In this document: positions 1 through 62,855 of the stretch, piece after piece
How the letters are laid out: every line of letters starts with the position of its first letter
Position numbering within the stretch: position 1 is the stretch's first letter
NCBI GenBank assembly: GCA_944380455.1
Contig: CALWHR010000161.1
Coordinates: 1-62,855, forward strand
Direction of reading: 5' to 3'
Origin: an uncultured Clostridia bacterium
GTDB lineage: Bacteria; Bacillota; Clostridia; Lachnospirales; Anaerotignaceae
DNA: 62,855 nucleotides
Translations under genes and position numbers: made by a program
Notes under the pieces: model-generated
Databases searched by the model: none
Seen by the model: the letters and a program-made list of their open reading frames with translations, nothing else
What the model was told of the DNA's origin: nothing

Positions 1-348
1 ATCGCAGCTGTTAAAGAGCTTACAGTTGTTGAACTTAACGATTTAGTAAAAGCATGTGAAGAAGAATTCGGCGTATCTGCAGCAGCAGGCGTAGCTGTAG
101 TAGCAGCAGGCGGCGAAGCAGCAGCAGCTGAAGAAAAGAGCGAGTTTGATGTAGAGCTTACAGAAGTAGGTGCTGAAAAGATTAAAGTTATCAAAGTAGT
201 TAGAGAAATAACAGGTCTTGGCCTTAAAGAAGCTAAAGAGGCTGTAGACGGCGCTCCTAAGGTACTTAAAGAAGGCGTAGCTAAAGAAGAAGCTGAAGCT
301 ATGAAAGCTAAACTTGAAGAAGTTGGCGCTAAAGTTACACTTAAATAA
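1..348 (+). CDS. rplL: 50S ribosomal protein L7/L12, 5'-truncated by window edge
   Basis: Frame 1 translates [27 protein letters not shown]...[21 protein letters not shown]...GAKVTLK, stop TAA at 346-348; missing from the ORF track. Confidence 0.97.
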
Positions 349-365
349 TTTTAGTTAAAAAACTA

Positions 366-399
366 ACCCTGCAAGCACTATTTTGCAGGGTATTTTTTT
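366..399 (+). terminator. Intrinsic terminator after rplL
   Basis: ACCCTGCAA...TTGCAGGGT stem followed by a T run. Confidence 0.85.
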
Positions 400-470
400 G
401 TTTTAATAGAAAAAAACGGCACTTAAAAACAATATGCTTAAAAGTACCGTAAAATTTAATAAGTGCAATA

Positions 471-1214
471 TTAATTTTCGTACTTGTGCTTTCGCCCAAG
501 TTTATATGCAGTCAGTATTATGGCTGTTTCCTCGCCTGTAAGCTTTCTTTCTAAAGACTCTTCAAAATAATTGATTAATCCATGAGTGTCAATTTTTACA
601 TGTGTTTTCTTTTTAGGCGCAATATCTGATTCTTTAAATACTGAAGGCTCCGGCAGCTCGGTGTATATCTTTTTTAATATAAGCGAAGTGTAATAGGCAT
701 CATTTAAAGCATCATGAAATTTTAAATCAAGGCTTATATCAAACATCTCGGCCGCATTTTTAAGGCCTATTGTTCCGCCTGACGTGGAATGAAGCAGCTT
801 GGCGGCTGTAGGCTGGATATTGATATACTTTTTTGTAATAGCGTTTATATCACATTTAAAATATTTTATGTTTCGGTAAAGGGATTTAATATCATCTGTT
901 CCCCATGTATATATTATGCTCTCGTCGCCTTCCGCAAATGAAGAAAAGGCTTCAAACCCTTCTTTAAATGAAGGACAGTTCTTTAAATCTTCATCTGTTA
1001 TGCCGGTTATGCGTTCAACTATAGGATTGATTTTTGGATATATCTGAGGTTTAATTAAAAATGTAAACTCTCCGGTTTGTTCCAGTTTTTCATTGAGCTT
1101 AACAGCGCCTATCTGTATTATCTCAAATGGACATTCAGATACAGTTGAGCTGGATTTTCCTTTTTTTGTATTGCTGGACTGATTAAACTCCAAATCAATT
1201 ATTATATGGTTCAT
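471..1214 (-). CDS. DEDDh 3'-5' exonuclease (KapD/ERI-1-like)
   Basis: IIIDLEFN, EIIQIGAV and HDALNDA motifs. Confidence 0.85.
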   Translation of the reverse strand: MNHIIIDLEFNQSSNTKKGKSSSTVSECPFEIIQIGAVKLNEKLEQTGEFTFLIKPQIYPKINPIVERITGITDEDLKNCPSFKEGFEAFSSFAEGDESIIYTWGTDDIKSLYRNIKYFKCDINAITKKYINIQPTAAKLLHSTSGGTIGLKNAAEMFDISLDLKFHDALNDAYYTSLILKKIYTELPEPSVFKESDIAPKKKTHVKIDTHGLINYFEESLERKLTGEETAIILTAYKLGRKHKYEN

Positions 1215-1348
1215 AAATACCTCCCATAACGGCTTAAAATGCGCGTGAAATTATTATATCATCATTTGCAGTGTTATAAAAGAAATATAGACTTATTTAT
1301 TGAAAAAACTTTTCAAAAAGGTTATATTTTTATAAAGGAGGGATTTTA

Positions 1349-1603
1349 ATGAGGTTTGATTTTACTCAGGAAGATATAGAAAGAGAGGCTAATAAGGTAT
1401 ATATACAAGACGATGATGTCCTTCTTACAGGTGAATTTATAGAAGGCGAAGGAACACATTATGTGCTGACAGGCAGTGCCCTTATAGAAGGGGAAACTTA
1501 TCATGGTTTTGAAACGGAGTTTGAACTGGAAGAAGAAATAGAAAATCCCACAGCTGCATATTTAATGTCTGCTGAGTGGAAATGGTATGATTATATATGT
1601 TGA
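1349..1603 (+). CDS. Small acidic hypothetical protein
   Basis: AAGGAGG RBS, 84-aa ORF, terminator at 1624-1646. Confidence 0.7.
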   Translation: MRFDFTQEDIEREANKVYIQDDDVLLTGEFIEGEGTHYVLTGSALIEGETYHGFETEFELEEEIENPTAAYLMSAEWKWYDYIC

Positions 1604-1704
1604 TGAAAACTGGAAATTAATCTAAGACCGTTTATCGGTCTTTTTTATTTTATAAATTTTTTTACTGTTAATAAAATATTAATAAATTAAATTTCAGTTA
1701 CATC

Positions 1705-1759
1705 TTGAAATGTAGTGTGTAATAGTGTATATTAAGTGTGTTAGTTGAAATAGTACACT
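1705..1759 (+). promoter_or_regulatory. SigA promoter with YtrA-type operator
   Basis: TTGAAA(1705)-17 bp-TATATT(1728); AGTGTG-N13-TACACT at 1735-1759 matches the YtrA box AGTGTA-N13-TACACT. Confidence 0.7.
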
Positions 1760-1786
1760 TAATTCAACAGAAAGGGGGATAATTTA

Positions 1787-2152
1787 ATGATTGTTATTGA
1801 CTATAAAGACTCAAGACCCATATATGAGCAGATAGTGGAAAAATTTCAGAAACTTATTGTTAAAGGCGTTTTTGAAGCAGATAGTCAGATGCCTTCTGTA
1901 AGAAGCCTTGCAATGGAGCTTTCCATTAATCCAAATACGATACAAAAAGCTTATGCTGAGCTTGAAAGGCGAGGATTTATTTATACTATTAAGGGACGCG
2001 GAAATTTTGTTTCTTCGGGCAAAGAATATTTAAAATATAAGATAGGAGAGATTCAGATAAAGTTTGATAAGCTTTGCGAAGAAGCTGAAAGTGTAGGTGT
2101 TAAGCGCGAAAAAATAGCGGCCTACATTCTGGGGAAGGAGATGAGTTTATGA
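1787..2152 (+). CDS. ytrA: GntR-family regulator, YtrA subfamily
   Basis: PIYEQI...PSVRSLA..L.INPNTIQKAY; short C-terminus; precedes an ABC ATPase. Confidence 0.88.
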   Translation: MIVIDYKDSRPIYEQIVEKFQKLIVKGVFEADSQMPSVRSLAMELSINPNTIQKAYAELERRGFIYTIKGRGNFVSSGKEYLKYKIGEIQIKFDKLCEEAESVGVKREKIAAYILGKEMSL

Positions 2153-3054
2153 TAGAGCTTAATGGCTTAAATAAGTCTTTTGACGGAATTAAAGCCGTTG
2201 ACAATATAAGTGTTACCGTTAAAGAAGGCTCTGTTTTTGGTCTTATTGGAACAAACGGTGCAGGAAAAAGTACCGTTATGCGCTTAATAGCCGGTGTTAT
2301 AAAGCCTGACAGCGGACGCGTACTTATAGACGGTGAAAATGTTTATAATAATGTTTCAGCTAAAAGCAAATTTTTCTTTATTTCAGATGACCAGTACTTT
2401 TTTGCAACAGCCAATGCTAAAGATATGGAAAAATATTACAGCAGCCTTTATCCTGAATTTGACAAAGGTGCGTTTTATGAATATCTTATAAGATTTGGAT
2501 TAGACGCTGGAAGAAAAATAAATACATTTTCAAAGGGCATGAAACGCCAGCTGATACTTCTTTTGGGAATATGCGCCAATACAAAATACTTAATATGTGA
2601 TGAAACATTCGACGGCCTTGACCCTGTTATAAGGCAGAGCATTAAAAGCATATTTGCCAGCGAGATTGAAAAACGGCAGCTTACGCCTATTATAGCTTCT
2701 CATAATTTAAGAGAACTTGAGGATATATGCGACCATGTAGGTCTTTTGCATAAGGGCGGAGTGCTTTTATCAAAGGATTTGGAAGAAATGAAATGCTCAA
2801 TACTTAAAATTCAGTGTGTTTTTAAAAATGATAAAGAACGCGAAAAGGCTGAAAAAAGTATTAACATATTAAAAGATGATGTTCGTGGTTCTTTGCATAC
2901 ATACACCGTAAGAGGAACACAGGAAGAAGTTGAACGGGTATTTGCTTCTATAGAAACCATTTTCTTTGAAGTGCTTCCATTGTCACTGGAAGAGATATTT
3001 ATTAGCGAAACGGAGGTTGCAGGCTATGACATCAAAAAGCTCATTTTTGGTTAA
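2149..3054 (+). CDS. ABC transporter ATP-binding protein (YtrB-like)
   Basis: Walker A GTNGAGKST, signature FSKGMKR, Walker B LICDE. Confidence 0.92.
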   Translation: MIELNGLNKSFDGIKAVDNISVTVKEGSVFGLIGTNGAGKSTVMRLIAGVIKPDSGRVLIDGENVYNNVSAKSKFFFISDDQYFFATANAKDMEKYYSSLYPEFDKGAFYEYLIRFGLDAGRKINTFSKGMKRQLILLLGICANTKYLICDETFDGLDPVIRQSIKSIFASEIEKRQLTPIIASHNLRELEDICDHVGLLHKGGVLLSKDLEEMKCSILKIQCVFKNDKEREKAEKSINILKDDVRGSLHTYTVRGTQEEVERVFASIETIFFEVLPLSLEEIFISETEVAGYDIKKLIFG

Positions 3055-5113
3055 TTTAAAACAAAATGCTGTAAGAAGAACATGGTCTATACTGCTTTTC
3101 GCCATTACGTTTTTCTTTTTGCTTCCTGTTATATTAATGCTTAATTTCAGCTCATTGCTTAAATATACAGAAGAACAGTACCTGGCAAGACAAATGCTTA
3201 ATTCTTTTAAAGATGTGGTAGCGGTAAATCCGTTTATTATGGCAGTAACTTTGATTTTTGCGGTAATTGCTGCTATACATGGATTTTCATATCTTTACAG
3301 CAGGAAAAAAACAGATATGTATTTAAGCGTGCCGGTTACTGTTGAAAGAAGATTTGCTGTTATATTTATTAACAGTGTGCTTATGTATGTTGTGCCGTAT
3401 TTTATATTTTTAGTAATAACTATAATAATTGCGGGAACATATGGTGTTAATGATGCGTATATTATTAAAATGGCATTTATAAGCTTTGGAGTAAACACAC
3501 TTTTTTACTTAGCTGTTTATGCTGTAACAACAATAGCAGTTATGCTTACAGGCAATCTGCCGGTTTCGGTTTTAGGCACAGCAACTCTTTTAGGGTATGA
3601 AAATGGAGTAAAGGTACTGCTTTTAAGTATGTTCAGCAATTATTTTAAAACATACAGCCAGTACAGCGATGAAAAGTTTCTTAAAACTTGGTTTTCACCT
3701 TTAGGTATATTTGTAAGTTTTCAAAATGATTTTGCATTAGCCTTAAAAGACAACATAAGTGTAATGCCGGCAGTACAAAAAGCATCGGTGCATTTAGCTG
3801 TGTTAGTAATTGTGTATATGATTATTGCTTTTCTTCTTTATAAAGCTCGTCCTTCAGAATCGTGCGGAAAGTCAATGTCATTTAAGAAAAGCAAGAAAGT
3901 TATTAAGCGCTTAATAATGATACCGGTTGCGTTGGTATTTTTGTTATTCTTTGAGTCAGCCAGCGGAGGTTCTTTAGGCGGAGCAATATTTGGCTTGGCA
4001 GCAGGTATACTGCTGTGTCACTGCGTAATACAGGCAATTTATGAACAGGATTTAAAAGCCGTTTTTAAAGACAAGCGCTCGATTGTATATATAGCTGTTA
4101 TTGCAGGGTTTATATTTGCGTTATTCAGGTTTGATATAACCGGATATGATAAGTATATTCCAAATGAAAACAAGCTTGTAAGCGGAACAATATCCCTGGA
4201 TACACCTTTTGGCAACAGAGCAAGCTTTTATGATGATGAGTATGACAATGTTACAGGTGACAGATACAGATTTGACAACATGAACATAATTGATAAATCA
4301 TTATTATGCGATATAGCATATACAGCAGCGCAGGAGATAGATGGTTATTCAAAGGGATATGGCTCAACTGAAAACCCGAACACTATCACCGCAACTATGA
4401 AATATACATTGTCAAACGGTAAAAATGTATACAGAAACATATATTTTGATTATAAAGAAAACGAAGAGCTGTTAAACAGAATTTTCGCAGATGTTAACTT
4501 TAAAGAAAATTATATCCAGCTTTTTGACAATGTGTTCCAAAACAATACAGATATATTTGAAATTAAATATAGCAACGACTTTATAACAGAAAATGTTGAC
4601 AGCAGCATAAACAGTGAGTTTATTAATGCGTATAAAAAAGATTTTATCGATATGACATTTAGCGATGTTGAAAACACTCTTGCTTCAGGATATTTGGAAA
4701 TGTACGCTGTTATAAAAAATGATAATGCAGGCGAAAATTCAGGCATGGATAATTCAATAAACATTTACTACGAATTTCCAGTTTTCGACTCTTTTGAAAA
4801 TACAAAAGCTGTTTTACAAAAGCAGGGAATAGATATTAATGAAAGAGTTAGCAAAGAAGATGTTTTCTCGGTAACAGTTTATGATTATGTTAACAATACA
4901 GAACCTATTGAGATTACAGATGCTGACCAGATAGAAGAAATTTTAGATGCTGTTTATGCAAGAAGCCAGGTATATTTCAGTGCCGTAAATTCACATTACA
5001 ATAATGACTACGATGTTGATATTTCTATTAAGCCTGAAAAATACAATGGATATTACAATATAGGATGCGGTTTTAAAAATGGACATGTCCCTGATTTTAT
5101 CAAACAGAATTAA
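3026..5113 (+). CDS. ABC transporter permease with large C-terminal soluble domain
   Basis: Multiple TM helices; start moved to ATG 3026 (MTSKSS) behind GGAGG. Confidence 0.8.
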   Translation: MTSKSSFLVNLKQNAVRRTWSILLFAITFFFLLPVILMLNFSSLLKYTEEQYLARQMLNSFKDVVAVNPFIMAVTLIFAVIAAIHGFSYLYSRKKTDMYLSVPVTVERRFAVIFINSVLMYVVPYFIFLVITIIIAGTYGVNDAYIIKMAFISFGVNTLFYLAVYAVTTIAVMLTGNLPVSVLGTATLLGYENGVKVLLLSMFSNYFKTYSQYSDEKFLKTWFSPLGIFVSFQNDFALALKDNISVMPAVQKASVHLAVLVIVYMIIAFLLYKARPSESCGKSMSFKKSKKVIKRLIMIPVALVFLLFFESASGGSLGGAIFGLAAGILLCHCVIQAIYEQDLKAVFKDKRSIVYIAVIAGFIFALFRFDITGYDKYIPNENKLVSGTISLDTPFGNRASFYDDEYDNVTGDRYRFDNMNIIDKSLLCDIAYTAAQEIDGYSKGYGSTENPNTITATMKYTLSNGKNVYRNIYFDYKENEELLNRIFADVNFKENYIQLFDNVFQNNTDIFEIKYSNDFITENVDSSINSEFINAYKKDFIDMTFSDVENTLASGYLEMYAVIKNDNAGENSGMDNSINIYYEFPVFDSFENTKAVLQKQGIDINERVSKEDVFSVTVYDYVNNTEPIEITDADQIEEILDAVYARSQVYFSAVNSHYNNDYDVDISIKPEKYNGYYNIGCGFKNGHVPDFIKQN

Positions 5114-5157
5114 ACATTAAATACTTAAAGGCGTACTATTGAACGGAGGGTAGTAAT

Positions 5158-5571
5158 ATGGCATACATCACTATACAGGTAAACGACACAGAAAAGCTTG
5201 AAAAACTGAAAAAACTGCTTTCTGAAAATGGTTTTGAGTCAACTGATACTAAAATTACAGAAACACCGGATTACATTTACCGTTTTGACGGGCTTGAGAT
5301 TGATGATGAGAAAAAGCGGGTTACGGTAGACGGCAGAAGTATTGCTTTAACACCTACAGAGTATAATATACTTTGCATACTTATGAAGCAGAAAGGCAGA
5401 GTGCTTTCTGCCGAGCAGATTTACAGAGCTATATGGCATGTTGAAACAATAGGTGTTGAAGAAAATGTTATAGCAGTACATATCAGAAGAATAAGAATGA
5501 AAATTGAGCATGACCCTAAAAAGCCGCATTTTGTAAAGGCTGTATGGGGTGTGGGCTATAGAGTTGGCTGA
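5158..5571 (+). CDS. OmpR-type winged-helix DNA-binding protein lacking a receiver domain
   Basis: LTPTEYNIL...VHIRRIRMKIE..P..P.FVKAVWGVGYR; N-terminus of only about 40 aa. Confidence 0.8.
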   Translation: MAYITIQVNDTEKLEKLKKLLSENGFESTDTKITETPDYIYRFDGLEIDDEKKRVTVDGRSIALTPTEYNILCILMKQKGRVLSAEQIYRAIWHVETIGVEENVIAVHIRRIRMKIEHDPKKPHFVKAVWGVGYRVG

Positions 5572-5597
5572 CATTTAAGGCAGAGAGGAGAAGTGTT

Positions 5598-5834
5598 ATG
5601 GATAAAAAAGATTTAGGTTTATTATTTGTGTTTTTGGGAGCGGCTATGTGGGTTCAGGCATTTACATATGCGGCGTTAAATACTGCTTTTGTATATTCCA
5701 GCACTTCTTTAAGCTGTTTTAAAAGTTTTTTAGGCTACGGAAATGCAGGCTCATTTATATGCGCTGTTTTGTGCGCTGTATTTGGAATACTGCTTATTAA
5801 GTTTGATTCAGGCAAAAAATGTGACACTAATTAA
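5598..5834 (+). CDS. Small membrane protein
   Basis: GAGGA RBS, two hydrophobic segments. Confidence 0.55.
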   Translation: MDKKDLGLLFVFLGAAMWVQAFTYAALNTAFVYSSTSLSCFKSFLGYGNAGSFICAVLCAVFGILLIKFDSGKKCDTN

Positions 5835-5858
5835 ACAGCAAACTTGATTAAAGAATAT

Positions 5859-5894
5859 AAAAACGGAACATGTTTAAGCATGTTCCGTTTTTTT
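5859..5894. terminator. Bidirectional terminator
   Basis: AAAAACGGAACATG-TTTAAG-CATGTTCCGTTTTT between convergent genes. Confidence 0.8.
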
Positions 5895-5906
5895 GTAAAA
5901 CATTAA

Positions 5907-7085
5907 TTAAAAAGAACCTTTTGCATTAAGAGCCTTTTTGTCGAGGGTTTCAAGTCTGTTAAGCGCTTCGGTAAGAGTTTCACGGCTTTTGGCAAAATGG
6001 AAACGCACATAGTTATTTATATTTTCATTAAAGAAGCTTGAGCCAGGAACAGCGCCTACACCTACTTCACGGGCCATCCATTCACAGAATTTAATGTCAT
6101 CTGTAACACCGTATTTTCCTACATTAACCATTACATAATAAGCTCCCTGAGGGTCGGTGTAATCAAAACCCATGTTTTTAAGTCCGTTTATAAAAAGCTC
6201 TTTTCTGTCGGTATAAATGCCTAAAAGCTCATCATAATAACTGTCATCAAAATTAAGAGCAGTAACTACAGCTTCCTGAAGGGGAGCGGCCGCGCCTACA
6301 GTAAGAAAGTCATGTACTTTTTTAACACGGTCTATAATGTATTCCTCGGCTACAACATAGCCTAAGCGCCAGCCTGTTATAGAGTATGTTTTTGAAAGAG
6401 AATTACATGTAATTGTTCTTTCTCTCATACCCGGAAGATTTGAAAAATATAAGTGTTTAAAAGGCTTGTAAACTATATGTTCATAAACCTCGTCGGTTAT
6501 AACAAATGTATCGTATTTAACAGCTAAATCAGCTATTATTTTAAGCTCGTCTTCAGTAAATACCCTTCCGCTTGGATTTGAAGGATTGCAGAGGATAATA
6601 GCTTTTGGACCTTGCTTAAAAGCGTCTTCAAGCACATTAGGGTCGAATGTGAAATCAGGCGGATTAAGAGGGACAAATATAGGCTGAGCGCTTGAAAGTA
6701 TAGCATCAGCACTGTAGTTTTCATAAAAAGGTGAAAAAACAATTACTTTTTCTCCCGGATTGCAGACAGTGAGCATTGAAGCCATCATTGCCTCGGTACT
6801 TCCGCAGGTTACAACTATGTTCTTGTCCGGGTCTATTTTCTGGCCAGTGAAATGAAAGTGCTTTCTGGCAAGGCCTTCTCTTATAGCCTGTGAACCCCAT
6901 GTTACTTCGTATTGGTGGTGGTTTTCATAAGAAACTTCAGCAAGCCTGTCTAAAAGGGCTTTAGGTGGGTTAAAGTCAGGAAAACCCTGTGAAAGGTTTA
7001 TAGCATTATTATCAATTGAAATTCTTGTCATTTTACGTATCATTGATTCAGTAAAAGTATCTGTTCTGTTGCTTAATTTTGGCAT
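5907..7085 (-). CDS. PLP-dependent aminotransferase class I/II
   Basis: INLSQGFPDF, NPSNPSG, DEVY, SLSKTYSITGWRLG; start ATG 7085 behind GGAGG. Confidence 0.92.
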   Translation of the reverse strand: MPKLSNRTDTFTESMIRKMTRISIDNNAINLSQGFPDFNPPKALLDRLAEVSYENHHQYEVTWGSQAIREGLARKHFHFTGQKIDPDKNIVVTCGSTEAMMASMLTVCNPGEKVIVFSPFYENYSADAILSSAQPIFVPLNPPDFTFDPNVLEDAFKQGPKAIILCNPSNPSGRVFTEDELKIIADLAVKYDTFVITDEVYEHIVYKPFKHLYFSNLPGMRERTITCNSLSKTYSITGWRLGYVVAEEYIIDRVKKVHDFLTVGAAAPLQEAVVTALNFDDSYYDELLGIYTDRKELFINGLKNMGFDYTDPQGAYYVMVNVGKYGVTDDIKFCEWMAREVGVGAVPGSSFFNENINNYVRFHFAKSRETLTEALNRLETLDKKALNAKGSF

Positions 7086-7273
7086 TATATGTACCTCCTG
7101 CCTGAATTGGTTTTTATTATTATACATTTATTCATTAAAAAATACAAACGGTTTATAATACTTATAAAGCCTGATTTATAATGTTTTAAAGTTATTAAAC
7201 AATATTAAGTTGATAAAAATCTGAATAAATAGTAAAATAATTAAATTGAACAATACAAAATACGGAGAGTTTT

Positions 7274-7975
7274 ATGAAGATATTTGCTTTATCAGACTTG
7301 CATTTAGGGCACTCGGTAAATAAGCCAATGGATAAGTTTGGCGGTGAATGGGAAGGCCATACAGAAAAAATCAGAATAAACTGGAACAGCATTGTTAATG
7401 AAGACGATATCGTGCTTGTTCCGGGGGATATTTCATGGGCAATGAGTTTTAATGAGTCTGAAGAAGATATTTTGTTTATTAAAGGCTTGAAAGGCCAAAA
7501 GATATTGCTTCGCGGAAACCATGACTATTGGTGGAGCAGTGTTTCACGGCTGAACGGGCTTTATGCCAAAAGCGGCATGTATTTTTTGCAGAATGACTGT
7601 TTTATGCTTCCTGACGGAAAAACTGCTGTCTGCGGTGCAAGGCTGTGGAAAAATGACAGTACTGATGCGGAGGATATAAAAATTTACAACCGCGAAATTA
7701 TTAGGGCAAAGCTTTCTCTTGACGCAGCAATGCGCAAAAAATGCGAAAAAATTATATTTATTAGCCACTATCCGCCCTTGCTTTTTGGTGAAACGGGCAG
7801 TGAGATATGTGAGCTTTTTAAAAATTATCCTGTAATAAAAGCCGTTTATGGTCATCTGCATGGAGAGGATAATTTTAAAACGGGATTTCAAGGTGAATTT
7901 GAAAAAATAGAGTATAAACTTGTTTCGGCGGACTATATTAATTTTACGCCGCAGCTTATATATGAGGAGGAATAA
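7274..7975 (+). CDS. Calcineurin-like metallophosphoesterase
   Basis: DLH, GD, GNHD and GHLH motifs. Confidence 0.88.
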   Translation: MKIFALSDLHLGHSVNKPMDKFGGEWEGHTEKIRINWNSIVNEDDIVLVPGDISWAMSFNESEEDILFIKGLKGQKILLRGNHDYWWSSVSRLNGLYAKSGMYFLQNDCFMLPDGKTAVCGARLWKNDSTDAEDIKIYNREIIRAKLSLDAAMRKKCEKIIFISHYPPLLFGETGSEICELFKNYPVIKAVYGHLHGEDNFKTGFQGEFEKIEYKLVSADYINFTPQLIYEEE

Positions 7976-7981
7976 ATTAAA

Positions 7982-8416
7982 ATGGTTATTATGGTTGTAG
8001 ATGGACAGGGCGGCGGAATGGGAAAGGCAATAATAGAAAAATTAAAGCCTCTTTTAGGCCCTGAAAATCAGCTTATAGCAATAGGTACAAACTCAATAGC
8101 AACGGCTAATATGATTAAAGCCGGTGCTGATAAAGCAGCTACAGGCGAAAACGCCGTTAAGGTAAATGCCGCAAAGGCTGATATTATTATGGGCAGTATC
8201 GGCATTATATCCTCTAATTCAATGTTCGGCGAGCTGAGCCATAAAATGGCAAGAGCCATAAGCGAAAGCCCGGCTGAAAAAATATTAATACCTATTAAGC
8301 GCTGTGGTATTTATGTAGTTGGTATGTGCTCGGACTCTATGCCTAAAATGATTGAAGAGGCAGTTGACACATGTGTTGATATGGTTAGACGCAGCCAGAA
8401 AAGCTGTGATTTATAA
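7982..8416 (+). CDS. DUF3842-family protein
   Basis: VVDGQGGGMG...AIGTNSIAT..M.KAGA...ATGENA. Confidence 0.8.
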   Translation: MVIMVVDGQGGGMGKAIIEKLKPLLGPENQLIAIGTNSIATANMIKAGADKAATGENAVKVNAAKADIIMGSIGIISSNSMFGELSHKMARAISESPAEKILIPIKRCGIYVVGMCSDSMPKMIEEAVDTCVDMVRRSQKSCDL

Positions 8417-8425
8417 GGAGGATAC

Positions 8426-8992
8426 ATGGGGTTTGTATATATTTTGTTAATAGCTGTAAGCCTTTCAATGGATGCCTTTGCTGTATCGGTTTCCAATGGT
8501 CTTTCAATTAAAGAAATACGCAGAAGCGAAATATTTCTTGAAGCATTGTTTTTCGGAGGCTTTCAGTTTTTAATGCCTGTTCTGGGCTTTTTGCTCGGTT
8601 TTGGTGTTAAAGGATATATTGAGGCATTTGACCACTGGATAGCTTTTGGACTTCTTGCAGTTATAGGTTTTAATATGGTAAGAGAGTCTTTTGGCGGTGA
8701 TGAGGATGATGAATGCGAACAAAGACAAGCTCTTACGCCAACTAAACTTCTGTTTCAGGCTATAGCAACAAGCATAGACGCTTTGGCAGTTGGTGTAAGC
8801 TTTGCGGTTTTAAATGTAAATATACTTTCCGCCAGTGCCATAATAGGTGTTGTTTGTTTTATAATTTCTGTTTTTGGCTCTATAATAGGCAAAAACGCAG
8901 GTAAAATGCTAAAAAAACGTGCTGAAATGGCAGGGGGAATTATTTTGATATTAATAGGTGTAAAAATACTTGCTGAGCATATGCTTTTTTAA
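8426..8992 (+). CDS. mntP: Manganese efflux pump MntP
   Basis: SLSMDAFAVS and ATSIDALAVG repeats. Confidence 0.88.
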   Translation: MGFVYILLIAVSLSMDAFAVSVSNGLSIKEIRRSEIFLEALFFGGFQFLMPVLGFLLGFGVKGYIEAFDHWIAFGLLAVIGFNMVRESFGGDEDDECEQRQALTPTKLLFQAIATSIDALAVGVSFAVLNVNILSASAIIGVVCFIISVFGSIIGKNAGKMLKKRAEMAGGIILILIGVKILAEHMLF

Positions 8993-9213
8993 GTATAAGC
9001 TTTGTTTTACTTTGATTGAACTGTATAAAAATCAATTAGCGTAAAATTTCTGCTAAAAATTGCAAAAAAACATAATCTGTGTTAAAACTTAAATAAATGC
9101 AATGTATACTTTAATTTATATGTTGAATTGGTTTTAAGATTGTACTATAATAAATACAATTTGTGTTGGTTGGTAATTACTTATATATATATTTACAGAA
9201 AGGAAGTTTTATT

Positions 9214-12200
9214 ATGTCCAAGATTATGAAAACCATGGACGGTAATGAGGCAGCTGCTTATACTTCGTATGCTTTTACTGAAGTAGCTGGCATTTTTCCT
9301 ATTACACCGTCTTCACCAATGGCTGAGCACACAGATGACTGGGCTGCTAACGGAAAGAAAAATATTTTCGGCCAGAGCGTTAAAGTTGTTGAAATGCAGT
9401 CAGAAGGAGGCGCTTCAGGTACCGTACACGGTTCCCTTGCGGCAGGCGCCCTTACAACTACTTATACAGCAAGCCAGGGTCTTCTTCTTATGATTCCTAA
9501 TATGTATAAGATAGCCGGCGAGCTTCTTCCGTGTGTGTTTCATGTAAGTGCCAGAGCACTTGCAAGCCATGCCCTTTCTATATTTGGCGACCATTCCGAT
9601 GTTATGGCATGCCGTCAAACAGGCTTTGCGCTTTTAGCTTCAAACTCCGTACAGGAGGTTATGGATTTAGGTGCTGTTGCACATTTAAGTACAATTAAAG
9701 GAAGAGTACCTTTCCTTCATTTCTTTGATGGTTTCCGTACATCACACGAAATTCAGAAAATAGAGTGTCTTGACTATGATGATTTAGCTAAAATTGTAGA
9801 TATGGACGCTGTAAACACATTTAAGAGAAATGCCCTTAATCCTGAGCATCCAGTATTAAGAGGTACAGCTCAGAACCCGGATATTTTCTTCCAGGCAAGA
9901 GAGGCTTGCAACCCTTACTATGAAAATATAGTAGGTGTTTGCGAGGAGTATATGGCTAAAATCAGCGCTCTTACAGGCCGTGACTATAAGTTATTTAACT
10001 ACTATGGCGACCCTGAGGCCGACAGAGTAATTATAGCTATGGGCTCAGCCTGCGAGGCTATAGAAGAAACAATTGACTATTTAAGAGCTAAAGGCGAGAA
10101 GGTAGGTCTTGTTAAAGTTCATCTTTACAGACCATTCTCAGCTAAACACCTTATAGATGCTATTCCAAAAACAGCTAAAAAGATTGCTGTTCTTGACAGA
10201 ACAAAAGAGCCAGGCGCTCTTGGCGAGCCTTTATATCAGGACGTATGTACAGCTATGTTTGAGGCTAAGGAACAGCCAATGATTGTTGCCGGCCGTTACG
10301 GACTTGGTTCAAAAGACGTTACACCTGCTCAGTTTATAGCTGTTTATGATAACCTTAAGCTTGACGCACCAAAGAGTCACTTTACAATAGGTATTGTAGA
10401 TGATGTTACAAATCTTTCACTTAATGTAGGCGCTGAGGTTAACGTAACAGAAGGCGACGGAACAATAAGCTGCAAGTTCTGGGGTATTGGTTCTGACGGT
10501 ACTGTAGGTGCAAACAAAAACTCAATTAAGATTATAGGTGACCATACAGATATGTACGCTCAGGCGTATTTCTCATACGATTCCAAAAAATCAGGCGGTG
10601 TAACACAGAGCCACCTTCGTTTTGGCAAAAAGCCTATACGCTCAACATATCTTGTTAAAACAGCAGACTTTGTTGCCTGCCACAAACAGGAATATGTAAA
10701 CCTTTATGATATGTATTCAGAGCTTAATAAAGGCGGCACTTTCCTCCTTAATACAGAGTGGCCTGTAGATGAGCTTGACAAACATCTTCCGGCAGCTATG
10801 AAGAAATATTTTGCTGAAAACGATATTAAGTTCTATGTAATTAACGGTACAGATATTGCAAGAGAAATCGGACTTGGAAACAGAGTAAACTCCGTTTTAC
10901 AGGCAGCATTCTTTAAACTTGCAAACATTATACCTATAGATGAAGCTGTTGAGTATATGAAAGCCGCTATTAAAAAGACATACGGCAAAAAAGGCGATGC
11001 TATACTTAACATGAACTATGCCGCTGTTGATCAGGGTGCACAGAAAGTTGTTAAGGTAGAAGTTCCTGAAAGCTGGAAAAATGCTGTTGACGAAAACGCA
11101 GGCGCTAAGAAAGAAGTACCTGAGTTTATTAAAAATATTGTTGAGCCTATTAACGCACAAAAAGGCGACAGCCTTCCTGTAAGCGCATTTAAAGGCCGTG
11201 AAGACGGTACATTCCCACAGGGTACAGCAGCTTACGAAAAGAGAGGCGTTGCTGTAGACCTTCCAAAATGGGATGTTACAAAGTGCGTTCAGTGTAACCA
11301 GTGCTCTTTTGTATGCCCTCATGCAGCAATTCGTCCTTTCCTTCTTACAGAGGATGAAGTTAAAAACGCACCTGAAGGCTTTGATACAAAGAAAGCCATT
11401 GGTAAAGGCCTTGAAAACTATCAGTTCAGAGTACAGATTTCAGCTCTTGACTGCTTAGGCTGCGGAAGCTGTGCTAATGTATGTCCTGCTCCTGGCAAAG
11501 CCCTTACTATGGTTCCTGCTTATACACAGGAGAAAGAAGCAGCTAACTGGGATTATGCTATGAATCTTTCTGTTAAAGAAAATGTTATGGCTAAAAACTC
11601 AGTTAAAGGCAGCCAGTTTGTTCAGCCGCTTCTTGAGTTCAGCGGTGCATGTGCAGGCTGCGGCGAAACACCTTACGCTAAGCTTATAACACAGCTTTTT
11701 GGTGACAGAATGTATATTGCTAACGCAACAGGCTGTTCATCAATCTGGGGCGGCAGCGCACCTTCAACACCTTATACAACAAACCATAAGGGACATGGTC
11801 CTGCCTGGGCTAACTCACTTTTCGAGGATAATGCTGAGTTTGGTCTTGGTATGGCTCTTGCTGTTAAACAGATGAGAGAAAGACTTAAAGCACAGCTTGA
11901 AAAACTCAGAAGTGTTCAGGGCTGTGAAGTTATGGCAGAGCGCGTTGATGAGTGGATTGCCACAATGAACGACGGCGAAAAGAACAAACAGGCAACAGCA
12001 GACCTTATTGAGCTTCTTGAAAACTACAATGGTGCAAATGCTGAAGCTCAAGAGATTATAAACGATGTTCTTAAAAACAAAGACCAGCTTGCTAAAAAGA
12101 GCCAGTGGATATTCGGCGGTGACGGCTGGGCTTACGATATCGGCTACGGCGGACTTGACCATGTTTTAGCTTCCGGCGAAGATATTAACGTATTTGTATT

Positions 12201-12747
12201 TGATACAGAGGTTTACTCAAATACAGGCGGACAGTCATCAAAGGCTACACCTGCCGGCGCTGTTGCACAGTTTGCTGCAAGTGGTAAGAAAGTAAGAAAG
12301 AAAGACCTTGGCATGATGGCTATGAGCTACGGCTATGTATATGTAGCACAGGTAGCTATGGGTGCTAACCAGGCACAGCTTGTTAAAGCTCTTATGGAGG
12401 CAGAGGCTTACCCAGGTCCTTCACTTGTAATTGGTTATGCTCCATGTATCAACCATGGTATTAAGATGGCTAATTCACAGCTTGAAATTAAGAAAGCTGT
12501 TGAGGCAGGCTACTGGCACTGCTACAGATTCAACCCTGCTCTTAAAGCAGAGGGCAAAAATCCATTTACTCTTGACTCTACACCAGAGCCAAAAGGCGAT
12601 TTCCAGGAGTTCATAAAAGGCGAAGTTCGTTATTCATCACTTTTAAGAACATTCCCAGAATTAGCACAGGAACTTTTTGCTAAGGCTGAAGCAGACGCTA
12701 AAGAAAGACTTGAAAAATATAAAAAACTTGCAGCAGGAGAAATGTAA
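9214..12747 (+). CDS. nifJ: Pyruvate:ferredoxin (flavodoxin) oxidoreductase
   Basis: MDGN, FPITPSS, MQSEGG, two CxxCxxCxxxCP clusters, GACAGCGE, GDGWAYDIG; start ATG 9214. Confidence 0.97.
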   Translation: MSKIMKTMDGNEAAAYTSYAFTEVAGIFPITPSSPMAEHTDDWAANGKKNIFGQSVKVVEMQSEGGASGTVHGSLAAGALTTTYTASQGLLLMIPNMYKIAGELLPCVFHVSARALASHALSIFGDHSDVMACRQTGFALLASNSVQEVMDLGAVAHLSTIKGRVPFLHFFDGFRTSHEIQKIECLDYDDLAKIVDMDAVNTFKRNALNPEHPVLRGTAQNPDIFFQAREACNPYYENIVGVCEEYMAKISALTGRDYKLFNYYGDPEADRVIIAMGSACEAIEETIDYLRAKGEKVGLVKVHLYRPFSAKHLIDAIPKTAKKIAVLDRTKEPGALGEPLYQDVCTAMFEAKEQPMIVAGRYGLGSKDVTPAQFIAVYDNLKLDAPKSHFTIGIVDDVTNLSLNVGAEVNVTEGDGTISCKFWGIGSDGTVGANKNSIKIIGDHTDMYAQAYFSYDSKKSGGVTQSHLRFGKKPIRSTYLVKTADFVACHKQEYVNLYDMYSELNKGGTFLLNTEWPVDELDKHLPAAMKKYFAENDIKFYVINGTDIAREIGLGNRVNSVLQAAFFKLANIIPIDEAVEYMKAAIKKTYGKKGDAILNMNYAAVDQGAQKVVKVEVPESWKNAVDENAGAKKEVPEFIKNIVEPINAQKGDSLPVSAFKGREDGTFPQGTAAYEKRGVAVDLPKWDVTKCVQCNQCSFVCPHAAIRPFLLTEDEVKNAPEGFDTKKAIGKGLENYQFRVQISALDCLGCGSCANVCPAPGKALTMVPAYTQEKEAANWDYAMNLSVKENVMAKNSVKGSQFVQPLLEFSGACAGCGETPYAKLITQLFGDRMYIANATGCSSIWGGSAPSTPYTTNHKGHGPAWANSLFEDNAEFGLGMALAVKQMRERLKAQLEKLRSVQGCEVMAERVDEWIATMNDGEKNKQATADLIELLENYNGANAEAQEIINDVLKNKDQLAKKSQWIFGGDGWAYDIGYGGLDHVLASGEDINVFVFDTEVYSNTGGQSSKATPAGAVAQFAASGKKVRKKDLGMMAMSYGYVYVAQVAMGANQAQLVKALMEAEAYPGPSLVIGYAPCINHGIKMANSQLEIKKAVEAGYWHCYRFNPALKAEGKNPFTLDSTPEPKGDFQEFIKGEVRYSSLLRTFPELAQELFAKAEADAKERLEKYKKLAAGEM

Positions 12748-12785
12748 TATTTTTAATGCTGTAATGTGATATAGTTTAAACTATA

Positions 12786-12826
12786 AAACGGCTTATACTG
12801 CCTTATGGCGGCGTAAGCCGTTTTTT
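12786..12826 (+). terminator. Intrinsic terminator after nifJ
   Basis: AAACGGCTTA...TAAGCCGTTTTTT. Confidence 0.8.
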
Positions 12827-12997
12827 ATTTAACCGGCGGATTATGTTTTAATTTTACGGAATAAAGAATTACGGCATATAACGGCTGTAAATTATGAATA
12901 ATAATAAATATTTATTGTTTTTCGATAAATAATAATTGACAAACAATAATAGGGTAGATATAATGACATTAAAGAAAAGATAGGGAGGACTGGTTTT

Positions 12998-13444
12998 ATG
13001 TGGAATGCTAAAAGGTCTGTTGTGCTTTCCTGTATATGCACTAAAATTGTTATAATATCTGCGGTTTTGTTTTTGCTAAGTGCGCCTTACTGGGTTGGAC
13101 TGTATGTAGACTATGCGTCAAAAAATCCTGATATTAAAAATCCGCTTATTTTTACCGTTTATGCCGCAGGAATTGTTTCACTGGTATTGCTTTTTAGCCT
13201 TAATAAGCTTCTTTCTAACATAAGAAATGAAAATGTGTTTATATTTGATAATGTAAAGCTTTTAAGGGCTATATCATGGTGCTGTTTTGTTGTAGCAGTT
13301 ATACTTTTGTTTTCGGGATTTTATTATATACTGTTTTTGTTCGGCGCTGTTGCTGCCGGATTTTTCGGTTTAATACTGCGTGTAGTTAAAAACGTAATAG
13401 AGCAGGCGGTTATAATCAAAACCGAAAACGACTTTACTATTTAA
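12998..13444 (+). CDS. DUF2975-family membrane protein
   Basis: TM helices, VF..NVKLLR, C-terminal A..IK.END.TI. Confidence 0.8.
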   Translation: MWNAKRSVVLSCICTKIVIISAVLFLLSAPYWVGLYVDYASKNPDIKNPLIFTVYAAGIVSLVLLFSLNKLLSNIRNENVFIFDNVKLLRAISWCCFVVAVILLFSGFYYILFLFGAVAAGFFGLILRVVKNVIEQAVIIKTENDFTI

Positions 13445-13459
13445 CGGGAGGAATTGAAT

Positions 13460-13672
13460 ATGCCTATTATAGTTAATCTTGATGTAATTATGGCAAAGCG
13501 CAAAATTTCTTCCGGCGAGTTAGCCTCACTTATAGGAATTACACCTGCCAATCTTTCTATACTTAAAAATAACAAAGCCAAAGCTATAAGGTTTTCCACA
13601 CTGGAAGAAATTTGCCGTGTTTTAAACTGTCAGCCAGGGGATATACTGGAATATGTGTCTGATGATGAATGA
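13460..13672 (+). CDS. Cro/C1-type HTH regulator (YozG-like)
   Basis: IIVNLDV.MAKRK...NLSILKNNKAKAIRFSTL..IC..L.CQPGDILEY. Confidence 0.88.
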   Translation: MPIIVNLDVIMAKRKISSGELASLIGITPANLSILKNNKAKAIRFSTLEEICRVLNCQPGDILEYVSDDE

Positions 13673-13691
13673 AAATAAAGGAGGTATTGAA

Positions 13692-15341
13692 ATGGATGAT
13701 TTAGCTTCTTTAAGCAATGTAAAAATAGGCGAAAATACTCAGCAGACTGACGAAAAAAAGCAAAAATTTGCTTTTGAAAAGTCAGATGGAATTTTTGCCG
13801 TAATATTTTTTGTGTTAGGCTATTTATATGTTCAGTGGGCGTATCCCTTCAGGCCGGCGCTTTCAACTGCCTTGTTTGTAGTGATGTTTGTTATAACAGG
13901 CATTGTCTACGGGAATATATGCGGCTTTAAGCAGAGCAGAAAATCAGTTCCATATTTGGTTATACTGCTTTTAGGTGCTTTAAGGTTTGTTGTATTTGAT
14001 AATGATTTGCCGGGCGTTATGCTCTTTTTGTTTATAACTTTTATGGCTGTTTACTGGGTTGGTGTTTTTGCTAAAAAGCGTATAGGGACGAATAATGGAA
14101 ATGATAAAATATCTTCTTTGTTTATGTGGGATATTTTAAACCAGCTTTTGAATGTGCCGTTTTCGCACTTTGGCTGTGCTCTTGGAAGTTTAAAAAGCTC
14201 TTTTGGCAAAGGCAGAAACAGCAGTACATCTGGGCAGATTTTGATAGGTATTTTAATCTGTATTCCTGTTGCATTTGTTGTAATCAGCCTTTTAGCCAGT
14301 GCAGATGCGGCATTTAATAATTTAGTGGATATTTTGTATGATATGTTCTTTGGTAAAATATACAGCTCCGTAATTAAGCTTTTTATTGCTATTCCGGTAT
14401 GGTGTTATTTTTTTGGCCTTTTTTACGGCAATTTAAGGAACAGAAGTTTTCAAGGTATTACAGCTGAAAGTGTTGAAAAGGCAAGAAAAGGCATTTGCAA
14501 AATGCCTAAAGCAACAGCATACACTGTTTTAACAGTTATAAATTTAATATATATACTGTTTTTTATATCACAGTCAGCTTATTTGTTTTCAGGCTTTTCA
14601 AACTTGCTTCCTGCGGAGTTTACTTATTCTCAGTACGCAAGAAAAGGATTTTTTGAGCTTTGTGTAATTGCGTTTATTAATTTTGGCATTACTTATCTTT
14701 CATTTGTTATAGTGGAAAGAAACAAAGAAGGCAAAAGGCCTACAGCTTTAACCGTATTTACAATAATGCTTTCGGTTTTTACACTGCTTTTAATAGCAAC
14801 TGCATTAAGTAAAATGGCTATGTATATTAACTGCTACGGTTTAACACGCCTTAGAATTTATGCCTCATGGTTTATGGTTATGCTTTTTATTATGTTTATA
14901 ATTATAATAGCCAAAACTGCCGTAAACTTTAACGCACCAAAAGCAGTGTTTGCAGTATTCTGTATTGGACTTTTTGTGCTGTGTTTTTCAAATATAGATG
15001 GGTATATGACAAAGTACAATATATCAAGGTTTGAAAAAGGCACACTGGATACATTCAGCCCATATGATTACAGAAGTCTTTCGGCAGGCTCTGTGCCGTA
15101 TTTATATGAGTTTTACAGCAATATAACTCCTGACGGGGAGTATATTGGAAAATCTGCATCTGAAAGCGGAAACACAAATAAAGGCGTTATGGCTTTAAAC
15201 TCTGACGAGCTGATACAGTTAAAAACAGATATTGAAATGGTAATTAAAAACGACGAAAGCAATTTTGTTTGGTATAACGGAGATTTTAAGACATTTAATA
15301 TTCAGGCATATAATGCTCAGAAAATAGTTTTTGGCAAATAA
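13692..15341 (+). CDS. DUF4173/DUF4153-family polytopic membrane protein
   Basis: TYSQYARKGFFEL and KM.MYI..YGLT.LR motifs; ATG 13692 behind GGAGG. Confidence 0.75.
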   Translation: MDDLASLSNVKIGENTQQTDEKKQKFAFEKSDGIFAVIFFVLGYLYVQWAYPFRPALSTALFVVMFVITGIVYGNICGFKQSRKSVPYLVILLLGALRFVVFDNDLPGVMLFLFITFMAVYWVGVFAKKRIGTNNGNDKISSLFMWDILNQLLNVPFSHFGCALGSLKSSFGKGRNSSTSGQILIGILICIPVAFVVISLLASADAAFNNLVDILYDMFFGKIYSSVIKLFIAIPVWCYFFGLFYGNLRNRSFQGITAESVEKARKGICKMPKATAYTVLTVINLIYILFFISQSAYLFSGFSNLLPAEFTYSQYARKGFFELCVIAFINFGITYLSFVIVERNKEGKRPTALTVFTIMLSVFTLLLIATALSKMAMYINCYGLTRLRIYASWFMVMLFIMFIIIIAKTAVNFNAPKAVFAVFCIGLFVLCFSNIDGYMTKYNISRFEKGTLDTFSPYDYRSLSAGSVPYLYEFYSNITPDGEYIGKSASESGNTNKGVMALNSDELIQLKTDIEMVIKNDESNFVWYNGDFKTFNIQAYNAQKIVFGK

Positions 15342-15430
15342 AATTAATTATATAAAATAAATAATAAAAAGGCCTATTGCTTAAACAAGTAAAAAGGCCT
15401 TTTTATTGTATTTTGTAATTCTAATGTTAA

Positions 15431-15616
15431 TTATAAGTCAATTTCAAAAACTAAATCCATTTCTTTAATTTTGCCGTAGTCAGTCATGTTTGTAGGTATA
15501 AATCCAACATATCTATAGCCTTTTTGGGCGTATTCCGCTATAATTTCTCTGTGTTCTTCTGACTTTGCACCAAAAAATTTACCTGTATGAACGGTGATAA
15601 ATTCGTATTTCTTCAT
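15431..15616 (-). CDS. DUF4177-like small protein
   Basis: MKKYEF...HREII.EYA.KGYRYVG.IP...DLVFE. Confidence 0.7.
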   Translation of the reverse strand: MKKYEFITVHTGKFFGAKSEEHREIIAEYAQKGYRYVGFIPTNMTDYGKIKEMDLVFEIDL

Positions 15617-15875
15617 TGAGTTTTCCTACGCTGAAATTAAGTGTTTTTGTTTATTTTAACATTTAAAAGCACGTGTTTCAATTTAATTAAGTGCAGTATG
15701 GTGTCTTTCATATACAAAACTAAATGAGTTATGAAAAAAATAAATAAAATATTGCAATATTTTTTGAATTTGTTATAATATTATTATAAAAGAGCGTATG
15801 CGTATTATAAAGTTTATAATGCGTATGCGCTCTTTTTGCATGTATGAATTATTTAATTAACAGGAGGTATGAATT

Positions 15876-16961
15876 ATGTTTGATATGCCGTTATATAAAG
15901 AGCCGGACTTTTCTAAGGAAATGTTTATTAAAGCTCCTGATGCCGTTTTAAAAGAAGTTGAAGCAGACGGTATTGCACCGGAAAATTATCATGCCACAAC
16001 AATTTTTCCGGAGTATTTTAAAATAGAAGGCAAATGGCTTTTAGCTGAGGAAAGCCGCATGGACTGTGTTGCCGTATACAAAAACGGAAAAATAGAAGTA
16101 ATTGAATTCAGAAACCTTAAAAAAGGTGATTTGGTTGTTGTGGGAAGAACGGAGGACACAAGTGAGGGTATATTTGTGTATACCCATGGCTTTGAAAGTG
16201 ACGAGGAATTAAGAGAAGCTTTTTCTTTCCGTCAGAGCAGGTCAAGAGAAACTGCATATTCCAAGGACTATGACAATATATATGAGCTTTTGGAACATGA
16301 AAGAGAATATGGAAATATAGTTTGGGTAATGGGTCCGGCATGTGCTTTTGACGCCGATTCAAGAGAAGCTTTTGCATCTCTTGTTCGTAACGGATATGTA
16401 AACGGTCTTTTGGCAGGTAATGCCCTTGCTACTCACGACCTTGAGGCGTCTTATTTGCAGACGGCATTGGGTCAGAACATATATACCCAGAAAAGTCAGA
16501 TAAACGGACACTATAACCACATTGATACCATAAATAAAGTCCGTGAGTGCGGAAGTATTACAAAATTTGTTGAATATGGATATGCAAAAGACGGTATTAT
16601 ATACGAATGCGTTAAAAACAATGTGCCTTTTGTGCTTAGTGGTTCAATACGTGATGACGGACCTCTTCCAGAGGTTTATGCCGATGTGTATAAAGCTCAG
16701 GACGCCATGAGGAGTATTATAAGAAATGCTACAACAGTTATATGTATGGCTTCGGCACTGCATACAATAGCTACGGGAAACATGACTCCGTCTTTTAGGA
16801 AAGTAAACGGACAAATAAGGCCGGTATACTTCTATTCCGTTGATATTTCAGAATTTGCCGTAAATAAGCTTAAAGACAGAGGAAGTTTAAGTGTTAAAAC
16901 AATAGTAACCAACATACAGGATTTTATTGTAAACATTAAAAAAGGACTTAAAGCAGATTAA
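15876..16961 (+). CDS. TIGR00300/LOR-SDH-family protein (ornithine cyclodeaminase-like, related to ArgZ/AgrE C-terminus)
   Basis: LLAGNALATHDLE, GSIRDDGPLP, LHTIATGNMTP, KLKDRGS. Confidence 0.8.
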   Translation: MFDMPLYKEPDFSKEMFIKAPDAVLKEVEADGIAPENYHATTIFPEYFKIEGKWLLAEESRMDCVAVYKNGKIEVIEFRNLKKGDLVVVGRTEDTSEGIFVYTHGFESDEELREAFSFRQSRSRETAYSKDYDNIYELLEHEREYGNIVWVMGPACAFDADSREAFASLVRNGYVNGLLAGNALATHDLEASYLQTALGQNIYTQKSQINGHYNHIDTINKVRECGSITKFVEYGYAKDGIIYECVKNNVPFVLSGSIRDDGPLPEVYADVYKAQDAMRSIIRNATTVICMASALHTIATGNMTPSFRKVNGQIRPVYFYSVDISEFAVNKLKDRGSLSVKTIVTNIQDFIVNIKKGLKAD

Positions 16962-16970
16962 AAGGCAATT

Positions 16971-16999
16971 AAAAGCCGCCTGATTGAAGGCGGCTTTTT
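16971..16999. terminator. Bidirectional terminator
   Basis: AAAAGCCGCC-TGATTGAA-GGCGGCTTTTT. Confidence 0.8.
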
Positions 17000-17001
17000 G
17001 G

Positions 17002-18147
17002 TTAAATCATTTTAGATGCGTAGGAAAGTATAAGCTTGTCAAAGGCATAATCGTTAGGAACACTTTTAATCATATAATCTATGTTGTTAAGCTGTGTCTG
17101 GGTTAAATAATCGAAGTTTTTCCATGAGTCAAGGTAATAAAGTCTTCTTGCAAGCTGAAAACGCTTTTTCTCATAGTCAGGCAGAGCGAAATACTCGTCC
17201 ATGTAGTTTAAAATATCCTCGCGGCGTTTATCAATGTATCCTTCCACATAAGGCAGAAGGTTTATAATGTGGTCGCTTATTACATAAGAAGTTGAACCTT
17301 TAAGGTTATCAATAAAGCTTCTAAGCTCACGTACTTTGCCGTTTTCGGTTAAGTTTTTGAATGTACCGGCATTATTCATGTCATAAAGAGGAGAACCTTC
17401 CTTCATCATAAATGTACGAATTCTTATAAATTCCGGATTAATCTGTTTCATCACTTTGGCTGTTTTAAAGGCGTTTTTCTCGGTTAAGTCAGCGCCGCCG
17501 TTTCCCGGCATATAAAAAAGATTAATTGTCATTTGTGCTTCTTTAAGCTTTAAACCGGCTTCAAGCTCCTGTTGGGAAGTAAAACCCTTGTTTATTACTT
17601 TAAGAGTTTCGTCACAGCATGTTTCAAAGCCGGAATGTATCATATTTAAGCCGGCAGATTTTAAGTCTTTAAGCTCTTGAACTGATTTTCGGCATATAGA
17701 ATCAGCTCTGCCGTAGGAGGCTATAATTTTAAGCTCCGGAAATTTCTGGGATATTCTTTCAACTATTTTAATCAGTTTTTCCGTTTGAAGCACCATTGTG
17801 TTTCCGTCCTGAAGGAATATGGCTTCCATATTTCCATTTGCCGCCCAATTAAATACCATTGCGTAACATTCCCGCTCTTTATCGGTTTTAAGTGAAAAAT
17901 ACTCGCTGTTTAATGCGGCGGTATTAAATTCGCCGTTAGGCATTAAATGAGAGAGCACACGCTCTTTAATTTCGGCCATTGCATCTATATCTTTTAAGAT
18001 TTCTTCAACAGGTCTTGTTTTAAACTGACAGCCGCGGTAGAGCATACAAAAATTGCATTTATTCCATGGGCAGTTTTCCGTAACTCTTAAAAGCAGGCTG
18101 AAACTGTGCATTGGCGGTCTGTATACGCCGGATTCAAATGTATTCAT
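17002..18147 (-). CDS. Radical SAM protein
   Basis: YRPP...CPWNKCNFCMLY (CxxxCxxC), SDHIIN. Confidence 0.88.
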   Translation of the reverse strand: MNTFESGVYRPPMHSFSLLLRVTENCPWNKCNFCMLYRGCQFKTRPVEEILKDIDAMAEIKERVLSHLMPNGEFNTAALNSEYFSLKTDKERECYAMVFNWAANGNMEAIFLQDGNTMVLQTEKLIKIVERISQKFPELKIIASYGRADSICRKSVQELKDLKSAGLNMIHSGFETCCDETLKVINKGFTSQQELEAGLKLKEAQMTINLFYMPGNGGADLTEKNAFKTAKVMKQINPEFIRIRTFMMKEGSPLYDMNNAGTFKNLTENGKVRELRSFIDNLKGSTSYVISDHIINLLPYVEGYIDKRREDILNYMDEYFALPDYEKKRFQLARRLYYLDSWKNFDYLTQTQLNNIDYMIKSVPNDYAFDKLILSYASKMI

Positions 18148-18189
18148 ATATCCACTCCTTTTGTCTGTTAAAAACGGGCAAAAAAATAA

Positions 18190-18260
18190 AGCGGATAGCG
18201 GGAGTCGAACCCGTCTCTAAAGCTTGGGAAGCTATCATTCTACCGATGAACTATATCCGC
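18190..18260 (-). tRNA. tRNA-Gly (CCC)
   Basis: GCGGATA acceptor stem, D arm, anticodon loop TTCCCAA, GGTTCGACTCC T arm; CCA not encoded. Confidence 0.93.
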
Positions 18261-18357
18261 GTTTATTTAGTTAATTCTATTACTTTTATACTACTTTTTC
18301 AATAGGAAATAGAAAAATTCCCGTTTTCATCTTATAAAAACGGGAATTTAATAGTTA

Positions 18358-19743
18358 TTATCTGTATTTACGGCTTCTTGGTGAAAGTTCTAAATCCTTA
18401 AAATTAGTTTCACGGTAATATTTGAGTCTTTGGCGGCGTTTTTTTCTTCTGTGAGCATACTGTACTCTAATTATTATAAAACGCAGTATAAGCAGTATTA
18501 AAGCCAAACAAATCAGAATTGCCGCGGCAAGCTTAATGCTTATAGGTTTTTTATCACTTGCTTTTGCCATAACTGCTGCTGCCTGCTCTCCTATATCCTG
18601 AGAAGATATGATATCAGTTTTGCCTATTTCTTCATTATTCAAAGTATATGAAACACTGCCTATAACATCGCCTTTGCTTATAGGTACAGAAAGAGTTTCA
18701 GGCAGGCTGATATTTGTTTTAATATCGTTTAAAGAGTAATTTAAAGGCAGTGTTACTGTAACATCAGAAGCGTAGTTTCCTGCGACAGTAAAAGTTTCAT
18801 CTTTTAAAAGACCTTCTTCAACAGCTGTTGTATTTTTGCAAAAGTTTCCGGCTGTGCAAATGTTTTGTGTTTTAAAGTTTTCAAAGCCATAGTCAAAAAG
18901 CTTTATAGTATCGGTATATTCTCCATATCCGGTAGATTTAAGAACAACGGATATTATTTCTGTTCCGTCTTTTTGGGCATAAGCCACAAGGGTGTTGCCT
19001 GCCTGGTCAGTAAAGCCGGTTTTGCCGCCTTCACAGTATTCGTAATAAAAAGCGGAAGCCTCTTTAATAAGCTGAGTTTGACCGTGGAGATAACGTGTTT
19101 CGCTCTGGATATTTGTTGGAGGTATTTCGTAATAGGTGCTTGAAAGCACTTCTTTAAAATGCGGATATTTAAGCAGCTCCTTTGCAATAAGAGCCATATC
19201 ATATGCAGTTGTATAATGGTTTTCGTCGTGCAGGCCGTTGGCGTTTACAAAGTTAGTGTTAAGTGCTCCAAGTTCTTTGGCTCTTTGTGTCATATGCTGG
19301 GCAAAAGCTTCAAGGCTTCCGTCTATATGCTCTGCAACACCGTTTGACACTTCGTTGGCAGATTGCAGCATAATGGCGTACATTGCCTGGTCAACGGTCA
19401 ATTCTTCGCCTTGGTCAATTCCTATATGGCTGCTGCCAGGCTCTATTGAAAATACAGCGTTTTTTGAAAACGTAATGGTTTCTTCCATATCGCAGTTTTC
19501 AAAAGCCAAAAGCATTGTCATGAGTTTTGTAATACTGGCAGGGTATTCCTTTTGATTGATGTTTTTTTCGTACAGGATATCACCTGTATCGGCATTAATT
19601 AAAATAGCTGCTTCGGCATCAAGCTCAAGCTCATCGGCCTTTTGTTTTATTTCGCTTGGAACGGTAAATGCGAAAGACTGTGATGAAGGAAGTATAATTG
19701 ATGAGATAAGAATAAAAAAGGCTATAAGTCTTATTTTTTTCAT
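18358..19743 (-). CDS. D-alanyl-D-alanine carboxypeptidase (peptidase S11)
   Basis: PASITK (SxxK), SAN (SxN), KTG; signal peptide and C-terminal TM anchor. Confidence 0.92.
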   Translation of the reverse strand: MKKIRLIAFFILISSIILPSSQSFAFTVPSEIKQKADELELDAEAAILINADTGDILYEKNINQKEYPASITKLMTMLLAFENCDMEETITFSKNAVFSIEPGSSHIGIDQGEELTVDQAMYAIMLQSANEVSNGVAEHIDGSLEAFAQHMTQRAKELGALNTNFVNANGLHDENHYTTAYDMALIAKELLKYPHFKEVLSSTYYEIPPTNIQSETRYLHGQTQLIKEASAFYYEYCEGGKTGFTDQAGNTLVAYAQKDGTEIISVVLKSTGYGEYTDTIKLFDYGFENFKTQNICTAGNFCKNTTAVEEGLLKDETFTVAGNYASDVTVTLPLNYSLNDIKTNISLPETLSVPISKGDVIGSVSYTLNNEEIGKTDIISSQDIGEQAAAVMAKASDKKPISIKLAAAILICLALILLILRFIIIRVQYAHRRKKRRQRLKYYRETNFKDLELSPRSRKYR

Positions 19744-20032
19744 TATTTAACAGAAACTCCTTTAACGGTTATTATTATTTATATCTGGAATAGAAAGATT
19801 TTATTAAACATGCGGAATAATTTAATAATATTAATGTACCGCAATAATATTTGTTTTAAAATAATTTTTTTACGCTCTACTATTTTGTCCGAATTCGTGA
19901 TACAATTATCTGGCAGTGTAAATAAGAATGGTATAATTAATTTAACCATATTTTATATAATTTACGCAATCTTAATAATTATAACAGATTTTTGTGTATA
20001 ATGTATGAATAAATTGCGGGAAGCTGATTATT

Positions 20033-20407
20033 TTGGTAAAAGAAAGAAAATATTTAATGATTTTGTCTATATGTGTAATATTATGCGGCCTTTGGTACAG
20101 CTGTTATACAAAAGAAAGTATTGTTGTGCTTTCCAAAGACAGCACAGTATATTATTACGATGTAAAAACAGAGTCGGAATTTTTGGCTCAGCTTGAAAAA
20201 GACAAAATAATAAACATAAATACGGCTGATATTGAAAGCTTAGATTCTTTAAAAGGCATTGGAGTTAAAACAGCAGAAAATATAATTAATTACAGATTGG
20301 AAAACGGACCTTTTAAATCTATTGATGAGATTATGAATGTAAGCGGTATCGGCGAAAGCAAGTTTAATGATATAAAAGATTATATTTCGGTTGAGGGAGA
20401 TTATTGA
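20033..20407 (+). CDS. comEA: ComEA-family helix-hairpin-helix DNA-binding protein
   Basis: ININTA...L..LKGIG..TA.NII.YR..NGPF.SIDEIMNVSGIG; start uncertain. Confidence 0.85.
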   Translation: MVKERKYLMILSICVILCGLWYSCYTKESIVVLSKDSTVYYYDVKTESEFLAQLEKDKIININTADIESLDSLKGIGVKTAENIINYRLENGPFKSIDEIMNVSGIGESKFNDIKDYISVEGDY

Positions 20408-20408
20408 T

Positions 20409-21101
20409 ATGGCATATAGGATACTTGTAGTAGATGATGAAAAATTAATTGTAAAAGGCATTAAATTCAGCCTTCAGCAGGACGGTATGGAAGTAGAGGC
20501 TGCTTATGACGGTGAAGAAGCCCTTAATTATATAAAAGAAAGAAAATTTGACTTAGTTGTTCTTGATGTTATGCTGCCTAAAATGAACGGCCTTGAAGTC
20601 TGCCAGCAGGTGCGCGGTTTTTCACAGGTGCCTATTATTATGGTTACAGCAAAAGGCGAGGACATGGATAAAATTATGGGTCTTGAGTACGGTGCTGATG
20701 ACTATATAGTTAAGCCGTTTAATATTCTTGAATTGAAGGCCAGAATAAAGGCTATTTTAAGACGCAGCGTTAAAAAGGTTGATATTACCGAAGAGAAAAA
20801 ATCAAATGTACTTGAAGTACGCGGACTAAAAGTTGATTTTGATTCAAGGCGTGTTTTTATAAACGGAAAGGAAACAAACCTTACTGCAAAGGAATTTGAT
20901 ATGCTGGTATTATTTATGGAAAATCCGGGTAAGGTTTACAGCAGGGAAACGCTTCTTGATACCATTTGGGGTTACGATTATCCTGGGGATGCAAGAACAG
21001 TTGACGTGCATGTAAGGCGTCTTAGAGAAAAGATAGAGGAAAAACCAAGCGAGCCGAAATATATTTTCACAAAATGGGGAGTTGGTTATTATTTTGGCTA
21101 A
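20409..21101 (+). CDS. OmpR-family response regulator
   Basis: ILVVDDE, LDVMLP, GADDYIVKPF, winged-helix C-terminus. Confidence 0.93.
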   Translation: MAYRILVVDDEKLIVKGIKFSLQQDGMEVEAAYDGEEALNYIKERKFDLVVLDVMLPKMNGLEVCQQVRGFSQVPIIMVTAKGEDMDKIMGLEYGADDYIVKPFNILELKARIKAILRRSVKKVDITEEKKSNVLEVRGLKVDFDSRRVFINGKETNLTAKEFDMLVLFMENPGKVYSRETLLDTIWGYDYPGDARTVDVHVRRLREKIEEKPSEPKYIFTKWGVGYYFG

Positions 21102-22518
21102 GAAAAAAGGCGGCAGCTTTAGAATTAAGTTTTTAATGATAGTAACTTATCTCTGTGCAGGGTTAATACCGCTTTTTCTTTTTACGGCTGTTGTGTTTAA
21201 AACAACAGAAAACTATTTTATTGAGGAAAAAAAGAAAGAGCTTTTAAATCAGGCAAATATATTTTCCGGGCATATTACAATTTCGGGATATTTGAAAAAC
21301 GAGGAAATGCGCCATGCCTTTGACAGGGATATTGAGCTTACAAGCGAGCAGGGCGGCTACAGGATAATAGTTACTGATGATATGGGTGTTGTAATTGAGG
21401 ACTCCAACGGTACTGACAACGGCAAAACCATTATCATACCAGAAATTGTTGAGGCTCTTGAAACCAAAGACGTTGCGCGTGAGCAGGAAAGCGGCGATAT
21501 TTATGTTGTTACGTCAATAGTTGATGAGGGCGGAAAAAAAGTAGGCACAGTCATTATAATTTATAAGCCTACAGATATCCACGATATGATAGCTGGTATC
21601 AGGAAGCCGGTATATATTATGACAATACTTATTTCAAGTATTGTGCTTACATTTGTACTTGTGCTTTCTCATACAATAACAGGGCCTTTAGGAAAGCTTA
21701 TGGAGGTAATACGCAATATTTCAGAAGGCCATTTTGACGAGCGAATGCCTGTTGATGAAAATTCCGACAACGAAATAATGCAGGTAGGCGCGGCGGTTAA
21801 CAATATGGCCGAAAAGCTGGAAGAAGTTGAAACATCACGCCAGCACTTTGTTTCAAACGTAAGCCACGAGCTTAAAACACCTTTAAGCTCTATTAAAGTG
21901 CTTAGTGAGTCTATACTTCTTGACAGCGAAGCACCTAAAGAAACGTATATTGAGTTTTTAAAGGATATAAATTCCGAAGTGGACAGGATGACGGAAATAA
22001 TTAATGATTTGCTTACTCTTGTTAAACTTGACCAGAAAGAAATTCCGGTTACTTTTAAACAGGAAAGTTTAAATTCTGTTATTGAGGATATTATTAAAAG
22101 ACTCAGACCTTTGGCTGATAATAAAAATATAGATTTTGAGTATACAGCCGTTAAGGAAGTCAACGCAGAAATAGACAAAACTAAATTTACACTGGCTGTT
22201 TCAAACCTTGTGGAAAACGGTATAAAATATACTGATGAAGGCGGAAAGGTTAAAGTAGTTCTTGACTGCGACCATCAGAACGCGTTTATTACTGTTTCTG
22301 ACACAGGTATTGGTATGGCTGAGGAGGAACTTTCAAAAATATTCGATAGATTTTACAGAATAGATAAAACACGCAACAGAGAAACAGGCGGAACAGGTCT
22401 TGGTCTTTCAATTACCCATTCAACAGTTTTAATGCACAACGGAAGCATTAAAGTTACAAGCCGCGAAAATGAGGGAACTACCTTTGTTGTTAGAATACCT
22501 CTTATTCATAATATATAA
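21082..22518 (+). CDS. Sensor histidine kinase (HAMP, HisKA, HATPase)
   Basis: SHELKTPL, NLVENGIKY, DTGIG, GGTGLGL. Confidence 0.93.
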   Translation: MVIILAKKKGGSFRIKFLMIVTYLCAGLIPLFLFTAVVFKTTENYFIEEKKKELLNQANIFSGHITISGYLKNEEMRHAFDRDIELTSEQGGYRIIVTDDMGVVIEDSNGTDNGKTIIIPEIVEALETKDVAREQESGDIYVVTSIVDEGGKKVGTVIIIYKPTDIHDMIAGIRKPVYIMTILISSIVLTFVLVLSHTITGPLGKLMEVIRNISEGHFDERMPVDENSDNEIMQVGAAVNNMAEKLEEVETSRQHFVSNVSHELKTPLSSIKVLSESILLDSEAPKETYIEFLKDINSEVDRMTEIINDLLTLVKLDQKEIPVTFKQESLNSVIEDIIKRLRPLADNKNIDFEYTAVKEVNAEIDKTKFTLAVSNLVENGIKYTDEGGKVKVVLDCDHQNAFITVSDTGIGMAEEELSKIFDRFYRIDKTRNRETGGTGLGLSITHSTVLMHNGSIKVTSRENEGTTFVVRIPLIHNI

Positions 22519-22530
22519 GGAGGTGACGCA

Positions 22531-23472
22531 GTGAAAAAAATAAGTATTGCTATAATAGCAGTTTTAGCAGTTTTAATAATTTCAGCTGGCGTTACTGTGT
22601 TAATAAGTATTAATTCATCAGAAAACAGTTTAAATCAGGGACTTGATATTTATTACCTTGATATGGAGGATCGCACGCTTAAAAGTGAAAAATATAATGT
22701 TGTGGGCAAATCCGAAGGGGAGATAATAGAAAGCACATTCAATACCATGAAGGCCAAGCCTAAGAATGAAAAATTTGTATCTGCTGTGCCTGAAAATATA
22801 AGCATTTTAGACAGTAAAATTGAAAACGGCATATTGGAGCTTAATTTATCTAAAGAATATCTTCAGATGACTAAAAGTGATGAGATGTTCTGCCGGGGAG
22901 CAGTTATAAAAACAATGACAGGTTTTTCTTTTGTTGAAAGCGTTGAAATACTGGTAGATGGCCAGTCACTTAAAACAACAGGCGGAATGCCTATAGGCCC
23001 GGTAAGCGGTGATGATATAATAATAAGCGGTTCAATAGAGGCAGAGCCGGTTACTTCAGTAAAGCTTATAACACTGTATTTTTCAAATTCAGACTCAACA
23101 GGACTTGTGCAGGAAGAGCGCAAGGTTGAAGTAAATCGTAATCAGCCCCTTGAAAAATATGTTATGGAGGAGCTTATAAAAGGTCCGCAGACAAAGGGAA
23201 GCTTAGCAACTGTACCTTCTGAAACCAAGGTAAGAAATATAATGACTCAAGATGGAATTTGTTATGTTGACCTTAGCTCTGATTTTGTTTCTAAACACAG
23301 CGGAGGAAAGGAAAAAGAGCTTCTGACAATTTATTCTATAGTAAATTCTCTTACTGCCCTTGATGATGTAAGCAAAGTGCAGTTCCTTATTGAAGGTGAA
23401 AAACAGGAAGAGTTTAAGGGAAACGTGGAATTCAGTCAGCCTTTTGAGCCTAAAGAGATAGTGATTCAATAA
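22531..23472 (+). CDS. Tandem GerMN-domain protein
   Basis: Two GerMN-like repeats (LYF...ELIKGP...VDLS..F...IVNSLT....V.FLIEG). Confidence 0.82.
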   Translation: MKKISIAIIAVLAVLIISAGVTVLISINSSENSLNQGLDIYYLDMEDRTLKSEKYNVVGKSEGEIIESTFNTMKAKPKNEKFVSAVPENISILDSKIENGILELNLSKEYLQMTKSDEMFCRGAVIKTMTGFSFVESVEILVDGQSLKTTGGMPIGPVSGDDIIISGSIEAEPVTSVKLITLYFSNSDSTGLVQEERKVEVNRNQPLEKYVMEELIKGPQTKGSLATVPSETKVRNIMTQDGICYVDLSSDFVSKHSGGKEKELLTIYSIVNSLTALDDVSKVQFLIEGEKQEEFKGNVEFSQPFEPKEIVIQ

Positions 23473-25691
23473 TGAAAAGGCCAGCGTTATATACATTTAT
23501 ATATTTTGCAGCAGGAATTACCGCAGCATTTTGTTTAAAAGGCAAAGGGCTTATGCTTTTTGCCTTTTTAGCTGTTATTTCATGCTGTTATCTGTATTTT
23601 AAAATTAAAAATTTAAGTGTATTTATACTGGCAGTTGCTTTTGGTACAGGTGCTTTGGCTATGGGTGCATGTACATACAGGGAGTATGAATTTTCTAAAT
23701 ACGGCTGTTTAAAAGGTGATGTTTACGATATTGATTTTAATTCAAACGGCGGACAGACAGTAACGCTTAAAAATACAGTATTAATTACTGATGATGGTGA
23801 TGAAATTACGGTAGATGGCCGAAGCATTATTTACACTTATGAAGGGGTTTATGTACGGCGCGGAGACTATATTGGCATTAAATTTTCTGGTTTAAAGAGC
23901 GAAGAAGAAAATTATGTTTCAGGGTTTAATTATAATCAATATGTTTTATTAAACAATATAGCTTTTACGGCTAATGCCGATGAGGTTTATCTTTTGGGTC
24001 ACAGCGGAAATTTAATGCAGAAGCTGTTGGATTTGCGTGACAAAACAGGAAATCTATTTGAAAACATATATCCAAAAACTGAGGCATCTGTACTTAAAGC
24101 AATTATACTTGGGGATACTTCAGATTTAAGCAGTGAAACAAGAAGTTTATATAATTCAGCAGGAATTTCCCATATACTTGCTGTTTCTGGTTTGCATACA
24201 GCCGTAATTTCACTTATGGTTATTAGATTATTAAATCTTTTAGGATTAAACAGAAGGAAAGCAGCCTTTATCGCTGTTTTGATTATTTCGTTTTATGCGG
24301 TTTTTGCAGGCGGCAAAGCAAGCATTGTAAGAAGCGCTGTGATGATAAACATATATTTATTGGCAAGAATTGTGTATCGTGAAGCTGATACCCTTAACTC
24401 CATGGGTTTGGCAGGTCTTGCTCTGCTTATATTTAATCCTTACAGCCTGTTTTCTGTTGGATTTCAATTAAGCTTCGTATCAGTTGCTGCTGTTTTAATA
24501 TTCAGCAATATATGTGAAGAAAGTAAAACTTCTTTTTTGAATAAAATTAAATCCAGCGCGGCGCTTTCGTTGTTTGTTTCTGTATGCACTATACCGATTG
24601 TAGCATATAATTTTTATGACGTACCGGTTTACGGCTTTATTACCAATATTTTTGTTATTCCTGTGCTTGGTGTTTTAACTGTTATTGGCTTTATTAGTGC
24701 TGTTTTAAGTGTTTTCAGTTTGGAGGCAGGAATATTTACAGGCGGTATAGTATTTGTTATATTAAAATTTATAAATGTTATTTGTATCTGCATTTCTCAC
24801 CTGCCGCTTTCGGTAATTAATGTTGGAAGGCCGAGTATTGTTTTTATTGTACTTTTTTACAGTACGGTGCTGTCTTTTGTTGTTTTAAAAGACTGCAGAA
24901 GAAACAGAATAATATCTGTTTTAGTTACGGCATTTTGCGTTTTCAGTGTAATATCAAACAAACTTATTTTTAAATATAGTACAGTTGATTTTCTGCCATC
25001 GGATTATGGCGGCGGTGCAGTTGTTAAAACATATAAAGGCAATGTGTATTTAATTGGTCAAGGTGGTAAAGGCGGATTTTATAACGAGGCGGAAAATGTT
25101 TTGGAATATGTTTGTATGCTGGGAAGCAAAAAGGCCGATGCTTTATTTTTAGACGGAACGGATAAATACGATATAAATTTTGCTGTTGATTTAATAAATA
25201 TTGACGGTACTGATTTGATTTTTATACCAAAAGGCTCAAATGAAAACAATGAAGGTTTTCAAACTTTGCTTTTTACGGCTGACAAGACAGACACAGATAT
25301 TAAATACATAGCCATGCCTGATTGTGCTGATTTTGATAACAGCTTTGAGATTAGCTGTTTGTTTCCTGATGAAAATTTGAAAAGCGGGATTTCTTCAGGT
25401 AATGCGGTTTTTAAATTTGCCTTCGGAAGTATAAGCTTTTTATATTTAGGCGATATAACAAAAGAACTGGATTTTTTGTCTTTTGCCGGCGCTGATATTT
25501 CATCTGAAGTTTTGTACTGCAATAATGAAGTATTATGCAACAAATCAGTATCTGATTTTATATATTGCTGTAAAGCTGATTACGTAATTACTGACAGCGC
25601 TGAGGATAATGATTTAAATGTACTTGACACAGAAAGCATTGGCAAAATAAGCTTTAAAACAAACGGAACAAATTTATTTATTGATTATTAA
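23472..25691 (+). CDS. comEC: ComEC/Rec2 competence protein
   Basis: GISHILAVSGLH, S.VRSAVM, GFQLSF; degenerate C-terminal MBL-like domain. Confidence 0.88.
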   Translation: MKRPALYTFIYFAAGITAAFCLKGKGLMLFAFLAVISCCYLYFKIKNLSVFILAVAFGTGALAMGACTYREYEFSKYGCLKGDVYDIDFNSNGGQTVTLKNTVLITDDGDEITVDGRSIIYTYEGVYVRRGDYIGIKFSGLKSEEENYVSGFNYNQYVLLNNIAFTANADEVYLLGHSGNLMQKLLDLRDKTGNLFENIYPKTEASVLKAIILGDTSDLSSETRSLYNSAGISHILAVSGLHTAVISLMVIRLLNLLGLNRRKAAFIAVLIISFYAVFAGGKASIVRSAVMINIYLLARIVYREADTLNSMGLAGLALLIFNPYSLFSVGFQLSFVSVAAVLIFSNICEESKTSFLNKIKSSAALSLFVSVCTIPIVAYNFYDVPVYGFITNIFVIPVLGVLTVIGFISAVLSVFSLEAGIFTGGIVFVILKFINVICICISHLPLSVINVGRPSIVFIVLFYSTVLSFVVLKDCRRNRIISVLVTAFCVFSVISNKLIFKYSTVDFLPSDYGGGAVVKTYKGNVYLIGQGGKGGFYNEAENVLEYVCMLGSKKADALFLDGTDKYDINFAVDLINIDGTDLIFIPKGSNENNEGFQTLLFTADKTDTDIKYIAMPDCADFDNSFEISCLFPDENLKSGISSGNAVFKFAFGSISFLYLGDITKELDFLSFAGADISSEVLYCNNEVLCNKSVSDFIYCCKADYVITDSAEDNDLNVLDTESIGKISFKTNGTNLFIDY

Positions 25692-25708
25692 TATGGTGGT
25701 ATAAAATA

Positions 25709-26698
25709 ATGAAAAGAATTAAAAGCGATATAGCCAAAAAAAGCTTTGAAAAATGTTATCTTCTTTATGGCGGAGAAAGCTTTTTAAGGGATTTATATGT
25801 TAAAAGACTTAAAGCATCTGTTATATCAGGCGGATTTTCTGAAATGAATATAGATATTTTTAACGGTGCAGAGGACATAAACCGTATAATAGATGCCTGT
25901 GAAACAATGCCATTTATGAGCGAGAGGCGTTTAATTATAATTAAAGACAGTGCTCTTTTTAAAGCCGGAAGAAAAAACGACAGCGAGCGTATTGCTGATA
26001 TGATAGAAAATCTGCCTGACAGCACGTGTGTTGTTTTTTCTGAGGAAGACGCGGATAAACGCCTTAGACTTTTTAAAACGGTTGTAAAGCATGGTTATGC
26101 GGCTTTGTGTGCCGCACCTCAGGGAACAGAACTTTATTCATGGGCTGAAAAAACTTTAGCCAAAAACAAAATTAAAATGAACAGAGAACAAACGCTGTTC
26201 TTTTTTAAAACAGTAGGAAGCAGTATGGAAAACGCCGCGGCAGAGCTAAACAAGCTTATAAGCTATAAAGGTCATAACTCGGTTGTGGAAAATGCCGATA
26301 TAGAAAAAATATGTATTAAGGCTATGGAAGCGCACATTTTTGATTTGGTAGAGGCTATTGGCAAAAGGGATACAGGCACGGCGGTAAAAATTTACAGAAA
26401 CCTGATACTGTTAAAAGAACAGCCTGTTGGTATTCTTGCCATGATAGCGCGGCAGTTCAGGCTGATGATACAGGCGGCCGGACTTTCAAACACTGGAAAA
26501 AGCCAGAAAGAAATTTGTGAGTTAATGGGGCAGAAGGATTTTGTTGTTAAAATGGCTTTAAACCAGAGCCGAAACTTTACGCCTGATGTATTAAAAGCTG
26601 CATTTAAGGACTGCCTGAATACAGACTACGGCATTAAATCAGGTATTTTAGATAGTGAAACAGCCGTTGAGATACTTATAGTAAAATACAGCGGATAA
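25709..26698 (+). CDS. holA: DNA polymerase III delta subunit
   Basis: YLLYG.E, TMPFMSERRLIII, ELNKL..Y, IFDL..AI; position after comEC is typical. Confidence 0.9.
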   Translation: MKRIKSDIAKKSFEKCYLLYGGESFLRDLYVKRLKASVISGGFSEMNIDIFNGAEDINRIIDACETMPFMSERRLIIIKDSALFKAGRKNDSERIADMIENLPDSTCVVFSEEDADKRLRLFKTVVKHGYAALCAAPQGTELYSWAEKTLAKNKIKMNREQTLFFFKTVGSSMENAAAELNKLISYKGHNSVVENADIEKICIKAMEAHIFDLVEAIGKRDTGTAVKIYRNLILLKEQPVGILAMIARQFRLMIQAAGLSNTGKSQKEICELMGQKDFVVKMALNQSRNFTPDVLKAAFKDCLNTDYGIKSGILDSETAVEILIVKYSG

Positions 26699-26716
26699 TA
26701 TCTATTTAAAAAGGGT

Positions 26717-26742
26717 AAAGGACGCATTAAATGCGTCCTTTT
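26717..26742 (+). terminator. Intrinsic terminator after holA
   Basis: AAAGGACGCAT-TAA-ATGCGTCCTTT. Confidence 0.8.
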
Positions 26743-26926
26743 GTATGGAATAATAAAGTGTGGGCTGTTTGGCTGCATTATATATAAAAATATTGGGGAT
26801 GAAGTAAAGAAAGTTTAAACAACCCAAGCACATTGTTTTTATCTCCGGCTATTTAAAGCCGGAGAGTAGGAAATGGTTTTAATAAAGAAAAGGATGTTTT
26901 CTTTATGGAGTGCTTTATTATTAATA

Positions 26927-27148
26927 TTATGAACTTTGCTTTGATACGGCGGAGTCGAGAGAAAAAAGCCTGTTTGGAGTGCAGTTAAAAAGACCGCAAA
27001 GCTCTTCTATAACTTCGTAGCGTATGGAAGAAGTTTCGTTATTTACCATTTTATTAAAGTTCTGGTAGCTCATTCCAAGTCTTTTATAAAGCCAGTATTT
27101 TGTTTTTCCGTTCTCTTCAAGCAATTTAAGTACATCAAGTTTAAGCAT
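26927..27148 (-). CDS. Cro/C1-type HTH protein
   Basis: KTKYWL...GMSYQNFNKMVNNET.SIRYE.IE.LC..F.CTPN; AAGGAG RBS. Confidence 0.85.
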   Translation of the reverse strand: MLKLDVLKLLEENGKTKYWLYKRLGMSYQNFNKMVNNETSSIRYEVIEELCGLFNCTPNRLFSLDSAVSKQSS

Positions 27149-27182
27149 TAAAATTCACTCCTTTTAAAAATCCGTAAAAAGC

Positions 27183-27283
27183 AAAAAGGCGGACAACTCC
27201 TAAGAAGTGTCCACCTTGACATCAGTATTATTAATATATTTATCTAACGCAAACATTATAATACCTATGCTTAAAATTTACAA
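27183..27283 (-). promoter_or_regulatory. SigA promoter followed by a leader terminator upstream of the HTH gene
   Basis: Minus strand TTGTAA(27283)-17 bp-TATAAT(27260); AAGGTGGACA...TGTCCGCCTTTTT hairpin at 27217-27183. Confidence 0.6.
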
Positions 27284-27328
27284 TACTTTTTTTATAATTT
27301 TTACCAAAAATTTTATGTCACTGAGGCA

Positions 27329-27571
27329 TTAAGAATTAAGCTTCTGCCTCCCCTCATTATCCATGTAATAGTTATCTTTATATATAAGCTCGCTGATAGG
27401 TACGATTTCATAGCCTTTTTCTTTAAGTCCTTTTAAAATTGTATCCAGCACCTGCGGCGTGTATTTAGCATCATTATGGAAAAGAATAATTGAACCGTTT
27501 GAGAGATGCTTGTGGTTAAGCACCTGGTTTATCTCAGCTTCCGGACCTTGTTCTTTCCAGTCAAGAGAATC
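27329..27571 (-). CDS. pdaB: 3' half of split PdaB-type polysaccharide deacetylase (80 aa, no proper start)
   Basis: In frame from 27571: DSLDWKEQGPEAEINQVLNHKHLSNGSIILFHND...GYEIVPISELI, carrying NodB motifs 4 and 5. Confidence 0.9.
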   Translation of the reverse strand, partial: DSLDWKEQGPEAEINQVLNHKHLSNGSIILFHNDAKYTPQVLDTILKGLKEKGYEIVPISELIYKDNYYMDNEGRQKLNS

Positions 27572-27592
27572 AGTAAACGCCAGAGAATAAAA
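27570..27592. other. Left recombination (att) site of the intervening element
   Basis: Core TC at 27570-27571 (GA on minus) followed by arm AGTAAACGCCAGAGAATAAAA, 17/21 inverted match to the right-end arm. Confidence 0.88.
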
Positions 27593-27639
27593 TGTTTTGT
27601 TTAAAATATAATATAAAAAAAGACAAAGGCGGTTTTTAA

Positions 27640-28980
27640 ATGGATGCCATTTATGTCAGACAGTCTGTAGATAAAAAAGACAGTATATCTATAGAAGCTC
27701 AGACGGAGATGTGTGTTTTGCAGGCAAATGATGAGTATACTGTTTTTGCAGACAAGGGTTTTTCAGGCAAAAACATAAACAGGCCGGCGTTTAAAAATAT
27801 GATGAGCCTGGTTAGAAGCAGAAAAATTAACCGTATTATTGTGTACAGAATAGATAGACTAAGTCGTTCTATAGCGGATTTTTCGATTTTCTGGCGTGAG
27901 ATAGAAAAGTACGGTGTTGAATTTATGTCTGTTAATGAAAAATTTGATACTTCATCGCCAATCGGCCGGGCTATGCTTTATATTATAATGAGCTTTGCTC
28001 AGCTGGAGCGTGAAACTATAGCTGAAAGAATACGGGATAATTATTTTGCCAGGTTTAAAAGAGGTGTATGGACCGGCGGACCTGCGCCTTTAGGTTTTGA
28101 TATAGCAAAAGAAAATCTTAACGGAAAAAATGTATCTTATTTAAAAGAGAACTCGGACATTGAAACAGTAAAAGCCATATTCGATACATATTACTCAGGC
28201 AAAAGCCTGTATTTTACAGCAGAAAAAGCTGCCGAAATGAGTCCTGAAAAATACTGGGACAGCCGGGCTATTTCAAGAATAATACGAAATCCGGTTTATG
28301 CCGCCTGCAGCAGCGAGATTTACTGGTACTATATCGAAAAGGGTGCAGAACCCCAGAACGAAGAAACACAATTCAACGGCATTAATGCTGCCATGCTTAC
28401 AGGAAAGGAAGGCGGCTGCGCAAAAAAACTCTCTGTTGCCGGGCACAAAGGCGTTATAGAACCAGATGTGTTTTTAAGCTGTAACAAACGCCTTGATTTA
28501 AACAAACCTGTCTGTATAAACACAAGAGGAAATTATTCTGTATTATCCGGTATATTAAAGTGCGGAAAATGCAAAAAAACAGTTAAAGTAATATATTCCG
28601 GAAAAAAACGGTATCTGTTCTGCTCAAAGGGTTGTTCTGGATTAAAAGACTTTCAGCTTGATAAACTGGAAAGTGATATTATTTCTGACGTTGATAGCTT
28701 AATTAAAAGCTGCTGTGATTGTTTAATGGAAGATGAAAAAAGTGATATTAAATTCAGAATAGGCAATCTTATTAAGGCACTGGAAGAAGGCGGAATAAGT
28801 GCTAAATATATTGAAGAAAGAATAAAAGAGCTTGAAAGTCTGAAAAACGAATGCAAAAAAGTAAACTGTGCTTTGGATATTAAATCTCTGCCGTATGAAC
28901 AGAGAAAACTTTTACTGAATCTTATAGTTGACAAAATAGTTATAAATGGAAAAACTGTCCATATTTTTTATGGATTTTAA
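27640..28980 (+). CDS. Large serine recombinase (SpoIVCA/TnpX-like)
   Basis: AIYVRQS catalytic Ser, DKGFSG.N..RPAF, YRIDRLSR, FAQLERETIAERI, CGKC...C..GC zinc ribbon. Confidence 0.95.
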   Translation: MDAIYVRQSVDKKDSISIEAQTEMCVLQANDEYTVFADKGFSGKNINRPAFKNMMSLVRSRKINRIIVYRIDRLSRSIADFSIFWREIEKYGVEFMSVNEKFDTSSPIGRAMLYIIMSFAQLERETIAERIRDNYFARFKRGVWTGGPAPLGFDIAKENLNGKNVSYLKENSDIETVKAIFDTYYSGKSLYFTAEKAAEMSPEKYWDSRAISRIIRNPVYAACSSEIYWYYIEKGAEPQNEETQFNGINAAMLTGKEGGCAKKLSVAGHKGVIEPDVFLSCNKRLDLNKPVCINTRGNYSVLSGILKCGKCKKTVKVIYSGKKRYLFCSKGCSGLKDFQLDKLESDIISDVDSLIKSCCDCLMEDEKSDIKFRIGNLIKALEEGGISAKYIEERIKELESLKNECKKVNCALDIKSLPYEQRKLLLNLIVDKIVINGKTVHIFYGF

Positions 28981-29052
28981 TATGTGTATTGACAAGAGCA
29001 TTTTTTTAAAATATTCTAATTTTAGAGAAAAGAAATTTCAGGGGGTGTTATT

Positions 29053-29445
29053 ATGTTTGAAAATCTTACTCCGGACGGAAAAATTAAAACCATACGATAT
29101 CTTAAAGCTACCCATGATGATTTTGCCAAGCTTGTTAAAGAAGGCAAAAAAATGATTCAGGATGTTGATGATATGGAGAAAAAAACAGGTATTTCGCCTA
29201 CAGATGCTGAAAGATTGGTTGAGGAAAATCCAAATAAGGAAATAGAAATCGACGGCGAGAAAAAGACTGTTTTATGGCTTTATACATACTATGTAAACAG
29301 AAAGTCAATACTTGAAGGCTATAACAGGGCGTATAAATTCCTTATGGAAGAGGGCGTTGACGAGCTTTTGTTTACTATAGGAGTTGGAAGCGACAGTTAT
29401 GACTACAACTTCTACAAATTCTGCTTAGACGCTTTTGATGAATAA
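29053..29445 (+). CDS. Hypothetical protein, 130 aa
   Basis: GGGGG RBS; own sigA-like promoter TTGACA(28989)-17 bp-TATTCT. Confidence 0.7.
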   Translation: MFENLTPDGKIKTIRYLKATHDDFAKLVKEGKKMIQDVDDMEKKTGISPTDAERLVEENPNKEIEIDGEKKTVLWLYTYYVNRKSILEGYNRAYKFLMEEGVDELLFTIGVGSDSYDYNFYKFCLDAFDE

Positions 29446-29544
29446 TGACCTTAAAACTGCCGCATGCTTATAAGGCACAGACCATAATAAACGCTGTTTT
29501 ATGGTGCAGAGCCTAAAGTATGCGGCTTTTTTGGGAGGTATAAA

Positions 29545-30204
29545 ATGAAAATTGAACTTGCCATATTCGATATGGACGGACTTATATTCGATTCAGAAAG
29601 AGCTTTTGAAAGTGAGCTGAAAGAAGTAATGCTCTCTTACGGCTACAGCCTTACATGGGATATTTATAAAAGCACCATAGGCCTTACAGGTCAAAGGCTG
29701 AAAGAAAAAATGCTGTTAAACTACGGCAGTAATTATCCCTTTGAGGAAGTAAGCAAAAAAGCAAGACAAAGAGTGAATTCTTTATCACAGTCAGGCAAAA
29801 TAGATATTAAAAAAGGCATACCGGAGCTTTTGAAATTTTTTAATGACGAAGGTATTAAATGTGCTGTTGCTTCATCTACCAAAAGTGAGTATGTTGATTT
29901 ATATTTAAAGTCAGCAGGGCTAAGAAAGTATTTTAACTCAATAACAGGCGGAGAAGAAACAGAGCGCTCAAAGCCTGAGCCGGATATATTTCTGACGGCG
30001 TGTAAAAAAGAAAACACTGCTCCGGAAAATACAGTTGTTTTTGAGGATTCGCCAAATGGTGTTACAGCTGCATTAAGGGCAGGTATGAATGTAATCTGCA
30101 TACCGGATTTGGTTTGTCCGCCTAAAGAGCTTCTTAAAAATACTTTGTTTGTGGCAAAAGATGCTTTTGAGGCTATGGAGTTTATAAAAAATGTTTTGGA
30201 ATAA
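29545..30204 (+). CDS. HAD-family phosphatase
   Basis: FDMDG, VASS, KPEPDIF, VFEDSPNG. Confidence 0.9.
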   Translation: MKIELAIFDMDGLIFDSERAFESELKEVMLSYGYSLTWDIYKSTIGLTGQRLKEKMLLNYGSNYPFEEVSKKARQRVNSLSQSGKIDIKKGIPELLKFFNDEGIKCAVASSTKSEYVDLYLKSAGLRKYFNSITGGEETERSKPEPDIFLTACKKENTAPENTVVFEDSPNGVTAALRAGMNVICIPDLVCPPKELLKNTLFVAKDAFEAMEFIKNVLE

Positions 30205-30291
30205 ATGCAATACAGATAATTAATTTATATTGACTGCCCTAAAGGGTGTGTTATATAATTACAAAAATTGTGTACTTTTAAAATTTAGTAT

Positions 30292-30444
30292 TATATGGTG
30301 CCTTTTTTTAGGAAGGATAATAGGGAAACAGGATAAGCCTGTGCGGTCCCGCCGCTGTGTTGACGGAATGTATTTATATTATGTCACTGTTTTAAATGGG
30401 AAGGCGTAAATACGTTGTGATGTCTAAGCCAGAAGACCTGCCAT
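30292..30444 (+). ncRNA. Cobalamin riboswitch
   Basis: AATAGGGAA, GCGGTCCCGCCGCTGT, CACTG..GGGAAGG, AGCCAGAAGACCTGCC; terminator at about 30519-30562; lies upstream of cbiM. Confidence 0.92.
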
Positions 30445-30584
30445 GTAATAAGGAAGCTTATTTGTTGCGGTGTATAACAAATTTGTGTTCAATGGGCTTT
30501 TTTAAAAAGCCTTATTTTGCTGCGCGTATTTGTTGTTGCTTTCAAATACGGGCGGCTTTTTTATTTATCAAAAGGAGGATTTAT

Positions 30585-31334
30585 ATGACAAAGAAAGAAA
30601 AGAAAGTATTTTTATTAACATCAGTTTTGTGCCTGTTTTTTGCTGTTCCACAAAAGGCACAGGCTATGCTCATTATGGAAGGATATCTTCCGCCTAAGGA
30701 CTGCGTTTTGTGGTTTGTATTGTGTATTCCTTTTATTGCTGCGGGATTTATGTCGCTGAAAAAGATAACTGCTGAAAACAAAAAAGCTCTTATTATATTG
30801 GCAATGGCTGGAGCTTTTACATTTGTGCTTTCATCACTTAAAATACCGTCTGTTACAGGCAGCAGTTCACACCCAACAGGAACGGGTTTTGGTGCTGTTA
30901 TATTCGGGCCGTGGGTAATGAGTATTATTGGTGTTATTGTACTTGTTTTTCAGGCACTTCTTTTGGCTCATGGCGGTATTACAACTCTTGGTGCCAATAC
31001 CTTTTCTATGGCTGTGGCAGGTCCTTTTGTGTCTTATGGTGTTTATAAGCTTTGCAGAAAATTAAAAGTCGGAAAGTTTATTTCTGTGGCTTTATCAGCA
31101 GGCTTAGGGGATTTATTTACATACTGTGTAACATCTTTTCAGCTTTCATTGGCTTATCCGTCGCCAAATGGCGGAATAATTATGTCTATGGTTAAGTTTT
31201 TGGCTATATTTGCTGTAACTCAAATACCACTTGCAATTATTGAGGGCATAATAACGGCTTTGGCGTTATCTGCCATTGAAAAAATTTCGGATATAGATTT
31301 TGATAACAAAGGTATTTTAAAAATGGAGGCGTGA
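30585..31334 (+). CDS. cbiM: Cobalt ECF transporter substrate component CbiM (His2 replaced by Leu)
   Basis: Signal peptide, then MLIMEGYLPP, VTGSSSHPTG, LAHGGITTLGAN; ATG 30585 behind AAGGAGG. Confidence 0.9.
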   Translation: MTKKEKKVFLLTSVLCLFFAVPQKAQAMLIMEGYLPPKDCVLWFVLCIPFIAAGFMSLKKITAENKKALIILAMAGAFTFVLSSLKIPSVTGSSSHPTGTGFGAVIFGPWVMSIIGVIVLVFQALLLAHGGITTLGANTFSMAVAGPFVSYGVYKLCRKLKVGKFISVALSAGLGDLFTYCVTSFQLSLAYPSPNGGIIMSMVKFLAIFAVTQIPLAIIEGIITALALSAIEKISDIDFDNKGILKMEA

Positions 31335-31338
31335 AAAT

Positions 31339-31641
31339 ATGAATTTATCTCTTAAAAAAGTTATTGCTTGTTTGTTAGTTTGTGTTGCTATAGCAGTTTT
31401 TCCCATTTTAACAAACCATACATCTGATTTCGGCGGCTCTGACGATGCAGCAAGTGATGAAATTTCTCAAATAATAGGTCATGAATATGAACCTTGGGCA
31501 TCGCCAGTTTTTGAACCGCCGGGCTCTGAAACTGAATCACTTCTTTTTTGCCTTCAGGCAGCTTTAGGTGCCGGGGTATTTGGTTTTGGATTAGGTGTTC
31601 TTTATGAAAAGAATAAAAAATCCAAAAAAGACACTGTTTAA
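31339..31641 (+). CDS. cbiN: Cobalt transporter CbiN
   Basis: FGGSDD, YEPW.SP.FEPPG.E.ESLLF.LQAALGAG. Confidence 0.9.
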   Translation: MNLSLKKVIACLLVCVAIAVFPILTNHTSDFGGSDDAASDEISQIIGHEYEPWASPVFEPPGSETESLLFCLQAALGAGVFGFGLGVLYEKNKKSKKDTV

Positions 31642-31653
31642 GGGTATGTTTAT

Positions 31654-32424
31654 ATGATTAATTCGGTATATATTACAGAATATATAAAAAATGTAAACCC
31701 AAACATAAAAACAGTTTTTGCATTAAGTGTTATATTATCATGCGTAATATTTAAAGAACCTTTAGGCTGTATATTTGCAATGTCTGTTATGTGGGCATTA
31801 ATTATAAAAAACTGCCGTTTAAGCAGGCATTTAATTTGTCATATTGTTCTGTGGCCGGTTTTGTTTATTGCATTTAGTTCTTTTATGGTGGCATTTGATA
31901 TAACCAATTACAAGGGAGAAATATTTTCTTTTAAAATAATAAATAGTTATTTTTTAACTGTAAATGCACAAGGAGCTAAAAAAGCCATAAGGCTGTTTTT
32001 TACATCTGCTGCGTCTTTAAGCTCAATGTATTTTTTATCTTTTACAACGCCTGTAAATGATGTTGTCTATGTGCTTAAAACCATAAAATGCCCTAAAGAA
32101 ATAACAGAGCTTTTTATGCTCATTTACAGGTTTATATTTATTGTGCTTAATATGGCACACAGCATTATTACAGCGCAGAATTGCCGCATGGCACAAAGGA
32201 CATTTAAAACACGCATTAATGCTATGGCACTTATGCTCTCCAGTGTTTTTGTGCTTTCCTATAATAAGTCGCTTTTTATGTATAATGCCATGTTAAGCCG
32301 GTGTTACAGCGGAGATATTAATTTTTTAAATGAAAAGTATGACAATAACAGAAAACATGTGCTCTTTGCTGTAGTTGTTGTTTTAGTTATTGTTTTAATA
32401 AGTGCTTTGGAGCGTGTATTTTAA
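31654..32424 (+). CDS. cbiQ: Cobalt ECF transmembrane component CbiQ
   Basis: FTTP, ELFMLIYRFIF, AQ..R, AMLSRCY. Confidence 0.85.
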   Translation: MINSVYITEYIKNVNPNIKTVFALSVILSCVIFKEPLGCIFAMSVMWALIIKNCRLSRHLICHIVLWPVLFIAFSSFMVAFDITNYKGEIFSFKIINSYFLTVNAQGAKKAIRLFFTSAASLSSMYFLSFTTPVNDVVYVLKTIKCPKEITELFMLIYRFIFIVLNMAHSIITAQNCRMAQRTFKTRINAMALMLSSVFVLSYNKSLFMYNAMLSRCYSGDINFLNEKYDNNRKHVLFAVVVVLVIVLISALERVF

Positions 32425-33251
32425 TGGATTATATTATTAATACCAAGGGTTTAAGCTACAGCTACCATAACGGACAAAAGGCTCTTTTTGATGTTAATAT
32501 AGCCATAAAACCGGGAGAAAAAACAGCTGTTATAGGTTCAAACGGTTCGGGAAAATCCACATTATTTCTGTGTTTAAACGGCATAAACAAGCCACAAAAA
32601 GGAGATGTATTTTTTAAAGGCAATAAAATTGATTATTCATCAAAAGGACTTTTAAATTTAAGGCGGTCTGTGGGAATAGTTTTTCAAAATCCTGATGATA
32701 TGATATTTTCTTCAAGTGTAAGGCAGGACATAGCTTTTGGGCTTTTGAATATGGGTTTTTCAAACAGTCAGGCAGAAGAAAAAATAAAGAGCATTTCAAA
32801 ATTTCTAAATTTGGAAGGCCTTCTTGATAAGCCTGTTCATGAATTAAGCGGAGGAGAGAAAAAAAGAGTTTCTCTTGCCGGTGTTATGGTTATGGAACCG
32901 GAAGTTATTATACTTGATGAGCCGGGAGCATATCTTGATACTTTAAATGCCAAAACAGTTTACAAAATAATAGACAGTTTAAGCCAAAAAGGCAAAACTG
33001 TTATTATATCAAGCCACAACATGGACTTTGTTTTAAACTGGGCCGACAGTGTAATTGTGCTAAAAGAGGGAAAAGTGGTTTTTAACGGCAGAACAGAAGA
33101 TTTGTTTTTAAATAATGAGCTTTTGAACTTTGCTGTCTTAGATGAGCCCCAAATAATAAAAATCTATAATATGCTTATAAATAAAGGTGTTATAGAAGCT
33201 GGTGCTCCTGTGCCTAAAAACATAACAGAGCTTGAAATGCTTATTAAGTAA
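32424..33251 (+). CDS. cbiO: Cobalt ECF ATPase CbiO
   Basis: GSNGSGKST, VFQNPDD, LSGGEKKR, ILDEP. Confidence 0.9.
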   Translation: MDYIINTKGLSYSYHNGQKALFDVNIAIKPGEKTAVIGSNGSGKSTLFLCLNGINKPQKGDVFFKGNKIDYSSKGLLNLRRSVGIVFQNPDDMIFSSSVRQDIAFGLLNMGFSNSQAEEKIKSISKFLNLEGLLDKPVHELSGGEKKRVSLAGVMVMEPEVIILDEPGAYLDTLNAKTVYKIIDSLSQKGKTVIISSHNMDFVLNWADSVIVLKEGKVVFNGRTEDLFLNNELLNFAVLDEPQIIKIYNMLINKGVIEAGAPVPKNITELEMLIK

Positions 33252-33310
33252 TCTTTTAATACAGCCTTTGTAATGGTATACTTTATTTATAACATTTAGG
33301 AGGGCATAAA

Positions 33311-33994
33311 ATGGATTTTTATTTTTCAGGTGATTTGGATAATTTAAAAGATTATATTGATTTTAACAGCATTGATTTAAGCAGTGTGGGCGGTTATGAC
33401 AAAACAGAGTTTAAGTTTTTTAACGGCAAAACGCCGGATACGGATGACTTGATTATATCTGTAGACGGGTATTTTGACCCGGAATATGATATTCTTGGAA
33501 GCAGGTTTTTGTTTGTTGTTGCTCCTGACGAAAAAGAGCTTAAAAAAGCTCTTTCTCAGGCGGAGAAAAAGGAAGCGCAGTTACCGTTTTTCCCTATGGA
33601 CTGGGAAGCAGACGGAAAAGAAAGATATATTTTAAGCTATGTTTTGTGCTTTGATAATTTTAAGGATTGCGCTCAGATGGCAATGGTGCTAATGGACAGC
33701 ATAAAAGGAAATGGATTTTTTAATCTGGATTTAGACGCTTTTAACGATGAGTTCGGTACAAAAAGCGGAAGTTTAAAAATAATAAAAAGCGCCCAAAAAG
33801 AAGAACTTATTAAAGATAATTCTCTTAAAGGCACTTTTACCGTTTTTTACTGCAACAAAGACAAAGACGCTATGGAGCTTATTTATGAGAGCAGGAAAGA
33901 CTTTTCTTTTGAAAACTCACCTTCCAACAGCCATTTTTTACAGCTGTTTTATGTAAATGACGAAACGAATTATAAATGCTTTTACTGGCGTTAA
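33311..33994 (+). CDS. Hypothetical protein
   Basis: AGGAGG RBS, 227-aa ORF, no confident family. Confidence 0.65.
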   Translation: MDFYFSGDLDNLKDYIDFNSIDLSSVGGYDKTEFKFFNGKTPDTDDLIISVDGYFDPEYDILGSRFLFVVAPDEKELKKALSQAEKKEAQLPFFPMDWEADGKERYILSYVLCFDNFKDCAQMAMVLMDSIKGNGFFNLDLDAFNDEFGTKSGSLKIIKSAQKEELIKDNSLKGTFTVFYCNKDKDAMELIYESRKDFSFENSPSNSHFLQLFYVNDETNYKCFYWR

Positions 33995-34560
33995 ACGGTG
34001 ATTAAACCGGCCATACCCAAAATTATTCCTATTACTGCCGAAAGCACAATAACAAGTATAGGGTGTACCTTTTTAATACAGCCTGCTGTTGAAAGGGCAA
34101 ATATGCCTAATGATGCCAAAAGCAGTGGACTTATTTCAAAGCTTTCCTGCCAAAAAGGCGAAAAAACGGTTATAAATACTGATAAAACTGAGGAGAGTAC
34201 AAGGGCACAGGCTGCCGGTCTTAAACCGAACAAAGCACCTTTTACTGCCCAATGATTGCTGAAAGCTTTATAACAGCGGGCAAGTATAAGTATGACTATA
34301 AAAGACGGCGCCACAACTCCGCCTGTAGCGCATACAGCGCCTAAAACACCGGCAGAACGCATGCCTATATATGTGGAAATATTAATGGCAAAAGGGCCGG
34401 GAGTGCTTTCGCTTATGGCAAGAAAGTTAACAAGTTCTTCCATAGTTGTCCAGCCGTGGTTTAAAACCTCGGTTTGTATAAGGGGAAGCATGGCGTATCC
34501 GCCGCCGAATGTAAATGCGCCTATTTTAAAGAAGGTTATAAAAAGTGTAATGTATATCAT
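33991..34560 (-). CDS. Short-chain chromate transporter (CHR) subunit
   Basis: KIGAFTFGGGYAM, SESTPGP, GLRPA. Confidence 0.9.
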   Translation of the reverse strand: MIYITLFITFFKIGAFTFGGGYAMLPLIQTEVLNHGWTTMEELVNFLAISESTPGPFAINISTYIGMRSAGVLGAVCATGGVVAPSFIVILILARCYKAFSNHWAVKGALFGLRPAACALVLSSVLSVFITVFSPFWQESFEISPLLLASLGIFALSTAGCIKKVHPILVIVLSAVIGIILGMAGLITV

Positions 34561-35105
34561 TGTTTTGAGTCCTCCTTTTTTGTAACAGCGGCACGTATTA
34601 TGCCTGCGGCGGCGCAGAAAATAAGCATTAAAATGGCGTTTATTTTAAATACAGCTACACATATAAATGTAAGTATAATAAGAAATACATTAACTGGCGT
34701 TTTTTTAAAGCTTTTATAAACAGACAAAAATGCGTTTATTATAAGCGATAAAACGCCTATTCTTATGCCGTAAAAGGCAAATGATACAATTTTATTTTCT
34801 TTAAAGGCTTCTATAAAGAATGAGAGTATGGCTATTATAGCAAATGACGGAACTACAACTCCAAGGGTGGCGGCTGCGGCGCCTAAGAAGCCATGTTTTT
34901 TGTAGCCTACAAATGTGGCAATATTTACGGCTAAAGAGCCCGGAGTACTTTCGCTTAGTGAAATCATGTCTATAAGCTCGTTATAAGAAATATATTTGTG
35001 TCTGTCAACAACTTCATGCTGTATAAGTGGGAGCATAGCGTAGCCTCCGCCAAATGTAAAAGCACCTATTTTGGCAAATATGATGAAAAGATTTAAGCAG
35101 TCCAG
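34557..35105 (-). CDS. Short-chain chromate transporter (CHR) subunit, probable CTG start
   Basis: Frame extends upstream of ATG 35036 through KIGAFTFGGGYA to CTG 35105, which lies behind AAGGAG. Confidence 0.82.
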   Translation of the reverse strand: MDCLNLFIIFAKIGAFTFGGGYAMLPLIQHEVVDRHKYISYNELIDMISLSESTPGSLAVNIATFVGYKKHGFLGAAAATLGVVVPSFAIIAILSFFIEAFKENKIVSFAFYGIRIGVLSLIINAFLSVYKSFKKTPVNVFLIILTFICVAVFKINAILMLIFCAAAGIIRAAVTKKEDSKQ

Positions 35106-35252
35106 TTTAATCAGCTCCTTAAAAAGTTTAAGCAGGTTTTAGTTTACAGCCATGTTTAAGCATTGTCAAATCAAAATACAGAAAATAAAACAAAAAAGTA
35201 CGAATTTCTTAAAGATTTTCGTACTTTTTATTTGTGTCATTTATATTAATTT

Positions 35253-36428
35253 TTACTCAAGGCAGCCTAAAACTGTGGCAAAGAACTTTGTGCGCTCTTT
35301 AATTGACGGCATGTTTACACATTCGTCAACCGTATGTATGTCTTTAAATTCTGCCGAAAGGGCATCTACAGTAGGTATGCCAAGGGAGCTGAAATATGCT
35401 CCGTCGGTAGCTCCCGGAACATAAAGCTCATTAATTTCCATGCCCAAAAGCTCAGCAGGCTTTTTAAGTGTGTTAAATGCTTTTGTATTCTGAGGTCCTT
35501 TTTCCATAGCAGGAAAAAGTGTATGATATTTTACTTTTACCTTGCAGCCTTCAACTGTAACACTGTTTTCAAGGGATTTAAGATTTGCTTCTACGGCAGC
35601 AAAATCTGAATTATAAGGTATTCCAGCAACACAAAATTCACAGTGAGCGCTTCCGGCTACAATACCGTTTGGTCTTCCGCCTGAAACAGGGGCTACGTTA
35701 TAATAAATGCCTTTTTCGTAATCGTTGAAGTTATAAAACTCAATTATTTTGTGCGCCATTTCAAGTATGGCACTGCGGCCTTCAAGGTAAGCACAGCCGG
35801 CATGAGATTCTTTTCCCTCAATATCCATAGTGCCAAGTATTACTCCGCGGCGGGCAGTTACAAAACCATCTTTGCCGTCTTCTTTTTCGGCACCTTCAAA
35901 AACAAAGGCATATTCTGCATTTTGAGCTTCTTTTGCATATAATTTGCTGCCGGAAGCTGTGCCAATTTCCTCGTCGCAGTTGAATATAAACTCAATTTCC
36001 TTGTTTGGAAGAAGTCCGGCGTCCTGCATAGCTTTTACAGCAAATATTGAAATCATAACACCGCTTTTGCAGTCAGCTATGCCAAGACCGTAAGCCCAGT
36101 CGCCTTCAATATGAAAAGGATGAGATGCTGTAAAGCCTTCACCAAAAACCGTGTCTATATGTCCGTTAAGTATTATTTTGCCGTTTGGGTTTTGTGGTGT
36201 TATTTTTGCTGTTATATGGCGGCCAAGGCCTTTTTCGTGGTGTATTTCAACATCAGCACCCATTGATACAAGTAAGTCTTTTAATAAATTTACTACTTTT
36301 TCGTTGCCTTCTTCGTTTCCTGTGCCGCAGTCTATAGCTGAGAATTTTTTTAAGTATTCCATTTGGGAAGGAAAGTATTTTTCGGCACCTTCTGTAGCAG
36401 CTTTAACTATTTTTTCGTAATCTTTCAT
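35253..36428 (-). CDS. M20-family metallo-amidohydrolase/peptidase
   Basis: GHIDTV, GIADCKSG, DEE.G, FE, HAG, GATDG, HTVDE. Confidence 0.88.
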   Translation of the reverse strand: MKDYEKIVKAATEGAEKYFPSQMEYLKKFSAIDCGTGNEEGNEKVVNLLKDLLVSMGADVEIHHEKGLGRHITAKITPQNPNGKIILNGHIDTVFGEGFTASHPFHIEGDWAYGLGIADCKSGVMISIFAVKAMQDAGLLPNKEIEFIFNCDEEIGTASGSKLYAKEAQNAEYAFVFEGAEKEDGKDGFVTARRGVILGTMDIEGKESHAGCAYLEGRSAILEMAHKIIEFYNFNDYEKGIYYNVAPVSGGRPNGIVAGSAHCEFCVAGIPYNSDFAAVEANLKSLENSVTVEGCKVKVKYHTLFPAMEKGPQNTKAFNTLKKPAELLGMEINELYVPGATDGAYFSSLGIPTVDALSAEFKDIHTVDECVNMPSIKERTKFFATVLGCLE

Positions 36429-37519
36429 TGTACTTCATCTTCTCCCATGTAATAATCCTGGTCTATACAGTCGGTATAAACTTCCGAAACATCTATTTTT
36501 TCGTTTAAAAGGCCGTTGTCATAAAGCCAGTTTATGTTTTCAAGATAGCAGTTAGGGTCCTGTGCAAGGAAAGGAGAGAACTCTTTTTCCATCATAGGCA
36601 AAAGTATATTTATGCTCTCTGTTTCAACTTCCGGGTCAAGAGGGAAGTTGTCCTCGTTTTGGTTTGCAAGAAGAATGTTAAGTGTTCCTTCCGGGTCTGT
36701 TTTCATGTCGTAAAAGCCTTTTGAGCATGCTCTTAAAAAGCTATGGTATTTTTCGTAGTTTTCATCAATACTGTCTTTGCCGGCAACAAAAACAAGTGAG
36801 TAATAGTTTGGCACCCCATATTCAGAAGGAACAAAGTAGCTCATAGGGAAGCCTTCTTTTTCAAGCTGAGGTATCTCGTGGTTTATAAAGCAGCCGAATG
36901 TAGCATCTACATTTCCTGTTGTCATGGCGCTCATAAGGTCAAAGCCTACGTTTATTAGATTTACTTTGTCTATTGAAGAGCCGTCACTTTCCATCATGGC
37001 ATTAATTACTGCCTCGCTGAAAGCCACACCTGTATAGCCAAGTGTTTTGCCTTCAAGGTCTTTAGGGCGGGTTATATTTTTTTCGCTTAAAGAAGCTATA
37101 AGGTCAAGAGGTTCCTGAACTACAGAGCCTATTATTTTAACTGGAACATCTTCGTTAGCTATAGCCATAATTATATCGTCCTGATAATAAAGACCAGCGT
37201 CTGCTTTGCCTGCTGCTGTAAGTGATATGGCATCATTGCTGTTTGAAGGGAAAAGAATATTTACGTTAAGGCCTTCCTCTGCAAAATAGCCTTTTTCTAT
37301 TGCGTCATAAATAAAAGCATGTACAGCATTAGGGTACCAGTCAAGAACAAGGTCAAAGTCCTCAAGCTCTGTATTTTCAGATGTTTCACTTCCTGATGCG
37401 GAAGAAGAGCTTTGAACTGAGCTTCCTGAAACGGCTGATGATGTGCTGCCTGATGAGCAGCCGGCAAGGCATGATACAGTAAGTACTGCTGTAAGTGCCA
37501 TGGTGATAAGTTTTTTCAT
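36425..37519 (-). CDS. NMT1/THI5-family lipoprotein (ThiY-like pyrimidine-binding protein)
   Basis: Lipobox LAGC, LDWYPNAVH, FINHE, YGVPNYY; downstream of a TPP riboswitch. Confidence 0.87.
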   Translation of the reverse strand: MKKLITMALTAVLTVSCLAGCSSGSTSSAVSGSSVQSSSSASGSETSENTELEDFDLVLDWYPNAVHAFIYDAIEKGYFAEEGLNVNILFPSNSNDAISLTAAGKADAGLYYQDDIIMAIANEDVPVKIIGSVVQEPLDLIASLSEKNITRPKDLEGKTLGYTGVAFSEAVINAMMESDGSSIDKVNLINVGFDLMSAMTTGNVDATFGCFINHEIPQLEKEGFPMSYFVPSEYGVPNYYSLVFVAGKDSIDENYEKYHSFLRACSKGFYDMKTDPEGTLNILLANQNEDNFPLDPEVETESINILLPMMEKEFSPFLAQDPNCYLENINWLYDNGLLNEKIDVSEVYTDCIDQDYYMGEDEVQ

Positions 37520-37555
37520 TTTTGAATTTCCTCCTTTTTGTGTTAATCTGCGGAC

Positions 37556-37686
37556 AAAAAAATCCTTCCACTAAGGGAAGGATATAATAATCTTTTTATT
37601 TTGTATGCTTCCCTACGCTGGTATTAACCAACAGGTTCAAAGGGTCAGGTTTTAACCTTCTCAACATAAAGTTCCCCCGCAGATAT
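37556..37686 (-). ncRNA. TPP riboswitch with terminator
   Basis: Minus strand GCGGGGGAAC..TTGAGA...ACCCTTTGAACCTG.TGGTTAATACCAGCGTAGGGAAGC, then ATCCTTCC..GGAAGGAT-T run. Confidence 0.93.
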
Positions 37687-37827
37687 TTAATTTACAGATT
37701 CATTATACAGCAAATACTGGAAATTACAACATAAATTTAATATAAAACGACATGTATTAAAAATTTATTTTAAGTAAAGAACCAGTGCGCTGTAAGTTTT
37801 GTGTCTTATAACGCACTGTTTTTTATT

Positions 37828-40800
37828 TTACTGTCTTACCTGATGGTCTTTAAACTTTGAACCGAAAAGCTTATTTTTTGTTTTTTTAGAAACATTTTTT
37901 AAACGTATCGCCTCAACAGCAGAGTATAAAACAGGTATGAAGAAAAGAGTTACAAGTGTTGATATTGAAAGACCGAATATAATAGCTACAGCCATAGGAC
38001 GCTGCATTTCGGTACCTTCTCCAATGGCAAGTGCCATAGGAACCATACCTATAACTGTTGTAAGTGTTGTCATAAGTATAGGTCTTAAACGGTTAGGTCC
38101 GGCTTCCTCAAGAGCTTCTATACATTCCATGCCGCGACCCCTAAGCTGGTTTGTATAGTCAATAAGCACGATACCGTTATTAACAACCATGCCGACAAGC
38201 ATGATAAAGCCCATAAATGTAACAGATGTAATAGAATTTCCTGTTATAAAAAGACCAAATACAGCGCCTGTTATAGCAAGAGGTACGGCAAACATAATAA
38301 GGAAAGGATGAATAAGTGATTCAAACTGAGAAGCCATTATCATGTAAACCAGGGCAAGAGCTACAACAAGAGCTAAAAGCAGACTCTGGAATGTTTCAAC
38401 CATTGTTTCTATATCGCCTGTAAACTCATAACTGCATCCATCTGGGAATGAATACTGGTTAAGGAGATTTACTATGTTCTTTTGAGCCTGATTAGAATCT
38501 ATTCCATTAAGGTTTAAACCTATAGTAAGGTATTTATGGTTGTCTTTACGAGTTATGCTTGTTGCAGATTCATCAGTTGAAATATCTACAACATCTGTTA
38601 TAGGTATTATTCCTCTTGATGTCTGTATTGTAACTTTCTGAAGGTCGTTTAAATAATTTACGCGGTCTTCATCATCTTGAATAATAACATCTATTTCATC
38701 GCCGTCTATTTTATACGTTGTAGCGGTGCTGCCGTTTACGGCAGTTGAAAGAGTGCTGGCTACAGCTGATGTTGTTAGGCCGTACTGAGAAGCTTTTTCT
38801 CTGTTTATAACTACGTTTGCTTCAAGTACGCTTGTTTCTGATGAGTTAACAACATCTTTTGCCCAAGGCTGCTGCTCAAGAAGCTTTTCTATTTCATATC
38901 CTGCCTGACGGAGATTGTCAATATCGTCACCGTTTATCTGTATTTCTACGTCATTTGCTCCTGAGTATGAGCCCATGGCTGAGCTTGATGAAGATACGCT
39001 GATATCAGCACCAGGGATGGTTTTAACACGTTCTTTTATATCTTCAACAATTTCGTCCGTTGAGCGGTCACGCTCTTTTACGCTTACAAAGTTAAGATAA
39101 ATAGAAGCTGTATCTGTTTGGCTTGAACCTGTAAGCATTGAAGCTGTGCTTGAGCCTGCCATAATATAATATTCTTCTGTTTCAGGTATGTCGCTAATGC
39201 GGTTCATAACTTCATTAACAACATTTGTTGTTTCGTCTATTACAGTACCAGAAGGCATTTCGATACTTATTGAAGCCGAGCCTTCATCCATAGTAGGCAT
39301 AAGGTCAAAGCCAACAATTGGTATAAGACCAATTGATATTATAAATATCAATGTTGTAACCAAAAGAGTTCTTTTTTTGCGTCTTAATACAAAATGAAGT
39401 GCTTTTCTGTAAGATGAATCAAGCTTATTAAGGACTGCCTCCCATTTATTGAGAAGCCTGCCTATAGGACCGCCTTTTGAAAGATTTTCTGCACTTCTTT
39501 CTTCATGAACAAGAAGCTTGGAGCAGGCCATAGGCACAAATGTAAGTGACACTACAAGAGATGCGCCCAAAGAGAAGCATACTGTAAGTGAAAGGTCTTT
39601 AAACAGCTGGCCTATTGTACCGGAAACAAACATAAGCGGTATAAATACAGCTACAGTTGTAAGAGTTGAGGCCATAACCGAAAGTCCCACTTCCGAAGCA
39701 CCTGTTTCGGCAGCTTCTTTTGCCGGATAACCCTTTGAGTGGTATTTATATATATTTTCAAGCACAACAATGGAGTTATCTACAAGCATACCTATACCTA
39801 TTGTAATACCGCCTAATGATATTATGTTAAGGGTCATATCGCAGGCATACATTAAGGCAAATGTTGCTACAATTGATGTAGGTATTGAAACTGCTATAAT
39901 AGCTGATGTACTTATACTTCTGAGGAATATGAAGAGCACTATAACAGCAAGTATAGCAGCCTGAAAAGCTGTTGTAAGCACGTTATTTACCGATGTTCTG
40001 ATATAATCCGATGTATCAGAGAGCATTTTTATGCTTAAATCAGGGTACTGCTGACTTATTTTGGCTATTTCAGCGTTTATTTTATCTGAAATATCAACTA
40101 TATTGGCATCAGACTGTTTGCTTATTGCCATAATAACGCTTTTACTGCCGTTAACTATTGCATATGAGTTTTCGTCCTCTGTTGTAAGCTCAACATCAGC
40201 TACATCTCTTAAACGCACAGTGCTTCCGCCTGATGTTGTAAGAATTATATTTTTTATATCATCAAGAGATTTAAATTCGCCTACGGTTTTAGCCGTTATT
40301 TTTGTTGAGCCGTTAGTAATCTGACCTATGGGCATATTAATGTTTTCTGCTTTAAGGGCGTTTGTAATTTGTGATGCCGATATGCCGTAGCCATTCATTT
40401 TATTGCTGTTTAGTGTAATATTTACAACATCGTTTAATCCGCCTATTACGCTGACGGAAGCTACGCCATCTATTTTTTCAATATCGCTTGATACATTTTC
40501 GTCAACAAATTCTGTAAGCTCGGCTATATCCATTTTTTCAGAACCTACGCCTACTACTATTGAAGACATTTCATTTATATCCAGCTTCATAACCATTGGC
40601 TCACTGGCATCATCTGGCAGAGTACCTTTTATAAGGTCTATTTTTTCCCTAAGGTCAGAAGCGGCTGTATCTATGTTTGTTCCGTCAACAAACTGAATCA
40701 TAACCATTGACGAGTTTGATGAGGAGGTGGAAGAAACGGTATCTACATTGCTTACGGTACCTACAGCTTCTTCTATAGGTTTTGTAATAAGGTTTTCAAT

Positions 40801-40971
40801 TTCTTCAGGGCCTGCGCCTACATAAGTTGTGCTGACTATAGCCATTGGTATATCCATAGAAGGCATAAGGTCGAGCTTTAATGTTGAAAGTGATATAACG
40901 CCGGCAAGTATTACTATTAATATTGCCATAACAGTAGTTACCGGGCGTTTTATAGCTGTTTTAATAGGCAT
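37828..40971 (-). CDS. RND efflux permease (AcrB/SwrC-like)
   Basis: IKRPV, GMLVDNSIVVLENI, GMVVNNGIVLID, RLRPILMTT. Confidence 0.95.
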   Translation of the reverse strand: MPIKTAIKRPVTTVMAILIVILAGVISLSTLKLDLMPSMDIPMAIVSTTYVGAGPEEIENLITKPIEEAVGTVSNVDTVSSTSSSNSSMVMIQFVDGTNIDTAASDLREKIDLIKGTLPDDASEPMVMKLDINEMSSIVVGVGSEKMDIAELTEFVDENVSSDIEKIDGVASVSVIGGLNDVVNITLNSNKMNGYGISASQITNALKAENINMPIGQITNGSTKITAKTVGEFKSLDDIKNIILTTSGGSTVRLRDVADVELTTEDENSYAIVNGSKSVIMAISKQSDANIVDISDKINAEIAKISQQYPDLSIKMLSDTSDYIRTSVNNVLTTAFQAAILAVIVLFIFLRSISTSAIIAVSIPTSIVATFALMYACDMTLNIISLGGITIGIGMLVDNSIVVLENIYKYHSKGYPAKEAAETGASEVGLSVMASTLTTVAVFIPLMFVSGTIGQLFKDLSLTVCFSLGASLVVSLTFVPMACSKLLVHEERSAENLSKGGPIGRLLNKWEAVLNKLDSSYRKALHFVLRRKKRTLLVTTLIFIISIGLIPIVGFDLMPTMDEGSASISIEMPSGTVIDETTNVVNEVMNRISDIPETEEYYIMAGSSTASMLTGSSQTDTASIYLNFVSVKERDRSTDEIVEDIKERVKTIPGADISVSSSSSAMGSYSGANDVEIQINGDDIDNLRQAGYEIEKLLEQQPWAKDVVNSSETSVLEANVVINREKASQYGLTTSAVASTLSTAVNGSTATTYKIDGDEIDVIIQDDEDRVNYLNDLQKVTIQTSRGIIPITDVVDISTDESATSITRKDNHKYLTIGLNLNGIDSNQAQKNIVNLLNQYSFPDGCSYEFTGDIETMVETFQSLLLALVVALALVYMIMASQFESLIHPFLIMFAVPLAITGAVFGLFITGNSITSVTFMGFIMLVGMVVNNGIVLIDYTNQLRGRGMECIEALEEAGPNRLRPILMTTLTTVIGMVPMALAIGEGTEMQRPMAVAIIFGLSISTLVTLFFIPVLYSAVEAIRLKNVSKKTKNKLFGSKFKDHQVRQ

Positions 40972-40974
40972 TTA

Positions 40975-42375
40975 TTATTCCTCCTTTTTGTCGGAATCAG
41001 CGGAGGATGAGGCTGATGGTGCTGTTTCTTCCGATGTCTGAACTGGTTCTTCACCGTTTAATAAAGCTTCATTGCTTTCAGCGTTGTATGTATCAGGTGC
41101 CACTTCAATATGGTCTCCGTCTTCAAGGTATGTCTGGCCTTTTATTACTACGTCCATATTTTCTGTAAGGCCGCTGGTTATTTCTACTTCGTTTCCGTTT
41201 TCTATGCCTGTTTGAACAGGTGTTTTAACGGCTTTGTTATCTTTCATTACAAATACGTATTTTTCACCGCCTTTGGATATAACGGCATCTACAGGGATAA
41301 CAATTGTTTCATCGCTTTTATCCTTTACAAAGTTTACCTCTCCGAACATGCCGCTTTTTATATTGCCGTCGGCATTGTCTATTTCTATTTCAACGTCATA
41401 TGTTCCGCCTTCATTTGCGGCAGGATTTATGGTTTTAATAGTGCCTATTTTATTTATGCTTGATACAGCAGGTATATTGACAGAAACGGTTTCGCCTGAG
41501 CCTATGGAGTTGATTATTTCTTCTGAAACGCTTACATTCATTGTTACCTTTGATATATCTGAAATTTTAAATGGCTCACTTGAAGCAAGTATTGTTCCGG
41601 CATCAACATTTCGTGCAGTAACATAGCCTGAAATAGGGCTTTTTACAACTGCGTCAGAAAGAGATTTATTATATGAATTAATCTGAGCTACAACACTTTC
41701 TTTTGAAGCTTGAGCAATATTAAGGGCGTCCTGAGCTTTTCTCAGATTTTCTTCAGGCATCTGCATTACAAGGTTATAAGACTCTTTAGCCTGATTATAG
41801 GATATTTCTGCATTGGAATATGCGTCTGAGATATTATCCATATCGGTTTTGCTTATAATGCCGTTTTCATAAAGAACTTTATTGTTTTCATAGTTGGTTT
41901 TAGCTGTGTTGTAAGCTATTTCAGCCTGGCTGAGAGCGTTTTTGGCACTTTCTATCTGGCTTTGCATTGAAGCGCCGTTTACAAGGTCAAGGTTTGTCTG
42001 AGCCGACTGGATATTGGCTTCAACAGAAGCTAAAGAAGCTTCCGCAACCTTTTTTGAATTAAGTATGTCGGATGTATCCATTGTATAAAGTACATCACCG
42101 GCATTTACATAGTCTCCTACGTCAAAATTAACAGATGCTACTTTTCCCTGTATTGTGCCGGAAACAATAAGTTCTTCAACAGGTTTTACAGTGCCGCTGT
42201 AAAGATACTCGTTTTTAATTGATTCTGATGAAGTATTTAATACTTCAACATATGTAACCGGTGTGTTTTCTGCGGAGCTTACAGCTTGACCGTCATCACT
42301 TTTGCCGCAGCCTGTAAAAAGTGATGAGGCAACAACAGCAGCTATTAAAACTGATGGTATAATTCTTTTTTTCAT
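40975..42375 (-). CDS. RND membrane-fusion (adaptor) lipoprotein
   Basis: Lipobox FTGC, lipoyl-like G.V..GD, coiled coil, SPISG.V; ATG 42375. Confidence 0.9.
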   Translation of the reverse strand: MKKRIIPSVLIAAVVASSLFTGCGKSDDGQAVSSAENTPVTYVEVLNTSSESIKNEYLYSGTVKPVEELIVSGTIQGKVASVNFDVGDYVNAGDVLYTMDTSDILNSKKVAEASLASVEANIQSAQTNLDLVNGASMQSQIESAKNALSQAEIAYNTAKTNYENNKVLYENGIISKTDMDNISDAYSNAEISYNQAKESYNLVMQMPEENLRKAQDALNIAQASKESVVAQINSYNKSLSDAVVKSPISGYVTARNVDAGTILASSEPFKISDISKVTMNVSVSEEIINSIGSGETVSVNIPAVSSINKIGTIKTINPAANEGGTYDVEIEIDNADGNIKSGMFGEVNFVKDKSDETIVIPVDAVISKGGEKYVFVMKDNKAVKTPVQTGIENGNEVEITSGLTENMDVVIKGQTYLEDGDHIEVAPDTYNAESNEALLNGEEPVQTSEETAPSASSSADSDKKEE

Positions 42376-42388
42376 TAAAAATATCCTC

Positions 42389-42841
42389 CTATTCAAAAAC
42401 TTTGTTTAAACTGTTAATGCCGATTTTTAAATTTTCTTTCTGCTTTTCATTTAATGTTTTGTAAAAATCAGTGAAGGCTTCGCAAATTATCTCATCGAAT
42501 TTTTTTGTTATTTCCTCACCTTTTGATGTAAGCCGCAAATGAACGGTTCTTTTGTCTTTATCATTGGGCAGCTGTGTTTTATAAAGGAGACCAGATTTTT
42601 CCATTTTTGCTATAGTTAAGGAAAGACTGCTTTTGCTAATGTTAAACAGTTCCTCAAAACCTGAGATGTTGTCTATATCCCCATGCCTTAAAGCTATTAA
42701 AATTTGAAACTGCCTCATGGATATTTCAAACTGGCCTTTGCCGTTTATATTGAATTTATTTCGCATAAAACACCCCAGCCGCATGTTAAACGCAAAAAAA
42801 TCGTTTACAAGTTTTGATAAATTTTCCTGTGAATTTTCCAT
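42389..42841 (-). CDS. MarR-family regulator
   Basis: ISKSSLS..IAKMEKSGL...DKDKR...LTSKG. Confidence 0.85.
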   Translation of the reverse strand: MENSQENLSKLVNDFFAFNMRLGCFMRNKFNINGKGQFEISMRQFQILIALRHGDIDNISGFEELFNISKSSLSLTIAKMEKSGLLYKTQLPNDKDKRTVHLRLTSKGEEITKKFDEIICEAFTDFYKTLNEKQKENLKIGINSLNKVFE

Positions 42842-42890
42842 TTATTTATCGTCTCCGTATTAATAAAAACGCTATACTATATTACGAAAA

Positions 42891-42922
42891 TTGATTTTAC
42901 TATAAAACTATATTTGTGTCAA
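42891..42922 (-). promoter_or_regulatory. SigA promoter and probable MarR operator of the MarR-MFP-RND operon
   Basis: Minus strand TTGACA-17 bp-TAAAAT overlapping an imperfect palindrome. Confidence 0.7.
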
Positions 42923-43077
42923 TATAATTATATTCTTTTAATTTTACGTTATATTCAGCTATTATATTTGAAGGTTTTTATATAAAATATTTAATATTTT
43001 TAATTTTTGTATTTTGGGTTGACAGCACATATAGTTTTGTGATAAAACTAAAATTACAGATTTCAAAAGTGCATTTT

Positions 43078-43100
43078 TTTTATTTACTGGCATTTGCTTC
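43078..43100. other. Right recombination (att) site of the intervening element
   Basis: Arm TTTTATTTACTGGCATTTGCT followed by core TC at 43099-43100. Confidence 0.88.
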
Positions 43101-43634
43101 AACATCCCACTGGATAGGGTAATAGCCGCAGTCATTGGCTGTTTGTATTACAGTGTTGTTGTATTCGCCAAAAGGCGGCCTGAATAAATTCATGCTTATG
43201 CCTGTTAAATTAAGCACTTTTTCATGTGTCTGCTCAAGCTCAGTTTTTATCTGTTCTGATGATAAAGTATTCATATGCGGATGAGTGGCGGAATGATTGC
43301 CTAAATCATGACCGGCTTCGGCAATTTTTTTGACTTCCTCAGGGTATTTGTCTACCCAGTAGCCGCACATGAAAAACGTAGCCTTTACATCGTTTTCACT
43401 AAGTATTCTAAGGAGCTCATCTGTATCATCTGCTCCCCAGGCAGCATCAAAACTGACAGAGATTTTTTTTTCCGGTGTATCTACGCAGTAAATAGGCAGT
43501 TTTCTTTCGCTTTGAGCAAAAGAGCTGAAAACGCTTACTGCTGCCGGGCGGGTAAAAGAGAGCAGGCACAAGGCAAATATACAGGCCGAAATTAAAACAA
43601 ATAAACGCTTTTTTACTTTAAATTTTTTTTTCAT
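43080..43634 (-). CDS. pdaB: 5' half of split PdaB-type polysaccharide deacetylase (178 native aa plus 6 element-derived aa)
   Basis: N-terminal TM, LPIYCVDT, SFDAAWG, GNHSATH, FRPPFG; ends IQWDV|EANASK* before motifs 4 and 5. Confidence 0.92.
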   Translation of the reverse strand: MKKKFKVKKRLFVLISACIFALCLLSFTRPAAVSVFSSFAQSERKLPIYCVDTPEKKISVSFDAAWGADDTDELLRILSENDVKATFFMCGYWVDKYPEEVKKIAEAGHDLGNHSATHPHMNTLSSEQIKTELEQTHEKVLNLTGISMNLFRPPFGEYNNTVIQTANDCGYYPIQWDVEANASK

Positions 43635-43821
43635 ATATTAACACCTCCGGTATAGTATATTAGTAAAAAAGGTTGTTCCTTTACTAATTTATTAGTTAGA
43701 TGTTAATTTTTTTTTAAGGTGCTGGTTTGTAAATAATTTGTAATTGTAATTTAAACTCTATGGCTGTAAAATACCAGTGTAAGGTATTATTTATTGTTTA
43801 TAAGAATGGAGGAATATTTTA

Positions 43822-44580
43822 ATGAAAAATTTTAAGTCTGTGGCTATGGGTTTTGTTGCCGGCTCACTGTGTATGGTTACAGTTACAGCTATGGCAGCTT
43901 ATGCAGATGTGACAGCTAAATTGTGGAATGATGTTACATTTAAAATCAACGGAAGCAAAGTAGACTCTACCGACCAGCCAACTCTTAACTATAACGGATA
44001 TACTTATGTGCCTTTAAGATTTATAACAGAATCTTTGGGCGGTACGGCTTCTTATGATACTGTATCAAAAACGGTATCTGTTGATTTGCCTGAAAAAGTA
44101 ATTGAAAAAGAAGTTGAAGTAATTAAAGAAGTTCCAGTTTATATCGATAAGGAAACATCAGAAGGCAAAGATGTTCAGTATACATACAGCAGCCTTCCTC
44201 AGAAATCCAAAAAAGACAACTATACTGTAGAGGTTACAGGCATTACAAGAAGTACATCAAGCAACCTTACAAAAGTGCTTATTACAGTTGACAATTCAGA
44301 AGACAGCTCAGACAATATTCAGCTTAATCCGTCTAAGTCAAAACTGACAGTTAACGGAAAAGAAATTTCATTAACAAAAATTTCCTACCAGCAGGATGAC
44401 TCATGGTATTTAGGTGATATTCAGCCTGATGAGGAAAAGAATGGCTTTGTTGCCTTTGAGCTTACAGAGGATGGAAAACTTGAGTGTGACCTTGAGCTTG
44501 TTGTTAAGAATAATACAACTGGCAAAGAAGATGTTCACGAATTCCACTTCTCTTATGATGCCGGCTCAGATGATGATTAA
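43822..44580 (+). CDS. Secreted protein with copper-amine-oxidase N-terminal (stalk) domain
   Basis: Signal peptide; NGYTYVPLRFITESLG.T.SYD. Confidence 0.75.
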   Translation: MKNFKSVAMGFVAGSLCMVTVTAMAAYADVTAKLWNDVTFKINGSKVDSTDQPTLNYNGYTYVPLRFITESLGGTASYDTVSKTVSVDLPEKVIEKEVEVIKEVPVYIDKETSEGKDVQYTYSSLPQKSKKDNYTVEVTGITRSTSSNLTKVLITVDNSEDSSDNIQLNPSKSKLTVNGKEISLTKISYQQDDSWYLGDIQPDEEKNGFVAFELTEDGKLECDLELVVKNNTTGKEDVHEFHFSYDAGSDDD

Positions 44581-44602
44581 TTCGGGAGAGTGACAGTTTA
44601 AA

Positions 44603-45736
44603 ATGAGTTTAAAAAAATTGACAGCGGCAGTTATGGCGTTGTGCATGGCCTTTTCTTCAGCAGCCCTTGCCGCGGAAAAGACTTCCCAGAAGGAAGAGAC
44701 AAAATTAGTGCTTACATATGAAGATGCTGTTGAAAGAGCGGTTAAAAACTCAACATCAATAGCTACTATTGACGAAGCTGTTGACCTTATGGAGAAAAAT
44801 AAAGAAGTTCTTTTTACCAGCCTTGAAGGATACTTTCCTTATGTAGGTACAGACATAACAGTAGATGCCAGCATAGGTTCTCTTTTAGGCAGTGTTGGTA
44901 CAATTGACAGCAGTACCAAGTCTTACAGATATCAAAAGCAAATGCTTGAGGAAACAGCAGAGCTTATGGTTAAAAACTGCTTCAACACTATTGTTACATC
45001 TGAAAAAACCCTTGAACTGGCAAAGGAAAGCCTTCAGCTTAAACAGGAGGAATACTCTCAGCTTGTTATGAAGCATAACCTTGGCATGGTGAGTGACAAT
45101 GACCTTGAAACGGCTAAAAACGAAATTACTAAAATGATTAGTAATGTTACAGCCGCAGAGCTTGCTATTGATAATTTATATGCCAGCCTGGCGAACACTA
45201 CAGGACTTCCAAAAGATACGGAGTTTGTTATTGACTACCAGATGGAATATACACCTTTTACAATGACAACAGGTGTTGAAGGGTATATAAATGTTAAAAC
45301 TGAGTCAGACCCAAGTGTTATGGTAGCCAAAGCTAAATTGGAAGATGCACAGTATCAGAAAAAGATATCACTTTACGAAACTGAGCCATACAGCTATTTA
45401 TCAAAAGAAAACGCTGTTAACTCAGCAGACAGGGAATTAGGTGATACAAAGAAGAATTTAAGAACAAGCATAATAAACGGTTATAACTCTATAACTCAGC
45501 TTGAATCTCAAAGAGAATCTTTAGAGGCGGCTTTAACTGATGCCAAGACAACATACGAAACAGCAAAAGTTAACTATGAACTTGGCAATATTACAGAGCT
45601 TCAGTTTAGACAGGCAGGCCTTGCGGTTAAGAGTGCAGAAAATGACATTCTTACAAATACATCAAACCACGACATACTTGTATTCCAGTTTGAGCATCCA
45701 TATATGCTTTCGGGTTCATCTTCTTCTCAGTCATAA
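44603..45736 (+). CDS. TolC-like secreted coiled-coil protein
   Basis: Signal peptide; LTYEDAV..AV.NS; repeated helical (K)HNLGMVS / YELGNIT motifs. Confidence 0.65.
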   Translation: MSLKKLTAAVMALCMAFSSAALAAEKTSQKEETKLVLTYEDAVERAVKNSTSIATIDEAVDLMEKNKEVLFTSLEGYFPYVGTDITVDASIGSLLGSVGTIDSSTKSYRYQKQMLEETAELMVKNCFNTIVTSEKTLELAKESLQLKQEEYSQLVMKHNLGMVSDNDLETAKNEITKMISNVTAAELAIDNLYASLANTTGLPKDTEFVIDYQMEYTPFTMTTGVEGYINVKTESDPSVMVAKAKLEDAQYQKKISLYETEPYSYLSKENAVNSADRELGDTKKNLRTSIINGYNSITQLESQRESLEAALTDAKTTYETAKVNYELGNITELQFRQAGLAVKSAENDILTNTSNHDILVFQFEHPYMLSGSSSSQS

Positions 45737-45754
45737 TTAAATAACTGAAATTAT

Positions 45755-45788
45755 AAAGGCAGACGTTTAAATGCGTCTGTCTTTTTTT
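45755..45788 (+). terminator. Intrinsic terminator
   Basis: AAAGGCAGACG-TTTAAATG-CGTCTGTCTTTTTT. Confidence 0.75.
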
Positions 45789-45846
45789 ATTTCCTTTAAA
45801 GGTATAATATTCATTTTCGTGTTGATAATAAATAACGGTGATGTAT

Positions 45847-47325
45847 ATGGAACTTTACAAAGAGCTAAATAAGAACAAAGAATACATTAAAAATACGCTT
45901 TATGGCTCTGATGATATAGTTTTTAAGGAATTTGAAAATAACGGCACAAAATGCTTCCTTATTTACGCCGATAATATAGTTAGGGGAACAACCATTGAAG
46001 ATGGTATTCTTACTAATATTATGGTGCGCGGAGAAAAAAATTTTGACGCATTTCAAATGCAGAACAATTTAATATCAGTTGGTGAAACAAAGCTTGTGCA
46101 GAGTTTTGAGGAAGTTTTAGATGCTGTGCTTTTAGGAGATACGGCTCTGCTTGTTGAAAATGATAATAACGCAATTATTATTTCTACTAAAGGCTGGCCG
46201 TCAAGAGGTATTCCTGAGGCTAAAACAGAGATAGTAGTTCAAGGACCTAAAGATGCCTTTACGGAGCTTGGCAGTATGAACACTGTTCTTATCAGACGCC
46301 GTATTAGGGATACAGCATTAAAAGTACGCAGATTTAAATGCGGAAGGCGCAGTAAAACAGATATAGCTGTTATGTATCTTAAAGATGTGGCCAAAGATGA
46401 GTTAGTGGAAAATGTTATCAGCCAGATTAAGTCGCTAAATGTGGACTGCATATTAGACAGCGGTTATCTGGAACAGCTTATAGAAAAGCGGTATTCTTCG
46501 CCTTTTCCGCAGCTTCAGCTGACAGAACGGCCGGACAAGGCAGCTTCTGCTATATATGAGGGCAGAGTGGCTGTAGTTGTTGATAATTCGCCTTTTGTTA
46601 TACTTGTGCCTGCAACACTTAATATATTTTTTCAGTCGGCAGAGGATTACTATGAAAGATGGGAAATAATGAGCTTTATGCGTATTTTAAGATTCTTTGC
46701 TGCTGTTTTATCTGTTACGCTTCCAGGACTTTATATTGCCCTTACTGTGTACAGACCGGATTTAATACCTACATCTTTGGCTCTTAAAATTGCTTCCGGC
46801 AGGGCCTATGTGCCTTTTCCGGCTATTGCAGAAGTACTGATAATGGAAACGGCTTTTGAGCTTTTAAGAGAAGCCGGTGTAAGGCTGCCTTCGCCTGTCA
46901 GCTCAGCTTTTGGTATTGTAGGCGGTATAGTTATAGGCTCAGCTGCGGTAGAGGCTGGAATAGTCGGCCCTGTTGTGGTTATAATAGCAGCACTTTCAGG
47001 TATATGCTCCTTTGCTTTGCCTAATCCTGCATTTGTTTCAGCACTTCGTATTGTTAAATACCTTATAATTTTTATGTCTGCATTCTGGGGATTATTTGGG
47101 TTTTACACGTCAGTATTTCTTGTACTGGCTCACCTTTCATCTCTTGAAAGCTACGGAGTGCCGTATTTGTACCCATTCTGCGGCGGAAGTGTCAATAACT
47201 ATACAGATTTTAAAGACAGTATATTAAGAGTACCTTTAAGAAAAATGCGAAAAAGACCCATATTTGCAAAAGCCGGGCAGAAAATAAGAATGCTTTTTAA
47301 GAAAAAGGAGGAAGGCGGCAAATGA
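45847..47325 (+). CDS. Spore germination receptor A subunit (GerA/GerKA family)
   Basis: GPKDAFTE, TERPD, EGRV.VVVDNSPF, ELLREAGVRLP, GIVGGIVIG.AAV.AG. Confidence 0.93.
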   Translation: MELYKELNKNKEYIKNTLYGSDDIVFKEFENNGTKCFLIYADNIVRGTTIEDGILTNIMVRGEKNFDAFQMQNNLISVGETKLVQSFEEVLDAVLLGDTALLVENDNNAIIISTKGWPSRGIPEAKTEIVVQGPKDAFTELGSMNTVLIRRRIRDTALKVRRFKCGRRSKTDIAVMYLKDVAKDELVENVISQIKSLNVDCILDSGYLEQLIEKRYSSPFPQLQLTERPDKAASAIYEGRVAVVVDNSPFVILVPATLNIFFQSAEDYYERWEIMSFMRILRFFAAVLSVTLPGLYIALTVYRPDLIPTSLALKIASGRAYVPFPAIAEVLIMETAFELLREAGVRLPSPVSSAFGIVGGIVIGSAAVEAGIVGPVVVIIAALSGICSFALPNPAFVSALRIVKYLIIFMSAFWGLFGFYTSVFLVLAHLSSLESYGVPYLYPFCGGSVNNYTDFKDSILRVPLRKMRKRPIFAKAGQKIRMLFKKKEEGGK

Positions 47326-48401
47326 ATTTTTCCTGCAACAATAAAATTTCCAATAATCAGTTATCAGCTGTAATAATTGCCGCTTTTTTAGGCTGTACGG
47401 CTGTATCAGCACCACTTGGGATTATAGAAACTGCCGGAGGCGGAGCGTATATAAGTGTTTTTTTAGGCGGCTTTGCCGCCTCCGTCTTTTTTTATTTGCT
47501 TGCATGGCTTACTGGAAAAACTTTAACGGATAGTTATGAAAACACAGTAAGGCAAAACCTTGGGAAGTGGCTTGGATTTATTGTTTTGGCAGTTATTTTT
47601 GTATATGTATCTGTATACGGAGGTTTTCAGCTTGCTATAACCGCAAGAATGGTGCATTTTACAATGGAAAAGAGTGTAAGCAGCTTATTTGCAGCATTAC
47701 TTATAGTTTTTGTTGCGTTTTATACAGCTTTGCGCGGACGTGAATGTGTAGGGCGCATATCTGAAACAGCGGCTGTAATTATGCTTTTATTTATTGTATT
47801 TATATTTGTAATTTCTGCGCCGTCTATGGATTTAACTACGCTAAAGCCTACGCCTGACGAGTGGCGCGGTATTTTAGAAGGTGCTGTTATGAGTTTCTGC
47901 TCTTTAAGTGTTGCAGGATATGTTTTTATAATGCTGCCTAATAACCAAAGCATAAAGCGCACAGCTTTTTCTGTTTTTCTGGCATTTTTAGTTATAACTG
48001 TTGTATTGTCTTTTGGTACTGCGCTTGCTGTAAGCTGTTTTGGTGTGGAGGAGTCTAAAAGAAAGCTTTGGCCTGTTATACAGATGATGAATTATACGGA
48101 ATTTCCAGGCTCACTTGTTGAAAGGCAGGAAGTTTTAATGAGTGGATTTTATGTGTTTTCGTCTTTTATACTTACGGCTTTAAGTGTGCATATTACTTCT
48201 GAAATACTTGAAAGTATTTTTAAAAGAATTAACAGAGTGTTTTCGGTGTTAACTGCCTGTGCTGTGCTTCTGTTTTTCTGCCTTACTGCTTTAAGTCAGG
48301 GAGGATTTGATGCAGTATACGGCATTTATGGTTTTAACGCGGCAATGTATGGTGTTATGCTTTTAGCACCAGCGGTATCTCTTATAAGGAGGAAAAGATG
48401 A
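47322..48401 (+). CDS. Spore germination receptor B subunit (GerAB/KB)
   Basis: About 10 TM helices, KIS.NQL, ER.E motif; operon position. Confidence 0.8.
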   Translation: MNFSCNNKISNNQLSAVIIAAFLGCTAVSAPLGIIETAGGGAYISVFLGGFAASVFFYLLAWLTGKTLTDSYENTVRQNLGKWLGFIVLAVIFVYVSVYGGFQLAITARMVHFTMEKSVSSLFAALLIVFVAFYTALRGRECVGRISETAAVIMLLFIVFIFVISAPSMDLTTLKPTPDEWRGILEGAVMSFCSLSVAGYVFIMLPNNQSIKRTAFSVFLAFLVITVVLSFGTALAVSCFGVEESKRKLWPVIQMMNYTEFPGSLVERQEVLMSGFYVFSSFILTALSVHITSEILESIFKRINRVFSVLTACAVLLFFCLTALSQGGFDAVYGIYGFNAAMYGVMLLAPAVSLIRRKR

Positions 48402-49423
48402 AAAGGCTTATTGCTTTAATTACAGTTTTATCTTTATTAATTACCGGCTGCGGCGGAAATGAGATTGAAGGCAGAAATTTTGTTTCGGTAGCAGGCTATG
48501 ATACAGAAACAAACGGTGAGTATAAAATTTCATTATGTTTTATAGAGCCTAACGGCAAGGATATGTATTCGGCAGATAAAACTGAGGTTATATCATCTAC
48601 AGCATCTGTAACAGATAAAGTTTTATCATCTGGAAAAAGACAGATGTATTTTGGTCATTTAAAGGCGGTCCTTATTGGCCAAAGTGCGGCAGAAAACGGA
48701 AGGCTAAAAGAAATATTGTTTGATTTGTCATCAAACAATGACATAAGCATGGACACAGTGGTATTGTGTGCAAAAAACAGTGCTTCTGCAATTATATCTA
48801 CTGTAAGCAATTCAGGTGACGGACTTTATATATGGGATTTTTACAAAAACAACAAAGACCGAATGTATTCAACCCAAAAACTTACTCTTGCCGAGGCTGT
48901 TAAAAAGCTGGATACACAAAACGGATTGGTAATTCCAGCGATTAATGCCGATGATGAGAATATAGAAATTACAGGAGGTATTATATTTTCTGACGGCAAA
49001 AGAAAAGGTGAGTTTGACAGTAATCAAATGCAGGGATTTATTTATGTTTCAGGTGAAGGCAAGGGGCGAAACGAAACTATAAATATAAATTCCGAATCTG
49101 TGCCGTTTAATATAGAAAAAAACGTAAGCAAGGTTGAATTTGCTGAGGAAAACGGTGTATTAAAAGCTGCTTATGATATTAGCTTTAAAGTCAAAAGAGC
49201 AGATGGATTTGATTATCCGCAAGGTGCGTCTGAAGTTTTAGCCGGTCAGATTAAAGAGAAGTGTCTTTCAGCAGTTGAAAAACTTCAGTATTTAAACAGT
49301 GATGCTTTGGGTATCTTATATGAGCTTAAAAGAAAGGACAATGCTCTTTACAATAAATTTTATAGTGAAAATATGTTCAAAGACATGGTTATAAATTTAA
49401 ATATTGAAGTTTCGGAAAAATAA
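48398..49423 (+). CDS. Spore germination receptor C lipoprotein (GerAC/KC)
   Basis: Lipobox ITGC, EIE.R.FV, YFGHLK.VLIG, SDALGI. Confidence 0.85.
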   Translation: MKRLIALITVLSLLITGCGGNEIEGRNFVSVAGYDTETNGEYKISLCFIEPNGKDMYSADKTEVISSTASVTDKVLSSGKRQMYFGHLKAVLIGQSAAENGRLKEILFDLSSNNDISMDTVVLCAKNSASAIISTVSNSGDGLYIWDFYKNNKDRMYSTQKLTLAEAVKKLDTQNGLVIPAINADDENIEITGGIIFSDGKRKGEFDSNQMQGFIYVSGEGKGRNETININSESVPFNIEKNVSKVEFAEENGVLKAAYDISFKVKRADGFDYPQGASEVLAGQIKEKCLSAVEKLQYLNSDALGILYELKRKDNALYNKFYSENMFKDMVINLNIEVSEK

Positions 49424-49477
49424 AAAATTCATGATTATATTTTTAATTAATTGTCAATATTGTTTCTGGTGATGAAT

Positions 49478-50143
49478 ATGACAAATTTAAAAATGTTTTT
49501 AAAAAGAGAAAAAAAGAATTTGATAGTTTCTTTATTTGCGGCATTAATTGTATCAGTATTATTTACAGCAGTAGTATCCCTTAAAACTTATGCTGACAAT
49601 ATTCAAAGCGGTATTGCAGAAAAAATAGTACGGCTTCATATTGTGGCAAACAGCAACAGCGATTATGACCAGAGTTTGAAATTAAAGGTGCGTGACGGCG
49701 TTCTTGATTTTATGCGGGAAAAAATGGAAAGCTGCAAGAGCAGGGAGGAAAGTATTGATGTACTTGAAAAAAATAAGAATGAGATAAGGAAAGCGGCTGA
49801 AAATATACTGCGCGAAAATGGATGCAGTTTAGGTGTAAATGTAAGATTTGAAAAAACACTTTTTCCGGTAAAAAGCTATGATGGCATAACACTGCCTTCG
49901 GGAATGTATGACGCTGTTAGAATTGATATTGGCAAGGCGGAGGGTAAAAACTGGTGGTGCGTTATGTACCCGTCACTTTGTATTTACGGCTCAGAAGAAG
50001 AAGCAGGCTCAACACCCCAGGAAGAACTTATGAATATTCTTACAAATGAGGAATATAGTGTAATAGCGGACAGAGATGGCATTAATTTTAAATTTGCCGC
50101 TGTTGAAGCCGTAAAAAAGGCTGAAATAAGCTTAAAAAAATAG
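49478..50143 (+). CDS. spoIIR: Stage II sporulation protein R
   Basis: RLHIVANSNS.YDQ.LKLKVRD, FP.K.Y...LP.G.Y.A, G.NWWCVMYP.LC. Confidence 0.93.
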   Translation: MTNLKMFLKREKKNLIVSLFAALIVSVLFTAVVSLKTYADNIQSGIAEKIVRLHIVANSNSDYDQSLKLKVRDGVLDFMREKMESCKSREESIDVLEKNKNEIRKAAENILRENGCSLGVNVRFEKTLFPVKSYDGITLPSGMYDAVRIDIGKAEGKNWWCVMYPSLCIYGSEEEAGSTPQEELMNILTNEEYSVIADRDGINFKFAAVEAVKKAEISLKK

Positions 50144-50163
50144 TAAATTTTCGGGGTGGAGCA

Positions 50164-50844
50164 ATGCTTAAAATATTAAAAAAAGTTAAACTGTATATGG
50201 CTCTTTCAATTGCCGCTGTAGTAGTTTCTTCTTTTGTCTTTATGCTGTCGGAAGACAATAAAAGCCAGATGACTGTTATATTTCAGTATGGTTCAGGAGG
50301 AGAGGCGGTAAAGATAATACAGCAAAGACTGCAGGATTTAGGTTATTATTCAGGAAATATAGACGGCATATATGGTTATGGAACTTATGAGGGTGTACGG
50401 CTCTTTCAGCAAAATAACGGCCTTACACCCGACGGCATTGCAGGCGAAGGCACTCTTACTTCTTTAGGTATTCTGGAAGAAGTAAACGAGCAGTATGATT
50501 TGGAAGTTTTATCACGGGCTATTTATGCCGAAGGCAGAGGAGAGCCTTACGAAGGGCAGGTGGCTATAGGTGCTGTAATTTTAAACAGAGTAGACAGTCC
50601 TGATTTTCCTGATACAATACCGGGTGTGGTTTATCAGACCGGTGCCTTTGATGCTGTAAGAGACGGGCAGATTAATCTTACTCCAAACCAGACAGCATAT
50701 TACGCCGCAAAAGATGCCCTTAACGGGTGGGACCCTACAGGCGGTGCGCTGTATTATTGGAATCCGGCAACAGCTACCAGCAGATGGATTTGGTCTGTAC
50801 CTATTACATATTCAATAGGAAACCATGTTTTTGGAAAAAAATAA
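50164..50844 (+). CDS. sleB: Spore cortex-lytic enzyme SleB
   Basis: PG-binding domain, then AEGRGEPYEGQVAIGAVILNRV, DPTGGALYYWNP, IGNHVF. Confidence 0.9.
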   Translation: MLKILKKVKLYMALSIAAVVVSSFVFMLSEDNKSQMTVIFQYGSGGEAVKIIQQRLQDLGYYSGNIDGIYGYGTYEGVRLFQQNNGLTPDGIAGEGTLTSLGILEEVNEQYDLEVLSRAIYAEGRGEPYEGQVAIGAVILNRVDSPDFPDTIPGVVYQTGAFDAVRDGQINLTPNQTAYYAAKDALNGWDPTGGALYYWNPATATSRWIWSVPITYSIGNHVFGKK

Positions 50845-51053
50845 CTTGATTTGGAATTAGTTTTATACATAAAATTATATTTTACAACTTGCAAGAAATC
50901 AGGATATATGATAATATATGCCCCGTCTGAAAAAGTTTGGGATAGTTATTGACAGTGATAAAGACAACAGATGCAGTTATGAAAACTCAGATTTTAATTG
51001 ATGTATGTTGTCTTTTTTATTGCAGATTTATTGTATTTGAAAGGGCGGTAAGC

Positions 51054-51926
51054 ATGATAAACAGAAAAATTTGGATTGCCGGTTCTTCTGGCAATATAGG
51101 CAGGATACTTGAAGAAACCCTCAGCAACGGCTGTGATAAAATTTTCTCTACAGATTTGGAGCTTGATGTTACAAATACAGAGGAAGTAACACGTTTTGCT
51201 GTAATTAACAGGCCGGATATAATTATTAATTGTGCCTGCATAAGCAATATTGAGGAATGTGAAAAAGACAGGGTTAAGGCATATAAAGTAAACTCTTTAG
51301 GCGCAAGAAATTTAAGCTCCGCATCAAGACAAACCGGCGCTACAATGGTTCAGCTTTCAACAGACGATGTTTTTGCCGGAAACGAGGAAAGAACTCTAAA
51401 TGAATTTGATAAGACAGAGCCTGTTTCTGTTTACGGCAAAAGCAAGCTTGCCGGAGAAATTTTTGCCAAAGAGCTTACACCAAAACATATTATAATAAGA
51501 AGTACATGGATATATGGTTATGGCAACGGGGATTTTGTATCGCAGGTTATAAATGCAGCTAAAGAAAAAAGAACTATTGAAGCTGCGGTAAACCAGATTA
51601 GCTCGCCTACAAGTGTTTATGCTTTGGCAGAGTTTGTAAACAAAGTTATAAGAAGCGATGAATATGGAGTATTTCATGCCGCGTGTACAGGAATGTGCAG
51701 CAGATTTGATTATGCAAAAAGAATACTTGAGCTTTCGGGAATGTCTACTGATATATTAAAGCCTGTGCTCTACAGTACAGAAAGCGAAAATATGGAAAGT
51801 ATGAGACCAAGATATACGGCACTTGAAAACCTTATGATGGAAATGACAGGTATATACAAAATGCCTGATTGGGAAACTGCCCTTGAAAGGCACATGCTGG
51901 AAAGGAGCGGTTTAATTGGAAAATAA
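51054..51926 (+). CDS. dTDP-4-dehydrorhamnose reductase-like SDR
   Basis: GSSGNIG, STDDVF.G, YGKSK, RSTWIYG; ATG 51054. Confidence 0.82.
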   Translation: MINRKIWIAGSSGNIGRILEETLSNGCDKIFSTDLELDVTNTEEVTRFAVINRPDIIINCACISNIEECEKDRVKAYKVNSLGARNLSSASRQTGATMVQLSTDDVFAGNEERTLNEFDKTEPVSVYGKSKLAGEIFAKELTPKHIIIRSTWIYGYGNGDFVSQVINAAKEKRTIEAAVNQISSPTSVYALAEFVNKVIRSDEYGVFHAACTGMCSRFDYAKRILELSGMSTDILKPVLYSTESENMESMRPRYTALENLMMEMTGIYKMPDWETALERHMLERSGLIGK

Positions 51927-53199
51927 ACGTAAAAAATTAGGTCTTACAACAAAAATATTTATATCTTTAATATTAGGTGCTTTAACAGGCATAATTCTTC
52001 ACTATTTTATACCTGCCGGATATATTAAAGACACAGTTGTTACAGGCGGAGTATTTTATGTATTAGGCAACGGGTTTTTAAGGCTTATGCAGATGCTTGT
52101 TGTGCCGCTTGTTTTCTGCTCGTTGGTATGCGGAAGCGCTGCTGTGGGTGATACAGCAACCTTAGGCAAAGTTGGTATTAAAACACTTCTTTTTTATCTT
52201 GTAACAACGGCTATTGCTGTTACAGTTGCTCTTACTGTTGGAAATATTATTAATCCGGGCATTGGTCTTGATACATCAAGTATTGAAACTGCTGAGGTTA
52301 CTATTGCAGAAAGTACAAGCCTTGCCGATACGCTTTTAAATATTATACCTAAAAATCCTATAGCCGCTTTGGCAAACGGCGATATGCTTCCTACAATTTT
52401 ATTTGCTCTTATTGTTGGTGTTATACTGGCTAAAATGGGAAGCAAAACAGAAACTGTTGCTAATTTCTTTGGCCAGTTTAATGATATAATGATGGAAATG
52501 ACAAGTATGATAATGCACGTAGCGCCAATTGGTGTATTCTGCCTTATAGCCAATACATTTGCCGGAATAGGATTTATGGCCTTTGTTCCGCTTTTAAAAT
52601 ATATGATTAGTGTTTTAGCGGCATTATTTATACACTGCTTTGTTGTCTATACAGGCCTTTTAAAGCTTTTTACAGGTCTTAATCCGGTTATATTTATTAA
52701 GAAGTTTTTCCCTGTTATGAGCTTTGCTTTTTCAACAGCTACATCAAATGCCACAATACCGCTTTCCATTGATACGCTTGAAAATAAATTAGGTGTTTCA
52801 AGAAAGATTTCGTCATTTACCATTCCTTTAGGAGCAACAATTAATATGGACGGAACAGCCATTATGCAGGGAGTAGCGGTTGTTTTTGCGGCGCAGGCTT
52901 ATGGCATAAGTCTTGGTGTGAGTGATTATGTTACGGTTATAGCAACAGCAACTCTGGCTTCTATAGGTACGGCTGGTGTGCCGGGGGTTGGCCTTATAAC
53001 TCTTTCTATGGTATTTGCATCAGTCGGCCTTCCGGTAGAGGCTATTGCACTTATTATGGGTATTGACCGTATACTGGATATGACAAGGACAGCCGTAAAT
53101 ATTACCGGTGATGCTATTTGTACTACAATAGTTGCATGCCAGAATAATGAATTTGATAAGAATGTATTTAGTAATCCTTTAGCAGGAAAACGAGATTAA
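51916..53199 (+). CDS. Dicarboxylate/amino acid:cation symporter
   Basis: FSTATSNAT.P, PLGATINMDG, GTAGVPG, DRILDM.RTAVN. Confidence 0.93.
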   Translation: MENKRKKLGLTTKIFISLILGALTGIILHYFIPAGYIKDTVVTGGVFYVLGNGFLRLMQMLVVPLVFCSLVCGSAAVGDTATLGKVGIKTLLFYLVTTAIAVTVALTVGNIINPGIGLDTSSIETAEVTIAESTSLADTLLNIIPKNPIAALANGDMLPTILFALIVGVILAKMGSKTETVANFFGQFNDIMMEMTSMIMHVAPIGVFCLIANTFAGIGFMAFVPLLKYMISVLAALFIHCFVVYTGLLKLFTGLNPVIFIKKFFPVMSFAFSTATSNATIPLSIDTLENKLGVSRKISSFTIPLGATINMDGTAIMQGVAVVFAAQAYGISLGVSDYVTVIATATLASIGTAGVPGVGLITLSMVFASVGLPVEAIALIMGIDRILDMTRTAVNITGDAICTTIVACQNNEFDKNVFSNPLAGKRD

Positions 53200-53280
53200 A
53201 GGTGTAAAAGCTTTGGAATAAATAAATTTCCGGAGCTTTTTGTTTTGAAATAAAAATACCCGGTTTATACCGGCTATTTC

Positions 53281-53507
53281 AGACTGTCAAAAAACTGGAT
53301 TTTTACTTTTGCAAGCACGCAGAAGGGTTTGGGAAACGAAGAGTTTACCAACTGGAATCCGCAGGCGGAATTCAGTTCCGGCGTGGAAAAGCAGGGGTTT
53401 CAAGGCTTTTGAGCCGATGGAACTCCTGCTTTATACTTCTGTCTGCTCGTCAAAGGCTTGAATGTAATGAGCCTTTGACGATGGGGTGTCGATTTTTTCG
53501 ACACCTT
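53281..53507. mobile_element. MITE-like non-autonomous element
   Basis: GC-richer 227-bp segment; ends AGACTGTCAAAAAA / TTTTTTCGACACCTT; flanked on both sides by near-duplicate AAAATACCCGG..CCGG.TATTT palindromes. Confidence 0.55.
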
Positions 53508-53590
53508 AAAATACCCGGCTTTAAAGCCGGGTATTTTCTGTAGGTAAAAGGATTATAGGAAGAGTTTTGGTTATATTGGTTATGTTTAAG

Positions 53591-54784
53591 TTAAGCTGTT
53601 TTTTCAAGTTTGATTTTTGATACAAAATCTTTAATTCTGGCAATAGCCTCCTGAAGGTTTTCAAATGAAGTAGCGGCTGAAAGACGGAGATGACCTTCGC
53701 CATATTTTCCAAAGCTGCTGCCTGCAAGACATGCAACTCCGGCTTCTTTTAAAAGTCTGTCTGCAAATTCCCTGTCAGAAAGGCCTGTGCCCTTAATGCT
53801 TGGGAAAAGATAGAAAGAACCTTTTGGCATAAGGCATTTAATGCCGTCTATTTTATTAAGCTCGTTTACAAAGTATTCAAGTCTGTATTTATAAGCCTCA
53901 GCCATTTCGCTTACACACTCCTGTGGGCCTTCAAGAGCTGCTTTAGCGGCTTCCTGTGTAAAGCCGGCAACACAGGAGCTGGAATTAACCATAAGAAGTG
54001 TCATAACTTTGGCAAGGTCTTTATTCATAATGCCGTAGCCTATTCTCCAGCCTGTCATTGCATATGGTTTGGAAAAACCGTTAAGCACAATAGTACGGTC
54101 TTTCATTTCAGGTATTGAAGCCATTGAGAAATGTTTTGTGCCGTTATATATAATACGGCTGTATATTTCATCGCTCATTACAAAAATATTTGTATCTTTT
54201 AAAACATTGGCAATAGCCCTAATGTCTTTTTCTTCCATAACACCGCCTGTAGGGTTGCCAGGGGAGTTGATGATAAGAAGCTTTGTTTTATCTGTAATAA
54301 GTGATTTAAGTACTTTTGGGTCGATTTTAAAGTCGTTTTCCATAACTACAGGTACAGGTACAGGTATGCCGCCTGCAAAACGAATGCAGGATTCATATAT
54401 TGGAAAACCAGGGTTAGGGTATATTACTTCATCTCCTGGGTTAATAAGTGCAAGTATTGTAAAGAACATAATAGGCTTGCCGCCAGGAACTATAACTATT
54501 TCATCTGGATTTGTATCTATGTTTTCAAATTCTCTTGCTCTTTTGGCGATTGCTTCTCTTAAATAAAGCTCGCCCTGAGAAGCTGTATAGCCTGTTTCGC
54601 CATCGCGTATTGATTCGCAGGCAACTTTTGCCACGTGCTCAGGTGTGCCAAAGTTCGGCTGGCCTATTTCAAGATGTATAATTTCTTTGCCCTGTGCCTC
54701 AAGAGCTTTTGCCTTGCTTAAAACCTCAAATGCTGATTCTGTTCCCAAACGTCCTATTCTTTCTGCTATATAATCTGGATTCAT
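53591..54784 (-). CDS. PLP-dependent aminotransferase class I/II (aspartate aminotransferase-like)
   Basis: IHLEIGQP, NSPGNPTG, SDEIY, GFSKPYAMTGWRIG. Confidence 0.92.
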   Translation of the reverse strand: MNPDYIAERIGRLGTESAFEVLSKAKALEAQGKEIIHLEIGQPNFGTPEHVAKVACESIRDGETGYTASQGELYLREAIAKRAREFENIDTNPDEIVIVPGGKPIMFFTILALINPGDEVIYPNPGFPIYESCIRFAGGIPVPVPVVMENDFKIDPKVLKSLITDKTKLLIINSPGNPTGGVMEEKDIRAIANVLKDTNIFVMSDEIYSRIIYNGTKHFSMASIPEMKDRTIVLNGFSKPYAMTGWRIGYGIMNKDLAKVMTLLMVNSSSCVAGFTQEAAKAALEGPQECVSEMAEAYKYRLEYFVNELNKIDGIKCLMPKGSFYLFPSIKGTGLSDREFADRLLKEAGVACLAGSSFGKYGEGHLRLSAATSFENLQEAIARIKDFVSKIKLEKTA

Positions 54785-55100
54785 ATTATCTGCCTCCCTG
54801 TTATCTTTATTTTCTCTTTGTATTATCTATCACGAACAAATATCCTTGTGTGAAAAACTAAGCGTATTATAGCACACCAATTTGACGAAAAAAAGACCTG
54901 TTTTCAAAAAAGTTTATTTTTATGAATTTCCTACAAAAAGACAAATGTTTTTGGTAGAAAAACTGAGCGCTTTTTTGAACAAAAAACTGTAGTAAGAATA
55001 GAGTTTTTATATTGCATTTTGGTCAATTTAGCGTGCTAAATTAATATGAAAAATTGCACATTAATATTATTAATGTTAAAACCAGATGTTATAATAAGGC

Positions 55101-56081
55101 TTAAAAAAGCGCAGTTAATTCATTGTATCCATTTTCTTTAAGTTTATCAACCGGTATAAATTTTATGGCGGCGGAATTAATGCAGTACCTTTCTGTATGT
55201 CCGTTTACATTAATATCGTTAAACACATGGCCTAAGTGTGCTTTGGAAGAACGGCACAAAACTTCCGTGCGTACCATGCCAAAAGAAGTATCTTCTTTAT
55301 ATACAAGGCATCTTCTGTCTATAGGCTTATAAAAGCTTGGCCAGCCGCAGGAGCAGGCAAATTTGTCTTTTGAAGAAAAAAGAGGCTCGCCTGTAATAAT
55401 GTCTACATATATTCCTTCTTCAAAAAAGTTGTTATATTCATTATTAAATGGTGGCTCTGTTGCGGCGTTTTGTGTTACTTCATATGAAAGAGGAGAAAGA
55501 GTATTTTGTATTTTCTCGTCATCTGGTCTTTCAAGATACATTGTAAAATCAAGTATAGGGTAGGTATGGAAAGCTTTTTTAATATCGCCCCATGGAATAT
55601 GGCAGTATCCGCCTGGATTTTTGTCTAAATAGTTTTGGTGGTAATCCTCAGCAGGGTAAAAATTGCTAAGGGGCAGGCACTCAACAACTATTAAGTCGTG
55701 AGGATAGTCTTTTTTAAGCTCAGCAAGGCAGTTTTTTATAATTTCCTCGTCGGAATGCTCTGTGTAATATATGCCTGTTCTGTACTGCGGCCCTATATCC
55801 GGTCCCTGCTGGTCAACAAGTGTAGGGTCTATTATAGAAAAGTACATTTTAAGTATAAATTTTAAATCAGCTTTTTTTGTATCATAAATTACTTTTACTG
55901 TTTCGGCATGGTTTGTGCCGAAATAGCATACCTGTTCATAAGTAGGGTTTTCTGTATTTCCGTTAGCATAGCCGCACTGGGTAGAAGCAACAGAGTACAC
56001 GTTTTTCATAAAACGCTCAACACCCCAGAAGCATCCTCCGGCTAAGTATATTTCTTTTAAAGATGTATTTTTATCTGTCAT
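55101..56081 (-). CDS. msrAB: Bifunctional methionine sulfoxide reductase MsrA/MsrB
   Basis: GGCFWG, AEDYHQNYL, CGWPSF, HLGHVF, RYCINS. Confidence 0.95.
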   Translation of the reverse strand: MTDKNTSLKEIYLAGGCFWGVERFMKNVYSVASTQCGYANGNTENPTYEQVCYFGTNHAETVKVIYDTKKADLKFILKMYFSIIDPTLVDQQGPDIGPQYRTGIYYTEHSDEEIIKNCLAELKKDYPHDLIVVECLPLSNFYPAEDYHQNYLDKNPGGYCHIPWGDIKKAFHTYPILDFTMYLERPDDEKIQNTLSPLSYEVTQNAATEPPFNNEYNNFFEEGIYVDIITGEPLFSSKDKFACSCGWPSFYKPIDRRCLVYKEDTSFGMVRTEVLCRSSKAHLGHVFNDINVNGHTERYCINSAAIKFIPVDKLKENGYNELTALF

Positions 56082-56178
56082 AATATCCTCCTTAAAGAAA
56101 TTTTGTTACTGTTTAAAGTAATTAAACAGTTATAAAAATGTGGAATTAACTATAATACTGTGGTATTATTTCTAAGAA

Positions 56179-56988
56179 TCAGAATTTATCAATAAGCCCT
56201 AATTTTGTAAGGGCATCATATATACCAGTTTTAGACGCTTCGCCTGTAACCATACTGCATACATCATCAAGGCACGGGTGGTGCTTTTGCATTGCTATGC
56301 CGTAGCCGGCACTTTGAAGCATTGAACGGTCGTTTTCGCCGTCACCAAAGGCATAAGTATTTTTTATATCTATATTAAAATACCTGCATACATCTATAAC
56401 GCCGTTGGCCTTGGATACGCCTTTTGGATTTATGTCGCAGGAGGTAATGCCTTCGTTTGGTACAGTTATGTCGGCAATATCAGAAAAACCGCTTTTTAAC
56501 GGTATTATATCCCCGGTGTTTCTGTATATAAGCAGTATTTTATATATATTTTCGTTGCTGTACTGCTCTAAAGGTGTAAAAACAGTTGGCTTAACATTAA
56601 ACATTGATATCATTTTGTTGAATAATTTATCATTGGGTAAATTTACATAGCATTTAGCGTAATTTTCAAGTACAAATATCATGTTTTTTTCTGTAAAATA
56701 TTCTGTAAGGGATTTAAGCGTTTCAGCCATGAAAGGCTTTTCGCCTACAACTTTATTATTATATACTGTACAGCCGCCGTTTGCAGTTATTAATATATCA
56801 AAATTTATATCGAATTTCGGAACATATTTAAGGCTTCTGCCAGTTGCAAGACATGCGGCATAGCCGTTTTCGCGCAGGCGGTTTATGGCCTCAACGGTTT
56901 TTGGTGATGGAACAAAAATTCCGGCGTCTTTATCTGTAAGTGTGCCGTCGTAGTCGAAAAATACGGCGCCTTTAAATTGTTTTTCCAT
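56179..56988 (-). CDS. Cof-type HAD hydrolase
   Basis: FDYDGTL, ATGR, SKANG, FGDGEND. Confidence 0.9.
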   Translation of the reverse strand: MEKQFKGAVFFDYDGTLTDKDAGIFVPSPKTVEAINRLRENGYAACLATGRSLKYVPKFDINFDILITANGGCTVYNNKVVGEKPFMAETLKSLTEYFTEKNMIFVLENYAKCYVNLPNDKLFNKMISMFNVKPTVFTPLEQYSNENIYKILLIYRNTGDIIPLKSGFSDIADITVPNEGITSCDINPKGVSKANGVIDVCRYFNIDIKNTYAFGDGENDRSMLQSAGYGIAMQKHHPCLDDVCSMVTGEASKTGIYDALTKLGLIDKF

Positions 56989-57074
56989 AATTAAAGCTCC
57001 TTTATAGTAGAAAACGGTTTTAGTTATTATAGCAGATGACTTTTAAAATGTATACAAATATTCGGAGGATTGGC

Positions 57075-58016
57075 ATGAGTGTGTTTGGTAATTTTCAATA
57101 TTCTGTAAATTATGGCAGCGCTGTTATTGAAAAATATACTGGTTCTGAAAGCTTTGTTGTTATACCTGATAAAATAGAAAATTATACAGTAACTCATATT
57201 GGTGATGAAGCTTTCAGAAATCATGGCGAGATTAAGGAAGTTTTATTCCCTGAAAGCATTGTTTATGCCGGGAATTACGCCTTCTGCGAGTGCCGCGCAT
57301 TAAAAGAGGCAGTTTTTTCCGATAGCCTTAATTTTGCCGGAGCGCATTTGTTTTATAACTGCCGAGCGCTTGAAAAAATAAGAATACCTTCTAATATTGA
57401 ATATATAGGCGACGGTTTTGTTAAAAACTGTGACAGTTTAAATGAAATAACAATAACAGATGATAAAATTTCGTCATCTGTTTCGGGATTTTTAAGCGAA
57501 TTAAGTGGTGAGATAGTGCTTAATATCAAAAACAGTAATTGCAGTCTTATATTTCCCGGTTATGGCTATGAATATATAGATAAATGCTATTCCAAAACAT
57601 TTGAAACTGTAACACATGGCGCTGGTGTTTTATATAGACGTGCTATAGATAAAAACAGGCTTAATTATGCTGTGTATGATTCCGCTTTTAAATATGCCGC
57701 AAATGAGGAATTTCCTCAGACACTGTGTTTGATAGCCATAAACAGGCTGGAGAAGCCTTTTGGCCTTACAGAAGAAGCAAAAAAGGAATATATTAAATAT
57801 TTATCGGAAAATATTTCTGAAGCAATAAATGTAATTTCACAAAACGAAAATATAGAGTTTCTTGAAAAAATGGAGAGCTTTGATATTTTAAATGAAAATA
57901 ATATAAAAGATGCTGTTGACGAAACAGTTAAAAATGGCAGGGCAGATTTTACGGCGCAGTTAATGGATATTAAAATGAGAAAATTCGGAAGAAAAAAGAA
58001 AACATTTGATTTATGA
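57075..58016 (+). CDS. BspA-type leucine-rich repeat protein
   Basis: IG..AF, F.EC..L, F.NC..L repeats; ATG 57075 behind GGAGG. Confidence 0.8.
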   Translation: MSVFGNFQYSVNYGSAVIEKYTGSESFVVIPDKIENYTVTHIGDEAFRNHGEIKEVLFPESIVYAGNYAFCECRALKEAVFSDSLNFAGAHLFYNCRALEKIRIPSNIEYIGDGFVKNCDSLNEITITDDKISSSVSGFLSELSGEIVLNIKNSNCSLIFPGYGYEYIDKCYSKTFETVTHGAGVLYRRAIDKNRLNYAVYDSAFKYAANEEFPQTLCLIAINRLEKPFGLTEEAKKEYIKYLSENISEAINVISQNENIEFLEKMESFDILNENNIKDAVDETVKNGRADFTAQLMDIKMRKFGRKKKTFDL

Positions 58017-58046
58017 AACTTTATAAAACTGAAAGGTCAAACTTAA

Positions 58047-59504
58047 ATGGGACAGTATGAAATAATTAAAAAACTTGAACGTGTAGGTCAAAACATACTT
58101 GAAACATCAAGAAGCGAGCTTTATATGTATATGCGTTTTCTGGCAATGGCTTTCGGCGGTTTCAGGTATGCTCCCAGTGATAAAACAGGGGGTGTAGGCA
58201 CAGACGGGTATTATATTTACTATTCGCCTATGTTTCTTATTGAAAAATACCGCACAGATATGAAATGGGTAAACAGGGCATATCTGCACATGATATTCCA
58301 CTGCATGTTCCGTCACCCTTCATCACGTGAAGGAAGGGTAAAAGAAATTTGGGATATTGCCTGTGACATAGCTTCTGAACACCTGATTGATTCACTTAAA
58401 TACGGCGGTATACGCCGGGATATGACAGCTGAAAAAAGGCGTATTTATTCGCTTGTTGATGAAAATATAAAAACCGTATCGGCTCAGGCTGTTTACAGAC
58501 TACTTGAAAGCATGGGTCTTAATGATGAGGAAATTAAAAACATAGCCTCTGAGTTTTTTGTTGACGACCATGAGTTTTGGACTGTATACGATGATGTAGA
58601 ACAGACACTTCAAATGCCGGATAATTCACAGAGCGAAAACGGGGAAAACAACAACGGCGACGGTGATGACGACGACTCAAATGGTCCTATAAATCCGGGA
58701 AATTCCGATAAAAAAGGTAAAGAAAATAAAAATAAAGGAACACCTAACAAAAAAGATTTTGACGACAAATGGAAAGATATCAGCTCCAAAACTCAGACGG
58801 ATATGGACACTTTTTCACGCCAGAAAGCTGATGAAGCCGGGGAGCTTTTAAAGTACATTAAAATAGAAAACCGTGAAAGATATAATTACAGGGATTTTCT
58901 GCGTAAGTTCTTTACACGAAAAGAAGTAATGAAGCTGGATTTGGACAGTTTTGATTATATTTATTACACTTACGGATTAAAGGTATATAATAACATGCCG
59001 CTGATTGAGCCTTTGGAGTACAAAGATGACAAAAAAATAGATGAGTTTGCCATTGTGCTTGATACATCGGCGTCATGCTCAGGAGAGCTTATAAAAGGCT
59101 TTTTGAACGAGACATATTCTGTTCTGAGGGATAATGAAAGCTTTTTCAGAAAAATAAATGTGCATATTATTCAGTGCGACAGCAAAGTACAGTCGGATAT
59201 GGTTATAACATGCCGTGAGGACTTTGAAAAATATGTAAATTCATTTGAGGCTCGCGGCTTTGGCGGAACGGATTTCAGGCCGGCTTTTGAGTATTTAAAT
59301 AGTCTAATAGAAGAAGGCAAAGCGGAAAATTTAAAGGGAATGATATATTTTACAGACGGATTTGGAACTTATCCCGAAAAAATGCCGCCTTACGAAACAG
59401 CTTTTGTATTTTTAAATGAAAGCTATGACGATTCGGGAGTACCGCCATGGGCGGCAGAAATAATAGTAGAGCAAGAGGAACTTTTGAAAAACGGAGGAAT
59501 TTAA
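58047..59504 (+). CDS. DUF2201-type metallopeptidase-like plus vWA domain protein
   Basis: GTDG, HMIFHC, W.IACD, acidic linker, DTSASC, GFGGTDF, YFTDG. Confidence 0.82.
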   Translation: MGQYEIIKKLERVGQNILETSRSELYMYMRFLAMAFGGFRYAPSDKTGGVGTDGYYIYYSPMFLIEKYRTDMKWVNRAYLHMIFHCMFRHPSSREGRVKEIWDIACDIASEHLIDSLKYGGIRRDMTAEKRRIYSLVDENIKTVSAQAVYRLLESMGLNDEEIKNIASEFFVDDHEFWTVYDDVEQTLQMPDNSQSENGENNNGDGDDDDSNGPINPGNSDKKGKENKNKGTPNKKDFDDKWKDISSKTQTDMDTFSRQKADEAGELLKYIKIENRERYNYRDFLRKFFTRKEVMKLDLDSFDYIYYTYGLKVYNNMPLIEPLEYKDDKKIDEFAIVLDTSASCSGELIKGFLNETYSVLRDNESFFRKINVHIIQCDSKVQSDMVITCREDFEKYVNSFEARGFGGTDFRPAFEYLNSLIEEGKAENLKGMIYFTDGFGTYPEKMPPYETAFVFLNESYDDSGVPPWAAEIIVEQEELLKNGGI

Positions 59505-59505
59505 A

Positions 59506-61047
59506 TTGAATATAAAAAAGGCAAAAGACGAAATTAAAGACTCCATAGAGGCGTATCTTGTTAAAGACCAGTACGGCGACTATGTTATACCGGTAGAAAG
59601 TCAAAGACCGCTTTTATTAATTGGTCCTCCGGGTATAGGAAAAACAGCCATTATGCGCCAGATTGCACAGGAATGTAAAATTGGTCTTGTGGCATATACT
59701 ATAACACACCACACAAGGCAAAGCGCCATAGGCTTGCCGTATATAGAGGAAAAAGAATTCGGCGGTGTTAAATATTCTGTTACAGAATACACAATGAGTG
59801 AGATTATAGCTTCTGTATACAAACAGATAGAGGAAACAGGACTTAAAGAGGGTATTTTATTTATAGATGAAATAAACTGTGCTTCCGAAACACTTGCTCC
59901 GGCTATGCTCCAGTTTTTGCAGTACAAAACATTCGGAAGCCATAAAGTGCCTGACGGCTGGATAATAGTTGCTGCCGGAAATCCGCCGGAATACAACAAA
60001 TCCGTAAGGGAATTTGATATTGTAACTCTTGACAGGGTTAAAAAAATAGAGGTAGAAGAGGATTACGGCATTTGGAAGGATTATGCTGTTAAAAACGGTG
60101 TACACGACGCCATTATATCTTATCTTGATATTAAAAAGGAAAACTTTTATTCTGTAAGAAATACAGCTGAGGGCAAAATTTTTGCAACTGCCAGAGGCTG
60201 GGAGGACCTTTCAAACATAATGTATGTTTATGAAAGCCTTGGAAAAACAGTAGATTTTGATGTTGTTTACCAGTATATACAAAACAAGAAAACTGCCCGT
60301 GATTTTTCGTCTTATTTAGAGCTTTATAAAAAATATAAAAAAGACTATTCAATACAGGAAATATTGGAAGGCGGCATAAGAAACACTTATGTGGACAGGC
60401 TTCGCCTTGCGGCATTTGACGAAAGGGTAAGTGTTGTTAACCTTATACTTTCAAGCCTTAATGATTATTTTAAAAAGGCAGACAGAGCAGATATATTTGT
60501 TACATCCATTCAGCAGGAGCTTAAAGAGCTTAAAAACCAGCTTTTGAGCCAGTATGCAAAGGAAAAGCGCCCTGAGGATATTATAAAGCCGGCTGTTGAA
60601 ATAAAGCGCTCTAATATTTCTAAAATGAAGAAAAACTCTCTTATTAAAAAGAGTGACGAAAAATTGCAGTTAGATGTATGTGACAAATTAGACGAGTTTG
60701 TTTTTGAGATTGTTAAAAAAGGAATAAGTTCCTGTGAAGAAGGCTTTGAGTTTATAAAAGAGCTTTTTGCTGTTGAAGTGGAAAAAAGACAGGCTGTTAT
60801 GGACAAAACTTCTGAATATCTTGACAACGCCTTTGAGTTTATGGAATATGTATTTGGTCCAAGCCAGGAAATGATTATATTTGTTACGGAACTTAACTCC
60901 GGCTATTACAGCATTAAGTTTATAGACGAAAACGGATGCGTTAAATTTTATCAGTACAACAAAGAGCTTCTTTACAAGCAAAGACAGAAAAACATACTTA
61001 ACGATATTGATGAGATTGGTGATATGCTTAGTTCCATACAGCAGTAA
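59506..61047 (+). CDS. MoxR-like AAA+ ATPase
   Basis: GPPGIGKT, LFIDEIN, AAGNP, R.WEDLS. Confidence 0.85.
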   Translation: MNIKKAKDEIKDSIEAYLVKDQYGDYVIPVESQRPLLLIGPPGIGKTAIMRQIAQECKIGLVAYTITHHTRQSAIGLPYIEEKEFGGVKYSVTEYTMSEIIASVYKQIEETGLKEGILFIDEINCASETLAPAMLQFLQYKTFGSHKVPDGWIIVAAGNPPEYNKSVREFDIVTLDRVKKIEVEEDYGIWKDYAVKNGVHDAIISYLDIKKENFYSVRNTAEGKIFATARGWEDLSNIMYVYESLGKTVDFDVVYQYIQNKKTARDFSSYLELYKKYKKDYSIQEILEGGIRNTYVDRLRLAAFDERVSVVNLILSSLNDYFKKADRADIFVTSIQQELKELKNQLLSQYAKEKRPEDIIKPAVEIKRSNISKMKKNSLIKKSDEKLQLDVCDKLDEFVFEIVKKGISSCEEGFEFIKELFAVEVEKRQAVMDKTSEYLDNAFEFMEYVFGPSQEMIIFVTELNSGYYSIKFIDENGCVKFYQYNKELLYKQRQKNILNDIDEIGDMLSSIQQ

Positions 61048-61469
61048 AGTGGCATTTGACTTATTTAAAAGCTACATTGTATTCTGTTTTATATAAAAAA
61101 CACAGGAAATATGTTATACCAAAGTAATAATTGATAAGTCTATTGCTGCTATGGGTTGTATAATATCACAATAATTTTGTTTTTTTATTGTGCAAGTTGA
61201 TTTGATAGTAAGATATTTTGTTTTTTTAACTCTAAAAATTAACTTTGGATAAAAAAATTGTATATTTTTTGTGCCGTATGTTATTGTGTGGCAAAATTAT
61301 TGTTGTTAAATTAACGAAATACTCTATACTATGTTGAGTTTATGAAATGATTATGTTACAATAAATAGAGTGTATTGCTACTAAGCTATGCAATCTATTA
61401 TCCGGCGGACAAGTTGTTTTGTAAATTTGCCGGTTTAAAGATGTAAGCTCATACAAAGTAATAACCTAA

Positions 61470-62855
<1,386 letters not shown>

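Follow-up and report, generated by a model that had tools for sequence, protein, structure and literature searches.

Programmed gene reconstitution in spore formers has been proved experimentally for few genes, mostly in Bacillus. Here we analysed a 62,855-nucleotide contig (the window) of the metagenome-assembled genome of a gut spore former of the Anaerotignaceae (176 contigs, 88.6% complete), in which a pdaB-type sporulation gene lies in two pieces separated by a 15.5-kb stretch that carries a large serine recombinase (LSR) gene. The locus raises the question of whether this gene has been destroyed by a mobile insertion or is rebuilt by excision, as a first-pass annotation, which described a skin-like element, had proposed. 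In Bacillus subtilis, a pdaB (spoVIE) null mutant is reported to yield 5% spores and pdaB is listed in the σE regulon (PMC4703394); ybaN (pdaB) is described as bound by SpoIIID, and cwlD as σE-controlled, in the same organism (PMC517825). We assume, by analogy, that the role of PdaB in Clostridia corresponds to that in Bacillus.

The split gene and its attachment junctions

The two halves of the gene share a GA dinucleotide, and the GA cores are 15,529 bp apart (Table 1). In-silico joining at the common GA gives, as the first-pass annotation had described, an in-frame coding sequence of 777 nt and 258 amino acids, reading IQWDVDSLDWKEQG, in which we take NodB motifs 1–3 to lie in the 5′ half and motifs 4–5 in the 3′ half. 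Unjoined, the frame of the 5′ half enters the element and ends after six codons, with a stop at 43080, and for the 3′ half this genome offers no in-frame start upstream of the GA core. Scored separately against the PdaB model TIGR02764, the halves reached 149.7 bits (5′ half) and 67.3 bits (3′ half), and, judged by the coverage of the model by both, the interrupted coding sequence is a sporulation gene. The curated equivalog cut-off of 237.4 bits refers to the whole protein and is passed by one of 61 relatives, intact relatives falling mostly just under it (230 versus 237.4 bits); an intact congener protein, 81% identical, scored 230.2 bits, with the next family at 157.1. PdaB is the best family match for the split gene on sequence grounds, in agreement with the original assignment. 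It is the sole pdaB-type gene of the genome, which encodes one other full-length paralogue, PdaA.

Table 1 Features of the pdaB-type locus, in coordinates of the window
Feature	Position	Strand	Remarks
73-aa Cro/C1 HTH gene	26927–27148	−	just outside the element; its place beside the 3′ half is conserved in the clade
pdaB-type gene, 3′ half	27329–27571	−	80 codons; TIGR02764 positions 129–191
Junction before the 3′ half (attR by convention)	27570–27593	−	inner arm and GA core (27571–27570)
LSR, 446 aa	27640–28980	+	resolvase, recombinase and zinc-ribbon domains
130-aa conserved protein	29053–29445	+	kept in the LSR-less relative G008; unlikely directionality factor
HAD-family hydrolase, cargo	29545–30204	+	Pfam
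Cobalamin riboswitch	30279–30459	+	RF00174, 114.7 bits
cbiMNQO cobalt transporter operon, cargo	30396–33251	+	cbiM, N and Q single copy in the assembly
227-aa conserved protein, cargo	33311–33994	+	conserved in relatives
Two chromate-transporter-family genes, cargo	33991–35036	−	Pfam
NMT1/THI5-like binding protein and M20 peptidase, cargo	35253–37519	−	single copy in the assembly
TPP riboswitch lying upstream of NMT1	37592–37688	−	RF00059, 65.9 bits
marR regulator, membrane-fusion protein and RND efflux pump, cargo	37828–42841	−	Pfam
Junction after the 5′ half (attL by convention)	43077–43100	−	GA core (43100–43099) and inner arm
pdaB-type deacetylase gene, 5′ half	43099–43634	−	178 codons and GA; TIGR02764 positions 1–131, PF01522

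The junctions have the anatomy of attachment (att) sites, with a short GA core and inverted arms, and recombination between them would restore the 258-aa frame, as expected of a clean LSR attachment site. The inner arms of the element form an imperfect inverted repeat that agrees at 17 of 22 positions, a score matched by one in 200,000 random window pairs. Within genomes, arm complementarity amounted to 14.1 of 18 positions over 36 cognate pairs, against 8.6 for non-cognate pairs (kin not being independent), and it fell to 4.9–7.0 of 18 when the arms were slid by 1–3 nt. Because the arm sequences differ between genomes yet remain complementary within each, we counted them in favour of working att sites.

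An intact LSR gene sits at the element's edge; it begins at 27640, 68 nt from the junction, exactly as had been noted. The catalytic Ser9 and the four zinc-ribbon cysteines are present, and Y5, R7, S9, D72, R73 and R76, together with the zinc-coordinating cysteines, are invariant among 17 aligned LSRs. The C-terminal region is shorter than in most relatives: 112–125 residues follow the last zinc-ribbon cysteine in six LSRs (those of this genus and of relative G027) and 129–155 in the other eleven. Among the best ten matches listed from GenBank phages, no LSR exceeded 32% identity.

Distribution of the split and selection on its parts

The GA site is broken in seven of the eight other species of the genus, and the split is kept in eight of nine species overall. 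Beyond the genus, a search of relatives for intact and split pdaB, as the first-pass annotation had advised, found both forms: a long open frame spans the site in 41 of 108 family genomes, as it does in the LSR-less congener G008, and the split is thus not obligatory. The GA is broken in 21 genomes where both junctions could be read and at 49 loci among the 80 closest LSR relatives retrieved, none of which has an intact site. A broken site next to an LSR relative also occurs in named isolates: Clostridium sp. D33t1_170424_F3 (L140) and Pseudoflavonifractor sp. HCP28S3_F10 (L098), in which both halves are found (3.9 kb and 12.5 kb, respectively), Anaerotignum lactatifermentans An390 (L118) and Bengtsoniella intestinalis BP47G (L090). 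Both halves lie on a single contig in five other species of the genus, in four of them in the same orientation. Judged from these comparisons, the split at this site is of long standing in the genus, where it has become fixed; the accompanying pdaB tree is a fast tree with weak support.

Both halves are under purifying selection. Compared with four close species, the 3′ half shows 0, 1, 1 and 2 nonsynonymous and 27, 26, 30 and 28 synonymous differences (dS 1.1–1.7, dN/dS 0–0.008); its sequence conservation starts exactly at the GA, and the constraint reaches its first 15 codons. The dN/dS values are 0.02–0.03 for the 5′ half and 0.12–0.14 for the LSR. A start with a ribosome-binding site precedes the 3′ half in two of 19 genomes. 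Strong purifying selection on a 3′ half that lacks a start argues that the joined product likely matters.

The same site is occupied in several ways. In G036 this GA is occupied by a 39-kb prophage that encodes a terminase, a portal protein and a helicase, G022 has a 2.8-kb remnant at the same attachment site, and seven of the 80 LSR relatives lie beside pdaB halves on viral contigs; the element is likely of phage origin. In two relatives the halves are inverted to each other, and rebuilding there would need inversion; in two (G020 and G027) no contig end comes within 165 kb of the halves. The assemblies of G026, G040 and G055 end exactly at the GA site. Separately, 31 of the 80 LSR loci are without a pdaB half; among 70 of their 121 flanking frames scanned for other targets, a partial asparagine synthase (L123) and a manganese catalase (L155) are putative sporulation targets.

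Cargo, direction control and the search for rejoined forms

The 14 cargo ORFs encode transporters, enzymes, a regulator or unknowns by Pfam; none is a virion, packaging or replication gene, the two unknowns having no PHROG match. The element has a G+C content of 36.5% (genome, 36.3%), and its cargo gene order is common to congeners. No second copy of cbiMNQ or of the NMT1, M20, HAD and marR genes was found in the 88.6% complete assembly, and excision in growing cells would therefore be costly. Two further sporulation genes of this genome, cwlD and spoIIID, are also split, each beside its own LSR, and sigK is whole.

In relatives, an ORF of 33–50 codons lies directly upstream of the LSR at 31 loci, with a pdaB half in view at 20. 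A CATA motif occurs 15–45 nt upstream of this small ORF in 25 of 27 distinct sequences, against 2.6 in shuffles, which makes it a candidate σE-type directionality gene. A profile search with this family gave no match at E < 0.1 in the present genome and a best E of 0.06 in four near relatives, and neither the profile nor a scan for promoters and small ORFs revealed a member inside the element. Directionality factors share no common sequence family, according to PMC12286644, so that the lack of a match does not prove that a factor is absent. Two other genes were rejected for this role: the 130-aa ORF, which is kept in the LSR-less G008, was not observed next to the G027 LSR and has no Atlas match, and the HTH gene, which G008 also has and which accompanies elements equipped with the small ORF too. 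A σE-type motif trained on the small ORFs of relatives, and compared with 660 background upstream regions, scored 0.1 at the pdaB promoter (exceeded by 70% of the background), 3.9 at the LSR promoter (26%) and 13.3 at the small ORF of the spoIIID element (0.2%). A σ70 scan upstream of the LSR yielded four sites, with 2.5 expected.

The junction at 27571 is spanned by short contigs from two public runs (two samples of one study) and that at 43099 by one public-run contig. At a depth of about 2–4 and hence with low power, contigs of four runs over 26000–45000, and of four runs (two of them the same) over 27300–27760, contained no core-to-core joint. A degenerate motif search of metagenome contigs for the circle junction, likewise of low power, gave no matches. 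A motif of the 3′ half had no match in metagenome and viral contig collections, a search of low power in which even the split form is absent, so that these collections are uninformative for the genus.

Mechanism, rival readings and known systems

The split, the att anatomy, the intact LSR, the selection, the single-copy cargo and the fixation in the genus are directly established, and they form the basis of the reading that we favour with reasonable confidence: a likely phage-derived LSR element splits the sole pdaB gene, and its excision restores a 258-aa deacetylase. Circular excision of the 15.5-kb segment by the LSR is the likely step; it would probably be confined to the sporulating mother cell, which could then produce the deacetylase, and the spore would retain the split gene and the cargo. 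As the candidate factor of relatives was not detected here, the trigger might perhaps be a directionality factor encoded elsewhere, or one too diverged to recognise. A wider reading, which we regard as doubtful, is that phage integrases have been recruited in this lineage for a mother-cell genome-editing programme in which pdaB, cwlD and spoIIID must each be rebuilt; single-copy host genes captured by the elements would lock them in, the pdaB LSR would have shed its own directionality gene and be cued from elsewhere, for example by a sister element's factor, and in some relatives the gene would be rebuilt through inversion or out of three pieces.

Among the rival explanations, unregulated rebuilding is unlikely: here the LSR would need neither a directionality factor nor mother-cell timing, a shortened coiled coil allowing low-level excision or inversion, and a subpopulation with whole pdaB would make the good spores. 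It would fit the failure to find a candidate factor in the clade, an LSR promoter that is not σE-like, assemblies of G026, G040 and G055 that end at the site, as mixed forms could cause, and the short region after the zinc ribbon (112–125 versus 129–155 residues), the coiled coil being described as setting the direction of the reaction (PMC12286644). However, growing cells would lose single-copy cargo and the intact allele should become fixed, whereas eight of nine species stay split across saturated synonymous divergence; moreover, the skin LSR of Clostridioides difficile is reported to be transcribed constitutively and yet to need its factor (PMC5025042). It is very improbable that an ordinary or dead mobile element has inserted into a conserved target and left pdaB, as a dispensable gene, inactive. 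The viral contigs and the prophage of G036 could mark a mere attachment site, and no excision was observed in the low-power contig data, but an inactive gene should decay, and the dN/dS values of two open, strongly purified halves largely refute this. The host-like G+C content and the shared cargo order also speak against it, and the purifying selection on halves, arms and LSR bears out the earlier argument for function.

We consider it scarcely credible that no DNA is rearranged, with the halves expressed separately, or joined as RNA or protein, and the LSR a remnant. Selection on both halves would be equally expected, and the distances in G020 and G027 are awkward for excision; yet the 3′ half has no start here and rarely a ribosome-site-bearing one elsewhere, the GA marks precisely where conservation begins, the arms and the catalytic residues of the LSR are kept, and sites that are inverted or far apart would still be recombinable. 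The chance of an assembly artefact, which the fragmented, incomplete genome might suggest, is negligible, as public-run contigs bridge both junctions and the break recurs in 20 other genomes.

Gut Clostridia of several families carry a spore-wall enzyme gene that is interrupted at a single codon, evolutionary evidence points to use of its rejoined product, and three early mother-cell genes are split in one genome. Automatic annotation will call such genes pseudogenes and thereby understate the sporulation ability of gut bacteria. The site presents prophage, remnant, host-gene carrier, inverted and restored states, and so bears on how integrases become host switches; whether host-gene capture locks elements in, and how direction is controlled without a helper gene, can be tested. 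The site-specific LSR clade, with its att sites and candidate directionality-factor family, is also a resource.

The pdaB element appears to act like skin and gin. The skin-like character first proposed holds for the LSR element, the clean att site and the lack of decay, and excision during sporulation is the putative part of it. To that first description the present analysis adds the age and fixation of the split, the host-gene cargo and the split cwlD and spoIIID. The skin elements, of C. difficile (CD1231 with the σE- and SpoIIID-driven CD1234; PMC5025042) and B. subtilis (SpoIVCA with Skr; PMC6957869), resemble it in a length of about 15 kb and one edge LSR adjoining the 3′ half (layout as in bioRxiv 2022.02.25.481979). 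The skin LSR has no σE promoter, as here, and the small ORF beside the LSR of relatives reproduces the layout of CD1234 (PMC5025042). By contrast, skin interrupts sigK, which is whole here, the target being an enzyme gene; spoIIID, described as required for skin excision, is itself split; and the small ORF of relatives was not detected in this lineage. The gin element, which splits gerE in Bacillus cereus ATCC 10987 (GirC with GirX; PMC5595907), is likewise a non-phage serine-recombinase element in a sporulation gene, with an imperfect inverted repeat at the crossover and a frame that excision would restore. As described there, gin has a 9-bp core and three LSRs, compared with 2 bp and one LSR here, and a GirX for which no similar factor was found; it is a low-G+C foreign island in some strains, whereas the pdaB element is fixed in eight of nine species and has the host G+C content and riboswitch-led host operons. 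The SPβ prophage in spsM (SprA with SprB; PMC4191935) offers a parallel in which one site holds prophage and phage-less forms, as G036, G022 and the present element do, but its target gene and LSR are different, and the phage genes are gone here. As a target, pdaB is apparently new: our literature search found no report, in keeping with the first-pass annotation, and the main text of bioRxiv 2022.02.25.481979 does not mention it. That preprint gives genome-based reports of skin-like elements in other mother-cell genes, cotJC of Laceyella and spoIIID of Ruminiclostridium cellulolyticum, and the split spoIIID of the present genome is of the same kind as the latter.

Architecture and cargo of the pdaB element

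The PdaB-type sporulation deacetylase gene (pdaB) is split into two minus-strand halves, the GA cores of which lie 15,529 bp apart. When the halves were joined in a script at the shared GA, they yielded the in-frame gene of 777 nt and 258 aa that the first-pass annotation had proposed, and together they tile the PdaB model TIGR02764 (positions 1–131 for the 5′ half and 129–191 for the 3′ half). The large serine recombinase (LSR) that the annotation placed 68 nt inside the element is likewise present; it comprises 446 aa, and its catalytic and zinc-ribbon residues are invariant among 17 aligned relatives. The inner flanks of the cores (the arms) form an inverted repeat matching at 17 of 22 positions, a level reached by 1 in 200,000 random pairs, and contigs from public chicken-gut runs bridge each of the junctions at 27571 and 43099. 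PdaA is the sole other full-length paralogue of pdaB in the genome, in which neither sigK nor a second match, resembling sigE, is broken. Resemblance of the halves to those of named records (L118, L128) makes it likely that the organism belongs to the Lachnospirales, probably to the Anaerotignaceae. Germination and sporulation genes lie just past the 5′ half, and a Germane-domain gene and comEA/comEC are found on the other flank.

Features of the pdaB locus and cargo of the element
Feature	Position in window	Strand	Remark
pdaB 5′ half	43634 to GA at 43100–43099	minus	
pdaB 3′ half	GA at 27571–27570 to 27329	minus	
LSR	27640–28980	plus	
gerA-type receptor operon, spoIIR, sleB-like hydrolase cluster	45838–50841		just past 5′ half
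tRNA-Gly	18190–18260		
HAD hydrolase			cargo
cbiMNQO			cargo; behind cobalamin riboswitch
Two chromate-transporter genes			cargo
M20 peptidase and NMT1 protein			cargo; behind TPP riboswitch
marR–RND pump			cargo
Two unknown ORFs			cargo

The element contains fourteen host-type ORFs and two riboswitches, in an order common to congeners, and no phage genes were found in its 15.5 kb. Its G+C content is 36.5%, compared with 36.3% for the genome. The assembly (88.6% complete) holds no second copy of cbiM, cbiN, cbiQ, NMT1, M20, HAD or marR, and paralogues of the pump and chromate genes occur elsewhere in it.

Selection on the split gene and its distribution

In this genome, no in-frame start codon precedes the 3′ half; among 19 genomes, 2 offer it a start accompanied by a ribosome site. 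Relative to the related genomes G002, G006, G003 and G004, it nevertheless differs by 0, 1, 1 and 2 nonsynonymous and 27, 26, 30 and 28 synonymous changes, respectively (dN/dS of 0–0.008; dS is saturated for three further species). The corresponding ratios are 0.02–0.03 for the 5′ half and 0.12–0.14 for the LSR. The arms vary among genomes yet remain complementary inside each: over 18 positions, complementarity averages 14.1 for cognate pairs (36 pairs), 8.6 for non-cognate pairs and 4.9–7.0 for slid pairs, although the genomes are kin and the pairs hence not independent. In 100,000 permutations of the first 19 pairs, the cognate mean was never reached; this genome's own pair ranked second, not first, of 19. 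A dead insertion, the alternative against which the annotation had argued from open frames, is thus opposed by both the constraint on the two halves and the maintained arm complementarity. Recurrent, useful recombination would best explain why a start-less half-gene and non-coding arms have been kept, as judged from sequence. The split pdaB element is real and, in all likelihood, functional.

Of the 8 other species in the genus, 7 have a PdaB match that ends at model position 130–134 and an LSR of 50–75% identity next to the 3′ half. The same GA is broken, with both junctions read, in 21 genomes including this one; G060 shows the 5′ junction alone, and in G026, G040 and G055 a contig ends at or near the site. 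G008 carries a whole pdaB and no such LSR. G008 is placed inside the genus (supports 80–86) and its pdaB is surrounded by genes that belong to the cargo in this genome, so its whole gene was probably restored secondarily. In G053 (L050, C1:14500-28000), a whole pdaB has a stray internal fragment upstream and, after it, an additional 3′ half whose junction is att-like. A match to the 3′ half is present in 108 of 113 family genomes; its open frame reaches no more than 160 aa in 56 of them, 161–249 aa in another 11 and 250 aa or longer in the remaining 41, counts that include short frames at contig ends.

Among the best 80 LSR relatives in a genome-contig scan, the DNA retrieved around the LSR includes a pdaB half for 49, and no intact pdaB site was found there beside any of them. 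Split loci include Lachnospiraceae, Oscillospiraceae, Acutalibacteraceae and Christensenella records, and a pdaB half accompanies an LSR relative on 7 of 80 viral contigs. The same site holds a 39-kb prophage in G036 and a 2.8-kb remnant with an LSR and an amidase in G022. In the LSR tree, the genus, G027 and genus g5 group together, separate from prophage LSRs.

Rearranged loci also occur in relatives. The pdaB halves appear oppositely oriented on one contig in G001 (L011, C40:470-15600; a 13.2-kb segment that includes a gerK-type operon) and at L112:7438-11883 (4.4 kb), both metagenome assemblies, and in silico inversion at the GA cores restores an open frame in each. The 5′ half faces a contig end 221 kb off in G020 (C2 and C6) and 165 kb off in G027 (C1 and C9), where asd, dapA and like housekeeping genes lie downstream; in these two genomes, a long distance or an inversion may separate the halves. 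A second break, at the SFDAAWG motif, occurs in G016, G018, G026, G034, G021, G048, G058 and G111, and is flanked by distant serine recombinases in G018, G021, G026, G058 and G111. Since G016, G018, G026 and G034 are also broken at GA, their pdaB is in three pieces, the first of which was not found in G016 and G034. In G026, the SFDAAWG-site element (L066, C28:350-11530; 11 kb) encloses pcrA/uvrD, a trpR-like gene and ligA, the sole full-length NAD-ligase match of that assembly. A single contig of G018 (C32:92311-199300; L068, L069) carries pieces one and two separated by ~106 kb, the second having a serine recombinase beside it. A further break near residue 130–149 (L102:1879-2028, beside another recombinase-like ORF, and L143:2664-3151) is likely a third site.

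Timing of the proposed excision and other split genes

Promoters recognized by sigma-E or sigma-K are marked by CATA. In relatives, 31 of 164 loci have a 33–50-aa ORF immediately ahead of the pdaB-type LSR (for example, L016:1399-1524; alignment A2), and of the 27 distinct sequences upstream of this ORF, 25 contain a CATA box, compared with 2.6 in shuffles. This family, for which no NCBIfam match was found, is a candidate directionality factor on the basis of position and promoter; no such ORF could be detected in this genome or among its closest kin. Here, the sigma-E-type motif scores no higher than background at the pdaB and LSR promoters. The LSR stretch past the zinc ribbon, where a coiled coil is described as setting LSR direction (PMC12286644), spans 112–125 aa in this genus and G027, as against 129–155 aa in others. 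B. subtilis pdaB (spoVIE) is given as a sigma-E regulon member whose null sporulates at 5% (PMC4703394), with SpoIIID binding its upstream region (PMC517825). We consider it likely, on indirect evidence as to timing, that pdaB is rebuilt by excision in the mother cell. The undetected small ORF and the background-level promoter scores speak against this reading, as does the result that no joined pdaB was seen in the low-depth contigs of public runs.

Two more genes are split in this genome. cwlD, reported to be under sigma-E control in B. subtilis (PMC517825), is broken in its GHGG–DPG motif by ~11.4 kb (C112:235-12402, L251) containing a 503-aa LSR frame and a pst/phoU/two-component/Na-phosphate cluster for phosphate transport and regulation; in 7 of the 9 species that make up the genus, the cwlD match begins late, and both parts and an LSR are visible in three congeners. 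spoIIID is in two pieces (C64:1017-1142 and C55:2244-4115; L263, L252). Ahead of its 3′ piece lie an LSR and a 48-aa ORF, the promoter of which scores strongly, and above background, for the sigma-E-type motif. Of 8 congeners, 3 show a partial spoIIID. With pdaB, cwlD and spoIIID each beside an LSR, 3 of the 7 LSR-length resolvase genes found in the genome thus adjoin split early mother-cell genes. Further LSRs lie at C51:12443-14191, with upstream repeat-like sequence that is possibly a CRISPR array, and as three in tandem at C56:6377-11113. Near related LSRs, partial manganese catalase (cotJC-like) and asparagine synthase frames (L076:8416-8739, L155:11500-12099, L123:2255-3724) are possible further split sporulation genes.

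Comparison with known intervening elements

The pdaB element has the anatomy of a sporulation gene-intervening element, and its predicted excision would work like that of skin and SPbeta and most closely like that of gin (PMC5595907). The CATA-preceded small ORF beside the LSR in relatives mirrors CD1234 of the C. difficile skin element, as described in PMC5025042. Elements in spoIIID and cotJC have been reported (bioRxiv 2022.02.25.481979). The suggestion that pdaB is an undescribed target held in the literature and selected main texts and supplements covered, in which no pdaB-interrupting element was found; subscription literature and surveys may list it. The locus is of a known kind, though not a proven member of it, with an undescribed target and unusual features: it adds a split that is fixed genus-wide and on which selection has been measured, a cargo of host genes and a missing helper gene, together with loci whose halves are inverted and a genome in which three genes are split.

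Follow-up and report, generated by a model that had tools for sequence, protein, structure and literature searches.

A split pdaB-like deacetylase gene of an uncultured clostridial bacterium is likely rebuilt by excision of DNA, probably during spore formation

Introduction

Elements that intervene in sporulation genes form a well-known class, in which removal of the insert restores the reading frame exactly. Skin elements lie in sigK, with SpoIVCA in Bacillus subtilis and with CD1231 and CD1234 in C. difficile (accessible portions of PMC5025042 and 10.1101/2022.02.25.481979). The gerE-intervening element (gin) of Bacillus cereus ATCC 10987, with GirC and GirX, is not a phage, carries a large serine recombinase and interrupts a sporulation gene in frame; this exogenous island of 28.6 kb and low GC encodes three recombinases and a directionality factor, and its ends overlap by 9 bp (PMC5595907, accessible part). 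SPbeta, with SprA and SprB, uses a site of a phage-derived serine integrase in the spore-envelope gene spsM (excerpts of PMC4191935). In Calothrix sp. NIES-4101 the nifBHDK genes are restored in a terminal cell, the heterocyst, by excision and inversion over hundreds of kb. The recombinase genes adjoin the sites, one gene has several breaks, and the restoration was sequenced (PMC11249958, in the part available).

Here we describe a pdaB-like gene for a spore-type cell-wall deacetylase that is interrupted by 15,529 bp (27570..43098) in a window of 62,855 nucleotides, the whole stretch of DNA that was analysed (contig CALWHR010000161.1 of a gut bacterium; family Anaerotignaceae). Like gin, the insert is non-phage DNA with a large serine recombinase and splits a sporulation gene in frame. 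However, it has one recombinase, a 3-bp overlap, host-like GC and host metabolic cargo, is fixed genus-wide and has another target. Unlike skin, it resides in a deacetylase gene and not in a sigma factor gene, sigE and sigK both being intact in the host genome; moreover, no directionality factor was found in this element, and relatives occur with inverted halves and very long spans. SPbeta is resembled by a prophage at the same pdaB site in a relative (G036), whereas the element of the window is without phage genes. Restoration as in Calothrix would here take place in spore formers, and is predicted where that of Calothrix was sequenced.

No report of a pdaB-intervening element was found in the literature searched; Abe et al. 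2013 (Mol Microbiol) and the supplements of 10.1101/2022.02.25.481979 fall outside this scope and could list the target. Neither 'pdaB' nor 'deacetylase' occurs in the main text of PMC5595907 and PMC4191935. The word 'deacetylase' is absent from PMC10747680, PMC6907783, PMC12286644, 10.64898/2026.07.08.737213 and PMC10083194, and the eight supplements of the last contain neither term, while 'pdaB' is absent from PMC12700454 and 10.1101/2022.02.25.481979. The class of element is known, and pdaB as its target is in no paper found.

The interrupted gene and its restored frame

The two parts of the gene flank the segment that would be excised:

43099..43634, minus strand: 5' part of the pdaB-like polysaccharide deacetylase gene (TIGR02764 positions 1-131, E 7.8e-44; PF01522)
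27329..27571, minus strand: 3' part of the pdaB-like gene, D-S-L-D-W-K to stop (TIGR02764 positions 129-191, E 1.5e-18)
27570..43098, no strand assigned: predicted excised segment, 15,529 bp

The 5' part comprises codons 1-178, ending I-Q-W-D-V, and unjoined it continues to a stop at 43080, giving a complete ORF of 184 aa. The 3' part has neither a start codon of its own nor space for its own promoter. The halves cover complementary stretches of TIGR02764, which is the top family for each half scored separately (149.7 and 67.3 bits). The curated cut-off of this PdaB equivalog is 237.4 bits; the intact gene of a relative from the same genus (G008) reached 231 bits, and a B. subtilis control also remained under the cut-off in the same search. 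The initial annotation had identified neither the pdaB-like nature of the target nor its sporulation context.

Joining of the halves in silico resulted in a frame of 777 bp (258 aa) with zero internal stops; removal of the insert restores the reading frame exactly. The break presumably parts catalytic motifs 1-3 of the deacetylase from motifs 4-5. Sequence comparison shows selection on both halves. The 3' half differs from that of G002 by 28 synonymous and 0 non-synonymous changes, and in comparison with four close relatives dN/dS is 0-0.015 for this promoterless half and 0.12-0.14 for the recombinase. The insert measures 15,497-15,534 bp in G002, G004 and G006.

Recombination sites

The sites on the chromosome are attL and attR; attP and attB are predicted products.

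27549..27592, minus strand: left junction, attR-type (element arm, GA core 27570-27571, gene arm)
43078..43121, minus strand: right junction, attL-type (gene arm, GA core 43099-43100, element arm)

The geometry proposed in the initial annotation was reproduced. The ends have just 3 bp in common (TCA at 27570-72 and 43099-101) and differ in the next base in either direction. Centred on GA, 17 of 21 positions of the predicted circle junction are palindromic, and recentring by 1-4 bp lowers this to 3-9 of 21. A symmetry of 17 was attained by 0 of 200,000 random joins of the window and by 6 of 200,000 arm shuffles. The restored gene site indeed reads TCCAGT-N8-GA-N8-ACTGGA. It is less symmetric than attP (7/14, equalled by 3,099 of 200,000 shuffles), and four of its six palindrome bases are already found in every intact gene checked.

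The proposed GA core was borne out by relatives. All 38 paired junctions are broken at the same Asp-codon GA, which directly follows W-D-V in all 61 unique 5'-half junctions; the shared core is exactly GA (2 bp) in nine pairs and 3 bp in ten. The attP arms co-vary: symmetry with the own partner was 15.1/21 against 9.6 for cross pairs (0/20,000 permutations), kin not being independent, as the corresponding values within the genus are 15.6 and 13.7. Where both arms depart from the bases of the window, symmetry is retained in 196 of 282 cells. The silent-site attB palindrome is perfect (6/6) in 21 of 38 split genes versus 1 of 21 intact ones. Furthermore, the outer attB motif (positions 11-16) best matches the attP arms at a shift of +5, with a peak of 0.55 for the 3' gene arm and a weak one for the 5' gene arm (0.39 vs 0.35 at +6). 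A structural model places this outer, zinc-domain motif 5 bp nearer the core in attB than in attP (PMC3783163, accessible part). Judged from these alignments, the att sites are under selection, given the shared GA break, the own-partner arm match, the attB palindromes in split genes and the 3'-half dN/dS near 0. With genuine breakpoints that recur in many relatives, reconstruction of the gene by excision is likely.

The left junction is bridged by contigs of the public runs X2 (27340-27666), X5 (27387-27710) and X17 (27462-27612), and the right one by a contig of X2 (42952-43228); X2 and X5 may themselves come from the study that produced this DNA. Neither joined form (attB, attP) is present in the window's own assembly, nor were the excised joints seen in contigs of eight out of 21 public runs, where a depth of ~2-5 makes this uninformative. 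A degenerate motif of the genus circle junction had 0 matches in a metagenome collection, and a generic att-like pattern occurred in the window at chance level.

Recombinase and directionality

A single recombinase gene lies next to the left junction:

27640..28980, plus strand: large serine recombinase, 446 aa (PF00239, PF07508, PF13408; alignment; structural model with Foldseek; length comparison)
27587..27612, plus strand: weak sigma-E-like promoter motif (ATA, 16 nt, ATATAAT), overlapping the att arm upstream of the recombinase

The protein has a catalytic Ser9, a recombinase domain, a four-Cys zinc ribbon and a shortened coiled-coil region. PF00239 matched with E 1.6e-35, and PF07508 and PF13408 scored above cut-off. 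Y5, R7, S9 and D72-R73-S75-R76 are invariant in 16 of 16 aligned sequences, as are C308, C311 and C328, with C332 nearly so. The predicted structure has a helical hairpin at 362-403, and its best Foldseek matches are serine integrases (Bxb1, phiC31 and others; E 4e-16). By sequence and model, this large serine recombinase is intact. Between the zinc ribbon and the C-terminus it counts 139 aa, the shortest measured, compared to 158-185 in recombinases with an adjacent small ORF. Loss of the coiled coil deregulated a serine integrase (PMC3783163, in part).

The upstream motif also contains a sigma-A-type TATAAT. It was chosen post hoc, and is found in the same register in six of nine clade members versus 43 of 1,616 genome ORF upstreams (2.7%). 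As a general feature it was rejected, occurring in 15 of 71 upstreams of pdaB-linked recombinases (shuffle mean 4.4). Upstream of pdaB a -10-like box is found in 8 of 10 genomes, with no matching -35.

A candidate directionality factor family adjoins the recombinase in ~40 relatives and belongs to no Pfam or PHROG family. It has no match inside this element and one weak match elsewhere in the genome (E 0.019). Its profile gave two strong and a few weak matches over 61 genomes and missed the 38-aa ORF of G000 (C72:19500-19613), which makes it a poor guide to presence and absence. The locus had been called a complete recombinase/attP/attB set; this holds for integration, and is limited to it because no directionality factor was found within the element.

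Cargo

Besides the recombinase, the insert carries ordinary metabolic genes:

29053..30204, plus strand: 130-aa protein without family and HAD hydrolase
30279..33251, plus strand: cobalamin riboswitch and cbiMNQO cobalt transporter
33311..37688, no strand assigned: 227-aa protein without family, two chromate-transporter-family genes, M20 peptidase, NMT1/THI5 binding protein with TPP riboswitch
37828..42841, minus strand: RND permease, adaptor and MarR regulator

Structural, packaging, replication or conjugation genes were not found among the annotated ORFs (NCBIfam, Pfam), and the two unannotated ORFs had no PHROG match. A prophage identity of the element was excluded by this lack of phage genes among annotated ORFs. 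By family assignment the cargo consists of host metabolic genes, not phage genes. Orthologues of the 29053..30204 genes flank the intact pdaB of G008, and cargo is wholly different between lineages. Germ-line loss would put cobalt and thiamine-related uptake and efflux at stake.

Distribution in relatives

In the host family the split and the recombinase occur together. All 21 split genomes have an orthologue (E<=1e-77) and none of the 15 unsplit genomes does (best 2.9e-65); one further genome gave no match. The split also occurs in the cultured strains Anaerotignum lactatifermentans An390 (L096) and Bengtsoniella intestinalis BP47G (L066). G008 has an intact gene and no recombinase, and the split is therefore dispensable. 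Within the genus eight genomes are split, and in a quick tree their recombinases group in a single clade (SH-aLRT 99). Among genome loci with this recombinase clade 52 of 80 adjoin a pdaB half; of viral contigs with this recombinase, 4 of 80 touch one. As the G036 element at the same site is a prophage, the system likely descends from a prophage. Inverted halves occur in 2 of 26 relatives. In G027 a distance of at least 177 kb, with core genes and with asd and dapA inside, separates the same ends of the element; GC skew in G020 and G027 is compatible with either excision or inversion.

Proposed mechanism and alternatives

With good confidence we regard the locus as a skin/gin-like element, whose recombinase would excise 15,529 bp at GA and restore the 258-codon pdaB-like gene in the mother cell. 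Exchange between attL and attR at the GA dinucleotide would yield this gene and a 15,529-bp circle. Excision would be confined to the dying mother cell, the spore retaining the insert; such confinement may explain the genus-wide inheritance and the filling with host genes. The trigger would likely be timed transcription of the short-coiled-coil recombinase, or a directionality factor from outside the element. The timing to the mother cell we infer by analogy: B. subtilis ybaN, a putative counterpart of this gene, is bound by SpoIIID, and three C. difficile deacetylases, also putative counterparts, are under sigma-E control.

Excision could also be real without being developmental: any cell might undergo it, rarely or when stressed, and the deacetylase would be restored in a subpopulation, as in phase variation. 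The TATAAT upstream of the recombinase and the shortest coiled-coil region, in view of the deregulated integrase of PMC3783163 (accessible part), point that way. However, four genomes with recombinases of 70-75% identity share insert size and content, vegetative loss would discard riboswitch-controlled uptake genes, and the top family of the target is a sporulation gene, which makes this explanation improbable. An autonomous mobile island, spreading cargo and splitting the gene incidentally, would fit the G036 prophage, the viral contigs that touch a pdaB half and the entirely different cargo between lineages. It is hard to reconcile with annotated ORFs that include no phage or conjugation genes (two ORFs being without family), the single recombinase clade, cargo orthologues beside the intact G008 gene, the G027 ends with asd and dapA between them and the fixed vertical pattern, and is considered very unlikely. 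Equally little credence is given to a dead relic, either a pseudogene or halves that function as separate proteins without recombination. The excised form was not seen in the window's assembly or in low-depth contigs, and the 5' half is a full ORF; but the 3' half, without start or promoter, has accumulated synonymous changes exclusively relative to G002, the att arms co-vary, and the break presumably cuts off motifs 1-3 from 4-5.

If mother-cell excision is correct, pdaB would become one of the few sporulation genes controlled by DNA rearrangement, and this on a large scale, and annotation of such loci would give two fragments. Dozens of recombinase/attP/attB sets whose arms vary together around one constant core offer material for the study of site recognition and may serve as genome-engineering tools. 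More speculatively, a phage-derived integrase may have been taken over by the host to rearrange its chromosome in a programmed way, with att sites as chromosomal landmarks. In most species the enzyme would turn pdaB on in the mother cell through excision of 15 kb, in G001 and L090 through inversion, and in G027 and G020 through rearrangement of at least 180 kb of core chromosome. Its coiled coil would have been shortened and the adjacent directionality gene lost, the enzyme working without such a factor or with one encoded elsewhere. If so, the domesticated pdaB integrase would be the spore-former counterpart of the Calothrix heterocyst excision-plus-inversion programme. The series from prophage to domesticated element makes domestication testable; the forms found begin with a prophage, pass through a remnant of 2.5 kb and end with elements that are filled with host genes, inverted or very long.

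The split pdaB-like gene and its attachment sites

The features considered are the following.
26927..27148 (-), 73-aa Cro/C1-type HTH gene
27329..27571 (-), 3' half of the pdaB-like gene
27570..43098, element (15,529 bp)
27640..28980 (+), 446-aa large serine recombinase gene
30279..30459 (+), cobalamin riboswitch
37592..37688 (-), TPP riboswitch
43099..43634 (-), 5' half of the pdaB-like gene

The element splitting the pdaB-like gene is real. The two gene halves correspond to positions 1-131 and 129-191 of TIGR02764 (sporulation deacetylase PdaB), and excision of the element yields a stop-free frame of 258 codons. Contigs from public runs span both integrated junctions (three runs at the left one, one of them also at the right), which argues against an assembly artefact, although two of the three possibly represent the source study. 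Both sigE and sigK are intact in this genome. All sequence observations of the initial annotation were found in the window. The ends share TCA only (3 bp, at 27570-72 and 43099-101), and the predicted circle junction (attP) is symmetric about the GA core at 17/21 positions, while centres moved by up to 4 bp give 9/21 at most; none of 200,000 random joins reached 17/21. The restored gene site (attB), also described as symmetric, is indeed so, but more weakly than the circle junction (7/14, shuffle frequency 0.015).

The recombinase ORF, adjoining the left junction, harbours resolvase, recombinase and zinc-ribbon domains, its catalytic residues are invariant in an alignment, and a structural model search returned Bxb1, phiC31 and related integrases as nearest folds. 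The remainder of the insert encodes a HAD hydrolase, cbiMNQO preceded by the cobalamin riboswitch, chromate-family transporters, an M20 peptidase, an NMT1 protein preceded by the TPP riboswitch, an RND pump with MarR, and two proteins without a family. Family annotation of these ORFs, with the two family-less ones unassigned, revealed no phage or conjugation genes, and the GC content of the insert resembles that of its flanks. The 312-aa CbiM ORF call overlaps the cobalamin riboswitch, so the real CbiM start likely lies further downstream. Outside the element, the HTH gene follows the 3' half; the same gene occupies this position in the genus and in the genomes G012 and G027 (79-99% identical where compared). 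Elsewhere in the window's genome, three tandem large serine recombinase genes (contig C56:6386-11116) and single ones on contigs C51, C55 and C112 were found.

Distribution among relatives

Among 37 genomes of the host family the gene is split at this codon in 21 and unsplit there in 15, with one lacking a match. The recombinase was found at E<=1e-77 in 21/21 split genomes and at that level in 0/15 unsplit ones (best 2.9e-65). A pdaB half lies within 10 kb in 52 of the best 80 species-genome loci with the recombinase, including Lachnospiraceae, Oscillospiraceae and other Clostridia, and near the recombinase in 4/80 viral contigs. Inserts measure 2.5-16.8 kb for single loci and 29-73 kb for others; in genome G036 the insert (about 39 kb) encodes portal, terminase and helicase and is a prophage.

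Selection on the sites and on the gene halves

GA follows the W-D-V codons in 61/61 unique 5'-half junctions; its presence at 57 3'-half junctions is expected anyway from the Asp codon. Of 38 paired junctions, 9 have a common core of exactly 2 bp and 10 one of 3 bp, GA being the sole constant. Element arms match at 15.1/21 positions within one genome versus 9.6 across genomes (0/20,000 permutations; a contrast inflated by kinship), at 14.9 versus 10.7 in the family and at 15.6 versus 13.7 in the genus, and symmetry is kept in 196/282 cells where both arms depart from those of the window. Gene-arm positions 11-16 best match the element arms at a 5-bp shift, a clear optimum for the 3' arm but a weak one for the 5' arm; such a shift is predicted by a published structural model (PMC3783163). 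Of the palindrome's six attB bases, four accompany the Q-W and D-W codons. The full 6/6 palindrome occurs in 21/38 split genes versus 1/21 intact ones (a sample from about 32 full-length top matches), the two silent positions fitting the palindrome much more often in the split genes, a contrast inflated by kinship. Judged from sequence, the att sites are under selection.

The 3' half lacks a start codon. Compared to genome G002 it shows 28 synonymous and 0 non-synonymous differences. Against four close relatives its dN/dS is 0-0.015; the 5' half gives 0.04-0.07 and the recombinase 0.12-0.14. Because it is conserved to this extent without a start codon of its own, the 3' half must, on these substitution patterns, be in use, which would require rejoining to the 5' half.

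Proposed mechanism and precedents

Beyond the demonstrated split gene, att geometry, intact enzyme domains, selection and co-occurrence of split and recombinase, excision at GA, which would rejoin the pdaB-like halves, is strongly indicated. An excised junction did not turn up in the public-run contigs, whose depth was too low to reveal one. The rearrangement is probably timed to sporulation and confined to the mother cell, in view of the analogies with skin (PMC5025042), with the reported binding of ybaN by SpoIIID (PMC517825) and with C. difficile deacetylases reported to be under sigma-E control (PMC3789822). The insert would be retained since germ-line excision would throw away useful genes. 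Sporulation gene-intervening elements are a known class, with sigK, spsM, spoVFB, spoVR, gerE, yabG, cotJC and spoIIID as reported targets; no pdaB-intervening element was found in the literature searched.

Control of direction and expression

In about 40 relatives (e.g. at L026:3699-3824) the recombinase is directly preceded by a conserved small ORF, roughly 40 aa long and without a family in Pfam or PHROG; its position and size make it a likely directionality factor. It is absent from the window's element. Its best match in the window's genome is weak (E 0.019), a 38-aa ORF on contig C72 (L242:1501-1614), conserved with its ribosome-binding site in 4/8 genus relatives. The region from zinc ribbon to C-terminus of the window's recombinase is the shortest measured; the adjacent ORF is missing from each of the ten with the shortest region, although eight of them belong to a single clade. 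A sigma-E-like motif upstream of the recombinase, picked after the site was seen and also containing TATAAT, overlaps an att arm in 6/9 clade members versus 43/1,616 genome ORFs.

Domestication and unusual geometries

In a quick tree the recombinases of the eight split genomes of the genus group together in a single clade, sister to that of G027. The whole cargo is common to G002, G004 and G006; the cobalt genes are missing from G007. In G008, also of this genus (L030:42-6768), pdaB is intact, orthologues of four window cargo genes flank it on both sides, and the recombinase was not found in the genome; the cargo is therefore resident host DNA, and the split appears to be losable.

The halves are inverted in 2/26 same-locus pairs, both in draft assemblies: G001 (L025:470-14225; 13.2 kb, enclosing a gerA operon, arm symmetry 18/21) and L090:7438-11883 (4.2 kb, 16/21). 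Here recombination would rebuild the gene via inversion, not excision. Gene restoration through inversion has a reported precedent in Calothrix heterocysts (PMC11249958); none was found for spores in the literature searched for pdaB-intervening elements. In two further draft assemblies the element ends are far apart: at least 177 kb in G027 (L035/L036, the same ends on two contigs, asd and dapA inside) and at least 184 kb in G020 (L041/L042, prkC-, rsgA- and rpe-family genes adjoining the site). Core genes lie directly inside these distant att sites.

Nine genomes with the main split carry a second pdaB split at the S-F-D-A-A-W-G motif (aa 64-66), at L037:8957, L047:350, L051:1870, L055:1758, L066:20018, L072:14317 and 21080, L093:8008, L101:3914 and 8459, and L131:11879. 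Such doubly split genes need two rearrangements. A different large serine recombinase adjoins the second split in L037, L072 and L101. Genome G053 (L039:5864-16723) has an intact pdaB plus two nearby extra fragments, one of which repeats the 3' half behind a foreign 5' flank.
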